64,000 nucleotides of DNA. Origin: an uncultured Spirochaetota bacterium (GTDB lineage: Bacteria > Spirochaetota > Brevinematia > Brevinematales > JAOACQ01). The stretch spans positions 1,664,001 to 1,728,000 of the forward strand of contig CAVYGN010000002.1 in NCBI GenBank assembly GCA_963768055.1, in the 5' to 3' direction. This document shows positions 1-64,000 of this stretch, one piece after another; the first letter of the stretch is position 1; the number at the start of each line of letters is the position of its first letter. A model generated the notes under the pieces. That model did no database searches. It was not told where the DNA came from and saw nothing but the letters and a program-made list of their open reading frames with translations. Made by a program: the position numbers and the translations under genes.

Positions 1-597
1 ACAAAGGAACCATTGTCTATTAGGGAACTGGATTGGGTGTATTTTTATTATTAATCCATAATTATACTTTGAATCATCGCGCATAATATCAATAGTTTCA
101 CCACTGATTTTTGATTTAATATCATCGCCATCAAAGGTAATTAACTCGCAAGCATCATTCTCTAAAATATCTTCGGATTTAAAATTACCGGCCGGTCCCC
201 TAAGAGTTATAAATGAGATATCAACTTTTGATTTTATCTCATAATCATTAGTAATTTTAGGCGTTTTTTTTATATGCTTACTAAAACTTTCTACCAGGTA
301 TTTAGTAGCTCTTAACTCGGCTGCACTTACAGGGGTTATATTAAATCCTATTGAGTTATCTCGATCAATTTTAATAATTGGATAAGGTACAGATTCTCCT
401 TTCGAATTAAACAAATCATCTCTTAATTTAAATTCTCCATATACTAAGTAATAATCATTAAAAGGTAATTTCACCCCAAAAAAATTTTTATACTTCCTTT
501 TTACCCAATTATCCTTAATCAGATAAATAAACGCAACACAAGGAATAGTAAGAATACCACCAATAATATTAAATAATATATTTATTATTCCATCCAT
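1..597 (-). CDS. Hypothetical protein with N-terminal TM helix (runs off window)
   Basis: Hand-translated ATG at 597 (MDGIINILFNIIGGILTIPCVAFIYL...) with AAGGAG just upstream; the portions translated are open and no stop was seen before the window edge. Confidence 0.7.
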   Translation of the reverse strand, partial: MDGIINILFNIIGGILTIPCVAFIYLIKDNWVKRKYKNFFGVKLPFNDYYLVYGEFKLRDDLFNSKGESVPYPIIKIDRDNSIGFNITPVSAAELRATKYLVESFSKHIKKTPKITNDYEIKSKVDISFITLRGPAGNFKSEDILENDACELITFDGDDIKSKISGETIDIMRDDSKYNYGLIIKIHPIQFPNRQWFLC

Positions 598-609
598 TAC
601 TGGCTCCTT

Positions 610-912
610 TTATTTTATATACCTTGTCCCGGAGGAAAAAAGCCGGTTATTCCTGGTCCTTACAGTCTGCCGATCGATCCTGTAACCGTGGCGCTCCATA
701 ACCTCGCGAGCATACTTGCCGATTTGCTGTTTTATAGGATCTTCTTTAACTTCGTTCCCGTATTTTGATAAAAGGGTTTCGGTGAGGCCCTCGACGGCTA
801 CGAGCCGACTGAGTGTAGAAGATTCCATAAGTTTAAAAGCTTCTGACGAGTTGATAAATTTTGATAATTCATGTAGCAGAGTTTCTCTTTCCATTTCCAA
901 CCTCATTATCAC
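610..912 (-). CDS. Small hypothetical protein, possibly an autoregulatory DNA-binding protein
   Basis: 100-aa ORF directly under a consensus-like promoter; basic C-terminal motif IKQQIGKYAREVMERHGY...FSSGTRY. Confidence 0.6.
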   Translation of the reverse strand: MIMRLEMERETLLHELSKFINSSEAFKLMESSTLSRLVAVEGLTETLLSKYGNEVKEDPIKQQIGKYAREVMERHGYRIDRQTVRTRNNRLFSSGTRYIK

Positions 913-947
913 ATGTTTATTATGACATGTATTATGTTACATGTCAA
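911..947 (-). promoter_or_regulatory. Sigma70-type promoter overlapped by three ACATGT boxes
   Basis: Minus strand TTGACA(947-942)-N17-CATAAT(924-919); ACATGT at 911, 925 and 939 (14-bp period). Confidence 0.7.
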
Positions 948-1974
948 TACTTTTAAAATTATATTTATTTTAAATTTAAGCATTTATTTGTCTTTCCTCT
1001 TAATTTGATCCGGATGATGCATCGATTCGCCGATCGCAGCGACCGCCGTAAAATAGCAGTTTATTCGGGGAAACATTTGATTTTTAAGGGTTATTATAAA
1101 ATAGGTCTCAAAATCCTCAACGTGAGGCCTTCCGCTGACCCCCGGTGAGGGGGGGTTATCCATCCGGATAATCCAGAGCCTGGCCGCTGGCTGTAGCCTG
1201 GCAAGAACCAGGTCGGCCAGGCTGAGGAACTGGGGGAAAAACACGTTAGACGAAAGGTTTGCAAATTATTGATTGGATTCATATAATTTTGTTAATTGGA
1301 TTGTATAATACCAATGAGAAAAAGGGAATAGAAAGGCAGAAGCGGTTTTTGAACCTGCCGCCGGATTCCCCCGAGTGCATGGCGGTCAGGGAAGAGGCGG
1401 AGAAGTCACTGAGGGAAGCCAGGGAGAAGATGGAGAAGGGGGAGGAGTTGTTTTAGGTGTATAAAATAATGAAGGAGAGTAATTTTGGATAAAATACTAC
1501 AGACAGAAAAAAAAGTTTGGTTTAAAAAGAATTTGCTTGGAATAGTCGGTATAATAGGTACTATACTATTTGGCATTTTGTCTGTAATATTTTATTCAGA
1601 AAGTATTAAAAACAGAGAATTAATATTTGTTTACGATATCGATAAAACCATTTTATTTAATTCAAAAATTATAAGTATGGCACCTATAAAATTAATAAAT
1701 AAAAATGATAATAAAGAAATAAGTAGTGATTTAATTATTGTTAAATTTTATATGTGGAATGGCGGAAAAGAATCTATAAAAACTGAAAATATATTAAAAG
1801 ATGTAACGATAAATATTGATGATAATAAATCTGAGATTTTAGACTTTAATCTATTATCGTTTACACGAGATGAATGTAATATCCAGTTAATTAAAAAAGA
1901 TAAGAACTCTTTATTAATTATATGCCTATCCCCTTGTTGCATAAATTCCTTTACTCTTGAGTAAGGGTATATTT

Positions 1975-2820
1975 CTAATTTATCCAAATTTTATAATCAA
2001 TCATTGGAAATACCCTTTTGATATTAGCCAGCGCAATTAATCTTCCTACAGATGTTAAATTTAATCCCATATAACCATGTTTGATAAAATTGTTGATTAA
2101 AAAATAGTAAGAAGGTGCTTTATTTTTAATATCTTCTAAAATCACATCATTCGCAATATTATTATAAAATCCATAATTCGATCTTATTATACTGTAAATA
2201 TCTTTTTTAATAATTGATTGAACAATTAATACACCGATATAAGTTAAATGCAAAATATTGACTTCAGATATATCAAAAGATATTTTTGATAATTCAATAA
2301 TATTCTTACTGGCTTCTTCAGTTTGAGAAATATCTTCAATATTCTGCAATACAATATAATTGATATAATGCAAGAATGTAAGAAATGCAATATGTTCTTT
2401 TGTGAGTTTTGATGTAACAATTAAGGCTTCACCGGCCACTGTTTCTAAAATATCCGAAGTTGATTTATTCACTATTGTTATTATTAGTTCTGATAATATT
2501 TCTAAATCTATTTTTTCTCCTTTTCTAGCGGATAGTTTAATAGACTCATTTAATAAAAATTGTATATTTGGATCTTGAAATTTCTTTTCATCTATTTGAT
2601 CAGAAGAACTTTTCATTTTTTCTATTAAAATATTAACATATTTTTCGAGATTAATTTGAGCTTCTTTTGATGCCTCTTGGACAAGCTGAGGAAAATTCAT
2701 CTTAAATAAATCATAAAATATTTCTCTGACCTGAGAATAGTTTAAACCGATATTGACATCTCTCTTTGCTTGAATAACTTCAGAAGAATCACCTACTGTT
2801 AACTTTTGTTCACTCCTCAT
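1975..2820 (-). CDS. LPO_1073/Vpar_1526-like hypothetical protein (transposon cargo)
   Basis: N-terminus GDSSEVIQAKRDVNIGLNYSQVREIFYDLFKMNFPQL and C-terminal LTSVGRLIALANI resemble that family. Confidence 0.6.
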   Translation of the reverse strand: MRSEQKLTVGDSSEVIQAKRDVNIGLNYSQVREIFYDLFKMNFPQLVQEASKEAQINLEKYVNILIEKMKSSSDQIDEKKFQDPNIQFLLNESIKLSARKGEKIDLEILSELIITIVNKSTSDILETVAGEALIVTSKLTKEHIAFLTFLHYINYIVLQNIEDISQTEEASKNIIELSKISFDISEVNILHLTYIGVLIVQSIIKKDIYSIIRSNYGFYNNIANDVILEDIKNKAPSYYFLINNFIKHGYMGLNLTSVGRLIALANIKRVFPMIDYKIWIN

Positions 2821-2822
2821 AT

Positions 2823-3014
2823 TTATTTGCGCCCTTTATTAATATTAACATTACGTCCAGCCTGGATAGCTGTTGAATTATTTCCAACAGTTTGAATTTG
2901 AGATTTTTTCATTATCTTCTTGTAAAGTAACAAGCCAATAATAAAAACACCTATACCTGAAAAAAACCATTGATAGTTTTGCTTAAGAATTTTAATAATA
3001 ATATCCATATCCAA
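2823..3014 (-). CDS. Small single-TM protein (WFFSGIG motif)
   Basis: 63 aa; TM segment followed by QTVGNNSTAIQAGRNVNI; 2 bp from the next gene. Confidence 0.65.
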   Translation of the reverse strand: MDMDIIIKILKQNYQWFFSGIGVFIIGLLLYKKIMKKSQIQTVGNNSTAIQAGRNVNINKGRK

Positions 3015-3076
3015 ACCCCGTGAATTTATTAATCATTTATAAATTCCTATGAATGAATTTAACTATACAAAAGATT

Positions 3077-5701
3077 TTATTCATCTCCTTGAATATCTTC
3101 ATCGATCTCTGTTCCTGGCCATTCTAGTCCAAAAATCGGTGAATTTAAAATTGGCTTTCTGTCTTTTTCACTTCCTATTTTATTCCAAGCTTTAAGAGAT
3201 TCGACTTGAAAATTAAACCATATTTTTACATTATTAGTTGTTTCAATTGCTTTTATTTGATCAAATGGTAGTAAAACATTAGAGATTTGATCGTCAGTTA
3301 ATTTTCCATAACTTGTGCCACCTGATTCGGTCCAGAATTGTAGGCGAATTGTCTCTGATCTTAGTGTGGCAAATAGCCATTCAGAAGTATATCTTTTGTT
3401 ACTATCTTTCTTAAGCCTAACTATAGTGATACCATCAGGCGACCCTATAAGGTTTTCTGATTCAGAAATAAGTATCCCAACATTCCGGCGTTCAGGTCTT
3501 ACTAGTCCAATAATGATGTCACCAAATACCAATTTATAAACATACCGCCCTTTTCGCTCTTCAATAATCCAACCATGCGCTGCTTCTTGCGCTACCACAA
3601 CACCATCAACAGCACGAATATCTTGTCCTTCAACAAGTTGCCACATATTTGATTTCAATTTTTGGTCCCCAATATCTAAAGTGTCTGTTAGTATATCAGC
3701 AATATCGCCCAGTCTTATGTGATCACCAGCTTTAATAAGATTAATATTAGACAATGCATTTGGGCACAATCTTCGAGGTTTAATATCTAAATTATTATGA
3801 AAAATAACATTAGAAATTCTGCCACCAATCCATCCTTTTTTACAAGCGGCAACTTGATCACTTATATTATTGCCAAATTTAAAATATTTAGCAAATTCAG
3901 AATTTCTTTGTTTAACATTAATGAAATCAGTATCTATTACAATGTTGTTATCATCATCTAGTAAAAATGAACCTGTACTTTTTTCTCTCTTCGGCAGTTT
4001 ACTAAATCCAGCCCCCATTTTGTAACCAACTTTTCGAACAAGCTCAGCATGAATGGGGTAGTCGGCTTTAATTAATTTCTTTATGTCATTGGAAGAATAT
4101 TTTTCAAGGACAAGAATAGCAGAACGCAAATCAGCATCAGATTTTAGAAATATTCTCCTCGGTAGTTCAATTAAAGATATAATACGAACATTTTCTATTA
4201 ACCACTGGCGAACATATCCATACGAAGTTGTACTAAGATACCCTTCTGGTAAAATGATTGCCATACGTCCACCATAGCTTAATAATTTCAAACATCTTTC
4301 TAAAAATAATATACCAAGCTGTTGTTTTTGATGCACTTTATCTGTCTTTTCCCATTTTGATTTTGTATAATTCCAAACATGACCAAGATCATAATGTTGT
4401 AATACTTCAACTCTATTCTCAACACTATTTTCTCCAAAAGGCGGATTACATAATGCAACATCTATTTCTTCATTCCATTTTTCAGACTCTTTAATTGAAT
4501 CTTCACACAATAATCCTGTTTGTCCATCTTTATGGAGTATCATATTTATTATAGCAAGATCATAAGCCATGGGGTCAATATCCATACCGAACAAACGTTT
4601 GTCTATGTCTTGATCACCTTCTGCCAGTCTATAATTTAAGGCGGCCGTAAGAAAGTCAGCAGTTCCCATTCCAGGATCAGCAATCTTATCGTTAGGACCA
4701 ATACGAACCATGCTAATGATACAATCAATAAGACTTTTCGGGGTAAAATATTGATCTAGATTTTTTTTAAAAACTACTGGGACAAAAGACATGAATAATT
4801 GTTGCATCATTTCACTTGTTGCAAGACTAAAATGAATACCTTGAATTTTCTTGATAATATCTCTTAGAGTAAGATCATCAAGTTCGGATATAAAGCCATG
4901 AGAATATAGGGTTTTAGCATTGGAATAACGTTTTGCGGAAATATTATAAATGTTATCAACTCTTTTACGAAAATCTTTATCAGCTCCAGGTCTAACCTGA
5001 AGAGATAATTCTTTCCCTTTCGCAGTTTTAGCTTGCCTTTCATCGCAGTATCTAGCTAAAATTAATTTAACGGTTTCTTTATACCTTATAGTTTCATCAT
5101 TAACACCATGTGAACGCATAATATTTGCAAGGGAGGTTAATACAGCTATAAGATTATCGGGGGATATCAATTGGTCAAATGTTATTGGACGTTCTTTGTA
5201 TGGAGACAAAAACTCAGGAAGATTCGATATATCATCTTCAATAATATCAATATTTCCATTATTTGTCTTTTTTATAAACAAAATTCTATTAACATCGTCC
5301 CAGTAAATACCATATGCAGATAAAGATGGTAATTGATTTAATGCGGGTATCAATTGATGTTCAATACCAGTATATTTCTTACGGGAATCTCTCTTAATTT
5401 CTGCTACTAAAACAGCATATTTCAATCGTTCAGATAGTTCTTTAATACCTTCAATTTCATTTACAGGTTTTGAATAAACAATAAGATCACAGCGCAATTT
5501 ATTACGTTGATTCTCACCCAACTTTTTAATTACAACTGTTTCAACAGCAATATGTTTTTTTAAGTATTTTCTTTTTATCAAATATTTTATTAACTCTATT
5601 CGCCTTGCTTCTTCAGTAAGTGTCAATTCATCTTTTGCTAAAAGTGATTGGTCTAGCTGTCCTCTTATTGGACATTTAAGTTTAATATTTAATGTTTCCA
5701 C
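3077..5701 (-). CDS. Single-chain restriction-modification enzyme (HsdR_N-like nuclease + N6-adenine MTase + HsdS-like TRD; type IIG-like)
   Basis: N-terminal EEARR...RCDLIVY...VAEIK (PD-(D/E)xK); QYFTP, motif I DPGMGTADFL and motif IV NPPF; C-terminal GTSYGKLTDDQISNVLLP resembles a TRD end. Confidence 0.85.
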   Translation of the reverse strand: METLNIKLKCPIRGQLDQSLLAKDELTLTEEARRIELIKYLIKRKYLKKHIAVETVVIKKLGENQRNKLRCDLIVYSKPVNEIEGIKELSERLKYAVLVAEIKRDSRKKYTGIEHQLIPALNQLPSLSAYGIYWDDVNRILFIKKTNNGNIDIIEDDISNLPEFLSPYKERPITFDQLISPDNLIAVLTSLANIMRSHGVNDETIRYKETVKLILARYCDERQAKTAKGKELSLQVRPGADKDFRKRVDNIYNISAKRYSNAKTLYSHGFISELDDLTLRDIIKKIQGIHFSLATSEMMQQLFMSFVPVVFKKNLDQYFTPKSLIDCIISMVRIGPNDKIADPGMGTADFLTAALNYRLAEGDQDIDKRLFGMDIDPMAYDLAIINMILHKDGQTGLLCEDSIKESEKWNEEIDVALCNPPFGENSVENRVEVLQHYDLGHVWNYTKSKWEKTDKVHQKQQLGILFLERCLKLLSYGGRMAIILPEGYLSTTSYGYVRQWLIENVRIISLIELPRRIFLKSDADLRSAILVLEKYSSNDIKKLIKADYPIHAELVRKVGYKMGAGFSKLPKREKSTGSFLLDDDNNIVIDTDFINVKQRNSEFAKYFKFGNNISDQVAACKKGWIGGRISNVIFHNNLDIKPRRLCPNALSNINLIKAGDHIRLGDIADILTDTLDIGDQKLKSNMWQLVEGQDIRAVDGVVVAQEAAHGWIIEERKGRYVYKLVFGDIIIGLVRPERRNVGILISESENLIGSPDGITIVRLKKDSNKRYTSEWLFATLRSETIRLQFWTESGGTSYGKLTDDQISNVLLPFDQIKAIETTNNVKIWFNFQVESLKAWNKIGSEKDRKPILNSPIFGLEWPGTEIDEDIQGDE

Positions 5702-5731
5702 AGACAGACCACCTTAAATTATAAAAATAGC

Positions 5732-6598
5732 TTATTTACATAAATCTTTATAAGTAATGGTATTACAACATGCACAAGCTCCTAAAAGCCTGTTGAATAA
5801 TTGACCTTCCCAAAATCTTCTGTTGAATCTATAACAAAAAGCATCAAGATATCTTTGAAGATGTTCATCACAAGCTCCATGAAAGGTACCTTTAATATAT
5901 GCTTTAGCGTTAGAAATTATTATATGTACCCATTTCATTATGTAATCAACAGTCTCATGATTATAACCTATTGATGACAAATTGTTAAATGAACGATACC
6001 CATCTGTTTTTAAAATTGATTCTAATTTTATGTTTGACAATATTTCCTTTGAAACTGTTTTTTCTTTTACATTATTGATAACATTCATTTTTGCAAATTC
6101 TGGTCTACCATCTTCAGTTGTAGATACTTGAACTAGAACTTTAGCTTTTTGAGACCCTCTACCTCTTTTATTGTCTTCGTCTTTTCCTCCGAAGAAAGCA
6201 TCGTCGATTTCAACGAGCCCGGCAAGCTGATAATTAGCATCCCTAGTTTTCATAGCATTTCTTATTTTATGTAACATTAACCATGCTGTTTTATACGTAA
6301 CTTTAATATGTTTTTTAAGCGGAAGCGCCGCGATTCCGCCTTTATCTCTTGAATCAAGATATATAGCCCAAAACCATTTTACAAGAGATGTTCTACTTTT
6401 ATGTATAATGGTTCCGGCTGTAACCGATGTTCTATGATGGCAAATTTTGCATTCATATTGTTTTCTGTTCTTAATCTCATAATATTCTTTATTTCCACAC
6501 TTTGGACAAATATATCCATCAGGCCACTTTTGTTTAAAGAGGTATTTTCGACATTTCTCTGCTGTATTAAACCTTTGTTGGAAAGTTAATAATGACAA
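5732..6598 (-). CDS. IS1595-family DDE transposase
   Basis: Zn ribbon CPKC...CKIC, SVTAGTIIH, YKTAWLMLHKIR, VEIDDAFFGG, TDG, HLQRYLDAFCYRFNRR. Confidence 0.95.
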   Translation of the reverse strand: MSLLTFQQRFNTAEKCRKYLFKQKWPDGYICPKCGNKEYYEIKNRKQYECKICHHRTSVTAGTIIHKSRTSLVKWFWAIYLDSRDKGGIAALPLKKHIKVTYKTAWLMLHKIRNAMKTRDANYQLAGLVEIDDAFFGGKDEDNKRGRGSQKAKVLVQVSTTEDGRPEFAKMNVINNVKEKTVSKEILSNIKLESILKTDGYRSFNNLSSIGYNHETVDYIMKWVHIIISNAKAYIKGTFHGACDEHLQRYLDAFCYRFNRRFWEGQLFNRLLGACACCNTITYKDLCK

Positions 6599-7496
6599 TT
6601 CTTCCTTTTGAGCCGTTTATTACTCCTTATTTCATTCGAATAATTGTATTAAATATATAGAATTATGTCAACAAATTATGCAATATGGGGATAGGCATAA
6701 TTAATTAAATTCCGTATACTAGAATTTAATGACGGGGCATCTTTTCAAGTTGTTTATCAAGGGAATCCCAACGCAAATATAAAAATAAATGGTTCAATTG
6801 AAGGACTAAAGAAAATATTAACAAATAATGAATTATTAAAAAGGGCGGCAACTAATGAATTAATTTTAATTATTGTTATATTTTTGGTAATATTTATTGT
6901 TTTCTTATTACTCCTTTTAATAGGTCCAAAAGAGCTCAAAAATCGGTTAACAATAATGATTGTTCCTCATTCTGAGAAAAAAATATTAAACATCCAAATA
7001 TCAAATTTGGTTCTAATCATGTTTTCTTTTACATTACTGATAACTATTGCTTTATCAATATATTCAATTATTGATACAAATAAATTAATACAGATGAGTA
7101 ATAAATACAAAAATACAATTCAAAATGAATTACCAAATATATTTATCTCAAAATAAGTAAAATAAAGACCTTGATATAAAATCTTGCCATGTTATTAACA
7201 TATTAAAAACGGTAGGGCAAGATTTTATTAAAAACATGCCTTAAAATGGTCAACGTGGGACTGTCTTTTTTCCCTCGTGGGGGGGATTCATTCGTCCGGA
7301 TGCTCCCCGCCGATCTGCCTGAAGCCTGGCGAGTTCCAGGGAGATATCTCCCTGGTTGGTGAACAGTCACACTGGTGCGGCATTTTCAAACCAGGCTGAG
7401 GAGTTGGTCGGGATCTTCCGGGCGGCAGTCGCCGGAATCCGGCGTGCTTGTCCCCGGTTAGTGGGGCTGATCTGCAGACTGTCGGAAAATAGAGCC

Positions 7497-8158
7497 AGTC
7501 ATGGTTATGCGTCAGTATCCTTTTTTGATCCAGCATACCTAAGTCCGCTGGGCGGAAGCAATGATATGGCACTGCTCGCATCGCCTTATTTTTCAGCAGA
7601 CGGTATGAATGAATACGGTATGATTGCAGCTGCACTTAGTCTTCCCCAGGAAGATTCTCCTTTTGATACAAACAAGATAACAATACATGCGCTTTTTGTT
7701 GTCCGCCTTGTCCTTGATTATGCCAAGACAGTCAACGAAGCGGTCGATTTGCTTAAAAAGTACAATATTTCATTCAATTCATTCAAAGATATATCTGTGG
7801 GAGCACATTATATTTTATCCGACAGGACTGGAAATTCTGTTATTATTGAATTTGTTAATCACGATATGAAAGTCATAAGAAGTAAAAAACCCTGGCAAGC
7901 CGTCACGAATTTCAAAATGTTCGGTTTTACAGATGATTCAAGCATGGATTGGCGGTACAAACAGTTTCTGACAAACTCTCGCCATTGAACGGGATTATTC
8001 CAACGGAAAATGCGATGAGTTTATTACATTCAGTCTCCCAGGGGGATCCTTTATCGAAATATGTTCATACTATGTGGTCCACTGTATATAATCAATCTAC
8101 CGGCGAAGTAAAGGTTGCCATAGATGAAAATTATGCGATATTAATACTTTTTATCTGA
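7497..8158 (+). pseudogene. Ntn/linear amide C-N hydrolase fragment, 5' truncated and frameshifted
   Basis: GYASVS...DGMNEYG...VRLVLDYAKTVNEAV...HYILSD...VTNF; frameshift near 7960 (DWRY / TVSDKL...TMWSTVYN); no catalytic N-terminus. Confidence 0.7.
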
Positions 8159-8571
8159 AAATGAAGCCATAAAAAGAGGTTTGCCTGTTAAAATGCGTTA
8201 TAGAATCCTCAGGCAGACCTTCAGGGCCTCAAAAACGCCCTCTATAAGCCTCTCTTTTCCTCTTTCATGGACTAATTTAGCTGACGGGGTATTTTCCGGG
8301 GTTTAGATTGTTTTTCTACTTTGCCCCTGGTGACAGCTTCGCTACCATAGGGCCAAAAAGAATGGATTTTACTGTTTTTCAGTCTGTCTTAAACTGGAAA
8401 GAGACGGAATTTATGTTGACTTGTCCTGATAAAGTTGATAAAATATTGGTAGAATGTATTGGAACTCGGATTTTTGGAGTTTCAATATGCTAAATGGGAA
8501 ATCCCGACTTAACAATTTGATCAAAGAATGGGTAACATACCATTTTGTGTCATTTGTAAAAGAGGTATCAT

Positions 8572-10347
8572 GTGATAGAGTTAAGAGAATGTTGTTTTAA
8601 AACAATTCCAGAAAATGGCAAGAGATTAATTTGGGAAATTACTCATGAATGTAAATTTAATTGTGATTACTGTTTTCAAGAAAAAAAAAGAAAAGATAAT
8701 TTACAAAGAGTTTTAAATATGACTGACTTATTTGCAATCTGTAATAAATTAAAAGAACTAGAAATAAATGATGTATTATTAACTGGCGGTGAAATATTCT
8801 TTAGTAAAGATATTTTAAATGAGTTATGTTCCAATTTAAAGGAGCAAAATATTACTTTATCTTTCTCAACTGCATTTATTTCTAAGAAAGACTTTATCAA
8901 TCAGTTATTTTCTTACAAACCTAAATCATTAAATATTAGCTTTGATCCAGAATATATTGGAGGCACAAAACTTTATAAAAATAATTTAAAAGATGTTGAA
9001 TATATACTTCAAATGGCAGAATTGAATGACATTTCAATAAAGATAACAGGAATAATTAATAAAGGTAATTTTAAAAATTATGATAATTATGTTAAAGATA
9101 TAACTATTCTTATTGATAAGTATAAATATTTATCTTCTGTATATCTTACAAATCCTTATGATATTGGATATTTGAAAATGAGTTTACGTGTTAGTTATGA
9201 TAAACAAAAAAAGATATATGATGATGTTATTAAATTAGAGAATAATAAAATAAAATTAGTTAATTTCCCAAGATTCAATAGTAGATTACAAAAATGTCAA
9301 GCTGCAAAATATTATATTCATATGGAACCTAATGGTAATATTTATCCTTGTCACTTGTTTGCAAACTATAATAAGGATGTTTTTTTTATGGGTAATATAC
9401 TAAATGATTCTATTAAAGATATTGCTACAAATTTAAACATGTTTCAAAATCAAATTGATGATTCAATAAATGATTATAAAAAAGAATTTCCAGAATGTAT
9501 AGAATGTAAATCTAAAGCTGATTGTTATGGAGGATGCCTTGCTGAAGTAATTTCAATTGGACAATTAATAGAACCACAATTTGTGTGTAAGAATATACCT
9601 TACCCTAAAAATGAATACTATAAACCTCCAGAAGAAAATTTCTTAAATTTTCAAGATACTCCTTCTGATTTATTACAAAGTGAGCTTTCTATTATTGATG
9701 AATATATAAGGAGTAATATTAGAAAACAGCAGCATGACCTCGCACATGGCTATGACCATATAAAAAGTGTAGTAAAATTGTCTCGTTTTTTAGCACAAGA
9801 AGAAGGAGCTAATCTTAGAATAGTAACAGCTGCAGCATATTTTCATGATTTTGCTCCAAGACGTAAATTGATTTTTGAAAGTCACACAAAACTATCCGCT
9901 AATTTAGCAGTAGATTTTTTAAAAAGAAAAGGATTTAATGACAATGAATTAAAAGAAATATATTTATGTATTGATACTTCATCTTATGGAGCGTCGGAAC
10001 TTGGATTTTATCCGATGAGCTTAGAAGCAAAAATAGTTAGGGATGCAGATTGGTTAGATGCTATTGGTGCAAGAGGGATTGCCCGTGTTTTTGCATTTGG
10101 AGCAGCACATGGATGTGAAACCTTAGGTGAAGTAGAATGGGATATTGATGAACCAATAAAAAAGCGAATGAGTATGGTAGGTCCAGACCCATCACCCATA
10201 TATCATTTTTTTTCAAAATTATTATGGATTAAAGATAATATTATTACTGAATCAGGTAAAAAAATAGCAGAAATTCGACATAAACGATTGTGTGAATTTT
10301 TAAAAAATTATCAAAATGAGATGGATGAAAATAGTTTTATGATATAA
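8572..10347 (+). CDS. Radical SAM-SPASM protein fused to an HD phosphohydrolase domain
   Basis: CKFNCDYC and TGGE; SPASM C...GNIYPC...CIEC..CYGGC; C-terminal AHGYDH...YFHD...RDADWLDAIGARGIARVF (YedJ-like HD). Confidence 0.88.
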   Translation: MIELRECCFKTIPENGKRLIWEITHECKFNCDYCFQEKKRKDNLQRVLNMTDLFAICNKLKELEINDVLLTGGEIFFSKDILNELCSNLKEQNITLSFSTAFISKKDFINQLFSYKPKSLNISFDPEYIGGTKLYKNNLKDVEYILQMAELNDISIKITGIINKGNFKNYDNYVKDITILIDKYKYLSSVYLTNPYDIGYLKMSLRVSYDKQKKIYDDVIKLENNKIKLVNFPRFNSRLQKCQAAKYYIHMEPNGNIYPCHLFANYNKDVFFMGNILNDSIKDIATNLNMFQNQIDDSINDYKKEFPECIECKSKADCYGGCLAEVISIGQLIEPQFVCKNIPYPKNEYYKPPEENFLNFQDTPSDLLQSELSIIDEYIRSNIRKQQHDLAHGYDHIKSVVKLSRFLAQEEGANLRIVTAAAYFHDFAPRRKLIFESHTKLSANLAVDFLKRKGFNDNELKEIYLCIDTSSYGASELGFYPMSLEAKIVRDADWLDAIGARGIARVFAFGAAHGCETLGEVEWDIDEPIKKRMSMVGPDPSPIYHFFSKLLWIKDNIITESGKKIAEIRHKRLCEFLKNYQNEMDENSFMI

Positions 10348-10397
10348 GTGATTTTAGTTTTTGAAGTTTTCTTTGCATTAAAAGTTATATAAATTTA

Positions 10398-11674
10398 CAT
10401 TGCTGTCCAAATCAAATTCAGGAAAAGTTTAAAAACAATTGCGGATTTATCGGCTTAGAAGATTTTTGATGAAATGGAGCATTCAGCCAATCACACAAAT
10501 TTCTACGGGCAAACAGGTTTGTCGGGAGCACAGAGCAGAGGGTATAAACCGACCATTGGAAGCTTGATTTGAATTTCAAATAACTCAGCATCAAATAAGC
10601 GATCAAAGCGACCCATAATTGGGACAGCAACGCATTCCTAGACGTCCCCACGAAACTCTTAACAATTAACTGCTGCTTGATCGTTTTGAAGAATAATTCT
10701 ATCTGCCACCTGTCTTTATATATTTTGGCGATAGTCAATGCAGACCAATCGAAGTTATTAGTTATGAGTATGATGCTTTTTCCTGTTTCAGAATCGACCG
10801 ACCTTATTCGCCTCAACATGCCTGGATATTTCTTGGTGGAATTAAAGCCAGTCCATTCGATATTCTGATCGGAAGTTATATTCGGATGACTGGAAACGTC
10901 AAAACGTTCTAAAACCCTGTATTGAGAATTAGTTTTTAAACGGGTAACAAAGAATACACCAGCATTATCAAGGGCTTTCAGCCATTCAAATTTATTGTAG
11001 CCTCTGTCAAAAACAACGACATCGTCTTTTTCAAAAGGTATGGAAAGAGCCGCTTTTTGCTCATGAACATTCCCCTCAGTCATAATGACAAAAGAAGGCA
11101 GATACCCCGAATGATTAAGTTTAACATGTAATTTAACCGCTCCTTTTTTCTTTCGAAAAGTCGCCCAATTGTAGAGAGATAGGCACAAGTTAATTGTCGT
11201 AGCATCCAGACTATAGAGAGGATTTTTAAAACGAAAGTTATGGCGGGGTGCAATTTCCTGACATTTGGACAGCATCAGGTTGAATATAGACTGAAACAGT
11301 TCGTGGGTTCTATGCTCATTAGCATATGCAAGGGTTGATCGATGGATTGGCTTAATTCCAAGATGATAAAGGCAGGAAGCCTGAGTCGCCAATCCTGCCT
11401 CGATTCCTCGCAGGCTGTCTTGACCTGCCAATTGGCCGAAAAGCATAGCCGTAAAATGATTCCAAGAAGTGAAGCCTCGGGCATAATACTCGGTGCCTGC
11501 CTCTTGAACGGCATTTTGAAATTAAAATCTCGGGATCATTTGCAATAACTGTCCGATTATGGTAGAATTGTTCATAAAGCCTAATCTCCTTATTATATAA
11601 TGATTTAGGTTTGCCGACCCAAATTATTATAAGGCATGATTAGGCTTTTTCATAATTTAATTTGGACACGTGTG
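10398..11674 (-). mobile_element. IS4-family element (inactive)
   Basis: Imperfect TIRs CATTGCTGTCCAAATCAAATT and CACACGTGTCCAAATTAAATT; hairpin over the transposase 5' region (about 11576-11650); no TSD seen. Confidence 0.8.
10418..11575 (-). pseudogene. IS4 (DUF4372 + DDE) transposase with a nonsense mutation
   Basis: ATG at 11575 (MNNSTIIGQLLQMIPRF*) with TAA at codon 18 (11524-11522), in frame with LDAT, VFDRGY and YKDRWQIELFFK. Confidence 0.85.
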
Positions 11675-11905
11675 ATTTTCTCTTTCTGTTTGGTTTATGA
11701 GTAATATATTTGTAGCCCAATTTTTATCAATTCCTGTCCATACCTTTTGATAGCATTCGAAATGTTCCAACAATCGCAATGGGTTTTCACCACCTGTTTT
11801 TAAAGTTTTCCTTAAACTAAAATCAACTTCTATTTCTAATAATATGCCAGATCCGGCATCAGCATGAGCTTTTCTTAAAAAGATACAGCCATTACATTTC
11901 TTCAT
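11657..11905 (-). pseudogene. Hypothetical gene truncated by the IS4 end
   Basis: The last residues (HTCPN) are encoded by the IS4 TIR. Confidence 0.4.
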
Positions 11906-11906
11906 A

Positions 11907-12090
11907 TTAAACCTTTATCTTTCATGAAATTAATAATAAGCTCCCTGACCTTCCCCGATGTCGAGTCGCCGTTTTTTACGCAGTACTCGTCAAGCCGCCG
12001 CTTGTGGATCAGGGGGATGAAGGCCCGGACCATCGCCTCGTTCTTGTTCTTTTTCTCCGGCCTGCCCCGCCCCCGCCGGTATAATTCAAT
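11907..12090 (-). pseudogene. Possible ribbon-helix-helix regulator remnant
   Basis: Hand translation RRGRGRPEKKNKNEAMVRAFIPLIHKRRLDEYC...SGKVRELIINFM; GC-rich; no clear start codon. Confidence 0.35.
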
Positions 12091-12464
12091 TATATCTTTA
12101 TAGCCAAAATTCCAAATATAAATGTCACGTAAACTGATATTGAAAATATCAGTCCATAAACGTTTAATTCATTCCTGGAAATAATATTTATTGCATTCCC
12201 TATTGCTGTAATACAAATAAATACATACATTGTAACCCGGCAGTATATTGGGATGAATACCTTGGCTATATCATATCCTGGTCCAATAAACATGCCATTG
12301 AAGAAAGGCGCTACCAAAATATAACTTATTAAGTTTAATATAATAAGATATACGGCACCGGATACATATAATCCATTAGAATCATCTTGTTCTTTTTTAC
12401 TGGCATCACCTGCAGCATTAATTTTTACCTTATCGAATTCATCACCTGAATTAGTATAATCCAA
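12090..12464 (-). CDS. Hypothetical membrane protein (3 TM)
   Basis: Three hydrophobic segments; last gene of the nucleotidyltransferase operon. Confidence 0.55.
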   Translation of the reverse strand: MDYTNSGDEFDKVKINAAGDASKKEQDDSNGLYVSGAVYLIILNLISYILVAPFFNGMFIGPGYDIAKVFIPIYCRVTMYVFICITAIGNAINIISRNELNVYGLIFSISVYVTFIFGILAIKI

Positions 12465-12466
12465 AT

Positions 12467-12664
12467 TTATCCCCCTGCCGGTATTTTGATTGTTCCGGAC
12501 TCAAGAATTTGTTTTATTTTTTCTCTTTTCTTTTTATCTTCATCAGAAAATCCATAATTATAAAATAACAGACATTCATATAACCAGTTCAATTTGTCTT
12601 CATCCGAAAGTTTACTATATTCTATAATTTCCTTACGTATTTCTTCTTTTTCTTTTAAAGTCAT
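12467..12664 (-). CDS. Small partner protein of the nucleotidyltransferase
   Basis: ATGA overlap with the upstream gene; YSKLSDEDKLNWL motif. Confidence 0.6.
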   Translation of the reverse strand: MTLKEKEEIRKEIIEYSKLSDEDKLNWLYECLLFYNYGFSDEDKKKREKIKQILESGTIKIPAGG

Positions 12665-13188
12665 ATACTAAAACCTTTACCTTTATTAATCCAGCTTTCA
12701 TTTTCCAACAATTTAACCTGTTTGAGTTTTTTTACATCGTCGAGATCCTTAACTCTTCCGCTTAATTTTTTCATTATCGTTAAATCGTCAAGGGAAACAA
12801 CTGAGACATTGATATTATTTATATTTTTAATAACTCGATTTTCATATGCTTTATTAAAATCGAGAGGTTGTTCTATAACGATATCGACAACTTCAAAATT
12901 CCTTTTTTCATTATAAAATGAAAAGATTTTCATGTTTTTATTATCTACCCATTCTTTTACTTTATTTTTATAGGCTAATAGTTCCGGTTTTAAAGGAACC
13001 CTTGGTACATACCCCAAATCTTCCATAGTGTGAACGAATTTTATTACATTTTCTTTATCCATACTAATTATTAAATCAATATCATTTGTTAATCTCTGGA
13101 CATTATAAAGATTTACAGCTAATCCCCCGACCACCAGGTATTTTATTTTATTTTCTTCCATGGAACCTAAAACATCAAAATAATACAT
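12661..13188 (-). CDS. Nucleotidyltransferase (DUF6036/AbiEii-like)
   Basis: YLVVGGLAV...RLTNDIDL...DLTIMKKLSGRVKDLDD signature. Confidence 0.85.
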   Translation of the reverse strand: MYYFDVLGSMEENKIKYLVVGGLAVNLYNVQRLTNDIDLIISMDKENVIKFVHTMEDLGYVPRVPLKPELLAYKNKVKEWVDNKNMKIFSFYNEKRNFEVVDIVIEQPLDFNKAYENRVIKNINNINVSVVSLDDLTIMKKLSGRVKDLDDVKKLKQVKLLENESWINKGKGFSI

Positions 13189-13363
13189 TTATAGACTCCT
13201 ATGGATTACATGCTTTGCATTTTTTATTACCAGGTAATTTTTTTATAAATTTTTATTCCTCTCAGTGATAATCCTTATAATTTACATCTGTTGCGTTTTC
13301 ATCCTCAAATTTATTTGAGGTTTTGCCGGCTGAATATTTCGGCCGGCATGATGCCGGCATAAT

Positions 13364-13765
13364 TCAACTTGAAGCAGATGCAGCCGGCCGACGCTGACGG
13401 TGATAATCCCTGCCCCTGTTTGCTTTCGTCTCCAAAAGGACATAATAAGGGGCAGAGTCTTTTACTTTTTTATGGGGCCGGGCGATAATCTCAAGGTCTA
13501 CTCCCAGGACGTTTAAGTATTCAATAAGTGTCGATATTCGCATGTCTTTCCTTTTTTCAATCTTTGATATGCTCACCTGGGAAAATCCCTTCATGTCTTC
13601 CTGCCTGACCCCAAGCGCCTGACGCATATTTTTCAGCCGGTACTGCAAGGACATCGCCTCGCCTTTTCTGTAAGCTTCTTTTACCTTTTCGATTGGCAGC
13701 CGAGCCTCTACCTTATCGAAGAAATTTGTTGCAACTTTCCTACCTTCCTTCCTTTCCTCCGTCAT
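13364..13765 (-). CDS. XRE-family HTH antitoxin (HigA-like)
   Basis: LKNMRQALGVRQ...SQVSISKIEKRKDMRISTLIEYL; lies downstream of the toxin gene. Confidence 0.85.
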   Translation of the reverse strand: MTEERKEGRKVATNFFDKVEARLPIEKVKEAYRKGEAMSLQYRLKNMRQALGVRQEDMKGFSQVSISKIEKRKDMRISTLIEYLNVLGVDLEIIARPHKKVKDSAPYYVLLETKANRGRDYHRQRRPAASASS

Positions 13766-13825
13766 ATTTGACTCCTATAATCTTATATAATTTTCATATT
13801 TAAATAAATACAGTCCTGTTTAATA

Positions 13826-14176
13826 TTATTTGTACTTGTCGAAAATATCGTCGGCTACAGGTATCATCTCCTTGTAAAATCGTTTATTACCTCTTTTATC
13901 ACCGCCTATAATAAGTACCCCTTCCTGCCTTGAATTAAAAGCAAAGAAGATTCTGAAGATATGCTTGTCATGCGAAAATCTGAGTTCTTTCATATTACTA
14001 TGCCTGCTCTTTTCAATCTTGCCAACACGCGGACGAACGAGTATTGGCCCATCAATGCTTAATGGTGTAACAAAAGCAATTATAACCAACTGCGTTTCTT
14101 CGTCTAAATTTATAAACCATTCGTCGAACTCGTCAGTACTTGTTATCACCCATTTGCCCGAATTTAATAACATCAT
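13826..14176 (-). CDS. RelE/HigB (Gp49-like) toxin
   Basis: TDEFDEWF...GPILVRP...SRHSNMKELR...RIFFAF...GGDK...FYKEMIPVAD. Confidence 0.9.
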   Translation of the reverse strand: MMLLNSGKWVITSTDEFDEWFINLDEETQLVIIAFVTPLSIDGPILVRPRVGKIEKSRHSNMKELRFSHDKHIFRIFFAFNSRQEGVLIIGGDKRGNKRFYKEMIPVADDIFDKYK

Positions 14177-14191
14177 TGACCTCCTGTATAT

Positions 14192-14220
14192 AATATAACA
14201 TATTGTGAATATATCGTCAA
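14192..14220 (-). promoter_or_regulatory. Promoter of the TA operon
   Basis: TTGACG-N17-TATATT on the minus strand, followed by an AGGAGG RBS. Confidence 0.6.
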
Positions 14221-15063
14221 GTGAATATGGATTCTATTATTGCATGTTGGTAGCGGACGGGGTAGCCATCCGGATTTACCCCCGGAGGGGGTGCGGCGGG
14301 CACGATTCAAGTAGATTCGCCGTTATCGGCCACGTTCGTCAGAAAAATGGCAGCTTATCCGGTAAATAGCCGATTTTATTGACTATTAAGAATAGAGGCC
14401 CTCAAAACACTCAACATGGGGCCCTCTTTTATACCCCGGTGAGGGGTTCATCCGCCATTTTGTCGGGGTGGGCAAAAATACCCATGTTCCATTCCAAAAA
14501 TTATATTATATTCGGAACTCTACTTTGCTCCTGGTTACACGAATACTCCCATAGGGCCTTTTATATAGAAATATCCTATATTTTAGGGGTGTTTTTGCCA
14601 AAATATGGTCCGTTTTAATGTCAAATGTTGTGATATTGATATGTTTCACAAGCTGTTATTTTGTAGATGACATTTTTAATTAAATAGATTCTGGTTTACA
14701 TCGCCAAAAACAGTATAACAAAATAATTGCAAAAACAGATAAGATGGTTGTATCATAACTAATGATGAGTTGCCATGTTACAAGGTTATTTAAATTTGTT
14801 TTATAATTTGTATAAATAGGAGAGTTTATGAAGAGCGGTTTCTTTGGATATAGTTCTAATCCGCCATCCTCTGGTGACTCAATTGAACTTGATAATAAAG
14901 AAAGGAATAAAATTCTGAAAGAAGCTAAATATGTAACCGACTGGATATATGAAGTGATTAAGAAGATATGATCTTGAAATTGAAATAAATAAACTCAAGT
15001 AATAAGCAATGATTGTGATTTTTCCGATATTATGCATCATGAGAGAATTAGTTTAGAAATATT

Positions 15064-17544
15064 TTGGATTTTATAATGTCAGAATTGGAAGATTTAAAGA
15101 ACCAGATTCAAGTCTTGAGACTCGATAATAAAATATTAAATGAAGAAAACAATCGGCTTAAGAATTTGCTAGCAACCAATGGAAAACAAACCCATGTTTC
15201 TTTACCTGTCCCGGTTAATTCTGATAATACAAAGAATAAAAATTTAAGGCCAAATTACAAAACGCAAATTATAAATCAGCATTCTGACAATGCGGCAAAG
15301 ATCATGCTATTTAGAAGTCTTTTTAGGGGACGGGAAGATATTTATGTCGCCCGCTGGGAGTCTCAGAAGGGCAAATCTGGTTATTCGCCGGTTTGTACAA
15401 ATGAATGGAATCGAAAATTCTGTAAAAAACCTATAATAAAATGTGGAGAATGTGATAACAAGAAATATGCTACTCTTACAGACAAAACTATTTCGGATCA
15501 CTTATCCGGAAAAATTACCATCGGTATTTATCCGATGCTTCAGGATGAAAATTGTTACTTTCTGACTTGTGATTTTGATGATAAAGAAGCCCGCCTTAAT
15601 TGGCAGGAAGATGCTCTCACATATTTGAAAATCTGCAAGGATATGAATATTCCCGCTTATCTTGAGCGTTCCCGGTCAGGAAAAGGCGGACATATATGGA
15701 TATTTTTTGAAACAAAAATTCCCGCATTTCAAGCCAGAAAACTGGGGTTTATTATTCTTACTAAATCTATGGATAACCGATACCAGATCGGTTTATCGTC
15801 TTATGACCGTTTTTTCCCAAACCAGGACACGATACCAAAAGGCGGTTTCGGCAACCTGATAGCTTTGCCTCTTCAGCATAAGCCCAGAATTGATGGAAAC
15901 AGTGTTTTCATTAATGAATCGGCGGAACCATTCCCGGATCAATGGTCATTCATGTCCAGCATTGTTAAAATGTCTCAATTAAATGTCAACAAAATAGTAT
16001 CAGACAATTATCGGCAAGCATTTTCTTTCGGTATTCATACACATCTTGAAAATGAAGAGCTTGAACCCTGGAATATAATCCCTTCTCCGGCTTTAAATGA
16101 ACCCTTAAAATGTGATAATCTTCCTGATAAATTGGATATTGTTTTATCCAATATGATTTTTATTGATATCAGAAATCTGCCATCCCTTCTAATAAACAGG
16201 ATACGTAAACTGGCGGCTTTTCAAAATCCGGAGTTTTACAGGGCCCAGGCAATGCGCCTCAATACTTTTGGAAAGCCCAGGATAATAAGCTCGGCCGAAG
16301 AATATCCGAACCACATCGGTATTCCCAGAGGCTGCCTGGACGATTTAAAGGAATTATTAAAAGCCAATCATATTGAATTGAAAATAGAGGATAAAAGATG
16401 TGCCGGTATACCTATTGTAGCAAGTTTTAACGGGAAGCTCCGTCCGATTCAGGAAAAGGCCTTAACATCAGTATTGGAATATGAAATAGGGGTTTTATCC
16501 GCGGGAACAGCTTTTGGTAAAACAGTTGTTGGAGCGGCACTGATTGCAAAGAGAAAAGTAAGTACGCTCATTTTAGTGCATCGTAAACAATTAATGGATC
16601 AATGGAAACAAAGACTATTAATGTTTCTGGAACTTCCTGATAAGGCTATAGGTCAAATTGGAGGCAGTAAAGATAAATCGACAAAAATTATTGATATCGC
16701 TATGCTCCAGACTTTGAATCGTAAGGGTAAAATCAAAGATATCGTTAGTGAATACGGTCTTGTGATAGTTGATGAATGCCATCATATTTCAGCATTCAGC
16801 TTTGAACAGGTTATGAAGACGGCTAAAGCAAAATATGTGCTTGGCCTTACCGCTACGCCTACACGTAAGGACGGGCATCAACCAATATTATTTATGCAAT
16901 GTGGCCCTATTCGATTTAAAATCCAAAACAAGGATATTGCAGACCAGAAGGTTTTAAAACATACTGTCATACCTAAATACACGAATTTTTGTTCCACAAC
17001 AGGGTTTTTTAGCAATACAAATGATAAAAGCATTCAGGATATTTATTCCGAGCTGATTCAGGATAAAAATAGAAACCAAATTATTCTTAATGATGTAATA
17101 ACTGCACTGGAAAATAAAAGAATACCCCTCCTTCTGACCGAAAGAAAAGAGCATGTCGATTTTTTCGAGAAAGAGTTAAGCCCGGTTGTAAAAAATATTA
17201 TTGTAATGCGTGCCGGGATGGGTAAAAAGAAGTTTGAAGAAAAAATGAAAATGCTTTTTAATTTTAGAGACGACGAATCGAGAATTATTATTTCTACAGG
17301 GAAATACATTGGCGAAGGATTTGATGATGCGAGACTTGATACGCTTTTCCTGGCGATGCCGGTGTCATGGAGAGGTACTTTGGAGCAATATGTAGGCAGG
17401 TTGCACCGGAATCATCATTCAAAAAAAGAGCTTATTGTTTATGATTATGTGGATATCAACGAACCTGTGTTGAAAAGGATGTTTGAAAAAAGGCTTAGGG
17501 GCTATAAAGCGATAGGATATGAGGTAAATGGAGATCTACCCTGA
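15064..17544 (+). CDS. AEP primase-like (TOTE-type) domain fused to an SF2 (ResIII/XPB-like) helicase
   Basis: LFRGREDIY, CxNEW..C..C..C, DFDD and ERSRSGKGGHIWIFF (AEP); GTAFGKT, DECHH, TATP, GEGFD, QYVGRLHR (helicase). Confidence 0.88.
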   Translation: MDFIMSELEDLKNQIQVLRLDNKILNEENNRLKNLLATNGKQTHVSLPVPVNSDNTKNKNLRPNYKTQIINQHSDNAAKIMLFRSLFRGREDIYVARWESQKGKSGYSPVCTNEWNRKFCKKPIIKCGECDNKKYATLTDKTISDHLSGKITIGIYPMLQDENCYFLTCDFDDKEARLNWQEDALTYLKICKDMNIPAYLERSRSGKGGHIWIFFETKIPAFQARKLGFIILTKSMDNRYQIGLSSYDRFFPNQDTIPKGGFGNLIALPLQHKPRIDGNSVFINESAEPFPDQWSFMSSIVKMSQLNVNKIVSDNYRQAFSFGIHTHLENEELEPWNIIPSPALNEPLKCDNLPDKLDIVLSNMIFIDIRNLPSLLINRIRKLAAFQNPEFYRAQAMRLNTFGKPRIISSAEEYPNHIGIPRGCLDDLKELLKANHIELKIEDKRCAGIPIVASFNGKLRPIQEKALTSVLEYEIGVLSAGTAFGKTVVGAALIAKRKVSTLILVHRKQLMDQWKQRLLMFLELPDKAIGQIGGSKDKSTKIIDIAMLQTLNRKGKIKDIVSEYGLVIVDECHHISAFSFEQVMKTAKAKYVLGLTATPTRKDGHQPILFMQCGPIRFKIQNKDIADQKVLKHTVIPKYTNFCSTTGFFSNTNDKSIQDIYSELIQDKNRNQIILNDVITALENKRIPLLLTERKEHVDFFEKELSPVVKNIIVMRAGMGKKKFEEKMKMLFNFRDDESRIIISTGKYIGEGFDDARLDTLFLAMPVSWRGTLEQYVGRLHRNHHSKKELIVYDYVDINEPVLKRMFEKRLRGYKAIGYEVNGDLP

Positions 17545-17713
17545 TGGCGCTTCAAGCGGGTTATCCTCCATTAGACTTTAGTCTTATAAAAAAAGAAAAA
17601 AGAGAGGAATATTTTAAAGCGGTAAATTCGGGACTTGATAGAAATTATCTGCCGATGGGATCTATTTTTAGAGAGGTGATTAATTTGACTATCAGTATTC
17701 GGGCAGGCAAATA
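17541..17713 (+). pseudogene. C-terminal remnant of a Fic-family protein
   Basis: Hand translation LMALQAGYPPLDFSLIKKEKREEYFKAVNSGLDRNYLPMGSIFREVI; the catalytic HPFxxGNGR motif is missing. Confidence 0.55.
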
Positions 17714-17874
17714 ACTTTAGGAGAATCCTTTTCTTTTAATTTTTTAATAATATTAGAGCTTACAGTTTCTATTTCAATAGCCGAAGAAGAAATTACGTTA
17801 TTAATAATCAATTTTTCATACTGCTCAATATTTTGAAGGTATGGGTTTGTTTTCGATAAAGGTAACTCTTTCAT
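17692..17874 (-). CDS. Putative Fic antitoxin-like small protein
   Basis: TNPYL...SSSAIE resembles the (S/T)xxxE(G/N) inhibitory helix; convergent with the fic remnant. Confidence 0.55.
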   Translation of the reverse strand: MKELPLSKTNPYLQNIEQYEKLIINNVISSSAIEIETVSSNIIKKLKEKDSPKVICLPEY

Positions 17875-18168
17875 ATTAATATTTTAATGATTTTAGTTTT
17901 TGAAGTCAATTTTTATCCTTCAATTATTATACAAATGATGATGTTGAAATTCTCGGCGGTTTTCTTCGTTTGAAAAGTTATATAAATTTATTATAAAAAT
18001 TGACATAAAAACTTACTGTTTTTACTATATATTAATGCTATTTCAAAGCTGTTTTGATACCGTATCGATACCGTTTTGATACGATGCAAATTTGGTAAAG
18101 TTTCGAATAGGTGAGCTCGAACTCTATATTTTGCAATGAGTTAGGAAATATCAGAAAAATTCTTCGGC

Positions 18169-18184
18169 TCCCGCTCTCTCCGAT
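18169..18184 (+). repeat. att-like core 1 (tRNA-Ser 3'-end-like)
   Basis: TCCCGCTCTCTCCGAT is identical to 31958-31973; arm-like (TTT)GATAC(C)G repeats at about 18050-18085. Confidence 0.7.
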
Positions 18185-18482
18185 CCTTATCTAAGTCTAT
18201 GCAGTGCAAGTAATTGTGAAATCAGGTATCTCAAAATATTACAGATTATATGAAGTAATAAGTATTTTTGTTATAAACAATTCTTATCTTTCTTCATTGC
18301 CTTCAAAATTTATATGAATTCTTCACCCCATCTCTATTTCGCTTACTAGACTCAACTGAATTTTTGAAAGATTTTTGAGATGGGTTTAGAATATAGAAAC
18401 CGAACAGCATCGTTAATCAAAGGGTGGGATAATAAAATAGGTGTAAATTGGAAATTTCAATAAGGAAAGAGGGACATCTAAG

Positions 18483-18937
18483 GAGTTATTTAATTCATCT
18501 CCTGACTCTGAGTTTGTCAAGAGCCGGATTGTAAATGCGTCAAGGGACATATTTAAAACATGGACTGACCCGGATCATCTTAAAAATTGGTGGGGACCGA
18601 AAGGTTTTACAAATACATTTAAGCAATTCGATTTCCGACCGGGTGGAAAGTGGATTTTTATTATGCATGGGCCGGACGGAATTGATTATCCCAATGAATG
18701 GGAGTTTATAAAGATTGTTGACCCTCAACTCATAATAATAAATCATAATGTACAACCGGTATTTCAAATTATTTCCGAATTACAAGAACAATCAATAGAT
18801 AAAACAAAAGTTACCTAGAGATCGGTATTTCCCACTCCTGAAGTTGCAACAGAATTAAACCCTTTGCTTTTGAAAAAAACGAAGAAAATCTCGATAGACT
18901 TGAAGATGAACTAAAAAAAATGATAAAAAACTCCTAA
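18483..18937 (+). pseudogene. SRPBCC/AHSA1-family pseudogene
   Basis: WTDPDHLKNWWGPKGF...RPGGKW...MHGPDG; TAG at 18816 and a frameshift before ENLDRLEDEL. Confidence 0.85.
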
Positions 18938-18963
18938 AAATAAAATTGAGTTTGGAGGAATAA

Positions 18964-19341
18964 ATGAACGCTACACAGTTACCCTTTCTGGTAGAAGGAA
19001 TTCTAATGTTAACAGCCGGGATCTTCGGAGTTCTTCTAGACAGGGCTGGAAAACCCTATGGTAAAGTAAAGCTTGTAATTCACCTATTTTTCTTTCTCTG
19101 GTTCGCTGTAGGTTTCAGCTTCATATCATACGGGATTCTAACTATGAGTAGTGCTACAAAGGGAATTTGGATCCCTGTTTCCATAATGGGTCTGGCGATA
19201 TTAGTTCAGCTGTTTACGGGAATAAAGATTCTGTTTTCCAAAAAATCAGGAAAGGTGTTGCCTAAAATCCACCTGATTTCAGCAATTATAATGCTTTTAT
19301 CCGATATCTTTGCTTTTATTATAACCGGGTTTCGTGCTTGA
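18964..19341 (+). CDS. Small 4-TM membrane protein
   Basis: GGAGG RBS; four hydrophobic helices. Confidence 0.7.
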   Translation: MNATQLPFLVEGILMLTAGIFGVLLDRAGKPYGKVKLVIHLFFFLWFAVGFSFISYGILTMSSATKGIWIPVSIMGLAILVQLFTGIKILFSKKSGKVLPKIHLISAIIMLLSDIFAFIITGFRA

Positions 19342-19481
19342 AGGAACCTTATGAGAAAGATTATTGTTCTATTATTTATAACTCAAAAACCGGATCGTTT
19401 GTGTCAGCAGTAGACAGGTGTGCCAAAAATGATTAGTGTTGTTATAAAGATAGCAAACTATAGTGGTTCAAGGGGGATTTT

Positions 19482-19931
19482 ATGAAAATATCCAATCCTA
19501 AAATAACTCCATTTCTGTGGTTTGATAACAATGCTCGGGAAGCAGTAAAATTTTATACCTCGATCTTCAAAAATTCAAAGATAATCAGTCTTGATGACAT
19601 GGTTTCAACCTTCGAAATTGAAAGGCAGACCTTTATGGCGTTAAACGGAGGCCCTGCTTTTAAATTTACAGAGGCTATATCATTCTACATATCCTGCGAA
19701 ACTCAGGAAGAAGTGGATTATTACTGGAAAGAGCTGCAGCGTGACGGCGGCAGTCCGGTGCAATGCGGCTGGTTAAAAGACAGGTTCGGCCTGTCCTGGC
19801 AGATTGTACCGGATATTTTAAGAGAAATGATGAATAGCCCTGATAAGCAAAAAAGAGAAAAGGTCCTGCAGGCAATTTTGAAAATGATAAAAATTGATTT
19901 TGATGCACTGAAAAAAGCTTTTGAAGAATAG
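19482..19931 (+). CDS. VOC family protein (PhnB/3-demethylubiquinone methyltransferase-like)
   Basis: KITPFLWFD, LNGGP.F.FTEAISF, CGWLKDRFGLSWQIVP. Confidence 0.92.
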   Translation: MKISNPKITPFLWFDNNAREAVKFYTSIFKNSKIISLDDMVSTFEIERQTFMALNGGPAFKFTEAISFYISCETQEEVDYYWKELQRDGGSPVQCGWLKDRFGLSWQIVPDILREMMNSPDKQKREKVLQAILKMIKIDFDALKKAFEE

Positions 19932-20021
19932 CAATGGTATTATTAAATTGAATTTTATCTAATAACTATTTGCCCTTATTAAAGTTAAAAGGAGCAAAGC
20001 TGATGGCCATCAAAGCTGAAT

Positions 20022-20383
20022 TGTATTCGTCAAGTTAAAATACCCAAAAAAATCGCGTAAAATTACCCATGTGGTGATGGGTAAATTTATCAGCTTTTTT
20101 GCCTCATCAAAGCATGTTTCATTCGGTAACTTTCTCCTTCAAATATAATCAAATGGCCATGATGTATTAGCCTGTCGATCATGGCTGCCGCCATCTGGTC
20201 ATCGGTAAATAAAGCCCCCCATTTCGAGAACTCCAGGTTTGTTGTAATTATCAGGCTCCTCCTCTCATAACTATCCGATATGATCCTGAATAATAATTGA
20301 GCACCCTGTTTGTCTATTGGAACATAGCCCCATTCATCAATGATCAAAAGCTCGGCTCTTAGTATATTTTTAAGCACAAACAT
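20022..20383 (-). mobile_element. istB: IS21-family remnant (istB 3' fragment plus terminal repeat)
   Basis: LLIIDEWGY, YERRSLIITTN, IDRLIHH, GESYR; end TGTATTCGTCAAG at 20022 with internal AAAAT(T)ACCCA repeats; no istA. Confidence 0.8.
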
Positions 20384-20638
20384 TCATGGATGATAAAATC
20401 ATTAATCTTTTAAGAGAGGCTGGAGCAAAATAGAGGGGGTATAGAAAAAACTGTGTAAATGGTCATTTTGTTTTAAAAAGAGCATTTTTCTTTAGAGGAC
20501 AATATAAAAAACACTTTGGATTATGATTTAACACTTATTGCAAGGCATATTGCACAAAATGAAAATATGCCTCCAAAGTTCACGTTTTTTAATGAACGAA
20601 ATAACCAACAGGCAAGAACACGCCATTCTTTCGCCAAA

Positions 20639-21778
20639 CTATGGCTTTCCAAAATTCCTAAATGCAGATTCCAGTGCCGCTTGTTTTCGCGGATTTTCCT
20701 GAATACTTTTGTCTGAAACAATAGATTTGAGAATGAATAATTCAGTTAAAGCTAAAGGTTGTCCCATACTTACTACTGAAAGATCCGACATAAAAACTAC
20801 CACCATATCTCTTTCAGGTATGACCATTATATATTGACCTCCATAGCCGCATGCTGAAAAACCGCCAAATGGAAGCCCCCACCATAGGAACCCATATCCT
20901 TTATTATTAGAAATTGCAAAATTGCACATTGTTGAATCAATACGGTTGGACAAAGATGCTTCAACCCAATCGGCGGGTATTATCTGGATTCCTTTCCAAT
21001 TGCCTTTTTTTAAATAGAGATATCCGAACCTTGCCATTTCCATTGGAGTCATGGATATTCCATGTCCGCCTGCATTAATACCTTGCGGATCCGTCTGCCA
21101 GGTATAATTTGTAATACCAATCGGTTTTAAGAGAAACTTGTCGGCAAAATCCGATGTTTTCATACCTGTAGTTTTACTCAGTATAACCGATAAAAGATGA
21201 GTCCCCCCGGTATTATAATTAAAAACCGTACCGGGCTTTTCTTTTAAAGGCCTGGTCATAATAAATTCCGTCCAATTCTGTGAAGAAACAAATTGCATAT
21301 ACATATTATACGGGGCATAAAACTCCGGCCAATCAAAACCTGATGTCATAGTAAGCAGGTTTTTTATTGATATTTCTTCTTTGGCTTTATCATTAATTTT
21401 TGATTTTATTTCCGGCAAAAAATCCAGCGCCTTTTGATCTGTATTTTTTATATAACCTTCTCTGATTGCAATTCCGATAAGAGCGGAAGTAAAGCTTTTT
21501 GTAACTGAATGAATTTCACCAATTATTTCTTTTCCGAAACCGCTTTTATAAGCCTCCAATACCAAATAACCATGCCTGATAATTACCACACTGTGTATTT
21601 CAAGTTTATTCGATTGTATATTATTCAGCATATCGGCAAGATAGCCCGAATCCATTCCCTGCGCTTCCGGGGTGGAAGTACGCCAGGTATCGCCGGGATA
21701 ATAGTCATTGCTGTAACAGGTTTCGATTGAAACAAACAAAATAAACACAATACTGGAAAAATAAAAGTCCTTTTTCAT
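20639..21778 (-). CDS. Secreted serine hydrolase (beta-lactamase/AmpC-like fold)
   Basis: SVTK (SxxK), LLTMTSG, PGTVFNYNT, YGFLWW; signal peptide from ATG 21778. Confidence 0.88.
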   Translation of the reverse strand: MKKDFYFSSIVFILFVSIETCYSNDYYPGDTWRTSTPEAQGMDSGYLADMLNNIQSNKLEIHSVVIIRHGYLVLEAYKSGFGKEIIGEIHSVTKSFTSALIGIAIREGYIKNTDQKALDFLPEIKSKINDKAKEEISIKNLLTMTSGFDWPEFYAPYNMYMQFVSSQNWTEFIMTRPLKEKPGTVFNYNTGGTHLLSVILSKTTGMKTSDFADKFLLKPIGITNYTWQTDPQGINAGGHGISMTPMEMARFGYLYLKKGNWKGIQIIPADWVEASLSNRIDSTMCNFAISNNKGYGFLWWGLPFGGFSACGYGGQYIMVIPERDMVVVFMSDLSVVSMGQPLALTELFILKSIVSDKSIQENPRKQAALESAFRNFGKP

Positions 21779-22017
21779 GACACCCCGCCCCCGTGTGTTA
21801 GGATAGTTGTCGCCTAAAATATTAGGGGATAAAAAATGAATAGTCAAATTCATTCGGAGGAATTGGCCTCTCCCCATTCTTTGGGCCAAATGTTAAGTTA
21901 GTCTTATCCCTCTTTAAGCCAAGAGCAGCTTGAGGAGCAGGGTGGCCTATAACTCAACGAACTGTGAGGTCTTAAATGATTATACTCCCTTCTCCATCTC
22001 TAAGTCAATTTATCTCT

Positions 22018-22269
22018 TTATTTCCCTTCCTTAAGCCTATCTTCAAATTCCTTCATAAATTTTATCGGGGATATCCTGATCACAAGGCAAACATTTCTAA
22101 ATTCTATAAAATCAATTCGGCGCTCATTTGATTCATATTTTGAGACATAACTATGGTTCGCCCATTCTAGCTTATCGGCAAGCTGGCTTTGGGTGAGTTT
22201 CTTTTTGACCCGGTACTCTTTTAGCATATCAATAAATAGCTTGTATTCTTTATTATATATGGATTTCAT
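22018..22269 (-). CDS. XRE-family HTH regulator
   Basis: LTQSQLADKL...SYVSKYESNERRIDFIEF. Confidence 0.85.
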   Translation of the reverse strand: MKSIYNKEYKLFIDMLKEYRVKKKLTQSQLADKLEWANHSYVSKYESNERRIDFIEFRNVCLVIRISPIKFMKEFEDRLKEGK

Positions 22270-22513
22270 AAAATCATCCTTGTTCGATATTAGAACATTA
22301 TTATATAAAATGTTGACAAATGATCGAACATCCAGACATACTGCAGCAACAAATTTTTATGAACTTACTAAAGATACAGCGACAATGGTAATGTTATTCA
22401 TCTCCACATTACTATAGTTGTAACTCTAATCCAATTAAAGAATTAGAGAACTCTCTTTTTAGCGGTTATTGATTCGTTACAGATTGGTTATACCGGATAT
22501 AACCACCTGAAAT

Positions 22514-24007
22514 CTATCTTTTGCTTTTTTTTGAGATAAGATGAGTGAGTTCCAGCCTGTTGCTCGTACCGGTTTTCGTATAAATGCTGTTGACATGCTT
22601 TTTCAGCGTCGACATCGATATGAATAATCTATCGGAGATTTTAATATACTGCTGTCCCCTTATCAGCAGCATCATAACCTCTTTCTCTCTCGGGGATATC
22701 GAATAGAATTCGCAGAAGGATTCGATCCGGGGATCATCGGACTGCATGGACAGGATGGGATTCTTGTGAAATTCGGCGACCCTCATTGAAAGCATGATGT
22801 CGTAAATTAGAATATATACGAGCATTCCGAGGGGAATGATCATCCCTGAATTGACAATCAGGTTGCTGTAAAGGATGTCGTTCATGACAACGGCAGCCAA
22901 GATCATAACGCCAGTAAAGGTGAGCACGGATCCTTCCCTTTTTCTGAACAATGAGAGGAGGATAATATAAAAGCCATAAATAACAACCAATATAAGGACA
23001 ATTTGGGCGACCGTCAGAGAGTAAGTGTTGATTTTTACAGGTGTCAGGAGGGCGAAAATGGATAACGCAGTCCCAATCGCTGTAAATCCTGAAATGATAT
23101 GGATGCTTGTCTCCCTTTTGAAAAGCGATCTGAGGAAAAATAAAAAGCATGGGGGAGCCAGATCGATTATCGAGCAATTCATCTTGTAAAAGTATTCAAA
23201 GCTCAGGTTTTCGAAAAATATTTTATAGATAAAATTGCTGGTTAATGCGGTGCGGAGCCCGATAAGGAGGCAGAAGATCCCGAAATAGAGAAAAGACCTG
23301 TCCCACCTATTGAAAGAGAAAAGGATAAGCTGATAAATTCCTGTGATCAGCAGAATTCCGGTTAAAATTACCTCCATAGTGGAATTTTGCTGGTCCCTGA
23401 GATAAATACCCTCTTCCGAACCTAAATAAATACTGTTCCAGACTCCGCCGTGCCTGTCCTTGAAATTCGATATCTGGATGACAATTTCAATCTGTTTGTG
23501 AATGGGTTTAAAGTAGAGGGGTCTATAAGAAATTTTTTCAAGCATCTGCCCTTCGGATGGACCGACTACTCCGCTTTGAAACGTCCTGCGTCCGTTGATC
23601 CAGAGATAATAAGCAGTTCCTATCTCACCTGTTTCGAAACCAAGGGTCGAGTTAGTGTCAGGAAGGCATACTTTGAGCCGTATGGTGCAGCACCCCCGTC
23701 CCGGGTAATTTATACCGCCGCTTGTAAACCTGTCCCAGGTTCCCGGGACATTCAAATAATTCGTGCATATTATCCCTTTATTAGTTGCAAAATCCTCGGG
23801 AGTAAGCAGTCTCTGCCAGTAAAACTCCCAATCGCCGTCAAGCTTCACAATTCCGTCTTTGTAAAAATCCCAGGATGTTAGATCCATAATACCATTTTTT
23901 ACGAATGGCCGTCTCTCCGGAACAGACAGGCAGCCCGATAACCCGGAAAATAACATGAAAGCAAAGAATAAAAGGAGAATGTTTTGGGACAATCCCTCGG
24001 TTTTCAT
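22514..24007 (-). CDS. One-component regulator: 7TM-DISM extracellular and 7TM domains plus LuxR HTH
   Basis: VKLDGDWEFYWQRLL, GGVWNSIYLG, seven TM helices, SPREKEV...ISMSTLKKHVNSIYTK; likely start ATG 24007. Confidence 0.85.
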   Translation of the reverse strand: MKTEGLSQNILLLFFAFMLFSGLSGCLSVPERRPFVKNGIMDLTSWDFYKDGIVKLDGDWEFYWQRLLTPEDFATNKGIICTNYLNVPGTWDRFTSGGINYPGRGCCTIRLKVCLPDTNSTLGFETGEIGTAYYLWINGRRTFQSGVVGPSEGQMLEKISYRPLYFKPIHKQIEIVIQISNFKDRHGGVWNSIYLGSEEGIYLRDQQNSTMEVILTGILLITGIYQLILFSFNRWDRSFLYFGIFCLLIGLRTALTSNFIYKIFFENLSFEYFYKMNCSIIDLAPPCFLFFLRSLFKRETSIHIISGFTAIGTALSIFALLTPVKINTYSLTVAQIVLILVVIYGFYIILLSLFRKREGSVLTFTGVMILAAVVMNDILYSNLIVNSGMIIPLGMLVYILIYDIMLSMRVAEFHKNPILSMQSDDPRIESFCEFYSISPREKEVMMLLIRGQQYIKISDRLFISMSTLKKHVNSIYTKTGTSNRLELTHLISKKSKR

Positions 24008-24352
24008 TATTACTATACACCACTTCAATATTAATAAAATGTAATAACGGGAAAAATTTTTCAAAACAGACAGACTATCAGTATAAATCCGGGAGATGTA
24101 AATTGAAAATTCCTGTTGTAAATTTATCGAGGAATGTTGTTCCAAGTCAAGACCGGACATGTTTCACTGGAAAATTCACAAGCCTCTGTGTTCCCTGCTT
24201 TTGGTCCTGGCCTTCATGGCCTTCACGGAACGGGAAAAATGCCGATCGCTGATTCGAAAACAACACCTTTTAAAAAATGGAACAAAAGTTCTATTGAATT
24301 GGGAATTATTTTATTCAATAATTAATAATTGGAAGTATTTTAAAAATAGAAG

Positions 24353-25636
24353 TTGAGTCTTCAATTACAAAAGGAGATCGCTAAATTGAGAAAAACACCG
24401 GATTTCATTACTCTGGTAATTTTTGCCGCAGCTCTGCTTTCATCCTGCTCGAATTCCCCCGGAGGCGGCGGGAGCAGCAGTTCTAACGGCAGCAGCTGGC
24501 CATACGTTCCCGTAGTAAAGTATTCGCCGAGCCAGGCCTCATGCCCCTCGATTTCGACGGACGGAAAGGGCGGATTTTATATTGTTTTCATCGATATGAG
24601 AAAAGGGAATAAAGTCACCGTAATGTGCAATTCGGGGGCTGGATGGTCGCCCATCGGAAGCCCCGGGTTTTCGGCAGGGCAGGCCGCCTGGGTATCGCTC
24701 GCTCTGGATCCCGCCGGAACGCCCTTTGTGGCCTTCGAGGACTACAGTATCCCGAGCGGCGACGGCGGAAAAGTTTCCGTAATGAAATATAACGGTTCCG
24801 GATGGGTTCTTGTGGGTAATGCCGGCTTCTCGGCCGGAAGGGCGGTCAATGTAACCATCAGGATGAACGGAACGGCGCCCTATGTGGCATACAGCGACGC
24901 GGCCCTGGGAAGCAAAGCGGCTGTCATGACATTCGACGGCTCTTCCTGGAGATATGCCGGAAGCGCCGGGATAACCCCGGGAGCCGCCGGGGACATCAAC
25001 CTTGCAGTCGACGGATCGGGAAATATCTATCTGGGTTATACGGACTGGAAAACGCCGAACTCATGCTCGCCTCGCGTTCAGAAATACGATTCCACATCCT
25101 GGACTGATTTCTATAATACATATATTCTCGTATCCGGAGTTCAATATACTTCGATGGCTATAGACGGAATCGGCACTCCCTATATTGCATTCTTTATTGA
25201 AAATGTAAGTGAAGAAATAGGCGCAATATCCAATGACGACGATGAATGGCATGTCTGGGCACAAATAGGCGGCAATAATTGGGGTAATAATTGCCTTTCG
25301 CCGGCATATTCTGGCTTTACTGCGGCAGGCCTCTCCCTTGCAGTAGACAGCCCCAGTGGTACGCCGTATATCGCATATGTAGATGAAGCCTTTTATAACG
25401 GTTCGTTCTACCAGTCTACAAACAGCCTCGTAGTCATCAACTATAATTATGCACAGCATGCCTGGCAGGCGGTCGGAAATTTCGATTTCACTCCAGGCAC
25501 CGCTTCGGGAGTTTCGCTTGTTGTAACGAACGGGACTCCCTACGTGGCGTTTATCGACGGCAATTCCGGGGGACGCATTTCAGTCATGAGATACGACGGG
25601 TCCTCCTGGTCCTACTACGGCAATCCGGGGCTCTGA
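24353..25636 (+). CDS. Repeat-rich beta-propeller-like lipoprotein
   Basis: LLSSC lipobox, Gly/Ser linker, repeats W..VG..GFS.G.A...SLA.D..GTPYVAF.D. Confidence 0.7.
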   Translation: MSLQLQKEIAKLRKTPDFITLVIFAAALLSSCSNSPGGGGSSSSNGSSWPYVPVVKYSPSQASCPSISTDGKGGFYIVFIDMRKGNKVTVMCNSGAGWSPIGSPGFSAGQAAWVSLALDPAGTPFVAFEDYSIPSGDGGKVSVMKYNGSGWVLVGNAGFSAGRAVNVTIRMNGTAPYVAYSDAALGSKAAVMTFDGSSWRYAGSAGITPGAAGDINLAVDGSGNIYLGYTDWKTPNSCSPRVQKYDSTSWTDFYNTYILVSGVQYTSMAIDGIGTPYIAFFIENVSEEIGAISNDDDEWHVWAQIGGNNWGNNCLSPAYSGFTAAGLSLAVDSPSGTPYIAYVDEAFYNGSFYQSTNSLVVINYNYAQHAWQAVGNFDFTPGTASGVSLVVTNGTPYVAFIDGNSGGRISVMRYDGSSWSYYGNPGL

Positions 25637-25665
25637 ATAAAATCCGATGACGGAGAAACGTATAT

Positions 25666-26598
25666 ATGTATTTTAAAAAAATATTTATTTTTCTTACCGC
25701 TTTAATGATAGCGATTACCCTCGCGAACTGCTCCATTGATCCGGCCGGCGAGCCGCATGCACAGCCGGGGGGGAGCAGGCTTCATCCGCTTGGCGCAAAA
25801 TTCGACTCTCCCTCGAAAATTTCCGAAAGCATTTCCGTATTTCCATCCAAGCTCAAGGCATCCCAGCTTCCTTTGTCCTACGACCTTTCCCCCGATATGC
25901 CCCCGGTTGGCGATCAGGGATTCGAGTCTTCATGTGTCGGATGGTCCACTACTTATTACATGAAGACATTTCTCGAGACGGAAAGGGCTCAGGGAGGCTG
26001 GAACCCCCTTCTGGCAACCGGACAGTTCTCCCCGGCCTGGACCTACAACCAGATAAACGGAGGCTCCGACAACGGTGCTTATCCCTCCGATGCCATGAAC
26101 CTTATTTTGTACAAGGGGGCAGACACTCTTTCGGACTTTCCATGGGACCAGAATGACTTCACAACCCTGCCGGACGCCTCGCAGGTTGCGAATGCCTCCA
26201 AGTATGTGGAATCGGCCTGGCAGTTCATTTCCCTCGATGTTAATTCGATCAAGTCCGCCCTTGCCTCCGGAAGGCCGGTCGTAATTTCCATCCTGGTATT
26301 CACCCCCGATTTCGATCTTATCGGAACCTCTTACTCGAAAACAGGGGACTGCTATTCGACCACAAATTTATACAAAAGTTTCTTTTGGCCTGATTATGGC
26401 CCTATCACGAGCTTCTTCAGGGGAGGCCATGCAATCTGCCTTGTAGGATACGACGATAATAAGCCGGACGGCATCAACGGACAGGGGGCCTTCAAGTTCG
26501 TCAATTCATGGGGTGTCTCTTACGGTGTTAACGGCTACGGATGGATATCCTACGGCCTCGTCAACATCGTAATCGAGGAAGCTGTTACATTCGACTGA
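25666..26598 (+). CDS. Papain-like C1 cysteine peptidase (lipoprotein)
   Basis: DQG..SCVGW, GGHAICLVGYDD, VNSWG; LANC lipobox. Confidence 0.92.
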   Translation: MYFKKIFIFLTALMIAITLANCSIDPAGEPHAQPGGSRLHPLGAKFDSPSKISESISVFPSKLKASQLPLSYDLSPDMPPVGDQGFESSCVGWSTTYYMKTFLETERAQGGWNPLLATGQFSPAWTYNQINGGSDNGAYPSDAMNLILYKGADTLSDFPWDQNDFTTLPDASQVANASKYVESAWQFISLDVNSIKSALASGRPVVISILVFTPDFDLIGTSYSKTGDCYSTTNLYKSFFWPDYGPITSFFRGGHAICLVGYDDNKPDGINGQGAFKFVNSWGVSYGVNGYGWISYGLVNIVIEEAVTFD

Positions 26599-26640
26599 AT
26601 GGGTTTTTATATAGAAAATCTGCGGGTCAATAACCGGAGG

Positions 26641-27117
26641 CTAAAAGGAGTGTAAAATGCGAATGATTGAACTCATCTTATTCCAGGCGATAATCGCCGC
26701 AGTTTGCTCATGCTCTTTTGTTGGGCCCGGCGGCTCCCTCATTTTGCCATTCCAGTCACCGTATAGAGTATAACCGATTTGTTTTGTTTTATCTATCAAG
26801 GCACCTTCCCATAAGCCTGTAAATGGCCAAAACGCCTGGGAACAATCTGCTACGGCAAATACAAATATTGCATTTTGAGCCGGCCTATCCATACCGTTAT
26901 AATAATCCTGCAACTCTTTTTTAAGGGCATTATTTTTATCAGATGTGTCTTTGGTTTCATAAAAACATAGAATCAAATTTGTCTTTAAATCCGATAATGA
27001 AATTGTCTTATGGTCCCCTGAAGATAATTTAAAATCAGGAGCTTTAATTTGATCTTCCGGGAAAACACAATTTGTTATTAATAGCCCAAAAATATAAATG
27101 TAAATAATTTTAAGCAT
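26641..27117 (-). CDS. Exported thioredoxin-fold (YtfJ-like) protein, probably 3' truncated
   Basis: APDFKL...ISLSDLK...FYETKD...YGDWNGKM, followed by a divergent-looking tail. Confidence 0.55.
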   Translation of the reverse strand: MLKIIYIYIFGLLITNCVFPEDQIKAPDFKLSSGDHKTISLSDLKTNLILCFYETKDTSDKNNALKKELQDYYNGMDRPAQNAIFVFAVADCSQAFWPFTGLWEGALIDKTKQIGYTLYGDWNGKMREPPGPTKEHEQTAAIIAWNKMSSIIRILHSF

Positions 27118-27286
27118 TTATTATTCCTCCTATTTGTTTAAGAAGAATATCATGTTATCAATATGTTTTCAACCGAGTAAGAATTTCCCCCTGATATTCC
27201 CGATCCGGACCTGCCTGGTAAGAAAATTGACACAATCATACGCCGGAAATAGAATAATCCTGATGAGTTCAATTCAGGGAGGGTGT

Positions 27287-29179
27287 ATGGTCCGGAATAT
27301 TCTTGGAAATATTCTTGTTTGTATTAAATATTTTTTTCTTCTTTCAGCCGTCGCTACGCCCGCTTTTATTTCAGGGCAGGATACCGGCATCGTCCGCTAT
27401 AAGCCTTCGGCGGTTTTGATTCCGCTTGGAAGTACAAATAATACCGGATCTTATTCGAATGTTTATTCCAGGGTAACCGGAAGGTTCAGGTCGTATGAAG
27501 GAATTAATCTGATCACCAACGGGCCTGTCCTGGACAGGCTCCTGGGAATGATGCCTGAAGATAAGGGTTCGGATAATTTTTATGAAATTTGCGACAAGGT
27601 TAAGAAATTCGCATATGAACATTTCATAGATGAGATATTTTTAATAAAAAGCGGGGTAACCCCGGACGATTTAATCGATTTCTGCGATATACATATCGAC
27701 GACGACATGTCATTTAACCAGATGAACGAACGGACAGAACAGGAAAAATTTACCGAATACTTCGTGCAAACCGAATTGACAAATTTTTTTGCATACGGGG
27801 ATTCCGGCCTCCGTTATAATAATCCGGATTTCCTGAATTTCAAGGGGAAATTCCATATTAAGGATTTGAAAACGGGAAAGAAGCTGGATCTTGAGAAATA
27901 CCTCGGCAGGCTCGTCGTTTTGGCCCAATTTCCGGCTTCAGGATTCGACTTTTCTAAATATAACCGGATGAAGGATATCTTTTTCAAGCTGAATTATAAA
28001 TTTCCGGATATAGTCACAATTTTCGGTTTATACGATTCTTCCGCAAACGGTAAAAATTTTAAAGGCGGGGATGTTTTGAAGGAGATGGGCGTCCTGGCCG
28101 ATCCCGGGCTCGCATTTCCCGTCGCCGACGTCACTTCCCTGCCCAGGGACGGGCATGATGAGGAATTCTTCGGGGCCTGCTATTACGGATATTTGACTCC
28201 GGGCGGGATGACCAACAGGCAATTTGACGCGTTTGCCCATAACAGGCTGATTTTCAGGAGACTCGAAGATATTATTCCGCCGGAAAAGCGGGACGGCATC
28301 AGGACGACACTGGTCGAGGCGGCAAGGGATGATGATCTCTCCCGGGTAAACAGGCTTATTAAAGAAGGCGCCGACCCTCTCTTCGTCGAAGACAGCCGTT
28401 ATGCCCTGGATTGGGCTGTTTATTATAATAACAGCGTTATGATTGAAGCGTTAACCGGCACGAACACTGAGTCCGACGATATTTATCATGCGGCGTATAT
28501 GGCGATCGTCAACGGGAAGAAAGAAATTTTCGCCGGTCTTGCCGAAAAAATCGGCAGGTCGGGGAAACCGGTTGTCTGGAAGCTGAGGTATCTTTACTCC
28601 CTGGCGGAAAAGGCATCGGATAAGGACTGCATGACAGTTTTAGATAAATCGTTTCCTGCAATCGCGTTTTTTCTCAGGAGCGATTTCACTTTCGAAAGCC
28701 TCATCGCTTCGGGAATTAAACCCGGCATCGATCCCGATTATCCCTTTCCTGTTTCGCCTCAGCCTTTTAAATCCCATGAATGCGAGCTTTACGCCATGAA
28801 GCATTTATTGAAATATAAATATAACTTCAATCTGGATATACCCAAATGGGAAAAGAAGATGAAAAAGGGCCCGCGCGATTATTGGTTTTTCTCCCAGGAT
28901 GCCGACGTCGCTTACGGGGAAGGGTTCGATTTCGAATTTTACACGATAAATAAGGCCGATCCCGGTATTTTTTTCTATTATCTCTCTAAAGGCGAACCCG
29001 TGATCACGGAAAGGATTTTCGGGCAGGACAGGCACTCGGTCGTCGCCTATTCCTGGGATGCGAACGGGGTATGGCTCTCGGATTCGGGTAACGGCAAGAG
29101 GTGGGTCATTCCCGCTGAAAAGCTTTTAACCAACAATATATTTACCATGAGGATTATAAAAAAGGCCGGTCCGAAATAA
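27287..29179 (+). CDS. Exported multidomain protein: redoxin-like + ankyrin + C39-like peptidase
   Basis: KDLKTGKKLDLEKYLGRLVVL; LVEAA..DD..V..LI.EGADP...ALDWAV; Q....HEC...HSVVAYSWD...SDS; likely start ATG 27287. Confidence 0.6.
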   Translation: MVRNILGNILVCIKYFFLLSAVATPAFISGQDTGIVRYKPSAVLIPLGSTNNTGSYSNVYSRVTGRFRSYEGINLITNGPVLDRLLGMMPEDKGSDNFYEICDKVKKFAYEHFIDEIFLIKSGVTPDDLIDFCDIHIDDDMSFNQMNERTEQEKFTEYFVQTELTNFFAYGDSGLRYNNPDFLNFKGKFHIKDLKTGKKLDLEKYLGRLVVLAQFPASGFDFSKYNRMKDIFFKLNYKFPDIVTIFGLYDSSANGKNFKGGDVLKEMGVLADPGLAFPVADVTSLPRDGHDEEFFGACYYGYLTPGGMTNRQFDAFAHNRLIFRRLEDIIPPEKRDGIRTTLVEAARDDDLSRVNRLIKEGADPLFVEDSRYALDWAVYYNNSVMIEALTGTNTESDDIYHAAYMAIVNGKKEIFAGLAEKIGRSGKPVVWKLRYLYSLAEKASDKDCMTVLDKSFPAIAFFLRSDFTFESLIASGIKPGIDPDYPFPVSPQPFKSHECELYAMKHLLKYKYNFNLDIPKWEKKMKKGPRDYWFFSQDADVAYGEGFDFEFYTINKADPGIFFYYLSKGEPVITERIFGQDRHSVVAYSWDANGVWLSDSGNGKRWVIPAEKLLTNNIFTMRIIKKAGPK

Positions 29180-29194
29180 AGTCTGGAGGGAATC

Positions 29195-31056
29195 ATGGAT
29201 AAGAAGTGTTTTTTTCTGCCGATCTGTTTCATGTTTTTGTTATTTACGTTTTCTCATGGCATGACCCGTTATAAACCATCGGTTGTATTAATACCGCTTG
29301 GAAGCACCAACAGTCCCGAGGCCTATGCTAAGGCGTATTCAATATTGTTCGGAAGGATAAGGTCTTTCGGAGGGATAAACCTGATAACGAACGGGCCCGC
29401 ACTTCAGGGGCTCCTTGAAAGGATGCCCGAAGGGGCCGAAACAAACAGCTTTATAACGATCCATGAAAAAATAATCGGCTTTGCTTACGAACATTTCATC
29501 GACGAGGTTTTTTTGATAAAAAACGGAAAAACATCAAGCGAGTTTGTCGATGTCATCGGCAGACATGTCGATAACGGGCACTGGTCATGGAATTACAACG
29601 AAACAGTGTTCACTGAAGAAAATCTTAACCTTCAGATAGACGGCTTGATAACAAATATGCTGACCGGAGTTGCCGCGGAGAGCTGGTCGGATCCGAATTT
29701 TTTGAATTTCGACGGGAATCTCTCTCTTAAGGATTTAAAATCAGGAAAAATGTTTGATCTTAAAAAATGCAGGGGGAAACTGGTGGTATTGTCCCAGTGC
29801 CCGGCCTCCGCTTTCAAACAAGAAGAATACGTGAGGATGAAGGCCATCTTCGGCAAACTGCATTATAAATTTCCGGATATTGAAACCATTTTCGGTGTGC
29901 ATGACTCGGCAATGAACGGGGAAAATATCAAAGGAAAAGACGTGCTCAGGGAAAATGGAGTGCTTACCGATCAGGACTTCGACTACCCGGTTGTTGACAT
30001 ATCCCCCCTTCCGTTGAAAGGAAAGCAGATATCTATCTTTTCACCATTATTAACATTTAACTATGGATATCTGACCGATAAAGGAATGACCAATAAAAAA
30101 TTCGAGGTTTATACTCATGAAAGGTTTATTTTCGGGAACCTCGAGGAAATTTTACCGCCGGAAAAAAGGGCCGAAGTCAGGACGACCCTTGTAGAGGCGG
30201 CCAGGGACGATGACCTTCCGATGGTTAAAAAGCTTATTGAAGAAGGAGCGAGCCCTCTTGTAGACGAGGACTATGTTACGCTCTCGATTGGGCCGTCTTC
30301 CATGAAAACAACGCAATGATAAATGAAATAACGGGGTTAAGGACCGGCGGTTTCGATTTCTACCATGCCCTTTATACCGCGCTGACAACCGGGAAGAAGG
30401 AGATTTTCAAAAACCTTGCCGTGAAAATCGGGAAATCTGCCAAAAAGGACTACCCGACGCTCAGGAATATATTTATTCATGCCGCAGAATCGGAGGACAA
30501 GGACTATCTGGCCGCTCTTGATCAAGCCTTCCCCGAGGTTTCTTTTTTCTTCAGCCCCTCTTTCACTTTCGAAGGCCTTGCCGTTTCGGGTATAAAACCG
30601 GGCATAAACCCGGAATATCAATTTCCTGTTTCGCCCCAGCCCTTTAAGTCACATGAATGCGAGCTTTATGCCTTGAAGCATTTATTGAAATACAAGTATA
30701 ATTTCAGCCTGGATATACCCAAGTGGGAAAAGAAGATGAAAAAAGGCCCTCGTGACTATTGGTTTTTCTCCGAATGCGCCGGCGTCGTCTTCAGCGAGGG
30801 TTTCGATTACGAGTATTATACAGACAATAAAACAGATGCGGGGCTGTTTTTCTTTTATCTCTCCAGGGGCGAACCGGTTATCACCGAAAGGATGTTCGGA
30901 AAAGACCGGCACTCGGTCGTCGCTTATTCCTGGGATGCTAACGGTGTCTGGCTTTCAGATTCGGGTAACGGCAAGAGGTGGGTGATACCGGCCCAAAAGC
31001 TTATTACCAATGATATTTTCACGATGAGAGTTATTAAAAAGGCGGATTCTAAATAA
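29195..31056 (+). pseudogene. Tandem paralog of 27287..29179, frameshifted near 30273
   Basis: ORFs 29195..30319 and 30316..31056 align to the two halves; a 1-nt shift restores CYALDWAVFHEN. Confidence 0.8.
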
Positions 31057-31123
31057 AACCTTTCAGGGCAAATATTTGTATAAACAACAGGGTTAGTATT
31101 TTCTCCTGTTTCCATTTTATATT

Positions 31124-31474
31124 TTATTTCTCATTATTAATAAAGACTTTAAAATCTTCTATGCCTGAAGTATTACTAACTGCCAAGTCTGTTCCATTGA
31201 CAACCTTATTCAATTGATACATTATGCGTTCGGGCGGAGTTTCGAACCCGATTAATGATTCTTGCTCATCAGAGCTATTACTTAACTCTAAATATACTTT
31301 TACTAATATTGCATCTGTTGCTTTTTTGAATTCTAACTTTTCATAAGTTAAAGCTATTTTTGAATTTTGTAATGGAAATAAATTGTCCCCGCTGGCAAAA
31401 TAAAAACTATCATCAGAAAATAAATAAGGGCTTATAAAAAGAAGAAAAGGAGCAATAAATAAAAATATTTTCAT
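31124..31474 (-). pseudogene. DUF4424-like N-terminal fragment
   Basis: Signal peptide, DDS...GDNLFP..NSKIAL..EKL...IGF.TP...DFKVFIN, then an abrupt end. Confidence 0.5.
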
Positions 31475-31957
31475 TTCATAATCCCCAAATAAGTTAATAA
31501 CTCGTTCTGAATTTTATAAGGTATATCTAATAATTAAATGTAAATAATTATATCACCCCTCCTGTTCCCTATCCATCTCTTTTTCGTATCCATCCTTTCA
31601 ACTTTGGGATAATCTGAAATATTAAAATCAGGAGGAATCCCATGTTCTATCATATCAACAGCATACCCAACAACAAGAAGTAGCTTGACCAGTTCTGCAC
31701 TGAAAACTTTGTGCTAATGAAACAGAAGGGCATTGTTGAAACCGCACCCTACGGGCATAAACCCTATGGGCCCAACCTTGCCGCCCTTGTGCCGACTTGC
31801 TCGGCGTGAAAAGGCGGTTATTAGAAGGGCCCATAAAATAGAGTGGGTATAAATTGGTACCAATTTGGGTACACTAAATTTGAAACTTTTTGAAAATGAG
31901 ACAAACTTAATTGTTGCTCATTAAAAGAAATAGGAAAATTAAAGACTTATTGTTTTA

Positions 31958-31973
31958 TCCCGCTCTCTCCGAT
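31958..31973 (+). repeat. att-like core 2 (tRNA-Ser 3'-end-like)
   Basis: Identical 16-mer to 18169-18184; GGGTAT/TGGTAC/GGGTAC arm-like repeats at about 31845-31875. Confidence 0.7.
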
Positions 31974-32229
31974 ATTTCTCTAAACTCATTCACCTAAATT
32001 CATATCTGATAAAGCATTTCTAGTTATAGTAAAAGTAAACGTTTTTAAATTTCAAAAACAACACACGCCGTTATTATTGGTACAGCGCTATAATAGATTT
32101 TATTAGCGACATTCTTTCTTTATGGATTATGCCAACTTAGGAAATATTTAATCTATAATAACAATTTCCCATCATTTTCATTTTGTTTAGGCCTAAACAA
32201 ATTTAATTCGGTATAAATTCCCATCTTTA

Positions 32230-32381
32230 AAGGCAAAAAAGTACTAGAGAGCTAAAAAAAGGTACTGGAGTACTATTGACTCTCTTTGATCATATTTTAT
32301 ATAATTTATGCCATTAAAAAATTATGAACTGTCAATCTAAGGATAAATTTATAAGAAAAATGAGGTAAGACGCTTTTGAAT
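32230..32381 (+). promoter_or_regulatory. Duplicated promoter, copy 1 (export operon)
   Basis: Three A-tract/GTAC boxes then TTGACT(32276)-N18-TATAAT(32300); near-identical to 45773-45915. Confidence 0.8.
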
Positions 32382-32743
32382 ATGTAAAAATATAATTGTA
32401 AAGTGGAAAAGTGAAAAATTAAAAGAGACTATTTAAATCACATTTGCTCTTTAATTCCATTCAAAAAGTTAGTTTTATTAGTCGGGTATTATTTTTCAAA
32501 ATTTCTGGTTTGAGTGCGTCATGGTTCTTAATATTTTACGTTAAGCGAATAGGTAAAATAAGAATATGATGATAGTTTATGTATCAAGAAAAGAAAGTGT
32601 AATAATAATTTATTGATATTAACGGAGTTGAAAAAAATAGTTGTCAATAATGGATTTGACAATAAAAATATTTTATTATAGTGCTAAGTCATATTTAGTT
32701 ATTTGTCGAATATAATAACAATAAAATTTGAGAAAAATATTTA

Positions 32744-33415
32744 ATGGAGTTTGATATGAAAATCAGAGGATTGATTGCGTTGTCAGTATTGGTATTATTT
32801 TCGTGCAGCGGGCAGAAAATCGGCCCTGAAGAAGACAAAAAAGAAACCTTCCTTTTCAATAAAGCAATCATATTTTATCTCAGGAGAGATTTCAATTCTG
32901 CTGAAAAAGGATTCTTGGAAATAGTGCAGAAATACCCATCTTACACCCCGGCATACATAATGCTTGGAAAATCATATTTTTTCATGAACAGGTTTGGAGA
33001 AGCCGAAAAATATTTTAAGCAGTCCATAGATAAATCTCCTAACGTAGATTCATACATCTGGCTTTCCAAGATAGCGATTGCGAATACGAATATGAACCAG
33101 TGCCTTGAGTATCTTAATAAAGCACTGCAACTCGACATGTCAAGTCCGCTCACTCATTATGAACTGGGGAAATATTATAGAATGGCTGGACAATATGATA
33201 AAGCGATATATAACCTTAATTATGCCATTTCATATGAGGATATTTATCCTGAAATGAAAAGCGAGCTGGCTTCACTTTATATGGATCTTGGCGCAAAAGA
33301 TAAAGCCGATAAGCTTTACGGTGAAATACTTAAAAGTTCTGATGTTTCTCCGATGGTAAGATCAAATGTAATAGAAAAAATGGATAAACAGGATAAGTCG
33401 AGGAAGACTAAATGA
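32744..33415 (+). CDS. TPR-repeat lipoprotein
   Basis: LFSC lipobox; TPR patterns (AYIMLGKSYF...EAEKYF, HYELGKYY...YDKAI). Confidence 0.85.
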   Translation: MEFDMKIRGLIALSVLVLFSCSGQKIGPEEDKKETFLFNKAIIFYLRRDFNSAEKGFLEIVQKYPSYTPAYIMLGKSYFFMNRFGEAEKYFKQSIDKSPNVDSYIWLSKIAIANTNMNQCLEYLNKALQLDMSSPLTHYELGKYYRMAGQYDKAIYNLNYAISYEDIYPEMKSELASLYMDLGAKDKADKLYGEILKSSDVSPMVRSNVIEKMDKQDKSRKTK

Positions 33416-33876
33416 AAAAAGGAATTTTATTTGTATTTACGGCTTTTGTTATTTCATTTATCTTCTTTTCCTGCGGTATTGACACTTATAGATATTCATA
33501 TATAAGGCCCTCAGAAAAAAAATTGAATTTAAAAACTTATTCGATTAATAGCGTGGAAGTATTCAATGCTGAATCCTTATTTTTAGACAAAAATGTTGTT
33601 TCCAATACAATAAGCCAGGTTTTCGATATTGTAATGGCGAATAATGGATTCAGCTCGGTCAAGGACGGGGATATTTCCGTGGATATCAAGTTATTTGTTG
33701 AAGAAAATGATGTGATCAATAACAAGCAAACTTTATCCCTCTTTTTGACTATTAATGATAAAAATTCTCCACTTGCCCAATTCATTCTAGCCTCGAAAAG
33801 CAAAGATCTTATCCTCGATAAATCCATGCTGATCAGGGAAATTAACAGCGTGGCCGATCAAATCAAACTTTTATAA
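33412..33876 (+). CDS. Small lipoprotein
   Basis: FFSC lipobox; overlaps the upstream stop. Confidence 0.7.
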   Translation: MKKGILFVFTAFVISFIFFSCGIDTYRYSYIRPSEKKLNLKTYSINSVEVFNAESLFLDKNVVSNTISQVFDIVMANNGFSSVKDGDISVDIKLFVEENDVINNKQTLSLFLTINDKNSPLAQFILASKSKDLILDKSMLIREINSVADQIKLL

Positions 33877-33888
33877 CCTGAACGGTTT

Positions 33889-35292
33889 ATGACAAGCGTG
33901 AAAATTAAGGCGATTATCGCTGCACTTATTTTCTCAACAGTTTATTCTGCAGCCGCGGCCGAGCCGTTAACCCTGCAGGAGTGTGTCAGCGAAGGCCTGA
34001 AAAATAACAAGGATATCTGCTATCTTAACGAAGAATCCTCGCTTCAAATATTGGCATTGGATGAACAATACAGAAAATTTTATCCTCAGGCAAGCCTGTC
34101 TTATGCGGAAACGGACCAGGTTAATATGAATTCTCCGGATTACAGGCTGAGGAATCTTTCGGTATCGGTATCACAGCTTATATATGACGGCAATAAGCTG
34201 GGGACTGAAATAGAAATTGAAAAGAACAATATCAGTATAAGCTTGCTGGAAAACAGCCAGAAAAGGATAGATTTTATTTTCCAGATTGTAAGCGGTTATC
34301 TTTCAATTTTAAAACAGCAAGAAAAAATCAACATCAAAAAACAACTTATTGAAACCCAGGAAAAAGAACTCAATATATCAAAGAAGAAAAATGAAGTTGG
34401 TGAGGCGACCAAACTGGATGTCCTTGAATGGCAAATTGAATGTAACCAATCTACAGTCGACGAACTGCAACTGGAAAACGATCTTGTTTTTGGAAAAATG
34501 AGCCTTATGAAGCTTTTAGGAATTGATATTGGAAATTCTTTTGAAGCGAGAGAAAAATTAGAGATAGACGTTGCTGCTTCATTCATTGATTATATAGAAG
34601 ACAGTGTTATCTCAGAAGCGCTTGAAAATTCCATCGATTTAAAAAAAATCCAAATTTCAATTATAAAAGCTAAGGAAACTTCGGTTCTTCACAATCTTTT
34701 GCTTCCCGATATCACATTGAATTTTTCTTACACAACAGATCCGAATTATTTATTTCATCCGGATGCAAGTTCATGGACAGCAGGGATTAATTTTAGCATA
34801 CCATTTTTTTTCGATGTACTTAATTTTGGTAATTCTTATGGCGGAAATATGAACGGAAGTCAAAAAAGTCAGGATCCTCAAATATCTTCGACTGTTTACC
34901 AGGATCCAAGCTTTACCAGAAAATTAAAAGAGGATGCATTTTCTTTCGACCAGCTTTCAAGTCAATATCATGACAAGATCGAAGAGATTAAACTTGATAC
35001 AAAGAAAAAATTAAGCGATTTCAAATTTCAAAAAGAAAAGATAGAAATGCTTGATGAGAAAATCAAGCTGGCTGAAGGTAAAAATACTATTTTATATCAC
35101 CAGGTACAAGTTGGTGAAGCATTACTTTCGGATTATATCAATTCATTAAACACTCTAAGTGAAATGAAAATGGAAAGAGTTGAAAGTCTTTATGATTATA
35201 CGACTTTAATGATTGAAATTTATAAAATCCGGGGAAAACTATCGGAAGATATCGTCAAATCATTATATAAAGATTTTCTTAAAGAGGTCTAA
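33889..35292 (+). CDS. TolC-family outer membrane channel
   Basis: LTLQECV..GL.NN, VSQLIYDG, GEATKLDVL, PDITL; operon context. Confidence 0.85.
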   Translation: MTSVKIKAIIAALIFSTVYSAAAAEPLTLQECVSEGLKNNKDICYLNEESSLQILALDEQYRKFYPQASLSYAETDQVNMNSPDYRLRNLSVSVSQLIYDGNKLGTEIEIEKNNISISLLENSQKRIDFIFQIVSGYLSILKQQEKINIKKQLIETQEKELNISKKKNEVGEATKLDVLEWQIECNQSTVDELQLENDLVFGKMSLMKLLGIDIGNSFEAREKLEIDVAASFIDYIEDSVISEALENSIDLKKIQISIIKAKETSVLHNLLLPDITLNFSYTTDPNYLFHPDASSWTAGINFSIPFFFDVLNFGNSYGGNMNGSQKSQDPQISSTVYQDPSFTRKLKEDAFSFDQLSSQYHDKIEEIKLDTKKKLSDFKFQKEKIEMLDEKIKLAEGKNTILYHQVQVGEALLSDYINSLNTLSEMKMERVESLYDYTTLMIEIYKIRGKLSEDIVKSLYKDFLKEV

Positions 35293-35293
35293 A

Positions 35294-36805
35294 ATGAAAA
35301 AACGTCCTGATAATAAATTGCAGAAAATAATTGCCAATTCAAGGGATTTTGTAACAAAAATTCTCAAATTTTTCAGTACCGGATTAAAACGTCGCATTGG
35401 ATTAGGGCTTGTAGTACTGCTCCTGATAATGGTTGTTGTTTCCATATTCACTTTCAAACCGGTATTCCCGAACTTAAGCCAGGAAAAGGATCAGAAAACA
35501 AATGATATTGCTGTTATGCCTGAAATCAAGGTTTCCCGGATAGAGAAAAGGGGAATTACGGACGAAGTGAACACTTACGGAACAGTTTCTTATTACCAAA
35601 AGGTTAATGTAGTATCTAAAGTGGAAGAAATCGCGGATAAGGTTAATGTCAATATCGGAGATTATGTAAACAAGGACCAGGTTTTGGCAGTAATGAAGAA
35701 TGAATATATAAAATTGGGCGTCGAATTAGCTAAGGAAGACGTGAGAGGCAAGGAAGCATCTTTCGAGTTATCGCTCGCAAAATACAGCAATGCTCTGCTG
35801 GGTGTCGAAAAAAATATTGGGTCCCTTGATAGACTTAGGATAGAAGAGAAACAAAAGAAACTTGAAATTGCAAATGCAGCCAGGATCCTTTCGAATAAAG
35901 ATGAGCTTCTTAGCGTAGAGGGCGTTACAAAGGAACAGTACAAAGATGCGGAAAGCAAGTACGATATTGCCATGCTTGAGCTTGACTCCATATTGAAAGA
36001 GATACAGGTCTCTGAAATCGGTTACAGGGATTCCGATATTAAAAACGCCGGAGAAAATGTGCCTGCTGATAAGGATCAGAGACTTGAAATTTTGAAGAAA
36101 ATTAATACAAAGGTAGAAAGCGCTGAAGTCGATATAGCCAAATCAGAAATAGAAAGATCCCGTCTTCAGCTTCAAACATCCGAATTAAATTTCGATGAAA
36201 CTATTATCAAATCTCCGAATAACGGCATAATAGCAATGCGTTACATCGAACCGGGTGAGAAAGCTGAAAAGGACAAACCCATTTTTACGGTAATTGATCT
36301 CGAAAGTTTATATATAGAATTGCCGGTCCCTGAAACCGAACTGCCGACAATAAAGCAGGACCAGGTTGTAAATATTAAAATTGATGCATATCCTCAAATG
36401 ACCTTTAACGGGATTGTGGAAACAATATATCCCATAGTGGATGTGAAAACAAGAACTGCAACTATAAGGTGTAGAATAAAAAACCAGAGACTTACAAGAA
36501 ACAGATATTTATTAACACCCGGAATGTTTGTTCGCGCAAATATTGTGACATCATCAAGAAAAGACGCTCTGACAATCCCTTTCGACGGTATGGCTGAAAA
36601 GGACAACGCAAGGATAAAAGTTTTCATAATCAAAAGGAATTCAACAGACACAAATACCGGTGTTGCTGTCGAAAAATGGGTGCCGTATTCTAAAATAGCT
36701 GATACCTATATTGAGATCCTGCAAGATCTGGATGAAGGCGATTTAATAGCTGTATCAGGGCTTGATTTTCTGGAAACAGGGCTGAGAGTTAAAATAAAGG
36801 AATAA
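35294..36805 (+). CDS. RND periplasmic adaptor (MFP) with a long coiled coil
   Basis: N-terminal TM, V.IGDYV.KDQVL, IKSPNNG, IYP.VD.KTRT, LTPGMFVR; start ATG 35294. Confidence 0.9.
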   Translation: MKKRPDNKLQKIIANSRDFVTKILKFFSTGLKRRIGLGLVVLLLIMVVVSIFTFKPVFPNLSQEKDQKTNDIAVMPEIKVSRIEKRGITDEVNTYGTVSYYQKVNVVSKVEEIADKVNVNIGDYVNKDQVLAVMKNEYIKLGVELAKEDVRGKEASFELSLAKYSNALLGVEKNIGSLDRLRIEEKQKKLEIANAARILSNKDELLSVEGVTKEQYKDAESKYDIAMLELDSILKEIQVSEIGYRDSDIKNAGENVPADKDQRLEILKKINTKVESAEVDIAKSEIERSRLQLQTSELNFDETIIKSPNNGIIAMRYIEPGEKAEKDKPIFTVIDLESLYIELPVPETELPTIKQDQVVNIKIDAYPQMTFNGIVETIYPIVDVKTRTATIRCRIKNQRLTRNRYLLTPGMFVRANIVTSSRKDALTIPFDGMAEKDNARIKVFIIKRNSTDTNTGVAVEKWVPYSKIADTYIEILQDLDEGDLIAVSGLDFLETGLRVKIKE

Positions 36806-36816
36806 TAGGCGGATGT

Positions 36817-38262
36817 ATGAAAAATAAAATAATTATTCCGGCATTATTTGCATTATTCTTATTTGGATTAATAGAATGTTGCAGTTTATTTACCTCTCCG
36901 ACTGTTGTTTCCGTATCTCCCGGTAATGACCAGGAAGTGGGAACGAATTTCAGCATAACAATAGTATTTTCCAAATCAATGCATAAAGACACGGTTCAGA
37001 ACGCTTTTGCACTTTATTGTCTGGGATCTTCAGGAAATTCATCCTCGCCGGGAGCGTTAATCGAAGGAAGTTTTTCATGGGATAGCGATACAACATTGGT
37101 ATTCAGCCCATTTCAGGACCAGCTGGTTTACCCTTCCCAATATTCAATACAGATAGGGAATACGGCAGCCGATTCAGACGGCAACTCATTGGGCAATACA
37201 TATTATTCCAGATTTAAAATTATGGGAAATGCAATTTATCCAACTATTGTTGCAACATATCCTACAAACGGTGCCATTAATGTTCGCATACAAACAAATA
37301 TTACAATTCAGTTCTCGATGCCGATGGATCAGGGAAGTACGATCAGCGCATTTTCTTTAAACCCTTCTATTGCGGGAAACCTGTCATTAAAGTCCAATAT
37401 ATTGCTGTTTCAGCCATCAACCCCATTGAGCAACGGTTGCTATTATAATGTAAATGTAGCAAACACCGCCCAGGGAACCAATGGCGTTAAACTTCAAAAT
37501 TCCTACGTCTTTTATTTCCTTGCCGGCAATGGCCTGACTTTACCGGCAGTTACCGGTATCTATACAAACTTAAACAGCGCACCGCTTACAAATTACCAGT
37601 CAGGCATTGAAAAAACAAATACAAATTTCTTTATTTTATTCAATATACCGATGGACCGGGATTCTGTATACAATAACTTGAGCATTACCCCGTCAGCCAC
37701 ATATTATATTAACTGGATATCCGGCAATACCGCCGCTTTATACTTTACAACTCCACTGATCCCTTCAACAAATTATACTATATCCCTTTCTGCTGGAACC
37801 AAGAGTACATCAGGTTCCCTTCTCCAGAACAATTTCTTATTCAATTTTTACACAGACGGCCTGAATTCGACATTGCCTTTTGTTAATGATATCGTCGCGG
37901 AAACAACCGGAGGATTCGTTGATATGACTAATACAAATATTATATACTTAATACCTATTACTGCAAATACTCTTTGCATAGATGTTTCTTTCTCAGGCCC
38001 GGCAAACATAAACCTGCTTTCTCTTTATACGAATTCATCAATAACGTTTCTTTACGGTAGTGGAGATATATCGCAATCAGGGAAAATTTACACTATCAAT
38101 ATGACCGGCCCGAACAAATTCACATATACGATTACTTCGCTTTGTTTGAGTAATTATTATAAATTTTCTATGACTGGAGGAGCGAATGGAATACAGGATG
38201 TTCTGCAGAATCCTTTATCGGGTTCTTGGAATATTTATTTCTCCATTACTAATACTAATTAG
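36817..38262 (+). CDS. Ig-like (Big_5/SbsA-type) repeat lipoprotein
   Basis: PTVVSVSP...ITIVFSKSM and PTIVATYP.NGA..V...ITIQFSMPMD repeats. Confidence 0.8.
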   Translation: MKNKIIIPALFALFLFGLIECCSLFTSPTVVSVSPGNDQEVGTNFSITIVFSKSMHKDTVQNAFALYCLGSSGNSSSPGALIEGSFSWDSDTTLVFSPFQDQLVYPSQYSIQIGNTAADSDGNSLGNTYYSRFKIMGNAIYPTIVATYPTNGAINVRIQTNITIQFSMPMDQGSTISAFSLNPSIAGNLSLKSNILLFQPSTPLSNGCYYNVNVANTAQGTNGVKLQNSYVFYFLAGNGLTLPAVTGIYTNLNSAPLTNYQSGIEKTNTNFFILFNIPMDRDSVYNNLSITPSATYYINWISGNTAALYFTTPLIPSTNYTISLSAGTKSTSGSLLQNNFLFNFYTDGLNSTLPFVNDIVAETTGGFVDMTNTNIIYLIPITANTLCIDVSFSGPANINLLSLYTNSSITFLYGSGDISQSGKIYTINMTGPNKFTYTITSLCLSNYYKFSMTGGANGIQDVLQNPLSGSWNIYFSITNTN

Positions 38263-39670
38263 TTTTTTACTTTTCAATTCCTGTTCTTTTTTAGATTTCG
38301 GCCAGCCTGTAATTTCATCTGTAAGTCCTTCAGACAGCCAATCCTTAGCACAAACAAATAATTTCAGTCATGTAGAAATAGTTTTCAGCAAGAAAATGAA
38401 TGAAGGTACAGTTCAAAATGCTTTTTCATTTAAGTATGTAACAGTCGATCCTTATGAAGAATCAAATATCCCGGGAAATTTTCAGTGGAACCAGGACGGT
38501 TCCGATATGTCATTTTATCCTCAGAATTCCTGCAATTTCGGTAAATATAAAATCAGTCTTCTCCCGACAGCTAAAGACGGCGATGGAAATGATATCCTAT
38601 ACGGCACCAATACAACATTTAATATAGGAAATCAGGGGAAATATCCCATAATAGTCTCTACCTACCCGCTTAATAATGCGGCAATTCTTTCGGGTTCAAA
38701 TCTTATCATTACAGTTTCATTTTCAGAATCAATAAATACGGCATACATGTCAAGCATGTTCAGCGTAAGCCCGTCTCTTAATTACCAGATAACGGCAGTT
38801 TCGAATAATACCGTTTTTGAACTTCTCCCCCTGTCGGTTTATCAAAATGGCCAGTATACACTTTCATTTAATACAAATAGCATTATCGACCTTTCCGGCA
38901 ACATGCTCCGTCCGACGCCTAATTTATTTTTTACCATCGGGACAAATTTTAATCCCCCGCGATTGCTCGGGATTTATACCAACCCGGATGCTGTCACCGG
39001 GCCCCTGACCCTGACGAACGGCTTGAACAATATCGATAAAAATAACAATCTTTATTTTTCATTTAATAAGAGCCTCGCAGTCAATTTGAATAATATACCT
39101 ATAAATTTCAGTCCGCAGGTCAGCGGAACCTGGGCTACCAACTCAAGCGCAAATGTCCTGTCGTTTACTCCCTCTTCATACTGGAACATAGGAACCGCCT
39201 ACACTGTTACAGTTAACAGCGGGTTCAAAGATATTTTCGGGAATGTATCTCAAAACACATATCAATCTTACCTTGAAATATCAAATTCGTTTATCTTTTT
39301 AACAAATATTATTTATTCCGACTCGGGTAGCGATACGGTTAATTGGAATTCTTCAGCCCTGAATTACGGTCCTTTTAAACCAGGTAATATAACAATCTAC
39401 CTTTATTTCAGCACCTCGCTTCAGCCGGTATCCGTTTTGCCGAATATCGGGATAAATACTTTTAACAGTATAAATAACTCCATTTCAATAACCACAATAG
39501 CTTTCATGACGAATAACTCTCCGAATGACTCGATATGCGTGACTTTGATGAATCCTTCAAATTATATCCTCTACTATCTTTCAGTCAACGGAGGAACAGG
39601 CGGTCTGAGGGACATGAATCAGAACTGGTTATCCAGCAATATTAATATATTTTTCAATTTAACAAATTAG
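38186..39670 (+). CDS. Second Ig-like (Big_5) repeat lipoprotein
   Basis: FNSC lipobox; PVISSVSP..IVFSKKM and PIIVSTYP..VSFSES; paralogous to the upstream gene; start uncertain. Confidence 0.8.
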   Translation: MEYRMFCRILYRVLGIFISPLLILISFLLFNSCSFLDFGQPVISSVSPSDSQSLAQTNNFSHVEIVFSKKMNEGTVQNAFSFKYVTVDPYEESNIPGNFQWNQDGSDMSFYPQNSCNFGKYKISLLPTAKDGDGNDILYGTNTTFNIGNQGKYPIIVSTYPLNNAAILSGSNLIITVSFSESINTAYMSSMFSVSPSLNYQITAVSNNTVFELLPLSVYQNGQYTLSFNTNSIIDLSGNMLRPTPNLFFTIGTNFNPPRLLGIYTNPDAVTGPLTLTNGLNNIDKNNNLYFSFNKSLAVNLNNIPINFSPQVSGTWATNSSANVLSFTPSSYWNIGTAYTVTVNSGFKDIFGNVSQNTYQSYLEISNSFIFLTNIIYSDSGSDTVNWNSSALNYGPFKPGNITIYLYFSTSLQPVSVLPNIGINTFNSINNSISITTIAFMTNNSPNDSICVTLMNPSNYILYYLSVNGGTGGLRDMNQNWLSSNINIFFNLTN

Positions 39671-39696
39671 GCCTGTAAAGGAATAGACTCTCGTAT

Positions 39697-42600
39697 ATGA
39701 ATATATCTAAAATAGTTGTAAAGCATCCGAAAGGCACGGTAATTCTTTTTTTGTCAATAATCATATTCGGAAGCGTTTCGCTGCCTTTCATCAATAAGGA
39801 CCTTTTCCCGAAAATAGATTATCCTGTCATAACTATCGTGACATCCCTGGAGAACAAATCTCCGCAGGAAATAAGAAACCTTGTAACCGTCCCGATGGAG
39901 GAAATCCTGTCATCAACATCCGGACTCCGCAATATAAGATCCGTATCCAGATATGGGGAAAGTATCATTACTTTATATTTCGATTGGGGCATAAACCTTG
40001 ATCTAACATATATGGAAACGAGAGAAAAGCTTGATTTTGCTAAGAGTATACTTCCCCAGGGCACTTCCAGGCCTATCGCCCTCAGGTTCGATCCTAACAG
40101 CGATCCTATAATGACAATAGGAATTGACATTCTTAATAAGGACCTGGAAGGGGATGAGAGGAACTACATTAGAAAAAATATTTCCCCCCTTTTTGAAAGA
40201 ATAGACGGTGTCGCATTTGCTGAAATTGTCGGAGGGAATGAAAAGGAAATAAGGGTAGATGTCAGCCTTGATAAACTTTATGCAAACAATCTTAGCATTG
40301 ATGAAGTAGTAAAAGCGCTGGAAGAAAACAACATCGAATATCCTGTAGGCGAAATCGAGGAAAGTAAAACCTCTTTTACAGTTAACATTGAAGGAAAAAT
40401 TAATAACTATAACCAGCTCGGAAACTTTGTCGTCGGCAGGAATGAAAACGGAGTTCCAATTTACCTTCAAAGTATTGCCGATATCCACCCTGATAATAAA
40501 GAGAAAAAAATAGTTTTCAGGCTTAACGGAAAAGAAGGAGCGGCGCTTAATATTTATAAGGAAGGAGATGCAAATATTGTCAGGACAGCTGACAATATCG
40601 CTGAAAAACTGCCTTTTATCCGGGATAAAACCAAAAACGACATTTCTTATAAAATAATACTTGATAATTCAAGTTATGTAAAAAATTCAATTAATGATAT
40701 AGTTTCTTCCGCTATAATAGGTGTTATATTAACTTTTTTTGTACTTTACATTTTTCTTGAGGACTTTATCGCATCTTTCATAGTCGGAATAGCCATCCCG
40801 ATTACAATAATTATGACAATTTTTTTTATGTACCTGATGAATATCAGCATTAATTTGATATCCCTGACAGGATTATCCATAGGTATAGGGTCTATGGTGG
40901 ACGCGAATATCGTTATTATTGAAAATATAAAACGCTACATGGCAAAGGAAAATGACGACCAAACGCTGATCCATGCGGCCGGAGAGGTGAGCGCTCCCGT
41001 AATATCGTCCATCCTTACAAATATTGCCGTTTTTCTGCCTATAGTATTTGTCCAGGGAATAGCTTCGAGCATTTTCAGGGAGTTGTCATTAGTAGTTACA
41101 TTTTCCCATCTCAGCACTCTATTAACCTCAATTATGTTAACTCCCGCTTTGTATAAACTTCTTGAAAATAGAAAGATCAGGGCAATATTCAAATCAAAGG
41201 TGCATTTCGCCCATATAATCGAAAGATTTAAAAATTCGTATCTTAAAATTCTTGATAAGACTCTTGATCATATTCAAACCTTGATTGTTGTTCTGTCAAT
41301 GCTGCTTGTGATTTCAATCACAGCCCTCATGTCAAACAAGAAAGAAGTCCTTCCGATGCTATCTCAAAATTCTTTTAATATCAATATGAAATTCCCGCCG
41401 AATTATTCAATCGACAGGACTGAAGAAAGTACCGGAGAAATTGAGAGGATAATAACGGCAAACCGGAAAGCCGATTATTATTATTCCATAATCGGGGATT
41501 ATTCGGCTCTGTCATCTTTTTCACAAGCAAAGAAAAATAATGTATCAAGCCTGAAAGTTTTCCTGAAAAAAGGGGCAAATACACATGATGAAATAAATAA
41601 TGCGAAAATCCGTATTGGAAGATTCTTCAATAATACTGAAATAGGAATTGAAGAAAACCAGACTGCATTTTCAAGGCTTTTCCCTTCAGAAAACGAGGTT
41701 TATATAACGGGGACTCCTCTTGATTATATTCAAAAAATAGGAAGGTATGTAACCGATATAATTTCAAGGCAGGGCGTTTCGAATATAAGCATGTCGGCGG
41801 ATGAGGAACAGACTATCGGCCTTGTTTTCGACAGGACCGCGCTTAATAACTCGGGACTCAGTACAAAAACCGTCGCGGATATTGCAGGCATCTGTATCGA
41901 TGGAAAGGTCGCAACAAAAATCGAGACTCCGGACAACTCTGAAATGGATGTCAGGGTAAAACTCGGCGATAACATCTTTTCAGAACAGGAAAACCTTTTT
42001 AAAATTCTGCTAAAACCTCCTCATGGCCAGAATGTGCTTCTTTCAACTATTGCAACTTTGACGAATGAAACAAAAACCACGGAAATAAGCCGCTATAACC
42101 AGCAGGAAATGGTTTCAATACGTTTTTCAGACCCGGGAACTGATTTGAAAAAAATCCAGGATAATATAAAATCTCTCCAGCTTTCTAAAAATGCAGCAAT
42201 AAGCTATAGCTGGGATACGCCTGAAATAAAGAAATCCATCGGTTCACTGATGCTTGTCCTGTTATTATCAATTGTGGTTATATTCGTCATTATTGCCTTC
42301 CAGTTCGAATCCATAAGTAAATCACTCCTTATCATGGTTACGATACCCCTTATATTTATAGGACTTTCTCCGGTATTGGTGCTCTTCGGCGTTACAATCA
42401 ACGTGATTTCGCTTGTGGGAATTATTCTGCTTGTAGGTATTGTAGTCGATAATGCGATAGTCATGGTGGATTTTTACGAGAGATATAAAAAGCCTTCTAT
42501 GACGGCGCTTGAGATCAGAAACCTTGTTCTCCAGGGAAGCGGCGTACGTTTCAGGCCTATTATAATGACAAGTCTTGCAACTATAATTGCCCTTCTTCCT

Positions 42601-42741
42601 TTGATGTTTTTCCCCGGAGAAGGCATGGAGTTCCAGAGAATACTTTCAATAACAATTGCCGGGGGCTTCTTTTTTGCAACATCCATAACGCTTTTTTTCC
42701 TTCCATCGCTTTATTACATGATTGAAAAGCGGGGAAGATGA
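39697..42741 (+). CDS. RND permease subunit 1
   Basis: DLFPKIDYP, LINNs-type N/C TM blocks with SMVDANIVIIENI, GIVVDNAIV and RFRPIIMTS. Confidence 0.93.
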   Translation: MNISKIVVKHPKGTVILFLSIIIFGSVSLPFINKDLFPKIDYPVITIVTSLENKSPQEIRNLVTVPMEEILSSTSGLRNIRSVSRYGESIITLYFDWGINLDLTYMETREKLDFAKSILPQGTSRPIALRFDPNSDPIMTIGIDILNKDLEGDERNYIRKNISPLFERIDGVAFAEIVGGNEKEIRVDVSLDKLYANNLSIDEVVKALEENNIEYPVGEIEESKTSFTVNIEGKINNYNQLGNFVVGRNENGVPIYLQSIADIHPDNKEKKIVFRLNGKEGAALNIYKEGDANIVRTADNIAEKLPFIRDKTKNDISYKIILDNSSYVKNSINDIVSSAIIGVILTFFVLYIFLEDFIASFIVGIAIPITIIMTIFFMYLMNISINLISLTGLSIGIGSMVDANIVIIENIKRYMAKENDDQTLIHAAGEVSAPVISSILTNIAVFLPIVFVQGIASSIFRELSLVVTFSHLSTLLTSIMLTPALYKLLENRKIRAIFKSKVHFAHIIERFKNSYLKILDKTLDHIQTLIVVLSMLLVISITALMSNKKEVLPMLSQNSFNINMKFPPNYSIDRTEESTGEIERIITANRKADYYYSIIGDYSALSSFSQAKKNNVSSLKVFLKKGANTHDEINNAKIRIGRFFNNTEIGIEENQTAFSRLFPSENEVYITGTPLDYIQKIGRYVTDIISRQGVSNISMSADEEQTIGLVFDRTALNNSGLSTKTVADIAGICIDGKVATKIETPDNSEMDVRVKLGDNIFSEQENLFKILLKPPHGQNVLLSTIATLTNETKTTEISRYNQQEMVSIRFSDPGTDLKKIQDNIKSLQLSKNAAISYSWDTPEIKKSIGSLMLVLLLSIVVIFVIIAFQFESISKSLLIMVTIPLIFIGLSPVLVLFGVTINVISLVGIILLVGIVVDNAIVMVDFYERYKKPSMTALEIRNLVLQGSGVRFRPIIMTSLATIIALLPLMFFPGEGMEFQRILSITIAGGFFFATSITLFFLPSLYYMIEKRGR

Positions 42742-45700
42742 TGTGGTGGACGAAATTTCACCTTAAAAAACCCATATCATCGATCCTGTTATACAGCATC
42801 ATAATTATGCTTGGCACATTCTGTATACCTCAGCTCAAGTTTACCGTATCCGGGGAGGTTTATTCACCGGTTATAAGCATAAAAACAGAATATTTCGGCA
42901 TGGACAGCAAATATATAGAAAAAAACATTACCATTCCAATTGAAAATGCCGTTTCATCGATCAAGGGTATAAAAAATATTTCATCCGTTTCCGAGGACGG
43001 TCAATCTATCATAATCCTTACCATGAACCCGTCTAGACCGATCAAAATTGCAACCCTTGAGATAAAATCCGCAGTAGATACCGTCAGGGATAAGTTTCCT
43101 GAAGACGTCCAGGAACCTGTAATATCGCATTACGACCCTTCACAAACGCCCGTCATGATCCTCTCCTTTTATTCAGACAGCATACCTCTAAAGGAAGTCA
43201 GAAGGACTGTCGAGGAAAAAGTGAAACCATCGGTCCAGAAAGTTGACGGAGTTGTCGAATGCATAGTTACGGGGGGAGAGCAAAGCGAGATAGCCGTTTT
43301 TGTAAATACAGGCCCGCTTTATAACAGCGGCCTTCAATTAAGGGATATTAGCAGGGGTATACAGCAGAATAATATCAGCAGCTACCTTGGGGATATAAAT
43401 CGGAACGATCTCTCAATGCCGGTTTTTTCCGAGGGCAAATACGAATCATATTATTCTATCGATAAAATTGCGGTTATGGAAAGTGCGACAAACGAATCTG
43501 TTTTTCAGCAGCTTGGAAAAATTGCTACTGTTGAGAATTATCATAAGAGAATAGACAATATTTCCAGGATCAACGGGAAGGAAAGGGTATCTCTTTATAT
43601 CCAGAAGCAGAGCGACGGAAACATTCTGAAAATTTGCAGCGGCATCAGGGACGTTGTCAAGGGTTTCGATTTTAAGAGTATTTCATCGGAAATTGATTTC
43701 GACAAATCGGAAGAAATTTCCGAAGCGTTGAATAACCTTATTTTTTCAATCCTCCTGGGAATCGGCCTTTTATTTATTATAATTACTGTTTTTATCGGCG
43801 GATATGAAAGAGGACTTGCAGCTGTAATTCCTTTGCCGGTTTCTATAGCCGTAACGCTGTTAATTGCTAATATTTTCAAGATTGAGCTGAACAGTATTAT
43901 TATGAGCGGAATAGCTCTAGGGTGCGGACTTCTTGTCAGCGACGGTATTATTATTGTCGAATTTCTGAGTAAAACAAATCCAAAAAATATGAACAGTCAT
44001 ATTTTAAGGAATATTAAATTACTTTTTCCGCCTCTGACGGCTGCGCTTTTTACTACTATCTGCGTATTCATACCTATAATATCCTCAAGCCCTGAAATCC
44101 GTTCGCTGTATACCGGATTTTCTATTATTATTACAATAATGCTTATAGTATCTCTTTTTCTATCGACAGGCATTGTTCCCGTATCGTATCGATTGGCGGT
44201 ACCGGGGATTGGGAATGCAGATGGAAAAAGGACAAATGTCAAAGCAGCGCTGATAAAATTCGAATATTTTTATATAAAACTTCTTAAAGCCTTTTCAAAA
44301 CATAAAAAATTTTTTTTCGGATTGACAATATTCTTGACCCTTTTTTCTATAACCGCTGTTTTTCTCAGGGGTAAAAGCCTGTCTTCATCGGATGTAATAA
44401 AAGAGGTTTACGCCTACATTGAGCCGGCTGCAGGCACAAGCATAGAGGCAACCGACGATCTTGCAAAGCAGGCTGAAGATATTTTTATAAAACAGGAAGA
44501 AATAAAAAAAGTGATAACGAAGGTTGAAAAAGCCCATTCTGAAATAATCCTTAAGTTAAAAAGAGAATGGCGTGAAAAAGAACTGGAAAAACAGATAGCT
44601 TCCTGGAAAAATGCTCTATCCGCAGTGAACGCATTCATATACTTTACTTACGGCGAATCGGACAATAACAATTCAGAGATCAATATAATGTTCATAGGAG
44701 ATGATATTGCAAGCATAAAGGAAATCAGTAAGCAAGCGGCAAGAAAAATTTTTACGTTGCCTTATTTTTCAGAAGTGCTGCTCCGTTACAAGGACGATTC
44801 GCCTGTATATATTCTCACACCTGATTTAAATAAGATCCAGATATCGGGCTTAAGCTTAAAAGAAATATCAGATGAAGCAAGAACATATTTATACGGGATT
44901 ATTTCGTCCAAATTAAATCCTGAAAATCAGGGTATGATGGATATAAGGGTAGCATCAATGATTTCAAGGGATAATAAAGTCCTGATGGACGATTTTTTAA
45001 ATATTGTTATCAGGAACGGCGAGGGGGGCCTTATACCAATCCGGGAATTATTTTCAGTCACAAAAGCGACAACATCGTCTAAGATTTACCGCTACAATAA
45101 ACGAAGGAACTTTTCAATCACCGCAAGACTTAAAGCCGGAATTAACCTCAGTACCGGTATAAATGCGATTAAAACATGCCTCGACCCCTTTCAAATGCCT
45201 GAAGGCTACTACTGGCAGTTCGACGAGAAATATGAAGCGCTTTCAAAAAATACAAATTCAATGCTCATAGCGGTAATTGCAGCCATATATCTTACCTTTG
45301 TTACTTTAGTGATATGCTACGAAGGTTTTAGAAAAGCTTTTATGACAATCCCCGTCATTCTTCTCTCTTTTATAGGCATAGCCCCGGCTCTATCAATTCT
45401 TGGCATAAATCTTTCAACTCCTGTTTATATCGGCATCATCCTTCTTTCAGGAACGACTGTAAAAAACAGCGTGCTTTTACTTTCAAATATAAAAAATCAT
45501 GAAAATTCCGTACAAATATTTCATAAATGCAGGAAAAGCCTGAATTCGATATGTCTTACGACGCTTGCAACGATTATAGGGCTTATTCCTCTGATTTTTA
45601 CCGGCGGGAACGGGCAGTATATCTGGAAACCGTTTGCGATCACAGTAGTATCGGGGCTTATAAGTTCGACAGTATTATGCCTTATAATTGTGCCGCTCCT

Positions 45701-45749
45701 TGCCGAAAATACCTATAAATCTTTAATTCCAAAACCAAAACAAATTTAA
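42738..45749 (+). CDS. RND permease subunit 2 (divergent)
   Basis: AcrB-like layout (ITIPIENAV, RINGKERV, WKPFAITVVSGL); ATGA-coupled to subunit 1. Confidence 0.9.
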   Translation: MMWWTKFHLKKPISSILLYSIIIMLGTFCIPQLKFTVSGEVYSPVISIKTEYFGMDSKYIEKNITIPIENAVSSIKGIKNISSVSEDGQSIIILTMNPSRPIKIATLEIKSAVDTVRDKFPEDVQEPVISHYDPSQTPVMILSFYSDSIPLKEVRRTVEEKVKPSVQKVDGVVECIVTGGEQSEIAVFVNTGPLYNSGLQLRDISRGIQQNNISSYLGDINRNDLSMPVFSEGKYESYYSIDKIAVMESATNESVFQQLGKIATVENYHKRIDNISRINGKERVSLYIQKQSDGNILKICSGIRDVVKGFDFKSISSEIDFDKSEEISEALNNLIFSILLGIGLLFIIITVFIGGYERGLAAVIPLPVSIAVTLLIANIFKIELNSIIMSGIALGCGLLVSDGIIIVEFLSKTNPKNMNSHILRNIKLLFPPLTAALFTTICVFIPIISSSPEIRSLYTGFSIIITIMLIVSLFLSTGIVPVSYRLAVPGIGNADGKRTNVKAALIKFEYFYIKLLKAFSKHKKFFFGLTIFLTLFSITAVFLRGKSLSSSDVIKEVYAYIEPAAGTSIEATDDLAKQAEDIFIKQEEIKKVITKVEKAHSEIILKLKREWREKELEKQIASWKNALSAVNAFIYFTYGESDNNNSEINIMFIGDDIASIKEISKQAARKIFTLPYFSEVLLRYKDDSPVYILTPDLNKIQISGLSLKEISDEARTYLYGIISSKLNPENQGMMDIRVASMISRDNKVLMDDFLNIVIRNGEGGLIPIRELFSVTKATTSSKIYRYNKRRNFSITARLKAGINLSTGINAIKTCLDPFQMPEGYYWQFDEKYEALSKNTNSMLIAVIAAIYLTFVTLVICYEGFRKAFMTIPVILLSFIGIAPALSILGINLSTPVYIGIILLSGTTVKNSVLLLSNIKNHENSVQIFHKCRKSLNSICLTTLATIIGLIPLIFTGGNGQYIWKPFAITVVSGLISSTVLCLIIVPLLAENTYKSLIPKPKQI

Positions 45750-45772
45750 TTAGGTAGGAATTAAAATATTTT

Positions 45773-45915
45773 AAGGCAAAAAAGTACTCAAGAGCTAAAA
45801 AAAGGTACCCGAGTACTATTGACTATCTGTGATCATATTTTATATAATTTACGCCATTAAAAAATCATTTTAATGGTGAATTTAGTAAGAAAGCTGAGGT
45901 AAGATACTTCTGAAT
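45773..45915 (+). promoter_or_regulatory. Duplicated promoter, copy 2 (giant protein gene)
   Basis: Same GTAC boxes, TTGACT(45819)-N18-TATAAT(45843) and downstream TGAGGTAAGA block as copy 1. Confidence 0.8.
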
Positions 45916-46026
45916 GTTTGAATGCAAGCTTGACAAATTATTTTATTTCTTGTACGATTTTGTTAAAAATATAACAATTTAAAATATACCTAGAAATAAT
46001 TATAATTATCCGGTCTCGAGGTATTT

Positions 46027-49000
46027 ATGAAAATTAAAGGTTTATTAAATGAAAAATGGGGAATATTACTGTCTTTATACCTTGCGATTATCTTTTCATT
46101 TATCCCCGGCATCCTTAGACCACAAGAAAAATTCAACAGTTTCGACAATAAGGAGATGCAAAGCGAGCTTATATACGGCGATAATATAAAAAACGATGCG
46201 GACTGGCAGAACTATTCAAAGGGTGTAGAGCAGAAATTAGAAGGGGATTGGGAAACTTCCGCTTTAAATGAACTTATGCAACAGCTTGGTTTGACTGAAC
46301 ATGAGGCAATGTCCAATTCCGATTTTATAACCGCTAAAACGAACTGGGAAGCCCAGGCAAGCAATGTCATCCAGCAGATGTACGGATCGTGGCTGGCGCA
46401 AAACAAATGGAATTATGCGGTAAACGGGAGCGCAATAAGACAGTTTATAGTTCAGTATGTATGGGAAGATCAGAACGATACATCGAATATAACCGCAAAC
46501 ATATTAAGTATGCAGACCAATGTGGATGCGGAATGGTCGAATTACCTTATCTGTTACCAGGCCGGCCTCAGCGATTATCTTAATTACCTCGAAACGAATA
46601 CTCAGAATATATCATCAACCGCTATGGAGAATTATTTAGATGCTATCCAGGCTACAGCCAAGGCGCAGATGGCGGCGGCTTCCGATATAGGAAGCGAATT
46701 TATCGCACTGGAAGAAGGACAGTATATAAAATATATGGCAAGTTTTCTCGCCTACCAGCAATTCATATCCAATAACTCCCTTATAACGAACGGATTGCAA
46801 TTATCGAATAATATGGTTTCGTACATTAGCAATGCTGCGGATGCGGCAAGCAATGTAAACAGTCCTCTGACAATAGCGGAAAACGTCATACAATCCATGG
46901 ACAGCAACGAAGCCGAGATAGCCGGGCTTCTGGCAATGCCGACAAATTTCACCGATTCACCGGCAGTCGGGATAAGCGAGTGGAAAAGCATGGTCGAACA
47001 GGACTACACGGCCGGCATAAGCGAATGGGACGCGGCGATCGCGAACCTCAGCAACAGCATGATCATTTGGGAAAATAACGCTGAAAACGGATATACGAAC
47101 GGGCTCACGGAATGGGAGAATTCATACTTTATGTTAATCAGCGCCGAAATGGATTTCCAGTCCAATGTCACAGCCGACCTGACCAACAGCGAAGCCGTCT
47201 GGGGCTCGAACATCAGCGCCCAGTATGACAGCCTTAACCTCATGATAGGCACAATGACAAACCTTACGGCCCGGAATATCGATAATTTCAACAGCTACGA
47301 AAGCGGCCTGATGAATGTCCTGGTAAACGGCTCTTACGCGCTTAATGAACTGAATAAGAGCCTCGATTGGATCTCAAATACATTGAGCGTCGATGAAATT
47401 TCGAATAATTACTATTCAAATTTATACGCATCGGACATGGCTAAATCGAATCTTGATGAAAGCGAGCTAAGTTCTTCGAATACTCTTCTATCGCTATTCA
47501 ATAATTGCCAGTCCATTCTCGAACCTCTCATGGTCCTGACCGGCACCAACCGTTATTTCCAGGGAGGGGAAGGAGGAGTTGAAGCTGTTCCTGCTTACAG
47601 CGCTTCAACTAATATCGACGGTTATACCCTGACTTACAGCGGCGATAGTTATAATAATTCTTATACGGTGAACGGCAACGAAATTTATTACACCGCAAAC
47701 GGCTTTTCGTTTGAAAACAGCGAACCCGTCATGATTATAAAGTCATACATCAATAGTATTCAAAGCGATCTTAATTCAATTCAAAATGCAATACAAACCA
47801 ACAAATGGTATTATCGTCACTACTCGTCTGAAATTGGTTCCCTGAACAATGTCCTGGGAGAATGCGGGACAAATCTCGGCGCCGTGATCGGCAATGCGGC
47901 CGCCGACCTGAATTCCGAATTATATTCCGGCGATCCCGGAGCGGGAGTTCTCGCAAACGCGCTATCCAACACCGCGGATATTTACCTAATGAACAGCGCG
48001 GAAATGGATTACGCGTCCCAGCAGGACCAGGTTAACTACCTTAAACAGAACCTGGGGATAGCGCAGGCGGTCATGGATTACGCCGTTTCAAACTCCGGCG
48101 GAGGCGATATACTCAGCGCATCGAATACTTACGAAGCTGCGGTTTCGAATTATGACGTATCGACGAACGAACTTGAGGCGGAACAGGCTGCCGCCGATAG
48201 CGCTGACGTTGCAATGACAAACTATATGGAAAATATAAACGCGGCCCAGACGAATATGATCGCGGACCAGAGCAATTGCGGTATTGCACAATCCAATTAT
48301 AACGCATTCGTGACCATCCAAACAAATTTGGATTACTTTACAAGCAAGGAATATTCAAACCTTATTAATTCAAATGAAAACGCTCAGAACATTTTGTCGA
48401 ATGATTCCATTGCATATTATAGCTGCCTTGCATATTATACCGGCCTTGTCAAGGATTACTACAACGCGCTGGAGCAGGAATCGTTTACGAACAGCCTGGC
48501 CATGTCGAATTATATAACGGTAAGGGAGGACCTCGGAATTCTCGAGTGGGCCCTTATGCCGGGGATGCTCGGGATAGATAATACTTCGAACGCCTATGTA
48601 TCGGTTGCGAACTACATTAATCCGGTTTCGGATTATTCCAACGCCCTGCAGCTTTACGACACTGCGGAGAACGGGCTGGCCCGGACAAGCAATCTCATAA
48701 TAGCGGAAGAAACTCTTCCGGCAAACATGCAATCCGAGGTTAACAATTTCATCGGCGACTACAGCGATTATAGTAAACTGATGAATTTTGCCCAATCATT
48801 TATGAACCAGGAGCAGACGGTATATCAGTCGCTTGAAGGTGCTAAAAGTACTTATGATCGTGATGCTACGAATTCTTTCGGACTGTCTGCTGACGATATA
48901 GCCAGCGATCCGGTATATGCCGATGTTGTTAAGAAGATGAGCGCGGGTGCCTATACGCCTGCCGATATTATTACTATGCTTAACAACGAGATAGGCGTAA

Positions 49001-52000
49001 CCGGGGCTAACAGCGATATTTCACAGGATGAGCTTAATATAACACGCACCACAATATTGGACGATTTTTATAAGTATGTTAATACTCCTGAAGAAAGCCT
49101 TTATGAACTCGCTTTCGGGATAAGGTCCTACGATTATTTTACGAATATAGCGGGCGCGAATCTTACGGCGTTCGACAACCTCGTACACACGACTTTTCTT
49201 TCCGGCCGCGTCGATAATTCCCTGCTCAACCCCGGAGCATACGTCGACGTCCAGGGATATATAGACGGGCTTACGGCCCTTCTGTCAACCCCCGGACTCG
49301 ATCCGAATATGTCGAATGTTATCAATAACCTCGCTAATGTTCTTGCTCCCGAAGGCTCCTATTTCCAGCTTAGCAGGGGGTATATTCCTGCCATAACCAA
49401 TGTAAATATAACCCCGGCGAACACAAATTGGCCTCAGGAGGCGCCTCAGCCCATCATTACACCAGCCGTGACTAATATCACGATATCCCGACTCGGCGGA
49501 TATTATGCAGACGATACCTTCTATAATGTCAACACTAACAACGGGCGTGAGAAGATATCCGATTTATTCAAAGGCTTTATCGAAACAAACAATTCTGTTA
49601 CATATTCATGGGCGACAGTGAATCCCAATAATTACTTTGATTACAACGGCTATTATGGGAACTGGTCATATTATAATTCAGTGCTGCTGGGAATCGAGAA
49701 AAATGAAGAAACGACAATTGTAATGCCCCTGATGTCAACAATGACTAATAACCTGGCCGGAGTAATGTCGGACTGGAACGATTATTCGAACAAGAACGCC
49801 GGGTTCGCGCAGTACACTGTTTCCGGCATGGGACATTTCGTCAATTCTTCAGGGGGCATAGATGTAACAGCCGGCAATAACGGTTTTCTAAAATCGTTCA
49901 AGAACTCGCTCTCCCGGGTTTCGAATTTTTCAATCGCTCAATCCTGGCTGGCAAATACCGGCGTTTTTAATGCCGAAGAGGCTTATATAGCGGATAACCT
50001 TAGCCTGGGCAATGCCGGGACAAACGACATCGGAAGGATACTTGAAGTGTTTGAAAACGCTTTTAAGTTATATATAAATTCGGAACAATCCAATATTCAG
50101 AACGATCCCGCGTTTACAACAAACAATGACATGAAGTTATTTATTACAACTATGCTCAGCGGCGCATATTCCAACGCGGTATTCAGAGCTTCGGATGAGG
50201 CTCAACCATCATTCGTAGACGCTGCCGAGAATGCCGGCAGCCTAGCCCCGGAGGCTTTCGACATAGCCTTCCAGCAGCAGGAAACCCTGCAGGTCGATAA
50301 GTGGGCGTATATATTAACAAATATGCAGGACCAGGCGAATAGTGAAGCCGAAATGTGGGTCAATATATACAGCGCCGGAACAGAGCAGTGGAACGGGGTA
50401 ATTAACCAGTACACCAATGCAATGAGCGATTGGCAAAGCTCTTATCTGCAGGCCTGGAACAACGGGAACCAGGAATGGAACGATCAGATGAACGGCCTTA
50501 CCGGGGATAAAGCGGCTTGGATGAATGAAGCGATAAATGCTGTAAGCAACGGAAGTTCCGATTATATTCTGGACCAGCTTATGCAGTCAATCGACCAGAG
50601 GACATCGCAGTTCTTAAGCGGAGGCCTTCCTGAAGACGTCGCTTCGGCGGTCAAGAACGAGGCTTTAGACCTGGAAAACGAATTGATGCCGAAAACAAGC
50701 GAAGAATACCTGTCGTTTTTCAATAACGCGGTATCGCAGTCGAGGGAGACGGATGTAAAATTCGTACTTGACGGCATAGCCGGATATACCGGAAACGATA
50801 ACGAAACCCTCGCCCAGTTCAATAACGATATGACGGCTTTCAAGAACAGCCAGCTCGCCATAGAAGCCATAAAAATGAGGGATCAATTCGTTACCACAAT
50901 ACAGCAGTATGTCGACCAGATGAATAATACATTGGCAAGCGACGACCAGAACGAGCGGAGCAGCGAATTCTACCCGATGATCTCGGCAAAGGGCTGGACG
51001 CTCGACGGAAGCGACTGGGTCAAGAGGGGCGTGATCGTACATTCCACAATGCTCGGCGGAAACCAGCTGGAGGACTTTTCATTTGCGGATTACCAGAGTT
51101 TTACAAACCGGCTCAATTTCATAAACTACGCACCAAGCAACGTAATATCGGAGATCAACGGCGAGCAGACGGAGTACAACCTGCTCTTAGCTATGGAGGA
51201 AAGCGATATACAGGGCGATATGAGCAATACCATGGACGCTTTCGATAAACATATAGGCTCGTCGTATACGTATACGTCGAAGCCGGACATATACTCCGAC
51301 GGTACATACGACAGCCAGGGCGAACTGTACAGGACCTCATGGGCCACGACATATTACGGATACCTGCAGACGGAAGGATTGTCGGAGTCCGAAAAACCCT
51401 TCTGGGACCAAAACCTGGCCCCGGGGATAGACATATCGTTCTATTCGCTGAACGAGATCGGTCTTGCAATCGCACTTAACTTTATACCGGGTATGGGAAC
51501 TGTTGCATCAGCAGCTATATTAGCGGGCATGGCCATGACGCATGATATTGTGGATGCCGCCGCAGAACTGGGGACCGTGAACCAGGTATCCAACAGCCAG
51601 CTTGGAATAGACCTCCTCAAGGACACCATAAGCGGCGTGACAACTATGGCTACGGCGGGAATAGGTTCGGCCGCCCTCGGCGTTGTTGGAAGCGCGGTAC
51701 TTTCCACCGGCGTGCAGGACCTGAGCGGCCTGGCCGAGGAAGGACTTCACGTCAATTCGAGCGGAGATATTGATTGGAGCATGACCTCCTCGCAGTGGGG
51801 AAGCTGGGGAATGTCAAGCCTCGGTGACCTCGCAGGATCAGTCGCGGGGGCGGGGCTGGGCTCGGCGTTCGGAGGATTTGCCCAGGATGCGACCGGATTC
51901 ATGGGAGACGACCTCAGCAGCGCGTTCGGAAACGGAATACAGAATTTTACCACGTCATTCTTCACCAACACCTTCTCGACCCTCGGAAGCAATCTTGGCG

Positions 52001-53814
52001 CCGGCCTCGACTGGAACAATATGACCCTGAACCCCAGCACATGGAATATGAAGGCCGGTTCCACGATCAATATGAACTGGGGAAACATACTTAACAATTC
52101 CCTGGTAGCTGGAGCCTCCGGCTTCGCTTCGGGGCTTGCGGGGTCTTTGCTCGGCGGACAGTACAACGCCGATATGGGAGGAATGGACTATAACGGACTT
52201 ATCGGGGGTGATGCTTACAATAATTTCGCAAATGTAATAGGATCGTTCGCAGGACAGGGCGCAAACTACGAACTGAACGGAAGCTTCAACATAGACCTCG
52301 GCGCGGGTATCGGCACAAGCTATGTTAATGGCAAAGGCTTCGTGCGCAATGACGGGACATCGGGAGTAAGCCTCATAAGCTGCCTGCAGGGATTTTCCGA
52401 CTTATCGAATTCATCGAACCTGCCGGCCTTGCCTGTAAATAACAATCAGGACGCAAGCACGACGCCGGAACTCCCGCAAGCCATATTGCCTAAGGATCCA
52501 TCCGACTATATTCCGGAAAGCGATATCGTCAATCCGAATGTTCCGGACAATTCATATAGCGGAGCGAATAATGCGGCCAATCCAAATCCGAATGCGTTTA
52601 CTCCTGCAACAGTAGCTTATAATGAAATAGGGCAGCAAGTTCCACTTACTGATACACAGAGTCCTGTAGTTCCCCAGACAGTAAACCCTTATGACCATAT
52701 TTCAGACGGGAATAATTCCGGTCCGATTTTACCATATCAGCAAGTAGCAGAGCAGGCGTATCTCAATCAAAGCGATGCGTACAAGACCCAGATTTCAGAC
52801 CTTCAGAATAACCTTGGCATAGTTACGAGTGCCGGTATCATCAATACAAGTTCGGCAGTGAGCGATCTGAAGAGCGATATTCACGTAACAGATAATGCAA
52901 TGCAGCAGAATTATTCGTCATATCTCGGCAATGCCGGGATTGATGTTTCAAGATTCACAAAAGATGCTAATGGAAATATAACGAGCAACATATCTAATAA
53001 TTCCAGTTTTGTCAGCCAGGTATATCAGGACCAGGTGGATCACTATAACCGTGTTATGGATGATGCGAAGGATAATGCGGTAGTGAATGGCATAAATAAC
53101 ACATATAATGCAATGCTTTCGGCAAACAATAACGCGAATATTGTACAGAATGTTGGTTTAGGAAATGCAGGAAATATTACTGATGTTATAAACTATCAAA
53201 ACGATATCAGAAGCAATAATATTTTAAATATGAACGGCAGCAATAATGGAAACATTGTCAGCGACAGCCTGCAAAACAAAGGAAATTATTTTATGGTCGG
53301 AGAACAGGGATTGGGTTTTGGAACGCCTGCAGGCAACTATGGCGATTCTTATAGCGACCGTATCAGTGTTTTCAAAATGGATGACGCCGGTAATATTGAC
53401 TTGAAAGAATTCAACCAGTCCAATCTGGAATCGACAAACGATAAATATGATAGTAAAACCAACACTTATGATCCGACTCAGCAGCAATATTCTGACACTG
53501 CCTCTGGTATATATAATCTTACTACATATCAATGGACGGGGGAAGGACATGATTCCCCAGGAATGCAATTCTGCTTCTTAATAAATGATAAAGGGCCTGT
53601 CTCTACCAGTGATGGAATGAATAACGTTGCCTATCCATGGCAAGGTCCTATTATATATGATTCGAGAGTGCATACAGGTGGAGTTTATTGGAATGGCAGT
53701 GAAGCATGTAGCACAATAAATCCTAACGATTATTATCAGTTGATGAGTATGTTTCAAAATTCAAATGGATCATATCAATATGGAAGTCAAGGCACATATT
53801 ATCTATTAAGATAA
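46027..53814 (+). CDS. Giant exported protein, putative polymorphic toxin (architecture recalls the Leptospira TIGR04388 large proteins)
   Basis: Signal peptide, long helical region with periodic Trp, Gly/Ala-rich hydrophobic segment, linker duplicated in an orphan cassette, C-terminal VH.GG....S..C.TI motif. Confidence 0.7.
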   Translation: MKIKGLLNEKWGILLSLYLAIIFSFIPGILRPQEKFNSFDNKEMQSELIYGDNIKNDADWQNYSKGVEQKLEGDWETSALNELMQQLGLTEHEAMSNSDFITAKTNWEAQASNVIQQMYGSWLAQNKWNYAVNGSAIRQFIVQYVWEDQNDTSNITANILSMQTNVDAEWSNYLICYQAGLSDYLNYLETNTQNISSTAMENYLDAIQATAKAQMAAASDIGSEFIALEEGQYIKYMASFLAYQQFISNNSLITNGLQLSNNMVSYISNAADAASNVNSPLTIAENVIQSMDSNEAEIAGLLAMPTNFTDSPAVGISEWKSMVEQDYTAGISEWDAAIANLSNSMIIWENNAENGYTNGLTEWENSYFMLISAEMDFQSNVTADLTNSEAVWGSNISAQYDSLNLMIGTMTNLTARNIDNFNSYESGLMNVLVNGSYALNELNKSLDWISNTLSVDEISNNYYSNLYASDMAKSNLDESELSSSNTLLSLFNNCQSILEPLMVLTGTNRYFQGGEGGVEAVPAYSASTNIDGYTLTYSGDSYNNSYTVNGNEIYYTANGFSFENSEPVMIIKSYINSIQSDLNSIQNAIQTNKWYYRHYSSEIGSLNNVLGECGTNLGAVIGNAAADLNSELYSGDPGAGVLANALSNTADIYLMNSAEMDYASQQDQVNYLKQNLGIAQAVMDYAVSNSGGGDILSASNTYEAAVSNYDVSTNELEAEQAAADSADVAMTNYMENINAAQTNMIADQSNCGIAQSNYNAFVTIQTNLDYFTSKEYSNLINSNENAQNILSNDSIAYYSCLAYYTGLVKDYYNALEQESFTNSLAMSNYITVREDLGILEWALMPGMLGIDNTSNAYVSVANYINPVSDYSNALQLYDTAENGLARTSNLIIAEETLPANMQSEVNNFIGDYSDYSKLMNFAQSFMNQEQTVYQSLEGAKSTYDRDATNSFGLSADDIASDPVYADVVKKMSAGAYTPADIITMLNNEIGVTGANSDISQDELNITRTTILDDFYKYVNTPEESLYELAFGIRSYDYFTNIAGANLTAFDNLVHTTFLSGRVDNSLLNPGAYVDVQGYIDGLTALLSTPGLDPNMSNVINNLANVLAPEGSYFQLSRGYIPAITNVNITPANTNWPQEAPQPIITPAVTNITISRLGGYYADDTFYNVNTNNGREKISDLFKGFIETNNSVTYSWATVNPNNYFDYNGYYGNWSYYNSVLLGIEKNEETTIVMPLMSTMTNNLAGVMSDWNDYSNKNAGFAQYTVSGMGHFVNSSGGIDVTAGNNGFLKSFKNSLSRVSNFSIAQSWLANTGVFNAEEAYIADNLSLGNAGTNDIGRILEVFENAFKLYINSEQSNIQNDPAFTTNNDMKLFITTMLSGAYSNAVFRASDEAQPSFVDAAENAGSLAPEAFDIAFQQQETLQVDKWAYILTNMQDQANSEAEMWVNIYSAGTEQWNGVINQYTNAMSDWQSSYLQAWNNGNQEWNDQMNGLTGDKAAWMNEAINAVSNGSSDYILDQLMQSIDQRTSQFLSGGLPEDVASAVKNEALDLENELMPKTSEEYLSFFNNAVSQSRETDVKFVLDGIAGYTGNDNETLAQFNNDMTAFKNSQLAIEAIKMRDQFVTTIQQYVDQMNNTLASDDQNERSSEFYPMISAKGWTLDGSDWVKRGVIVHSTMLGGNQLEDFSFADYQSFTNRLNFINYAPSNVISEINGEQTEYNLLLAMEESDIQGDMSNTMDAFDKHIGSSYTYTSKPDIYSDGTYDSQGELYRTSWATTYYGYLQTEGLSESEKPFWDQNLAPGIDISFYSLNEIGLAIALNFIPGMGTVASAAILAGMAMTHDIVDAAAELGTVNQVSNSQLGIDLLKDTISGVTTMATAGIGSAALGVVGSAVLSTGVQDLSGLAEEGLHVNSSGDIDWSMTSSQWGSWGMSSLGDLAGSVAGAGLGSAFGGFAQDATGFMGDDLSSAFGNGIQNFTTSFFTNTFSTLGSNLGAGLDWNNMTLNPSTWNMKAGSTINMNWGNILNNSLVAGASGFASGLAGSLLGGQYNADMGGMDYNGLIGGDAYNNFANVIGSFAGQGANYELNGSFNIDLGAGIGTSYVNGKGFVRNDGTSGVSLISCLQGFSDLSNSSNLPALPVNNNQDASTTPELPQAILPKDPSDYIPESDIVNPNVPDNSYSGANNAANPNPNAFTPATVAYNEIGQQVPLTDTQSPVVPQTVNPYDHISDGNNSGPILPYQQVAEQAYLNQSDAYKTQISDLQNNLGIVTSAGIINTSSAVSDLKSDIHVTDNAMQQNYSSYLGNAGIDVSRFTKDANGNITSNISNNSSFVSQVYQDQVDHYNRVMDDAKDNAVVNGINNTYNAMLSANNNANIVQNVGLGNAGNITDVINYQNDIRSNNILNMNGSNNGNIVSDSLQNKGNYFMVGEQGLGFGTPAGNYGDSYSDRISVFKMDDAGNIDLKEFNQSNLESTNDKYDSKTNTYDPTQQQYSDTASGIYNLTTYQWTGEGHDSPGMQFCFLINDKGPVSTSDGMNNVAYPWQGPIIYDSRVHTGGVYWNGSEACSTINPNDYYQLMSMFQNSNGSYQYGSQGTYYLLR
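52273..52518 (+). repeat. 246-bp homology arm, copy 1
   Basis: 244/246 identical to 55570-55815 by manual alignment. Confidence 0.95.
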
Positions 53815-54896
53815 TGGATTGTAATATGAAAAATATGGTAATTATAATTATTTTCACAATAATAAGTTTTAAACTTTATGCTGCTTCAATAGAAATTGCT
53901 GGAGACGATATTTTTCACCATGATATTTTTACAAAAACTATTATTGATCCTGATAATGGTGATCCCATTGAATATAATATATTTAATTTCTTCGATAATA
54001 ATCAGAAAACTGCAGTAGTTATAAATGCTAAATTTAGGCAAAATGATGATATATTTAAATATCCATTTTTTAGAATAAGCTTAAAAAAACAATATAATAT
54101 TGATAAATTAGTGTTCTATAATGGTTTCCAAATAAATGATGATTTATATAATAAAAATAGCAGGGTAAAAGAGATTCAAATTACATTTTTTCTTGAAAAT
54201 AAAATTTTTGTAAATGAAGGGGAAATTTATAATGATGTAATCATTGATGAAAAAGGGAGAAAGCAAAAAATTGTAATTGAATGGACAAATATTATAACGA
54301 CGAACTGTATTTTGCTTGATACAAAAGGAAAACAAATAATTGAATTTCCTGAAGTTAACGCAAATAATTTAAAAATCGATGTATTAACCTACTATTCAGG
54401 CACTCAGTATGATGATATCTGTATAAGCAAGCTTGAGTTCTGGTACAGGGGCGAGAAGTACCAAGTGACTAATCTTAAGGAAGCAAAGAAAGAATATGTT
54501 AAATTGTATATTGCACATGTTCTTAATTCATTGGAACCGGGTGTATTTTTGCATGATATGGAAGAAAATAATTATAACAGACTTATCAAGATAGCAGGGT
54601 GGAAATATGAACAATCTGAAAGCAGGCAGGTTGGAATATTTTTTGAAAAATCTGGAGAAATAAAAATCCATCGATTTTTGCTATCATCCGTCAAAGATCG
54701 TGATTTATTCCCAACTAAAATCATCGGAAAATGGAAATTCGATAATGAAGGAAGACTATTCATTATGATAGGTAATGGGCAATTTAAATTGTCGCAAGGG
54801 AAAAGTATTTTTACAAGTTCATCTACGGAAAAAGGGCCGTATTTTGTTGGAACTGATCTTGAATTTGAAGGTATTATGGAACCATCGAGACCTTAG
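53814..54896 (+). CDS. Exported partner/putative immunity protein 1 (NADase-type glycan-binding/discoidin-like N-domain)
   Basis: TAATG coupling to the giant gene; signal peptide; YNGFQ....Y.KNSRVK...Y.GTQYDDICISKLEF. Confidence 0.65.
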   Translation: MDCNMKNMVIIIIFTIISFKLYAASIEIAGDDIFHHDIFTKTIIDPDNGDPIEYNIFNFFDNNQKTAVVINAKFRQNDDIFKYPFFRISLKKQYNIDKLVFYNGFQINDDLYNKNSRVKEIQITFFLENKIFVNEGEIYNDVIIDEKGRKQKIVIEWTNIITTNCILLDTKGKQIIEFPEVNANNLKIDVLTYYSGTQYDDICISKLEFWYRGEKYQVTNLKEAKKEYVKLYIAHVLNSLEPGVFLHDMEENNYNRLIKIAGWKYEQSESRQVGIFFEKSGEIKIHRFLLSSVKDRDLFPTKIIGKWKFDNEGRLFIMIGNGQFKLSQGKSIFTSSSTEKGPYFVGTDLEFEGIMEPSRP

Positions 54897-54926
54897 ATAC
54901 ATATAAATCAACAAAGAGGCTAACTA

Positions 54927-55229
54927 ATGGACAACAAAAACAAGCCATCCGGCGTTCCCGTTAAATTCCAGGACACCGCGAATAAAGTAGCATACTCCAA
55001 CTTCGCTCTGATCAACAACTCGTCGGAGGAGTTCCTGCTGGACTTCGGCAATATCACCCCCGGCAAGGAGGGAGTGGAGGTATTCAGCAGGATAGCGCTC
55101 TCCCCCCGCAACGCGAAGCTGTTCCTGAGCGGGCTTATGGAGCGTGTGAAGAAGTTTGAAGAACAGTTTGGCCCGATCAAGCCGCCAGAGGCGGTGGAGG
55201 TAGAGGCGATGAACGGGAGAGATAAGTGA
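54927..55229 (+). CDS. DUF3467-family protein, copy 1
   Basis: YSNFALINNSSEEFLLDFG...SRIALSPRNAK...KFEEQFGPI. Confidence 0.85.
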   Translation: MDNKNKPSGVPVKFQDTANKVAYSNFALINNSSEEFLLDFGNITPGKEGVEVFSRIALSPRNAKLFLSGLMERVKKFEEQFGPIKPPEAVEVEAMNGRDK

Positions 55230-55550
55230 CGATTAACGATTGTCGAATGACGATTGAAACCAGGTAATAGTAAAGATTATGATTATAGAACAAAGGTTAG
55301 CGAACAACCCCCGCCTGCGAGGGAAGCGCCCGGGGGTTGATCCTTGTAAAGCAGGCCGTCCGCGAAAAACGGCGGTAAGCCCTGCCCCTTATCGATATCT
55401 GTTTTTTTATAAAAGAATTCGTTCGCTTAAATTAAAAACCTTAAGGGGCGGGACAGCCGTTTTGAGCGGTTGCAGTTCATGCTTCCCGAGCCCAGCGGGG
55501 GCGGTTTCTTTCGGTTCGCTTTCTTTGCCGGCCAAAGAAAGCGAACAGGG
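55230..55550. repeat. Structured palindromic element, copy 1
   Basis: Highly similar to 59904-60248; nested stem 55308-55501 plus a perfect 14-bp hairpin at 55514-55546. Confidence 0.85.
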
Positions 55551-55569
55551 GGCCAGGCATATCTCCGCC

Positions 55570-57084
55570 CTGAACGGAAGCTTCAACATAGACCTCGGCG
55601 CGGGTATCGGCACAAGCTATGTTAATGGCAAAGGCTTCGTGCGCAATGACGGGACATCGGGAGTAAGCCTCAGAAGCTGCCTGCAGGGATTTTCCGATTT
55701 ATCGAATTCATCGAACCTGCCGGCCTTGCCTGTAAATAACAATCAGGACGCAAGCACGACGCCGGAACTCCCGCAAGCCATATTGCCTAAGGATCCATCC
55801 GACTATATTCCGGAAGACGATGTTGTTAATACGAATCCTTCAAATAATACTTGGGCTGACCCTGGGCTTGCCGCTTCAAACGTAGTGAATAATGTGACCA
55901 ATCCGGCTCCGAATGTATTTAATCCTGCTAATGTGGCTTATAATGAAATAGGACAGCAAGTTCCACTTACTGATATGCAAAATTCTTCGTTATCGCAGAA
56001 AGTAGACCCGAATGATCATATTTCTATTGGCAGTGCCGCTCTTCAGGATTTGCTTTACAAAAATGGGGAATACAGCAATCAGCTCAAAACACTTCAGAAT
56101 GATATGAGTACTGTTCAGGGTGTTGGGTTAAATAATGCTAGTTCTATTGTTGGAGACCTCAAAAATGATTTTAAATCAACAGACAGCTTAATGCAACAGA
56201 ATTATACATCTTATCTGAGTGATAACAATATTAATGTATCAACATTCAAAGTCAATTCAGATGGCAGCGTGTCCAGCAATATATCGAATAATTCTTATGT
56301 CAACAATCAACTTTATCAGGAACAAAAAGATCATTACACTAATATCGCAAACGAAATGAATAATAGTTATCAAACTAATGAAATAAATAACACGATTAAT
56401 ACGCTTCAAAGTGTCGGGTTAAACAACTCGGCGGCACCGAGTATCGATCCGGCGATCTCAGATATGAAGGACCAGATAACTATAATAAATAACAGCTATA
56501 ATAAAAATATTCTTAGTAATGGTCTGAATAATAATAACAGATATGATTTTATAGGGGAAGAAGGACGCGGAAACTATCAGCAAACAGGTCCTGATTATTA
56601 CGGCGACAGAATTACTGTACTTCAGAAAGATGCGAGCGGTAATATCAATTTCGATGAGTTCAACAGATCCAACCTTGAATCGACTAATGATCCCTCATTA
56701 GACAGAAAAGACTATGATCCAGCAAAAGGCGGATTTCAATCAACTGCAGCTGGTATATATTCGCTTACAGCAAGCGGCGATACATCTAATCTTAACTCAC
56801 AAGATATACCATTAATATTTAGCGTAAATGACGGGCAAAACATACCGACAGAGGGAAATCAAAATAACGCATATAACTATAATACGCCTTACATGAACCA
56901 GATTCTTGTTCATGAAGGCGGCGACAACTATAACTGGAGCGCGGGATGCTCTACGATATATATTGATGATTACCCAGCATTAGCGAACTTATTTGGGAAT
57001 TATAATTCGCAGACAAAGAAATTTATACCTTATGCAGGAAGTTATTCGGCAATAGGAAGCGGTACATATTATCTTTACAGGTAA
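55570..57084 (+). CDS. Orphan alternative C-terminal cassette of the giant protein
   Basis: Begins with the 246-bp arm in frame, then diverges while staying homologous (VHEGG...SAGCSTI, GTYYL.R); the ORF part 55279-55569 is read-through of the repeat element. Confidence 0.85.
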   Translation: MNGSFNIDLGAGIGTSYVNGKGFVRNDGTSGVSLRSCLQGFSDLSNSSNLPALPVNNNQDASTTPELPQAILPKDPSDYIPEDDVVNTNPSNNTWADPGLAASNVVNNVTNPAPNVFNPANVAYNEIGQQVPLTDMQNSSLSQKVDPNDHISIGSAALQDLLYKNGEYSNQLKTLQNDMSTVQGVGLNNASSIVGDLKNDFKSTDSLMQQNYTSYLSDNNINVSTFKVNSDGSVSSNISNNSYVNNQLYQEQKDHYTNIANEMNNSYQTNEINNTINTLQSVGLNNSAAPSIDPAISDMKDQITIINNSYNKNILSNGLNNNNRYDFIGEEGRGNYQQTGPDYYGDRITVLQKDASGNINFDEFNRSNLESTNDPSLDRKDYDPAKGGFQSTAAGIYSLTASGDTSNLNSQDIPLIFSVNDGQNIPTEGNQNNAYNYNTPYMNQILVHEGGDNYNWSAGCSTIYIDDYPALANLFGNYNSQTKKFIPYAGSYSAIGSGTYYLYR

Positions 57085-57093
57085 AAGAAGGTT

Positions 57094-58053
57094 ATGAAAG
57101 TTAAAATTATGATAATTCTCAGTCTACTAATAATCTATTCATGTATAAATGCATCAAAAATTGAATTAGATGGAATAGAGAGGGGGAAACTTGGACTTAT
57201 TTATACAATATTTGGTGAAGATAATAGCCCCCTAAAATATAATGAATTTAATTTATTGGATAAGAATTTGAAAACAGCTTCTGCTATCAGCAAAAGTAAT
57301 TGTTCACCTGAAGATTCAATACCATGGTTCAATATATTTTTTAAAAAAGAATTCCCTGTTGATAAAATTGTAATCTATAATGGATTTCAATTGAATATGA
57401 CAGTTTATCAATTAAATGACAGACCCAATGAAGTAAAAATCGATTCACAAAATGAGAGTGATGATTCCACAAATTATTCATTTGTTACAAACATTCAACT
57501 ATTAGATATTACTAATAGTCAGGAACTTTTATTAAATAAAGAAATTAGAATAAAAAATTTTGGTATAGGTGTCCTTTCCACCTATCCAGGTACAAAGTAC
57601 GACGACATCTGTTTAAGCAAGCTTGAATTCTGGTACAAGGGCGAGAAGTATAATGTTGCAAATCTTGAAGAAGCCAAGAAAGAATATATTAAGACATACA
57701 TCCAGAGATGCCTTCATTGGATATTATCATATTATTATATAAACTCTATCAATCCTGAAGGGATGGATAAATTAGATAAACTTGCGGGAATAAAGAAAAC
57801 GGTAGAATTAGGATATGACACATGTATAAATTTTGAAAAGAGCGGAGATATCAAAGTGATACCGGCACTGGAAGATAATAAGGTAAGGGTACATGTCGGC
57901 AGCTGGAAATTCGACGATGAAGGAAGGCTATGGATTAAATTAGACAATGGCGACTGGAAGGTATCAAAAAGTTCCGAATCGAATGTTAATTTTGGCAAAA
58001 GACATTTTATCGGGACCGATCTCGATTGTGTTATTGCAGGTTGGGGTGGGTGA
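57094..58053 (+). CDS. Exported partner/putative immunity protein 2
   Basis: Paralog of 53814..54896 (YNGFQ, YDDICLSKLEFWYKGEKY, WKFDDEGRL, GTDL). Confidence 0.65.
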   Translation: MKVKIMIILSLLIIYSCINASKIELDGIERGKLGLIYTIFGEDNSPLKYNEFNLLDKNLKTASAISKSNCSPEDSIPWFNIFFKKEFPVDKIVIYNGFQLNMTVYQLNDRPNEVKIDSQNESDDSTNYSFVTNIQLLDITNSQELLLNKEIRIKNFGIGVLSTYPGTKYDDICLSKLEFWYKGEKYNVANLEEAKKEYIKTYIQRCLHWILSYYYINSINPEGMDKLDKLAGIKKTVELGYDTCINFEKSGDIKVIPALEDNKVRVHVGSWKFDDEGRLWIKLDNGDWKVSKSSESNVNFGKRHFIGTDLDCVIAGWGG

Positions 58054-58115
58054 TATTGATGATATTTAGAAAATTACTTTTATTAAAAAATAATAATCGA
58101 GCAAGAGGCTAACTA

Positions 58116-58478
58116 ATGGACAACAAAAACAACACCAAACCATCGGGCGTTCCTGTCAAATTCCAGGACACCGCCAATAAAGTAGCATACTCCAACTTTG
58201 CGCTGATCAACAATTCGTCCGAAGAGTTCCTGCTGGACTTCGGAACGATCACGCCCGGAAGGGAAGGGGTTGAGGTGTTTGGCAGGATAGCGCTTTCTCC
58301 CCGCAACGCGAAGCTGTTCCTCCAGGGTCTGGCTGAAAGAGTAAAAAAGTTTGAAGAACAATATGGCCCGATCAAGCCGCCGGAGGCGGTGGAGGTGCTT
58401 GTCCTGAATTCCCGCCAGAATTCAGGGCTTGCGCCTGTGGTGGAGGCGATTAACAAGGGAGAGCATCATCTAAAATAA
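58116..58478 (+). CDS. DUF3467-family protein, copy 2 (15-aa in-frame insertion)
   Basis: Near-identical to copy 1, with the same upstream AAGAGGCTAACTA. Confidence 0.85.
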   Translation: MDNKNNTKPSGVPVKFQDTANKVAYSNFALINNSSEEFLLDFGTITPGREGVEVFGRIALSPRNAKLFLQGLAERVKKFEEQYGPIKPPEAVEVLVLNSRQNSGLAPVVEAINKGEHHLK

Positions 58479-58523
58479 ATTTAAAATAAGTCCAAAGAAA
58501 ATATAATTTATGGAGGTTTTTGC

Positions 58524-59543
58524 ATGAAAATAAGATTAACCAATCTATTGCTTGCTTTAATATTGTTCGGTGGAGCTATTTTAACAGTTTTATCTGTTTT
58601 ATCCGGAGCAGTTTTAACTGGTTGTTCGCTTTTCAATTCATCAAGTTCTTCATCTGCGACATCGACTGCCTCATCGTCTGGTCCTACTGTATATACTGCC
58701 GGGCAGGACAGTAGCGGTAACGCATGTTACTGGACAGGAACTACCGAAACACAGTTTACATCTTCTGGAAACGGAGCAAAAGCTTACTCTATCTTTGTAT
58801 ATAATGGAACTGTATATACTGCCGGGCAGGACGGCAGTGGTTACGCATGCTGTTGGGTAGGGTTTACCGAAACACAGTTGACATTTGCTGGACATGGAGC
58901 AATTATACACTCTATCTTTGTATATAATGGGAATGTTTATGCTGCCGGGCAGGACAGTTCCGGTCATGCCTGTTACTGGGGGCCAGGATGGTCACAGAAT
59001 ACTCTCAATTCAGGCAGCAGTGTTGCCGATGCAATTTTTGTTTCTGATGGAACAGTATATACCGCCGGATTTGTTACCGGTGCTAATGTTTGCTACTGGA
59101 CGGGAACTTCCGAAACACCTTTAACAGCCGGTAGCGGTGCTGCTACGTCGATCTTTGTTTATAATGGAACAATTTATACTTCAGGTAATGATATTAGCCT
59201 AAATGAGTGCTATTGGACAGGAACAACAGAAACCCCTTTGCCCGGTGGAAGCTATAGTGGCGGGAGTTATTATCCATGGGCAGGGGCGATCTTTGTATAT
59301 AATGGAATTGTTTATATTGCTGGGCGGGACAGCAGCAGGAACGCTTGTTACTGGACAGGAACTTCAGAAACACAGTTGACAACGGCTGGCGGCAGCGCTT
59401 TTGCAGACTCAATCTATGTATACAATGGAACTGTATATACTGCCGGGCAGGACAGCAGTGGTAACGAATGTTACTGGACAGGAACTAATGAGACTAAGCT
59501 ATTAAGCGGAGCATCTGTAAATTCAATCTTTGTAGTACCCTAA
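58524..59543 (+). CDS. Beta-propeller-like repeat lipoprotein
   Basis: LTGC lipobox, poly-Ser linker, seven repeats of SIFVYNGTVYTAGQDSSGNACYWTGT.ET.L. Confidence 0.8.
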   Translation: MKIRLTNLLLALILFGGAILTVLSVLSGAVLTGCSLFNSSSSSSATSTASSSGPTVYTAGQDSSGNACYWTGTTETQFTSSGNGAKAYSIFVYNGTVYTAGQDGSGYACCWVGFTETQLTFAGHGAIIHSIFVYNGNVYAAGQDSSGHACYWGPGWSQNTLNSGSSVADAIFVSDGTVYTAGFVTGANVCYWTGTSETPLTAGSGAATSIFVYNGTIYTSGNDISLNECYWTGTTETPLPGGSYSGGSYYPWAGAIFVYNGIVYIAGRDSSRNACYWTGTSETQLTTAGGSAFADSIYVYNGTVYTAGQDSSGNECYWTGTNETKLLSGASVNSIFVVP

Positions 59544-59792
59544 ATATCTATAAATAATTACATAGTCAATTTTAATACGCTATTTTATCTGGGAAATATG
59601 GGATAAGAGCCTTTTTTAATATCTACGCAACTGAGGAATTCGGTATCTAAAACTATTACGCGAGGAATTTTTCAATGAAAAAGGGGGGGGCAATCATGGC
59701 ATTTTTAGAATACAAAGGTAAGATGATTAATCTTGATGATGACTAAGAAAGTGGTGATGCGGAACGGGCCTGTCCCTGATGTCGGCTCAGGG

Positions 59793-59903
59793 ATGAGGAA
59801 GTATGAGGAGCAATTTGCCCCGATCAAGCCGTCCGAGGCGCTTGTCCCTGAGCATACTGCTCAGGGGGTGGAAGTTGAGGCGATAAACGGGAGAGATAAG
59901 TGA
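59793..59903 (+). pseudogene. DUF3467 3' remnant, copy 3
   Basis: MRKYEEQFAPIKPSEA[LVPEHTAQG]VEVEAINGRDK* matches the C-terminus of copy 1. Confidence 0.8.
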
Positions 59904-60248
59904 CGATTGCCGATTATCGAATGACGATTGAAACCAGGTAATAGTAAAGATTATGATTATAGAACAAAGGTTAGCGAATAACCCCCGCCTGCGAGGGAAG
60001 CGCCCAAAGTTTTATCCTTGTGTTGAAAGCCGCCCGCGAAAAACGGCGGTAAGCCCCGCCCCTTATCGATTTTTGTTTTTTTATAAAAGAATTTGTTCTT
60101 GTAAATTAAAAACCTTAAGGGGCGGGACAGCCGTTTTGAGCGGTTGCTACCCATGCTTGCCGAGCAAAGCGGGGGCTTGTGCCTGCCGTCAGGCAGGTGC
60201 GGTTTCTTTCGGTTCGCTTTCTTTGCCGGACAAAGAAAGCGAACAGGG
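59904..60248. repeat. Structured palindromic element, copy 2
   Basis: Same stems as copy 1; 14-bp hairpin at 60212-60244; extra 24-nt insertion at 60176-60199. Confidence 0.85.
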
Positions 60249-60381
60249 AAACGGCATCGAATGCGAATCTGTAGTAAAAGTCCAGCTAAGGGATTGTACC
60301 GGGCTGAAGAGCGAGGGTAATGATTGTATTTTTTAAGTAAAATAAGTTTGAAGAAAACATAATATTTATGGAGGTTTTTAT

Positions 60382-60963
60382 ATGAAGAAAAGATTAACCA
60401 AGGTTTGCGCCATTTTATCTGCCGGAGTTTTTATGGTGATGATATCAATAGTTTCCGTCAGCATTTTCTCAGTAGCTTTATCCGGATGTTCGAATTCGCC
60501 AGGGTCATCGAGTTCTTCTAGTTCATCGGCTCCCGCTCCGACTCAATTGACGATCGTTAATTCTTCATCTGAAAGGTTAGGCTTTATTGAATGGCCTCTA
60601 GGAAGCGCCCAAGGTACATTTTTTGGATATGATGCATGGGTTACTGGTACTATTTCTTATTCTGGTTTATTTGTCGGAGACAGCGCTACTAAAGATGTTT
60701 CGCCCGGTTCCGGTTACGTTTATTTTTATCCCGATAACGGAATCTTTACAGAATATCATACAGTTGAATTAGTTACAGTGTCGAATAATCAGTCTGTTAC
60801 ATTTACTTTCACAGGCTCAACATTGGTCGTAGTCGGCCTAAAAAAATCCGGTCAAACCAATATTCAATATATACCGGTTATACCTTCAATATCTGTAATT
60901 CCTTCCATATCATATGATGAAGTAACAAACAGTTATTTTAAATTTATGGAAGGGAACAGATGA
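60382..60963 (+). CDS. Lipoprotein
   Basis: GGAGG RBS, LSGC lipobox, poly-Ser linker, beta-rich domain. Confidence 0.75.
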   Translation: MKKRLTKVCAILSAGVFMVMISIVSVSIFSVALSGCSNSPGSSSSSSSSAPAPTQLTIVNSSSERLGFIEWPLGSAQGTFFGYDAWVTGTISYSGLFVGDSATKDVSPGSGYVYFYPDNGIFTEYHTVELVTVSNNQSVTFTFTGSTLVVVGLKKSGQTNIQYIPVIPSISVIPSISYDEVTNSYFKFMEGNR

Positions 60964-61005
60964 TGAAATTTTACTGCAAGTGTATTCAATGAATAAAGAG
61001 GAAAA

Positions 61006-61227
61006 ATGATAACGGACTGGGATGAGTTCAAGGTTTGGTGCGGATGCGGCAGCAGGCTCAAGGTCCTCATATTTAATACGGCTGATAATAATGACATTAC
61101 TGAATATAACTGCCCTGAATGCGGGAAAGAGTTTACGGCGATATCCGCTATAAAGCCGAAGGTGAAACTGATTAACAGAAGGAATAACGCTGGATCGGAA
61201 TTTGAAGCTTCGACTCCGGATTTGTAA
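61006..61227 (+). CDS. Small zinc-ribbon protein
   Basis: CGCG...CPECG; GAGG RBS. Confidence 0.55.
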   Translation: MITDWDEFKVWCGCGSRLKVLIFNTADNNDITEYNCPECGKEFTAISAIKPKVKLINRRNNAGSEFEASTPDL

Positions 61228-61289
61228 TTTCACCTTCATATACTACTTTTTTAAAATATTTCAGGGGCTAAATAATCGTAAAGCAATAT

Positions 61290-63299
61290 ATGTTTAATTT
61301 TAAAATAAGGCCGCAAACAGCTATCTTATTCCTGATCTTGATTTTATCTTTCTGGCTGAACTATTTCAAAATTCATGATATAGGGTATGGAAATAGTTAT
61401 TATGCCGCAGCTGTCAGGAGCATGCTCGCAAACTTGCATAATTTTTTTTTCGCCGCCTACGATCCCGGAGGGTTTGTATCGATAGATAAACCTCCTGTCG
61501 CTTTGTGGGTTCAATGCTTGAACGCTTCGATATTCGGTTTTCACGGTTGGGCTTTACTATTGCCTCAGGCATTGGCCGGGGTGGTTTCAGTCTTGCTGCT
61601 TTATAAAATTGTCCGAAAAAATTTCGGCGAGGCCGCGGGCTTTCTGGCTGCGGGAATACTAGCCATAACTCCGGTTTTTGTTGCGGTAAACAGGACTAAT
61701 GAAGTTGACCCGATCTTGATCATGATCATAATGTTAGCAGCTGTGGCAGTAAATTCAGCCACTCAAAAAGGAAGTATGCCCCTGCTCTTGCTTTCAATGT
61801 GTTTAATTGGACTCGGTTTTAATACCAAAATGCTTCAAGCCTTTCTTGTAATTCCCGCGTTTTACGTTTTATATATAATTTCATCTCCGGTCAAAATCGG
61901 CAGAAAAGTTATAGATCTAAGCATTGCAACAGTTATATTACTGGTGATCTCATTGTCTTGGGCCTTTATCGTGGATACGGTCCCTGCAAGAGACAGGCCG
62001 TATTCCGGGAGCAGCAATAAAAATTCGGAAATTAATCTTGCCTTATTTTATAACGGAATATTCAGGATCATTCCCGAGCCCGTTTCCTACCCCATACGTC
62101 ATAACAAGGCTTATCAAATCCTGATTAAAAAATCAAGTTCCGTATTTAATAATAATATTCAATCGGAAATGAATGAATTTGCGAAGGGGAAATGGACTAC
62201 CGGAGGGGAAATCGGCTATCCGGGCTTACTTCGATTTTTTAATCAGCAAATGGCGGGGCAGATAAGCTGGCTGTTGCTGATAACTTTTTCTGGGATTATT
62301 GTTTACATTATAGGGATTAAAAAAACAGTCTTAAAAGACCAAAAACTGGAAACAGGATCTGTATTATTCTGGAGTTTCTGGGTTTTTCTGATGATGGCAT
62401 GTTTCAGTGAGGCCTCTTTTTTCCATAGATACTATCTGGCTCTGCTTGCTCCCGGTATGGCCGCTTTGTCCGGAATAGGTATTTGTAAATTAAATGATGA
62501 ATATTTAAAAAAAGAACGGTTATGGTGGATGCTTCCTGTTTCAATAACTTTGAATGCAGGTTTGCAGTTTATATTTTTATCAAGATACCCCGGTTGGTTT
62601 TTTGCGATGGTTCCAGCAATTCTCGGATTATGCATTATTTCTTCAGGTATTTTAATCTTTATAAGGTTATCCGGAAAACTTCAAAATAAAATCTTTGTCA
62701 ATATTATAGTAACAATCAGCTGTGTTGGCCTTTTCATCGCACCATTAATCTGGTCGTTAACTCCAATTTTATTCGGCGATCAAATCGCGATACCTTTTGC
62801 AGGGCCGGAACTTAAAGACGGAAAGGAATATTATTTCAATTATTTTCTTGATAACCGAATTGATGATAAAAAAGTTGTAGAATTTTTAATAAATAATAAT
62901 AAGGGTGAGAGGTATTTAGCAGGTGTCCCGAACTCCTTTATAGCCTCACAGATAATTATCGATACAGGCATGCCTGTTATGGCTATGGGCGGATATATGG
63001 GTGCCGATAACATTTTATCAATTGATGATTTAAAGAAAATGCTTGACCAGGGACAAGTCAGATTTTTTTTAATTTATAAGATACCTTCTAATATGAAAAA
63101 TATTCAAAAGATAACTATAACAGATCAATTTTCTAATATTGAAAAATTATCCGGATGGATTTCAAAAAATGGGAAACCTGTAGATGAAAATTCCTGGATG
63201 GATAAAGAAAGCAATAGTTATGGAAGTAATTCTATAAGTGAATCCGGTAATCATATCCGGGTGGAACTGCAATTGTATGACCTCAGGCCAAAAGGATGA
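61290..63299 (+). CDS. GT39/ArnT (PMT-like, YkcB-like) membrane glycosyltransferase
   Basis: NSYYAAAVRSM, SIDKPP, GFNTKMLQA, FHRYYL, VMAMGGY; multi-TM. Confidence 0.9.
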   Translation: MFNFKIRPQTAILFLILILSFWLNYFKIHDIGYGNSYYAAAVRSMLANLHNFFFAAYDPGGFVSIDKPPVALWVQCLNASIFGFHGWALLLPQALAGVVSVLLLYKIVRKNFGEAAGFLAAGILAITPVFVAVNRTNEVDPILIMIIMLAAVAVNSATQKGSMPLLLLSMCLIGLGFNTKMLQAFLVIPAFYVLYIISSPVKIGRKVIDLSIATVILLVISLSWAFIVDTVPARDRPYSGSSNKNSEINLALFYNGIFRIIPEPVSYPIRHNKAYQILIKKSSSVFNNNIQSEMNEFAKGKWTTGGEIGYPGLLRFFNQQMAGQISWLLLITFSGIIVYIIGIKKTVLKDQKLETGSVLFWSFWVFLMMACFSEASFFHRYYLALLAPGMAALSGIGICKLNDEYLKKERLWWMLPVSITLNAGLQFIFLSRYPGWFFAMVPAILGLCIISSGILIFIRLSGKLQNKIFVNIIVTISCVGLFIAPLIWSLTPILFGDQIAIPFAGPELKDGKEYYFNYFLDNRIDDKKVVEFLINNNKGERYLAGVPNSFIASQIIIDTGMPVMAMGGYMGADNILSIDDLKKMLDQGQVRFFLIYKIPSNMKNIQKITITDQFSNIEKLSGWISKNGKPVDENSWMDKESNSYGSNSISESGNHIRVELQLYDLRPKG

Positions 63300-63610
63300 A
63301 GAAAAATTTTAAACAGGGATTCGATTTAAAAATCCACCTTGCATAATTCCAGACTCTGTAGTATAATAAATGAGTGTGTACAAATTGTATACGATTTGTG
63401 TACAGTGATTTTCCTTCAATATGAAATATGTGTTTTGTAATTGGTTGTTAGTGAAGAAATTAGAAAAAAGGGAAAGTTCTATCGATTCCGAGGGGATCAA
63501 CATACCTATCTATTTCAGTGTTTTTCTTCCAGCCAGAGCCGAAGATGCCGAAAGGTACCGGGCAAGGAATTAGCCGCAGATACATATGGATGAGAACGGA
63601 TTGAAAAATT

Positions 63611-64000
63611 TTAAGGATTTTTGTCAATGGCCTTGCCTAAGGCCTTATCTATAGCCTCGATAAGTTTTTCCTTCCGGACGGGTTTTAAAAGGATATCGGT
63701 GCAGCCGATATTACGGGATAAATCGATATTTTCAGAGTCTATATAACCTGTCAGCATGATAACCGGCAGATCCGGATTGTTTTTCCTGATTTCCCTTAAA
63801 ATCTCGATCCCGTTGTCATCCATCAATTTTATATCGCAGATGACGGTGTCTATATTCTCGGAGGCTATTATTTTAAAAGCTTCATGACGGTTCGAAGCTT
63901 CGAACGCGCATTTACCGCTTGAGGTAATCTGGGAAACAATAACCTTTCTTATTTGAGGTTCGTCGTCGATTATCAGGATTTTTTTTAACCTTTCAACATC
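63611..64000 (-). CDS. Response regulator receiver domain (5' part off window)
   Basis: ILIIDDE...ICDIKL...PVIMLTG...LLKP in one frame open to the window end. Confidence 0.9.
   Translation of the reverse strand, partial: DVERLKKILIIDDEPQIRKVIVSQITSSGKCAFEASNRHEAFKIIASENIDTVICDIKLMDDNGIEILREIRKNNPDLPVIMLTGYIDSENIDLSRNIGCTDILLKPVRKEKLIEAIDKALGKAIDKNP

Follow-up and report, generated by a model that had tools for sequence, protein, structure and literature searches.

The 64,000-nt stretch of DNA from an uncultured Spirochaetota bacterium analyzed here (the window) encodes a giant protein that, on our best reading, is exported, represents a new and very rare family of Brevinematales-type spirochaetes, and is built like a polymorphic toxin. 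The gene lies next to an envelope operon which holds all parts of an RND tripartite pump (RND permease, MFP, and OMF), and it is followed by an orphan cassette related to its own 3' end. On balance, we lean towards a polymorphic-toxin-type system. The features are listed in Table 1.

Table 1. Features of the locus, with positions in the window and the basis of each call
Feature	Position	Strand	Basis
Promoter-bearing repeat, copy 1	32192..32325	+	Direct repeat D7; TTGACT-18-TATAAT at 32276-32305
TPR lipoprotein, 223 aa	32744..33415	+	TPR_2 E=6.5e-21; lipobox LFSC by eye
154-aa lipoprotein	33412..33876	+	0 Pfam, 0 NCBIfam families
TolC-type outer membrane factor, 467 aa	33889..35292	+	OEP E=4.8e-38
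MFP (HlyD-type periplasmic adaptor)	35213..36805	+	HlyD_D23 E=3.3e-26
Big_5 lipoprotein a, 481 aa, three Big_5 stretches	36817..38262	+	Big_5 E=6.9e-35
Big_5 lipoprotein b, 494 aa	38186..39670	+	Big_5 E=2.5e-21
RND permease 1, 1014 aa	39697..42741	+	ACR_tran E=1.4e-194
RND permease 2, 1003 aa	42738..45749	+	ACR_tran E=4.5e-143
Promoter-bearing repeat, copy 2	45735..45868	+	Direct repeat; TTGACT-18-TATAAT at 45819-45848
Giant gene, 2595 aa	46027..53814	+	ORF call, hydropathy, family alignment
Constant stretch common to giant and orphan cassette	52266..52539	+	Repeat D3, sliding identity
C-terminal domain 1 (giant aa ~2418-2595)	53278..53811	+	H2549-x11-C2561, S2558; Foldseek, Atlas leads
Partner 1, 360 aa	53814..54896	+	NF047619 61 bits, cut-off 38; PF25302
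DUF3467 protein a, 100 aa, lacking a signal peptide	54927..55229	+	PF11950 E=2.6e-16
GC-rich structured repeat element, copy 1	55225..55570	+	Repeats; between DUF3467 a and orphan
Orphan C-terminal cassette	55546..57084	+	Homology to giant aa 2077-2595, sliding identity, motif
Partner 2, 319-aa lipoprotein	57094..58053	+	Architecture as partner 1
DUF3467 protein b, 120 aa	58116..58478	+	87% identical to a
Third DUF3467 3'-end remnant (59794-59840), then GC-rich element copy 2 (59899-60248)	59794..60248	+	Repeats D8, D2, D9

Scans against Pfam and NCBIfam returned no family for the giant at E ≤ 0.01. The protein (~280 kDa, estimated from its length) is acidic and N/S/A-rich. Its N-terminal hydrophobic segment, placed at aa 9-32 by hydropathy only, is a predicted signal or anchor; two further hydrophobic segments, rich in Gly, occupy aa 1811-1838 and 1873-1896. 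The N-terminal domain (aa ~16-461) is kept throughout the giant family, which is very rare, with nine clusters in 1.84 billion representative proteins, and whose members come from a spirochaete order. In the distant members P0007, P0009, and P0010, the C-termini lack the tip domain found in the window. No VENN, Rhs motif, or GGxGxD was found in the giant by motif search, and a plasmid search with its N-terminus gave no match. P0005 (5520 aa, with 65 short low-complexity stretches) was not counted as a relative.

TIGR04388 (Lepto_longest) comprises very long spirochaete proteins whose function is not known, and the initial annotation had likened the giant to these Leptospira proteins. The likeness lies in length and in spirochaete origin, whereas the HMM had no match in the giant itself at E ≤ 0.01. 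Of eight relatives, one was matched: the distant P0008, faintly and in the N-terminal portion of the model, at 12.9 bits where the cut-off is 45. We therefore dropped this assignment. The polymorphic-toxin layout held up, with constant carrier, diverged tip, overlapping partner, orphan, and sharp junction, and the array of a tip/partner pair followed by an orphan tip/partner pair is real.

The orphan ORF (55279-57084) aligns through its aa 90-601 with aa 2077-2595 of the giant at 49% identity over 541 aligned residues. It comes without a carrier and without a convincing start codon of its own. Its initial ~90 codons traverse the GC-rich repeat element, for which Rfam gave no family at threshold, and are probably non-coding. 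At the nucleotide level, the constant stretch is 96% identical between giant and orphan over 274 nt, reaching 98-100% in the 90-nt blocks that start at 52284 and 52374. Beyond ~52550, the identity drops steeply: the next block has 86%, and those after it have 30-63%, save for one of 76% at 52620. The constant stretch is likely a recombination substrate. GC3 forms a mosaic along the locus, with 0.53-0.59 in the carrier, 0.42 in the tip region, and 0.23-0.28 in the partners; in the operon, it is 0.33-0.40. The locus has a large exported protein with a constant body and a varying C-terminal domain, and a downstream orphan tip/partner cassette homologous to the main gene, as polymorphic toxins do.

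A partner gene lies directly downstream of each tip, and base 53814 is shared by the giant stop codon, as its last base, and the start of partner 1. Partner 1 consists of a signal peptide, an NADase-type discoidin domain, and a C-terminal domain. The two partners are 37% identical, a divergence which parallels that of the tips, and both carry export signals. Neither partner matched a known immunity family in Pfam, and partner 1 had no match among PDB sequences. Partner 1 is a candidate periplasmic immunity protein. The partners are large (319-360 aa) and have a glycan-binding domain, which we counted against an immunity role.

Each cassette also contains one DUF3467 gene, which the initial annotation did not include. 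DUF3467 has no solved relative, and Foldseek found nothing for its model (pLDDT 58) at E ≤ 0.001. One paper was found to mention it, and the accessible portion assigns it no function; a SecB-like chaperone is one idea.

All four known C-terminal domains carry H-x11-C with S-x-[AG]-C-S-T-I. Compared with the YkuD/Tlde1a catalytic motif His...(S/T)-H-G-C, as given in the available text of PMC9638812, the second His is missing. The tip model is of low confidence (pLDDT 56). Its Foldseek ranks 1-5 were Csd6, Bd1075, Pgp2 (twice), and LdtMt2, all YkuD-fold enzymes, with E values of 0.098-0.96 and TMq of 0.19-0.35, none significant; none of the 471 matches reached E ≤ 0.001, and TM was at most 0.36. 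Atlas leads for the tip were Tlde1_dom (0.78) and YkuD (0.76). Pfam YkuD appeared in one of the four C-terminal domains, that of the orphan, at E = 0.08-0.11 and with 13.5 bits, under the cut-off of 23.4. At gathering score, neither PF03734 nor PF10908 matched any of the four, and Tlde1_dom was unmatched. A profile of the four domains had no matches among PDB sequences, and the single tip sequence had chance-level matches only. A word-based search of 344-2000-aa proteins found no tip on other carriers, and among proteins of similar length only the window's own fragment was returned. Phages (tblastn) and PHROGs yielded none; neither did a Foldseek search of BFVD at E ≤ 0.001, where "Lysin" stood at rank 4 and "Endolysin" at rank 10. 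Taking motif and model together, the tip is a candidate L,D-peptidase-like toxin domain that probably attacks the cell wall. The export signals on both partners fit a periplasmic target. Both tips, of giant and orphan, belong to one family, which counts against a polymorphic toxin, where one would more typically expect toxin domains unrelated to each other.

The eight-gene operon on the plus strand ahead of the giant (TPR, lipoprotein, TolC, MFP, two Big_5, and two RND genes) was confirmed in coordinates and families, with Pfam or NCBIfam matches for seven of the eight genes. The exception is the 154-aa lipoprotein, for which the Atlas offered no more than leads, namely one cluster from spirochaetes and another auto-named LpoB. 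Lipoboxes were called by eye. The TolC-type protein scored 68 bits with TIGR01844, under the cut-off of 225, and the MFP scored 148 bits with TIGR01730 (RND_mfp), over the cut-off of 94.9. Judged by eye, the true start of the MFP may be an internal Met ~26 codons past the listed TTG at 35213, near the TolC stop. The Big_5 lipoproteins are 30% identical to each other. The RND permeases share only 24% identity, and neither reached an NCBIfam subfamily cut-off (best 565.9 bits against 1250). The nearest solved structure for RND1 is MdtB (9lyq_B, E = 1.8e-97). The canonical RND relay consists of Asp-Asp in TM4 and Lys in TM10. This relay is not found in RND1 or RND2, which have MVDANIV and VVDNAIV (RND1) and LVSDGII and TVKNSVL (RND2) in the relay region, so that their proton-relay positions differ from those of MdtB. 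In MdtABC-TolC, as in the window, OMF, MFP, and two paralogous RND permeases come together in one operon. The window operon differs in its four additional lipoprotein genes (TPR, 154-aa, and two Big_5), in the low identity of its RND paralogues, in their altered relay positions, and in the subfamily cut-offs that they do not reach.

Operon and giant are preceded by copies of one promoter-bearing repeat, as had been claimed. The copies are 87% identical over 134 nt and can be aligned over ~190 nt, and in each, TTGACT-18-TATAAT matches 11 of 12 positions in a promoter scan. A 26-nt motif from the repeat occurs exactly twice in the window and in none of 100 shuffles. Copy 1 lies ~420 nt before the TPR gene, with GTACT-containing direct repeats upstream. 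Copy 2 starts within the final RND2 codons, ~160 nt before the giant gene, and no terminator-like sites were found between RND2 and the giant (45500-46100).

A giant homologue with 23-30% identity to the window giant is found at locus L001 of a Brevinematales MAG. There, a TPR protein, a 155-aa protein, TolC, MFP, two Big_5 proteins, and an RND permease follow in the order of the first seven operon genes. The orthologues are 31-51% identical between the loci (TPR lipoprotein, 45%; Big_5 lipoprotein a, 39%; the 154-aa lipoprotein, 39% at the matching position). The L001 operon also lies directly upstream of its giant; there the two are divergently oriented, whereas the window pair is co-oriented. 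Hence, both giants with readable upstream context (two of two) have the operon. Alignments of 10 and of 5 giants diverged too much to be used in the genome scan. With a three-sequence giant alignment, the scan returned only one MAG, and the genomes of the window and of P0002 were not among its results. The linkage rests on two loci, which may come from one order. The duplicated promoter region and the operon order kept beside a distant giant homologue make the link between pump and giant more than mere adjacency, and we consider a functional link fairly probable. That a polymorphic-toxin-type giant is functionally tied to the operon, with the export step not required in full, falls slightly short of an even chance.

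The following mechanism can be proposed. The two copies of one promoter/operator region, whose duplication is evident, would drive operon and giant together. The giant would cross the inner membrane via Sec by its N-terminal signal segment, as predicted from its sequence. Its constant carrier would comprise the conserved N-terminal domain, the long acidic N/S/A-rich body, and the two Gly-rich hydrophobic segments. TolC, MFP, and RND1/RND2 might then bring the carrier as far as the outer membrane or through it, the Big_5 pair serving as periplasmic adaptors; this step, suggested by linkage, is the weakest. In the periplasm of a neighbor, the tip, a thiol L,D-peptidase-like enzyme on this view, would edit or cleave the stem peptides of peptidoglycan, as the H/S/C motif and weak fold evidence suggest. 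The next gene, which overlaps that of the giant, encodes the exported partner that may block the tip in the producer's periplasm. Recombination over the ~270-nt near-identical stretch, a substrate that is present in the sequence, could swap tip 1/partner 1 for tip 2/partner 2. Protein export by an RND pump is not known to us. Export of the giant by the RND/TolC pump, to which the linkage in two loci points, is plausible but, in our estimate, rather unlikely. Still more doubtful is a dedicated two-step machine, driven by protons through RND, that would lift the toxin carrier (~280 kDa), once exported by Sec, out of the periplasm and onto the surface for secretion or display.

Alternatively, the operon could be a self-standing small-molecule or lipid efflux system of the MdtABC type, or another envelope system, which merely neighbors a pump-independent giant and shares its regulation. 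We hold this to be somewhat unlikely, although MdtB is the best solved match of RND1, all pump parts match standard families, and two RND genes per operon are the known mdtABC arrangement according to the accessible text of PMC8277102. The giant has a Sec-type signal segment and two hydrophobic segments of its own. It might then remain fixed in the periplasm or inner membrane, or its Gly-rich hydrophobic region might carry it into the outer membrane, and the difference in GC3 between giant and operon suggests separate origins. Yet the adjacency persists through 31-51% protein identity and an inversion, and the promoter region is duplicated ahead of both units. Moreover, four non-pump lipoproteins, which ordinary drug pumps lack, are kept in both genomes, and the proton-relay positions are unlike those of MdtB.

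A further explanation concerns the giant itself, which, instead of a weapon, could be a structural protein of the periplasm or envelope whose tip remodels the cell's own peptidoglycan or anchors the protein to the wall; the cassette would then have arisen by paralogous duplication or would serve antigenic or phase variation as a store. L,D-carboxypeptidases determine cell shape in helical bacteria, and the top Foldseek matches of the tip, Csd6, Pgp2, and Bd1075, are enzymes that we take to act in cell shape. Silent-cassette variation is common in spirochaetes, the order to which the relatives of the giant belong is a spirochaete one, both tips are of one family, and P0007, P0009, and P0010 end without a tip. 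However, each tip comes with a co-diverging, translationally coupled exported partner, the junction between constant and variable parts is sharp with a near-identical constant side, and GC3 is mosaic. These are marks of a toxin-immunity cassette and are unlike those of a housekeeping enzyme. A core shape determinant would also be far more widespread than a family of nine clusters. We consider a structural role in the own envelope improbable.

The polymorphic-toxin-type reading brings the locus close to CDI (CdiB/CdiA/CdiI, type Vb). Both have a giant exoprotein, predicted in the window to depend on Sec as in CDI, in which the carrier is constant and the C-terminal domain varies; both also have a partner or immunity-type gene directly downstream, and orphan tip/partner modules after a stretch near-identical to the full-length gene. 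In contrast to CDI, the 38 window proteins scanned have no TpsB/CdiB, TPS, or filamentous-haemagglutinin repeat matches, the giant lacks VENN, and its carrier is of no known family. For Neisseria MafB and other Sec-dependent polymorphic toxins, the outer-membrane route is not established. MafB resembles the window in combining a signal-peptide carrier and tips that vary with immunity or partner genes and with orphan cassettes; at neither locus is a dedicated secretion system recognized. The window carrier is ~10x longer, unrelated in sequence (0 Pfam families), and linked to a conserved pump operon. As in type I secretion (HlyBD-TolC), the cargo gene adjoins TolC, MFP, and transporter genes; the window differs in having no ABC transporter in its 38 proteins and no GGxGxD/RTX repeats in the giant. 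The earlier statement that ABC, TpsB, VgrG, RTX, and YD matches are missing proved correct for these 38 proteins, and in Pfam they include no known dedicated exporter family other than the RND/TolC operon.

Among polymorphic toxins, L,D-peptidase tips that conserve H, S, and C have been catalogued before (available text of PMC3482391), and Tlde1a is a T6SS toxin of L,D-peptidase fold (available text of PMC9638812). According to the same portions of these sources, such tips, and likewise the T6SS effector Tlde1a with Tldi1, act on periplasmic peptidoglycan and have a periplasmic immunity protein; the conserved H/S/C is shared by the candidate tip of the window. This tip differs in that it has no significant sequence or fold match to them. 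It also has H-x11-C spacing and no second His; no T6SS is present, and the partners match neither Imm16 nor Imm57. As described in the accessible part of PMC8277102, MacAB-TolC exports the periplasmic enterotoxin STII, so that a TolC pump takes a Sec-exported polypeptide from the periplasm. The ABC pump MacAB is the only one named there for periplasmic capture, with cargo up to ~10 kDa (PMC8277102). The giant, in contrast, has ~280 kDa.

Our literature search for this system found no relevant paper. The routes known for polymorphic toxins are type II, V, VI, and VII secretion and their relatives. The available text of the polymorphic-toxin catalogue (PMC3482391) mentions neither TolC nor RND. 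The locus is a concrete candidate for a new way in which a diderm cell could pass a very large protein through its envelope. If the pump exports the giant, it would represent a protein secretion system of a new type, with Brevinematales-type spirochaetes as its first known bearers. The locus bears especially on spirochaetes, in which the routes of export through the outer membrane are poorly understood. Should the pump prove unrelated, bacterial conflict systems would still gain a carrier and a partner type that are both new, together with a divergent L,D-peptidase-like tip.

ORF calls place eight closely packed plus-strand genes between 32.7 and 45.7 kb of the window, and the gene for the 2595-aa giant protein follows directly (see table). 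Together with the Pfam and NCBIfam matches, they confirm the envelope operon and subsequent giant gene proposed in the initial annotation.

Features of the giant/operon locus and its flanks (window positions)
Feature	Position	Strand	Basis
Tandem paralogues	27134-31056		
Promoter repeat, two copies	32192-32325; 45735-45868		
TPR protein, lipobox	32744-33415	+	Pfam/NCBIfam; lipobox by eye from translation
154-aa protein, no known family, lipobox	33412-33876	+	Lipobox by eye from translation
OEP/TolC protein	33889-35292	+	Pfam/NCBIfam
HlyD-type membrane fusion protein (MFP)	35213-36805	+	Pfam/NCBIfam
Big_5 protein, first, lipobox	36817-38262	+	Pfam/NCBIfam; lipobox by eye
Big_5 protein, second, lipobox	38186-39670	+	Pfam/NCBIfam; lipobox by eye
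ACR_tran RND permease, RND1	39697-42741	+	Pfam/NCBIfam
ACR_tran RND permease, RND2	42738-45749	+	Pfam/NCBIfam
Giant, 2595 aa	46027-53814	+	ORF directly after operon
Partner 1	53814-54896		
DUF3467 gene, first	54927-55229		After partner 1
GC-rich repeat, two copies	55225-55570; 59899-60248		
Orphan ORF	55279-57084		
Partner 2	57094-58053		
DUF3467 gene, second	58116-58478		After partner 2
Lipoprotein gene A	58524-59543		
DUF3467 3' end, third, remnant	59794-59840		Repeat comparison
Lipoprotein gene B	60382-60963		

The association of operon and giant recurs elsewhere. A scan of a genome collection in which the window's own genome was not found matched 53 stretches, two of which were confirmed, both in one uncultured Brevinematales MAG. 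One locus (L002) holds the giant homologue P0003, upstream of which just 460 nt are available. The other (L001) encodes a giant homologue of at least 3334 aa, which is truncated by the contig end. Directly upstream of it, in divergent orientation, lie genes for a TPR protein, a 155-aa protein, TolC, MFP, two Big_5 proteins, and an RND permease, which is the order of the first seven operon genes in the window; the available flank ends in the RND gene. The four extra lipoproteins (TPR, 154-aa, and two Big_5) are kept in both genomes. As the operon orthologues are 31-51% identical, the giants 23-30% identical, and the L001 arrangement is divergent, the adjacency has outlived both deep divergence and an inversion. 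We regard this adjacency, conserved at just two loci (the window and L001), as the main new evidence for what would be a functional link between operon and giant.

The L001 and L002 giants are paralogues with 52-60% protein identity. Their DNA is 92% identical over about 200 nt of upstream sequence and the first ~115 nt of the coding region (L001 9797-10100, L002 101-575), and part of this stretch occurs a second time ahead of the L002 gene. Each contig breaks off at or within its giant gene, an outcome to be expected of repeats at the 3' end.

In the window, each of the two units is preceded by a copy of a 134-nt direct repeat (87% identity, alignable over about 190 nt). Each copy contains TTGACT-18-TATAAT, with 11 of 12 positions matched in the promoter scan, and GTACT-containing direct repeats lie upstream of it. 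The proposal of one promoter before both units is thereby borne out. The window contains two occurrences of a 26-nt motif from this region, against none in 100 shuffles, and no terminator-like site was found between RND2 and the giant. Hence, judged from these sequence features, the operon and the giant are very probably under common regulation.

The best solved-structure match of RND1 is MdtB, and according to an excerpt of PMC8277102, mdtABC likewise has two RND genes per operon. RND1 and RND2 are only 24% identical, and neither reached an NCBIfam subfamily cut-off. At the position of the MdtB TM4 Asp-Asp pair, RND1 carries D-A (MVDANIV) and RND2 S-D (LVSDGII); at the TM10 Lys-Lys position, RND1 carries V-D (VVDNAIV) and RND2 V-K (TVKNSVL). 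Of the usual charged residues, each permease thus keeps a different subset, a pattern that would be compatible with an obligate heteromer.

At E<=0.01, the giant has no family match in Pfam or NCBIfam. By hydropathy it has one hydrophobic segment at the N-terminus (aa 9-32, signal or anchor) and two further on (aa 1811-1838 and 1873-1896). It is strongly acidic (D+E 288 vs. K+R 90) and nearly devoid of Lys or Arg. A word-based search of 5.8 billion clusters returned one relative, P0002 (2482 aa, 39% identity), and exhaustive phmmer with giant aa 1-1200 against 1.84 billion representatives returned nine proteins at E<=0.001. P0005 was set aside as a low-complexity match. The other phmmer relatives share the N-terminal ~450 residues with the giant, and P0003 (3515 aa) shares the middle region and the C-terminal domain (tip) as well. 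None of nine relatives scanned matched a Pfam family. The suggested likeness to TIGR04388 proteins is unsupported, as the giant has no such match at E<=0.01 and only one of eight relatives gave a sub-threshold hit (12.9 bits). The reported absence of ABC exporter, TpsB, VgrG, RTX, and YD families holds for the 38 window proteins scanned, and a motif search of the giant found no VENN, Rhs motif, or GGxGxD.

Base 53814 is both the last of the giant's stop codon and the first of the start codon of partner 1, a candidate immunity protein of 360 aa that carries a signal peptide and a discoidin domain of the NADase type (NF047619, 61 bits vs. cut-off 38). From residue 90 on, the orphan ORF corresponds to giant aa 2077-2595 (49% identity). 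Since its first ~90 codons lie in a GC-rich ~330-nt element with a second copy downstream, we read it as an orphan tip that lacks a carrier, the constant part of the giant. It is followed by partner 2, a 319-aa lipoprotein with the architecture of partner 1 (37% identical), and then by the second DUF3467 gene. When giant and orphan DNA are compared in 90-nt blocks, identity is 98-100% for the two that begin at 52284 and 52374, 86% for the next, and 30-63% thereafter except for one 76% block at 52620. Such a sharp junction is expected of a recombination substrate, which this region probably is. The array and the junction support the polymorphic-toxin layout of giant, partner, and orphan tip with partner that had been claimed. 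GC3 forms a mosaic across the locus: 0.33-0.40 in the operon, 0.53-0.59 in the carrier, 0.42 in the tip region, 0.23-0.28 in the partners, and 0.63-0.75 in the DUF3467 genes (surroundings about 0.38). The GC of the giant (0.44-0.51) and the GC3 of its carrier are well above the pump operon (GC 0.32-0.38).

The two DUF3467 genes (87% protein, 84% DNA identity) are far closer to each other than the adjoining tips or partners are. The GC-rich repeat copies, 3' of the first DUF3467 gene and of the remnant, are 85-90% identical with long hairpins (RNA fold z = -2.4) and matched no Rfam family. DUF3467 genes and repeat may form a separate repeated module. Two ORFs, with starts at 55279 and 59953, begin within the repeat (78% identity over 99 aligned residues), and their likeness probably reflects the repeat rather than a real protein. 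Lipoprotein genes A and B each lie 3' of a DUF3467 copy or remnant, and their ribosome-binding/start regions (58498-58543, 60356-60401) are 85% identical. Gene A has three ~190-nt internal repeats; in its protein, a YTAGQDSSGNACYWTG-like unit recurs, which suggests a beta-propeller.

Upstream of the operon, the tandem paralogues without a Pfam family comprise a 681-aa ORF and a second copy split into 374-aa and 246-aa ORFs; their C-terminal parts are nearly identical and by eye Cys/His peptidase-like. Window positions 1-24000 are a variable region with IS1595-type and DDE_Tnp_1 transposases, an N6-methylase/Eco57I protein, a TOTE-type primase-helicase, a radical SAM-SPASM-HD protein, and a beta-lactamase-fold protein. 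The giant/operon locus thus adjoins mobile and defence genes.

The TolC system described in an excerpt of PMC8277102 as taking a Sec-exported peptide from the periplasm is MacAB, an ABC pump whose cargo reaches about 10 kDa. Neither protein export by RND pumps nor an operon of this type was the subject of any paper in the literature listings searched. As linkage is its sole support, RND/TolC export of the giant is a plausible but unproven hypothesis.

For the tip, an H-x11-C motif with Ser three residues before the Cys and S-T-I after it is present in 4 of 4 known C-terminal domains. The AlphaFold model from a four-sequence alignment was poor (pLDDT 56, pTM 0.55), and Foldseek gave no match at E<=0.001; ranks 1-5, none significant, were Csd6, Bd1075, Pgp2 (two entries), and LdtMt2, followed by further Ldt entries and DpaA. 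We take Pgp2 and Bd1075 to be enzymes of the L,D-carboxypeptidase/L,D-transpeptidase kind. The Tlde1a paper (PMC9638812) classes Csd6 and LdtMt2 with the L,D-carboxypeptidase and L,D-transpeptidase folds. Atlas gave Tlde1_dom (0.78) and YkuD (0.76) as weak leads, and of the four tips one gave a sub-threshold Pfam YkuD hit (E about 0.1). Zhang et al. 2012 (PMC3482391) had already catalogued a tip, Tox-LD-peptidase, in which H, S, and C are conserved. Each line is weak and none significant alone, but all point in the same direction. Hence, given also the export signals on both partners, the most likely reading is a candidate peptidoglycan-directed tip paired with a periplasmic immunity protein.

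Follow-up and report, generated by a model that had tools for sequence, protein, structure and literature searches.

A nested palindromic element behind DUF3467 genes of a Brevinematales spirochaete as a candidate RNA 3' trailer of a duplicated cassette unit

Introduction

REP/BIME, ERIC and Correia/NEMIS elements are transcribed palindromes at gene 3' ends, which can lend stability to mRNA or serve as RNase III substrates, and they constitute dispersed multi-copy families with defined ends. The attC sites of integrons are 57-141 bp in length, have core sites of the form AAC...GTT together with extrahelical bases, and depend on the integrase IntI. Loci for polymorphic toxins (CdiA-CT/CdiI, Rhs tips) combine the gene of a large protein, whose C-terminus varies, with a cognate downstream gene and with promoterless orphan modules that start in a homology arm. 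On the level of RNA structure, the pyrimidine-motif triplex class includes the H-type pseudoknot of telomerase RNA, the SAM-II and preQ1-II riboswitches and the 3'-end triple helices of the ENE/MALAT1 type.

For the vls junction of Lyme Borrelia it is reported that the presence of its inverted repeats is conserved but their sequence is not, and that in a mini-system the junction repeat raises recombination (PMC11499132). The locus described here has in common with this system the spirochaete host, an expressed gene located beside promoterless silent cassettes with a near-identical 5' arm, and nested inverted repeats at the junction. However, vls is arranged head-to-head and part of its repeat is the mirrored gene end, whereas here the units are tandem and the element follows a separate gene (DUF3467), being also present without a cassette behind it.

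The DNA analysed is a stretch of 64 kb, in the following the window, and its host is a Brevinematales spirochaete. A sequence-only reading had reported two copies of a ~320-base nested palindrome in it, at 55230-55550 and 59904-60248; both were confirmed and are ~90% identical.

Results

Layout of the locus and extent of the repeat

The locus has the order promoter, gene for a 2595-aa protein, accessory gene, DUF3467 gene, element and promoterless orphan C-terminal module, with the following features:

45819..45848, + strand: best sigma-70-like promoter (TTGACT-18-TATAAT), the top promoter-like site in the last 20 kb
46027..53814, + strand: expressed gene for the N/S/G-rich 2595-aa protein
52266..52703, + strand: homology arm located within the expressed gene, with a second instance opening the orphan module (repeat matches 96% and 78%)
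53814..54896, + strand: 360-aa accessory protein with an NADase-type glycan-binding (discoid) domain
54927..55229, + strand: DUF3467 gene no. 1, closing gene of the unit (E 2.6e-16)
55230..55550, + strand: element copy 1, consisting of a leader hairpin (55237-55256), a nested domain closed by 55308-55314 / 55495-55501, and the 3' module
55505..55512, + strand: pyrimidine run of copy 1 (TTTCTTTC), separated from the hairpin by a 1-nt linker (G 55513)
55514..55546, + strand: perfect 14-bp terminal hairpin of copy 1 (arms 55514-55527 / 55533-55546, 5-nt loop)
55563..57084, + strand: orphan C-terminal module without its own start codon or promoter
57094..58053, + strand: 319-aa paralogue of the accessory protein (37% identity)
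58116..58478, + strand: DUF3467 gene no. 2 (120 aa, complete), without an element behind it
59733..59903, + strand: short ORF, its 3' part preserving the last ~35 codons of a third DUF3467 gene as a remnant
59904..60248, + strand: element copy 2, with closing helix 59982-59988 / 60169-60175, pyrimidine run 60203-60210 (again TTTCTTTC) and hairpin 60212-60244 (arms 60212-60225 / 60231-60244)
about 60175..60198, + strand: 24-nt insertion in copy 2 only, forming with its flanks (60177-60202) an 11-bp hairpin directly before the pyrimidine run

The promoter is located within a 134-nt block that is repeated at 32192-32325, and it likely marks the start of the giant-protein operon. The 2595-aa protein matched no Pfam or NCBIfam family; its variable C-terminal region comprises the last ~515 codons. 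The orphan module opens with a homology arm (55563-55836) that is 96% identical to 52266-52539 in the expressed gene, and it shares 49% identity overall with the expressed C-terminus, the first ~85 residues being near-identical. Behind DUF3467 no. 2, position 58524 is the start of a lipoprotein-like gene. Toxin or immunity families were not recognised in the locus, where the only match was a sub-threshold YkuD-like one (E 0.089). The likeness to the orphan modules of polymorphic toxin loci is one of context only, and in contrast to these loci a conserved third gene (DUF3467) and the structured trailer end each unit.

Both copies of the element are on the sense strand directly behind DUF3467 3' ends, in a same-strand gene run. 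The repeat comprises a block of 300 nt (55189-55488 versus 59863-60162, 90% identity) and a second block (55495-55550 versus 60193-60248, 95% identity). Since the first block begins at 55189 and 59863, the repeat starts ~40 nt inside the DUF3467 3' end, and because the repeat unit thereby begins inside a duplicated gene, the element appears to have been copied along with DUF3467 rather than inserted. Terminal inverted repeats or target duplications were not seen at the repeat ends, and the element matched neither plasmids and phages nor any Rfam family, including the ENE and riboswitch families. An earlier suggestion of a MITE agrees poorly with these ends, with the start of the repeat in a duplicated gene and with the lack of copies away from DUF3467 in 141 kb.

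The previous description of the element as following a DUF3467 3' end is correct for both copies, but copy 2 is behind a remnant only and DUF3467 no. 2 has no element. Its placement at cassette junctions is accurate for copy 1, which ends 13-19 nt ahead of the orphan arm, as had been noted, but does not extend to copy 2 and to the element L002c of another lineage, which close their arrays, nor, within the 6 kb behind its element, to the locus L003 of a further lineage.

Internal pairings and fold

All pairings listed in the sequence-only reading are present: CCCCCGC (55308-55314) pairs with GCGGGGG (55495-55501), and further helices are formed by GGGAAGC/GCTTCCC, by AAAACGGC/GCCGTTTT and by CCTGCCCCTTA/TAAGGGGCGGG, the last with G-U in copy 1 and G-C in copy 2; in the GGGAAGC/GCTTCCC helix, however, one pair is broken in copy 2 (alignment columns 94/257). 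The RNA folds exceed chance, with z-scores of -2.9 (copy 1) and -5.25 (copy 2) and 0/100 shuffles folding as well. It also holds that the differences between the copies are mostly found in loops, as 12/210 paired versus 22/117 unpaired columns vary (Fisher p = 5e-4); the structure used in this test was derived from the very sequences compared, which favours such an outcome. Six changes between the window copies preserve a pair, all via G-U on the plus strand, six changed pairs are broken, and compensatory double changes occur in 0/105 pairs; a control fold of the minus-strand alignment gave a similar ratio of kept to broken pairs (3/3). Over the whole element, the plus strand gives the somewhat better fold in both window copies, in L001 and likewise in L003; in L002c the better fold is that of the minus strand.

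With attC sites the element has in common that a folded imperfect palindrome is present at a cassette 3' end. However, it comprises 320 nt, its hairpin is perfect and without extrahelical bases, and its motif order is GTT...AAC. Moreover, no recombinase or integrase gene was found in the 64 kb window and no recombinase or nuclease gene near the element, all of which speaks against reading the single-stranded DNA recombination site that had been considered as an integron-like one.

A frame runs open through both copies (55279-57084; in copy 2 59953-60336), is in phase with the orphan module and is preserved by the 24-nt insertion, as would be expected of a sequence for either a small basic protein or an extension at the N-terminus. 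This is very improbable, and the protein-coding reading is close to refuted: the search of the protein collection returned the query itself only among 18 candidates, the copies differ by 6 synonymous and about 14 non-synonymous changes (hand count), the lineages share no peptide similarity in any of the six frames (the best match, from a tiny database, covers 17-23 residues at E = 0.002), and the ATG has no Shine-Dalgarno sequence.

The 3' module and its signals

In general form the 3' module consists of a pyrimidine run, a linker of 1-2 nt and a hairpin of 14-17 bp, whose 5' arm is pyrimidine and whose 3' arm is purine. The perfect 14-bp hairpin with a preceding pyrimidine run was correctly described for both window copies, and its pattern was found twice in the window (0.00 expected). 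In all lineages the pyrimidine run is a mirror repeat of the pyrimidine arm of the hairpin, and a major-groove triple helix is therefore possible. As read from this sequence symmetry alone, the U/C strand could run parallel to the purine arm forming U.A-U and isolated C+.G-C, with 8-9 consecutive positions fitting per lineage; pairing in the antiparallel Watson-Crick manner fits nearly as well. We infer that the strand order (Hoogsteen, linker, Watson, loop, purine) would match loop 1 over stem 2 of an H-type pseudoknot. In contrast to known RNA triple helices, there is neither an A-rich 3' tail clamp nor a ligand-pocket context. According to a review, isolated, non-adjacent C's are tolerated in the pyrimidine-motif triplex (PMC7583470), and the C's of the element are never adjacent.

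The element resembles intrinsic (Rho-independent) terminators as well as 3' stabiliser stem-loops of bacterial operons in lying on the sense strand where an operon ends, in having a U-rich run immediately behind a G+C-rich helix, and in its very stable terminal hairpin. The lack of a U-tract noted earlier is true of the terminal hairpin in the window copies (the tails in L003 and L002c are only weakly U-rich), but the pyrimidine run directly 3' of the G+C closing helix, or in copy 2 of the 11-bp inserted hairpin, gives a terminator-like layout. Terminator-like sites number 19 in 53500-61500 versus 5.8 +/- 2.0 expected, many of them within the elements, and the top site in 44001-64000 is the inserted hairpin of copy 2 with its pyrimidine run. 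Furthermore, the relative L004 has a hairpin of similar pyrimidine-arm/purine-arm style between rplL and rpoB (18523-18552). In contrast to intrinsic terminators, the U-run is interrupted by C's and located between two structures. With a multi-helix rod of 250-430 nt the structure far exceeds what a terminator needs, which is a point against a terminator role.

Just past the DUF3467 stop, a promoter-like TTGAAA-18-TATGAT (10/12) is found at 55254-55283 and 59928-59957, within the longest block invariant between the copies, and the motif TTATAGAAC(A/T)AAGG just downstream of it is common to the window and the first spacer of the locus L002. From this site an autonomous sRNA of ~260 nt could extend to the terminal hairpin, acting on a target in trans, on DUF3467 or on the cassette genes, and sRNA 3' ends commonly consist of a single-stranded U-rich stretch with a stable hairpin behind it. 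However, promoter-like sites are not commoner than in shuffles (34 versus 26.4 +/- 6.4), the spacer is 18 nt, site and motif are absent from L003 and L002c, and no target complementarity was identified, so that an sRNA seems quite unlikely.

Recurrence in other lineages

The 3' module was found behind 5/12 DUF3467 3' ends examined (twice in the window, L001, the third copy in L002, and L003), and nowhere away from DUF3467 at E < 1e-13 in 141 kb (64 kb window and 77 kb of loci). Because several DUF3467 genes (no. 2 in the window, both in L004, one in L002) are without an element, it is dispensable. The terminal hairpin has 15 pairs in the two window copies, L003 and L002c, with 58/58 cells paired; 8/15 pairs show compensatory changes on both sides, in a comparison of only three independent lineages. 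This was reached by 0/500 shuffles, and slid registers are 45-55% paired.

L002c and L003 show the layout of the window (closing helix, rod, pyrimidine run, hairpin) and fold with z-scores of -5.26 and -4.36. A covariance model of the window core gave E = 0.11 for L003 and nothing in L002, and the larger nested domain is, from these comparisons, apparently conserved across lineages only as architecture. Since the core is without detectable homology, the shared architecture could reflect independent palindromic insertions. Selfish or neutral repeats (REP/BIME-, ERIC-, Correia- or MITE-like) might have gathered at a permissive operon 3' end, function being confined to the small terminal hairpin. 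Core sequences wholly different at the same position suit such repeats, as do the 24-nt hairpin gained by copy 2 and the L002 spacer, which resembles mosaic clusters of different palindromes in that perfect closing helices, or inverted termini, of 23 bp and 14 bp enclose short inserts and an 88-nt repeat is present twice. We nevertheless regard them as rather unlikely, as the repeat unit was duplicated with its gene and lacks the ends of a mobile repeat, only DUF3467-linked copies are seen in the 141 kb, plasmid and phage matches are missing, a search of 5.8 billion proteins gave no relatives of the ORF that crosses the element, and substitutions avoid paired positions.

Alternatively, the palindrome might act on the DNA level, extruding as hairpin or cruciform or stalling replication by the homology arm, and thereby promote cassette switching by recombination or gene conversion between orphan module and expressed gene, as proposed for the Borrelia vlsE/silent-cassette junction. 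The short distance of copy 1 to a 96% identical arm is consistent with this, and so is the first DUF3467-to-orphan spacer of L002 (5448-5990), which contains different, very strong nested palindromes (z = -9.8) with a 98% identical arm beginning 5 nt past them. Presence is kept and sequence is not, as reported for the vls repeats (PMC11499132), and the window core is near-symmetric on both strands over its central ~110 nt. However, an orphan arm is directly behind only 1/4 independent full elements (copy 1, not copy 2, L002c or L003): unrelated genes follow copy 2, and the 8.8 kb locus sequence of L003 has nothing cassette-like in the 6 kb behind the element. Moreover, the units are not head-to-head, the asymmetry of the window structure (~37 extra nt on one arm) and its G-U pairs suit RNA better than a cruciform, direct-repeat arms can recombine without a palindrome, and nearby recombinase or nuclease genes are missing. 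A role in switching is unlikely.

Discussion

Among the three options of the earlier reading, a structured RNA fits best with the sense-strand location, the non-coding sequence, the compensatory hairpin and a plus strand that mostly folds better. Given the fold, the conservation behind DUF3467, the compensatory evolution of the terminal hairpin, the terminator-like layout and the position of three of the four independent full elements at the close of an operon or array, we tentatively favour, at somewhat below an even chance, a cis-acting RNA 3' trailer (terminator, insulator or 3'-end protection) that is duplicated with each cassette unit. We infer that the element works as RNA and that its effect is termination of transcription or stabilisation of the transcript.

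As a 3' trailer, the element would be transcribed, non-coding, at the end of the operon that begins with the promoter at ~45830 and comprises the giant-protein gene, the accessory gene and DUF3467. Its sense strand would fold into a long rod-like nested domain with a closing G+C helix, followed by the U/C run and the very stable hairpin, and together these may halt or attenuate transcription and prevent 3'-to-5' decay. In this way the expressed unit would be insulated from what lies downstream, i.e., the promoterless orphan module behind copy 1 and unrelated genes behind copy 2. The duplicated unit would comprise homology arm, variable C-terminus, accessory gene, DUF3467 and trailer, and the element would be seen at cassette junctions because every tandemly duplicated unit ends with a trailer.

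The element and its relatives

The sequence-only reading had placed two copies of a folding repeat at 55230–55550 and 59904–60248, and both copies as well as all pairings listed for them are present in the sequence. The repeat starts about 40 nt within the DUF3467 coding sequence (55189) and ends at 55550 and 60248, respectively, with an element size of 320–345 nt. The copies are 90% identical over 300 nt (55189–55488 vs. 59863–60162) and 95% identical over the last 56 nt of the repeat, and copy 2 carries an insertion of 24 nt (about 60175–60198), which is itself a hairpin. The predicted folds are more stable than those of shuffled sequences (z = −2.9 for copy 1 and z = −5.25 for copy 2; 0/100 shuffles equally stable), and the pattern of the terminal hairpin occurs twice in the window, 0.00 occurrences being expected. 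As had been noticed from the sequence, the differences between the copies fall mostly in loops, i.e., 12/210 paired vs. 22/117 unpaired columns are variable (Fisher p = 5e-4), the structure being predicted from those very two sequences.

A genome scan using a DUF3467 alignment as query (28 of 37 hits, with fragments and the window's own entries dropped, plus the two window proteins) returned six loci, L001–L006. L001 (CAWDRY010000029.1, a contig assigned to a Gemmataceae MAG) contains copy 1 with 99.5% identity. Its positions 1–1263, at the very end of the contig, match the window at 97%, the match stops at 1263 (locus 1264–10307 differs) and the G+C content rises from ~0.5 to ~0.6 after ~1200 nt. 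L001 is probably a chimeric assembly or the result of mis-binning and adds nothing independent; as a case of a different downstream cassette it was dropped in view of the G+C jump and the end of the match.

At L003 and behind the third DUF3467 gene of L002 (this element is called L002c), the encoded DUF3467 proteins are 71% and 70% identical, respectively, to the protein of the window. The spacers 3' of both genes have the same layout as the window element: a G+C-rich helix closes a long domain and is immediately followed by a pyrimidine run and a perfect hairpin of 14–17 bp, with fold z values of −5.26 (L003) and −4.36 (L002c). 3' of the first DUF3467 gene of L002, the spacer ahead of the orphan arm (98% identical) lacks the 3' module, i.e., the pyrimidine run, a linker and the terminal hairpin, and its nested palindromes are different and stronger still (z = −9.8). 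In this spacer (L002 5448–5990) there are two nested palindromes with perfect closing helices of 23 bp and 14 bp, and an 88-nt piece of it (5895–5982) recurs at 13833–13920, after the last element of the array.

Altogether the 3' module follows 5/12 DUF3467 3' ends examined: 2/3 in the window, 1/1 in L001, 1/3 in L002, 1/1 in L003, 0/2 in L004, 0/1 in L005 and 0/1 in L006, where the flank comprises 127 nt only. A covariance model of the 3' module gave no further match in 141 kb except for a partial one to a hairpin in the L004 rplL-rpoB spacer (E = 0.0015), with the appearance of an ordinary terminator. This hairpin (18523–18552, Brevinematales bacterium NS) has 11 bp, a pure pyrimidine 5' arm, a purine 3' arm and a U-rich tail, its arms being of the same style as those of the element's terminal hairpin. 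Downstream of the terminal hairpin of L003, direct repeats of the motif of its purine arm (ACAAAAGAAAGG-like, frequently after a TTG) occur three more times (2740–2930); they may be an array of protein-binding sites or promoter-like boxes (TTGACA).

A covarying terminal hairpin and its pyrimidine run

The 3' module was aligned for four sequences, copy 1, copy 2, L003 and L002c; L001, being identical to copy 1 in that stretch, was not included. The pairing of the terminal hairpin is kept in 58/58 cells, and 8/15 pairs are changed on both sides, a value reached by 0/500 shuffles, while slid registers are 45–55% paired. This covariation is the firmest evidence obtained for selection on a folded single strand.

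The pyrimidine run, located immediately 3' of the closing helix, mirrors the pyrimidine arm of the hairpin in every lineage. It can therefore be aligned with the purine arm in parallel orientation, with Hoogsteen-type matches of U.A and C.G. All three strands covary between the lineages, with a constant linker (1–2 nt) and lower stem (5–6 bp) in all three, and the C's of the third strand are never adjacent.

Three-strand sets of the 3' module
Window: TTTCTTTC / CTTTCTTT / AAAGAAAG
L003: TTTTCTTT / CTTTCTTTT / AAAAGAAAG
L002c: TCTTTCTTC / CTTCTTTCT / AGAAAGAAG

The pyrimidine run had been assigned an alternative pairing by the sequence-only reading. With the register fixed, antiparallel Watson-Crick pairing fits at best 29/36 cells; the parallel register fits more, 33/36 at one fixed register (8, 8, 8 and 9 of 9) vs. 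11–22/36 if slid. The contiguous runs are 8, 8, 8 and 9 in parallel vs. 7, 7, 7–8 and 8 in antiparallel orientation. According to PMC7583470, a pyrimidine-motif triplex has a U/C strand parallel to the Watson-Crick purine strand with at least four consecutive U.A-U/C.G-C triples, stable triples being the canonical U.A-U and isolated C.G-C. With 8–9 consecutive fits, the 3' module has the sequence potential for such a triplex. It might form an intramolecular pyrimidine-motif RNA triple helix that caps a bacterial operon transcript at its 3' end, and would then be the equivalent, in a prokaryote, of the 3'-end triple helices of the ENE/MALAT1 type. We regard this as rather unlikely, because the margin over the alternative pairing is one position per lineage and the tracts are quasi-periodic. 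In such a structure the hairpin would accommodate the U/C run in its major groove, in parallel orientation to the purine arm, with 8–9 U.A-U and isolated C+.G-C triples, and the linker would cross the lower stem like loop 1 of an H-type pseudoknot. Judged from pseudoknot geometry, 1–2 nt should be able to span 5–6 bp of the deep groove.

As a third reading, the pyrimidine run would be the U-tract of a terminator. An intrinsic terminator consists of a compact G+C-rich hairpin directly followed by a U-tract; the hairpin inserted in copy 2 together with TTTCTTTC fits this layout (11 pairs, 6 of them G-C) and is the top terminator-like site in 44001–64000, and copy 1 fits it weakly (6 pairs). The earlier remark that no U-tract follows holds for the terminal 14-bp hairpin, which is without a T-run in either copy.

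Two further ideas were rejected. Pairing of the pyrimidine run with the A-rich apical loop in a pseudoknot would rest on a complementarity of 5–6 nt only, which is not conserved as judged by eye. Sequestration of a Shine-Dalgarno sequence by the hairpin does not apply, a start codon or ORF being located 3' of the hairpin in no lineage.

The nested core

In the nested core, the larger domain of closing helix and rod upstream of the 3' module, comparison of the window copies shows a double-sided change in 0/105 pairs. Six changed pairs can still form, in each case through G-U on the plus strand, and another six are disrupted; in the minus-strand alignment control 3 are kept and 3 broken. The whole element is more stable on the plus than on the minus strand in copy 1 (−117.9 vs. 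−107.9) and copy 2 (−133.2 vs. −128.4), the plus strand of L001 being better as well. For the trimmed elements the same applies to L003 (−152.4 vs. −135.3), and L002c shows the opposite (−96.0 vs. −101.1). With a covariance model built on the 199-nt core (R2), only the window copies were found, L003 scoring E = 0.11 and L002 giving nothing. The core is therefore conserved across lineages only as architecture and may derive from independent palindromic insertions.

The surrounding locus

Judged by its DUF3467 relatives, the host is a Brevinematales spirochaete. All genes from 33889 to 63299 are encoded on the plus strand. The features upstream of the giant-protein gene and of the orphan are:

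32192–32325 and 45735–45868: two copies of a 134-nt block, 87% identical, upstream of a TPR/RND-efflux operon and of the giant-protein gene, with AGTACT-type palindromes before a near-consensus promoter
45819–45848: TTGACT-18-TATAAT, ranking first among the promoter-like sites of the last 20 kb, within the second block and 5' of the gene for the giant protein
52266–52539: part of the giant gene repeated at 96% from 55563 onward (homology arm), with a sharp boundary

The repetition of the 134-nt block before both operons suggests a shared operator and co-regulation. The giant protein (2595 aa, N/S/G-rich) is without a family match, and its gene is followed by that of a 360-aa protein with an NADase-type glycan-binding domain, by DUF3467 and by copy 1 of the element. 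Downstream of the homology arm follow a diverged C-terminal region (49% identity overall), an accessory paralogue (37% identical) and a second DUF3467 gene (58116–58478), which has no element 3' of it. The locus consists of an expressed unit and, downstream of it, an orphan unit lacking a promoter, a layout known from polymorphic-toxin and variable-surface-protein loci. No toxin family was identified at the locus. Neither the giant protein (53200–53811) nor the orphan (56500–57081) has a family match in its variable C-terminal ~200 aa. A sub-threshold YkuD-like hit in the orphan (E = 0.089, 13.8 bits; YkuD = L,D-transpeptidase) makes a peptidoglycan-acting domain in its C-terminus possible.

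It had been claimed that the copies follow a DUF3467 3' end and precede new cargo. The position after a DUF3467 3' end holds for both copies; in the case of copy 2 it is only the remnant of a third DUF3467 gene, and the downstream neighbour of this copy is an unrelated lipoprotein-like gene. A preceding lipoprotein-like gene (58524–59543) contains three internal repeats of ~189 nt, 73–74% identical (58668–59477), and the sequence at its 5' end (58498–58543) matches the beginning of the next such gene (60356–60401) at 85% identity. Far upstream of the element, a defence/mobile island (3077–17544) comprises an Eco57I-like N6-methylase (3077–5701), IS1595- and IS4-type transposases, a Gp49/HTH toxin-antitoxin-like pair (13364–14176) and a TOTE-system AEP primase-helicase (15064–17544).

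Candidate identities of the element

The search of Rfam proposed on the basis of the sequence returned no described family, with 0 matches in the window at the Rfam 15 gathering threshold. A permissive search of 54800–60600 gave sub-threshold miRNA-type hairpin matches only, the six loci gave 2 tRNAs only and L003 2200–3000 nothing significant. An autonomous sRNA is a live option, and so is a REP/MITE-like repeat. Regarding the latter, only DUF3467-linked copies were found in the 141 kb examined, the two ends of the unit (55189, 55550) are not inverted copies of each other, there is no flanking duplication, and blastn of copy 1 against plasmids and phages gave no match.

Integron attC sites measure 57–141 bp and have paired core sites in the order AAC...GTT as well as extrahelical bases. 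An attC-like site was rejected, as size, motif order and integrase context all misfit: the element has 320–345 nt, the terminal hairpin is perfect and without bulges, and it ends with GTT 5' and AAC 3', L002c having CCTACC/GGTAGG instead. A Pfam scan of 43 ORFs across the window detected no tyrosine recombinase (integron integrase) and only the IS1595- and IS4-type DDE transposases (5732–6598 and 10418–11446).

A coding function was dismissed likewise. A 127-aa ORF through copy 2 finds only itself in a protein search, the copy-to-copy differences in its frame are 6 synonymous vs. ~14 non-synonymous (hand count), and a six-frame peptide comparison between the lineages yielded only hairpin-derived scraps. 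Read-through from DUF3467 into the orphan is incompatible with the differing frames and a second stop 7 codons later.

A possible transcript trailer or junction element

The favoured reading, which is possible rather than probable, is that the element is a 3' trailer of the sense-strand RNA, which would terminate and insulate the operon and protect the 3' end. Its location at junctions would then arise because units ending at the operon's 3' boundary were tandemly duplicated.

The main rival is a role at the DNA level, like that of the inverted repeats at the junctions of Borrelia vls loci. According to PMC11499132, the presence of these repeats is conserved and their sequence is not, they can be nested and they raise recombination in a mini-system. 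The layout of the present locus differs in being tandem, and no recombinase genes are encoded in the 64-kb window. The location at cassette junctions, as claimed by the sequence-only reading, is found for copy 1 and for the first L002 spacer, which fit a vls-like position; against it, 3 of 4 independent full elements (copy 2, L002c and L003) have no orphan arm 3' of them within the sequence examined.

The DUF3467 family

The DUF3467 protein encoded next to the element gave 0 hits at E ≤ 10 in a PDB profile search. Its AlphaFold model has a mean pLDDT of 68.9, and Foldseek found 0 matches at E ≤ 0.001 in the PDB, the best being ribosomal proteins and the ssDNA-binding Sub1 at E > 1 and thus unusable. 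In a protein atlas the best score was 0.80, to unnamed clusters only. An exhaustive profile search collected 2060 representatives, and among the best 150 of these almost all are stand-alone proteins of 90–160 aa, without an informative fusion. In P0043 (1044 aa) the C-terminal helix region of the profile is matched 16 times, this protein being a repeat form, which is unusual for a family whose members of ~100 aa otherwise stand alone. The literature search on DUF3467 returned an unrelated mention only, and among the Brevinematales matches listed none is on this topic by title.

Implications

If the element is a transcript trailer, it would be a structured trailer of unusual size, not described before, from a spirochaete order that has hardly been studied; it would close every unit of a variable giant-protein locus and keep silent orphan modules silent. 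To our knowledge, major-groove triple helices in bacteria have so far been found mainly inside riboswitch pseudoknots. The 3' module is small, synthesisable and clearly covarying and would allow a direct test of a bacterial major-groove triplex protecting or terminating transcripts. If the element acts as DNA instead, palindromes at junctions that aid the switching of cassettes would be a feature not only of Borrelia vls but also of a distant spirochaete lineage, in which the layout is a different one, namely tandem. Under either reading, the constant pair of DUF3467 and element offers a way into the DUF3467 family with its 2060 cluster representatives.
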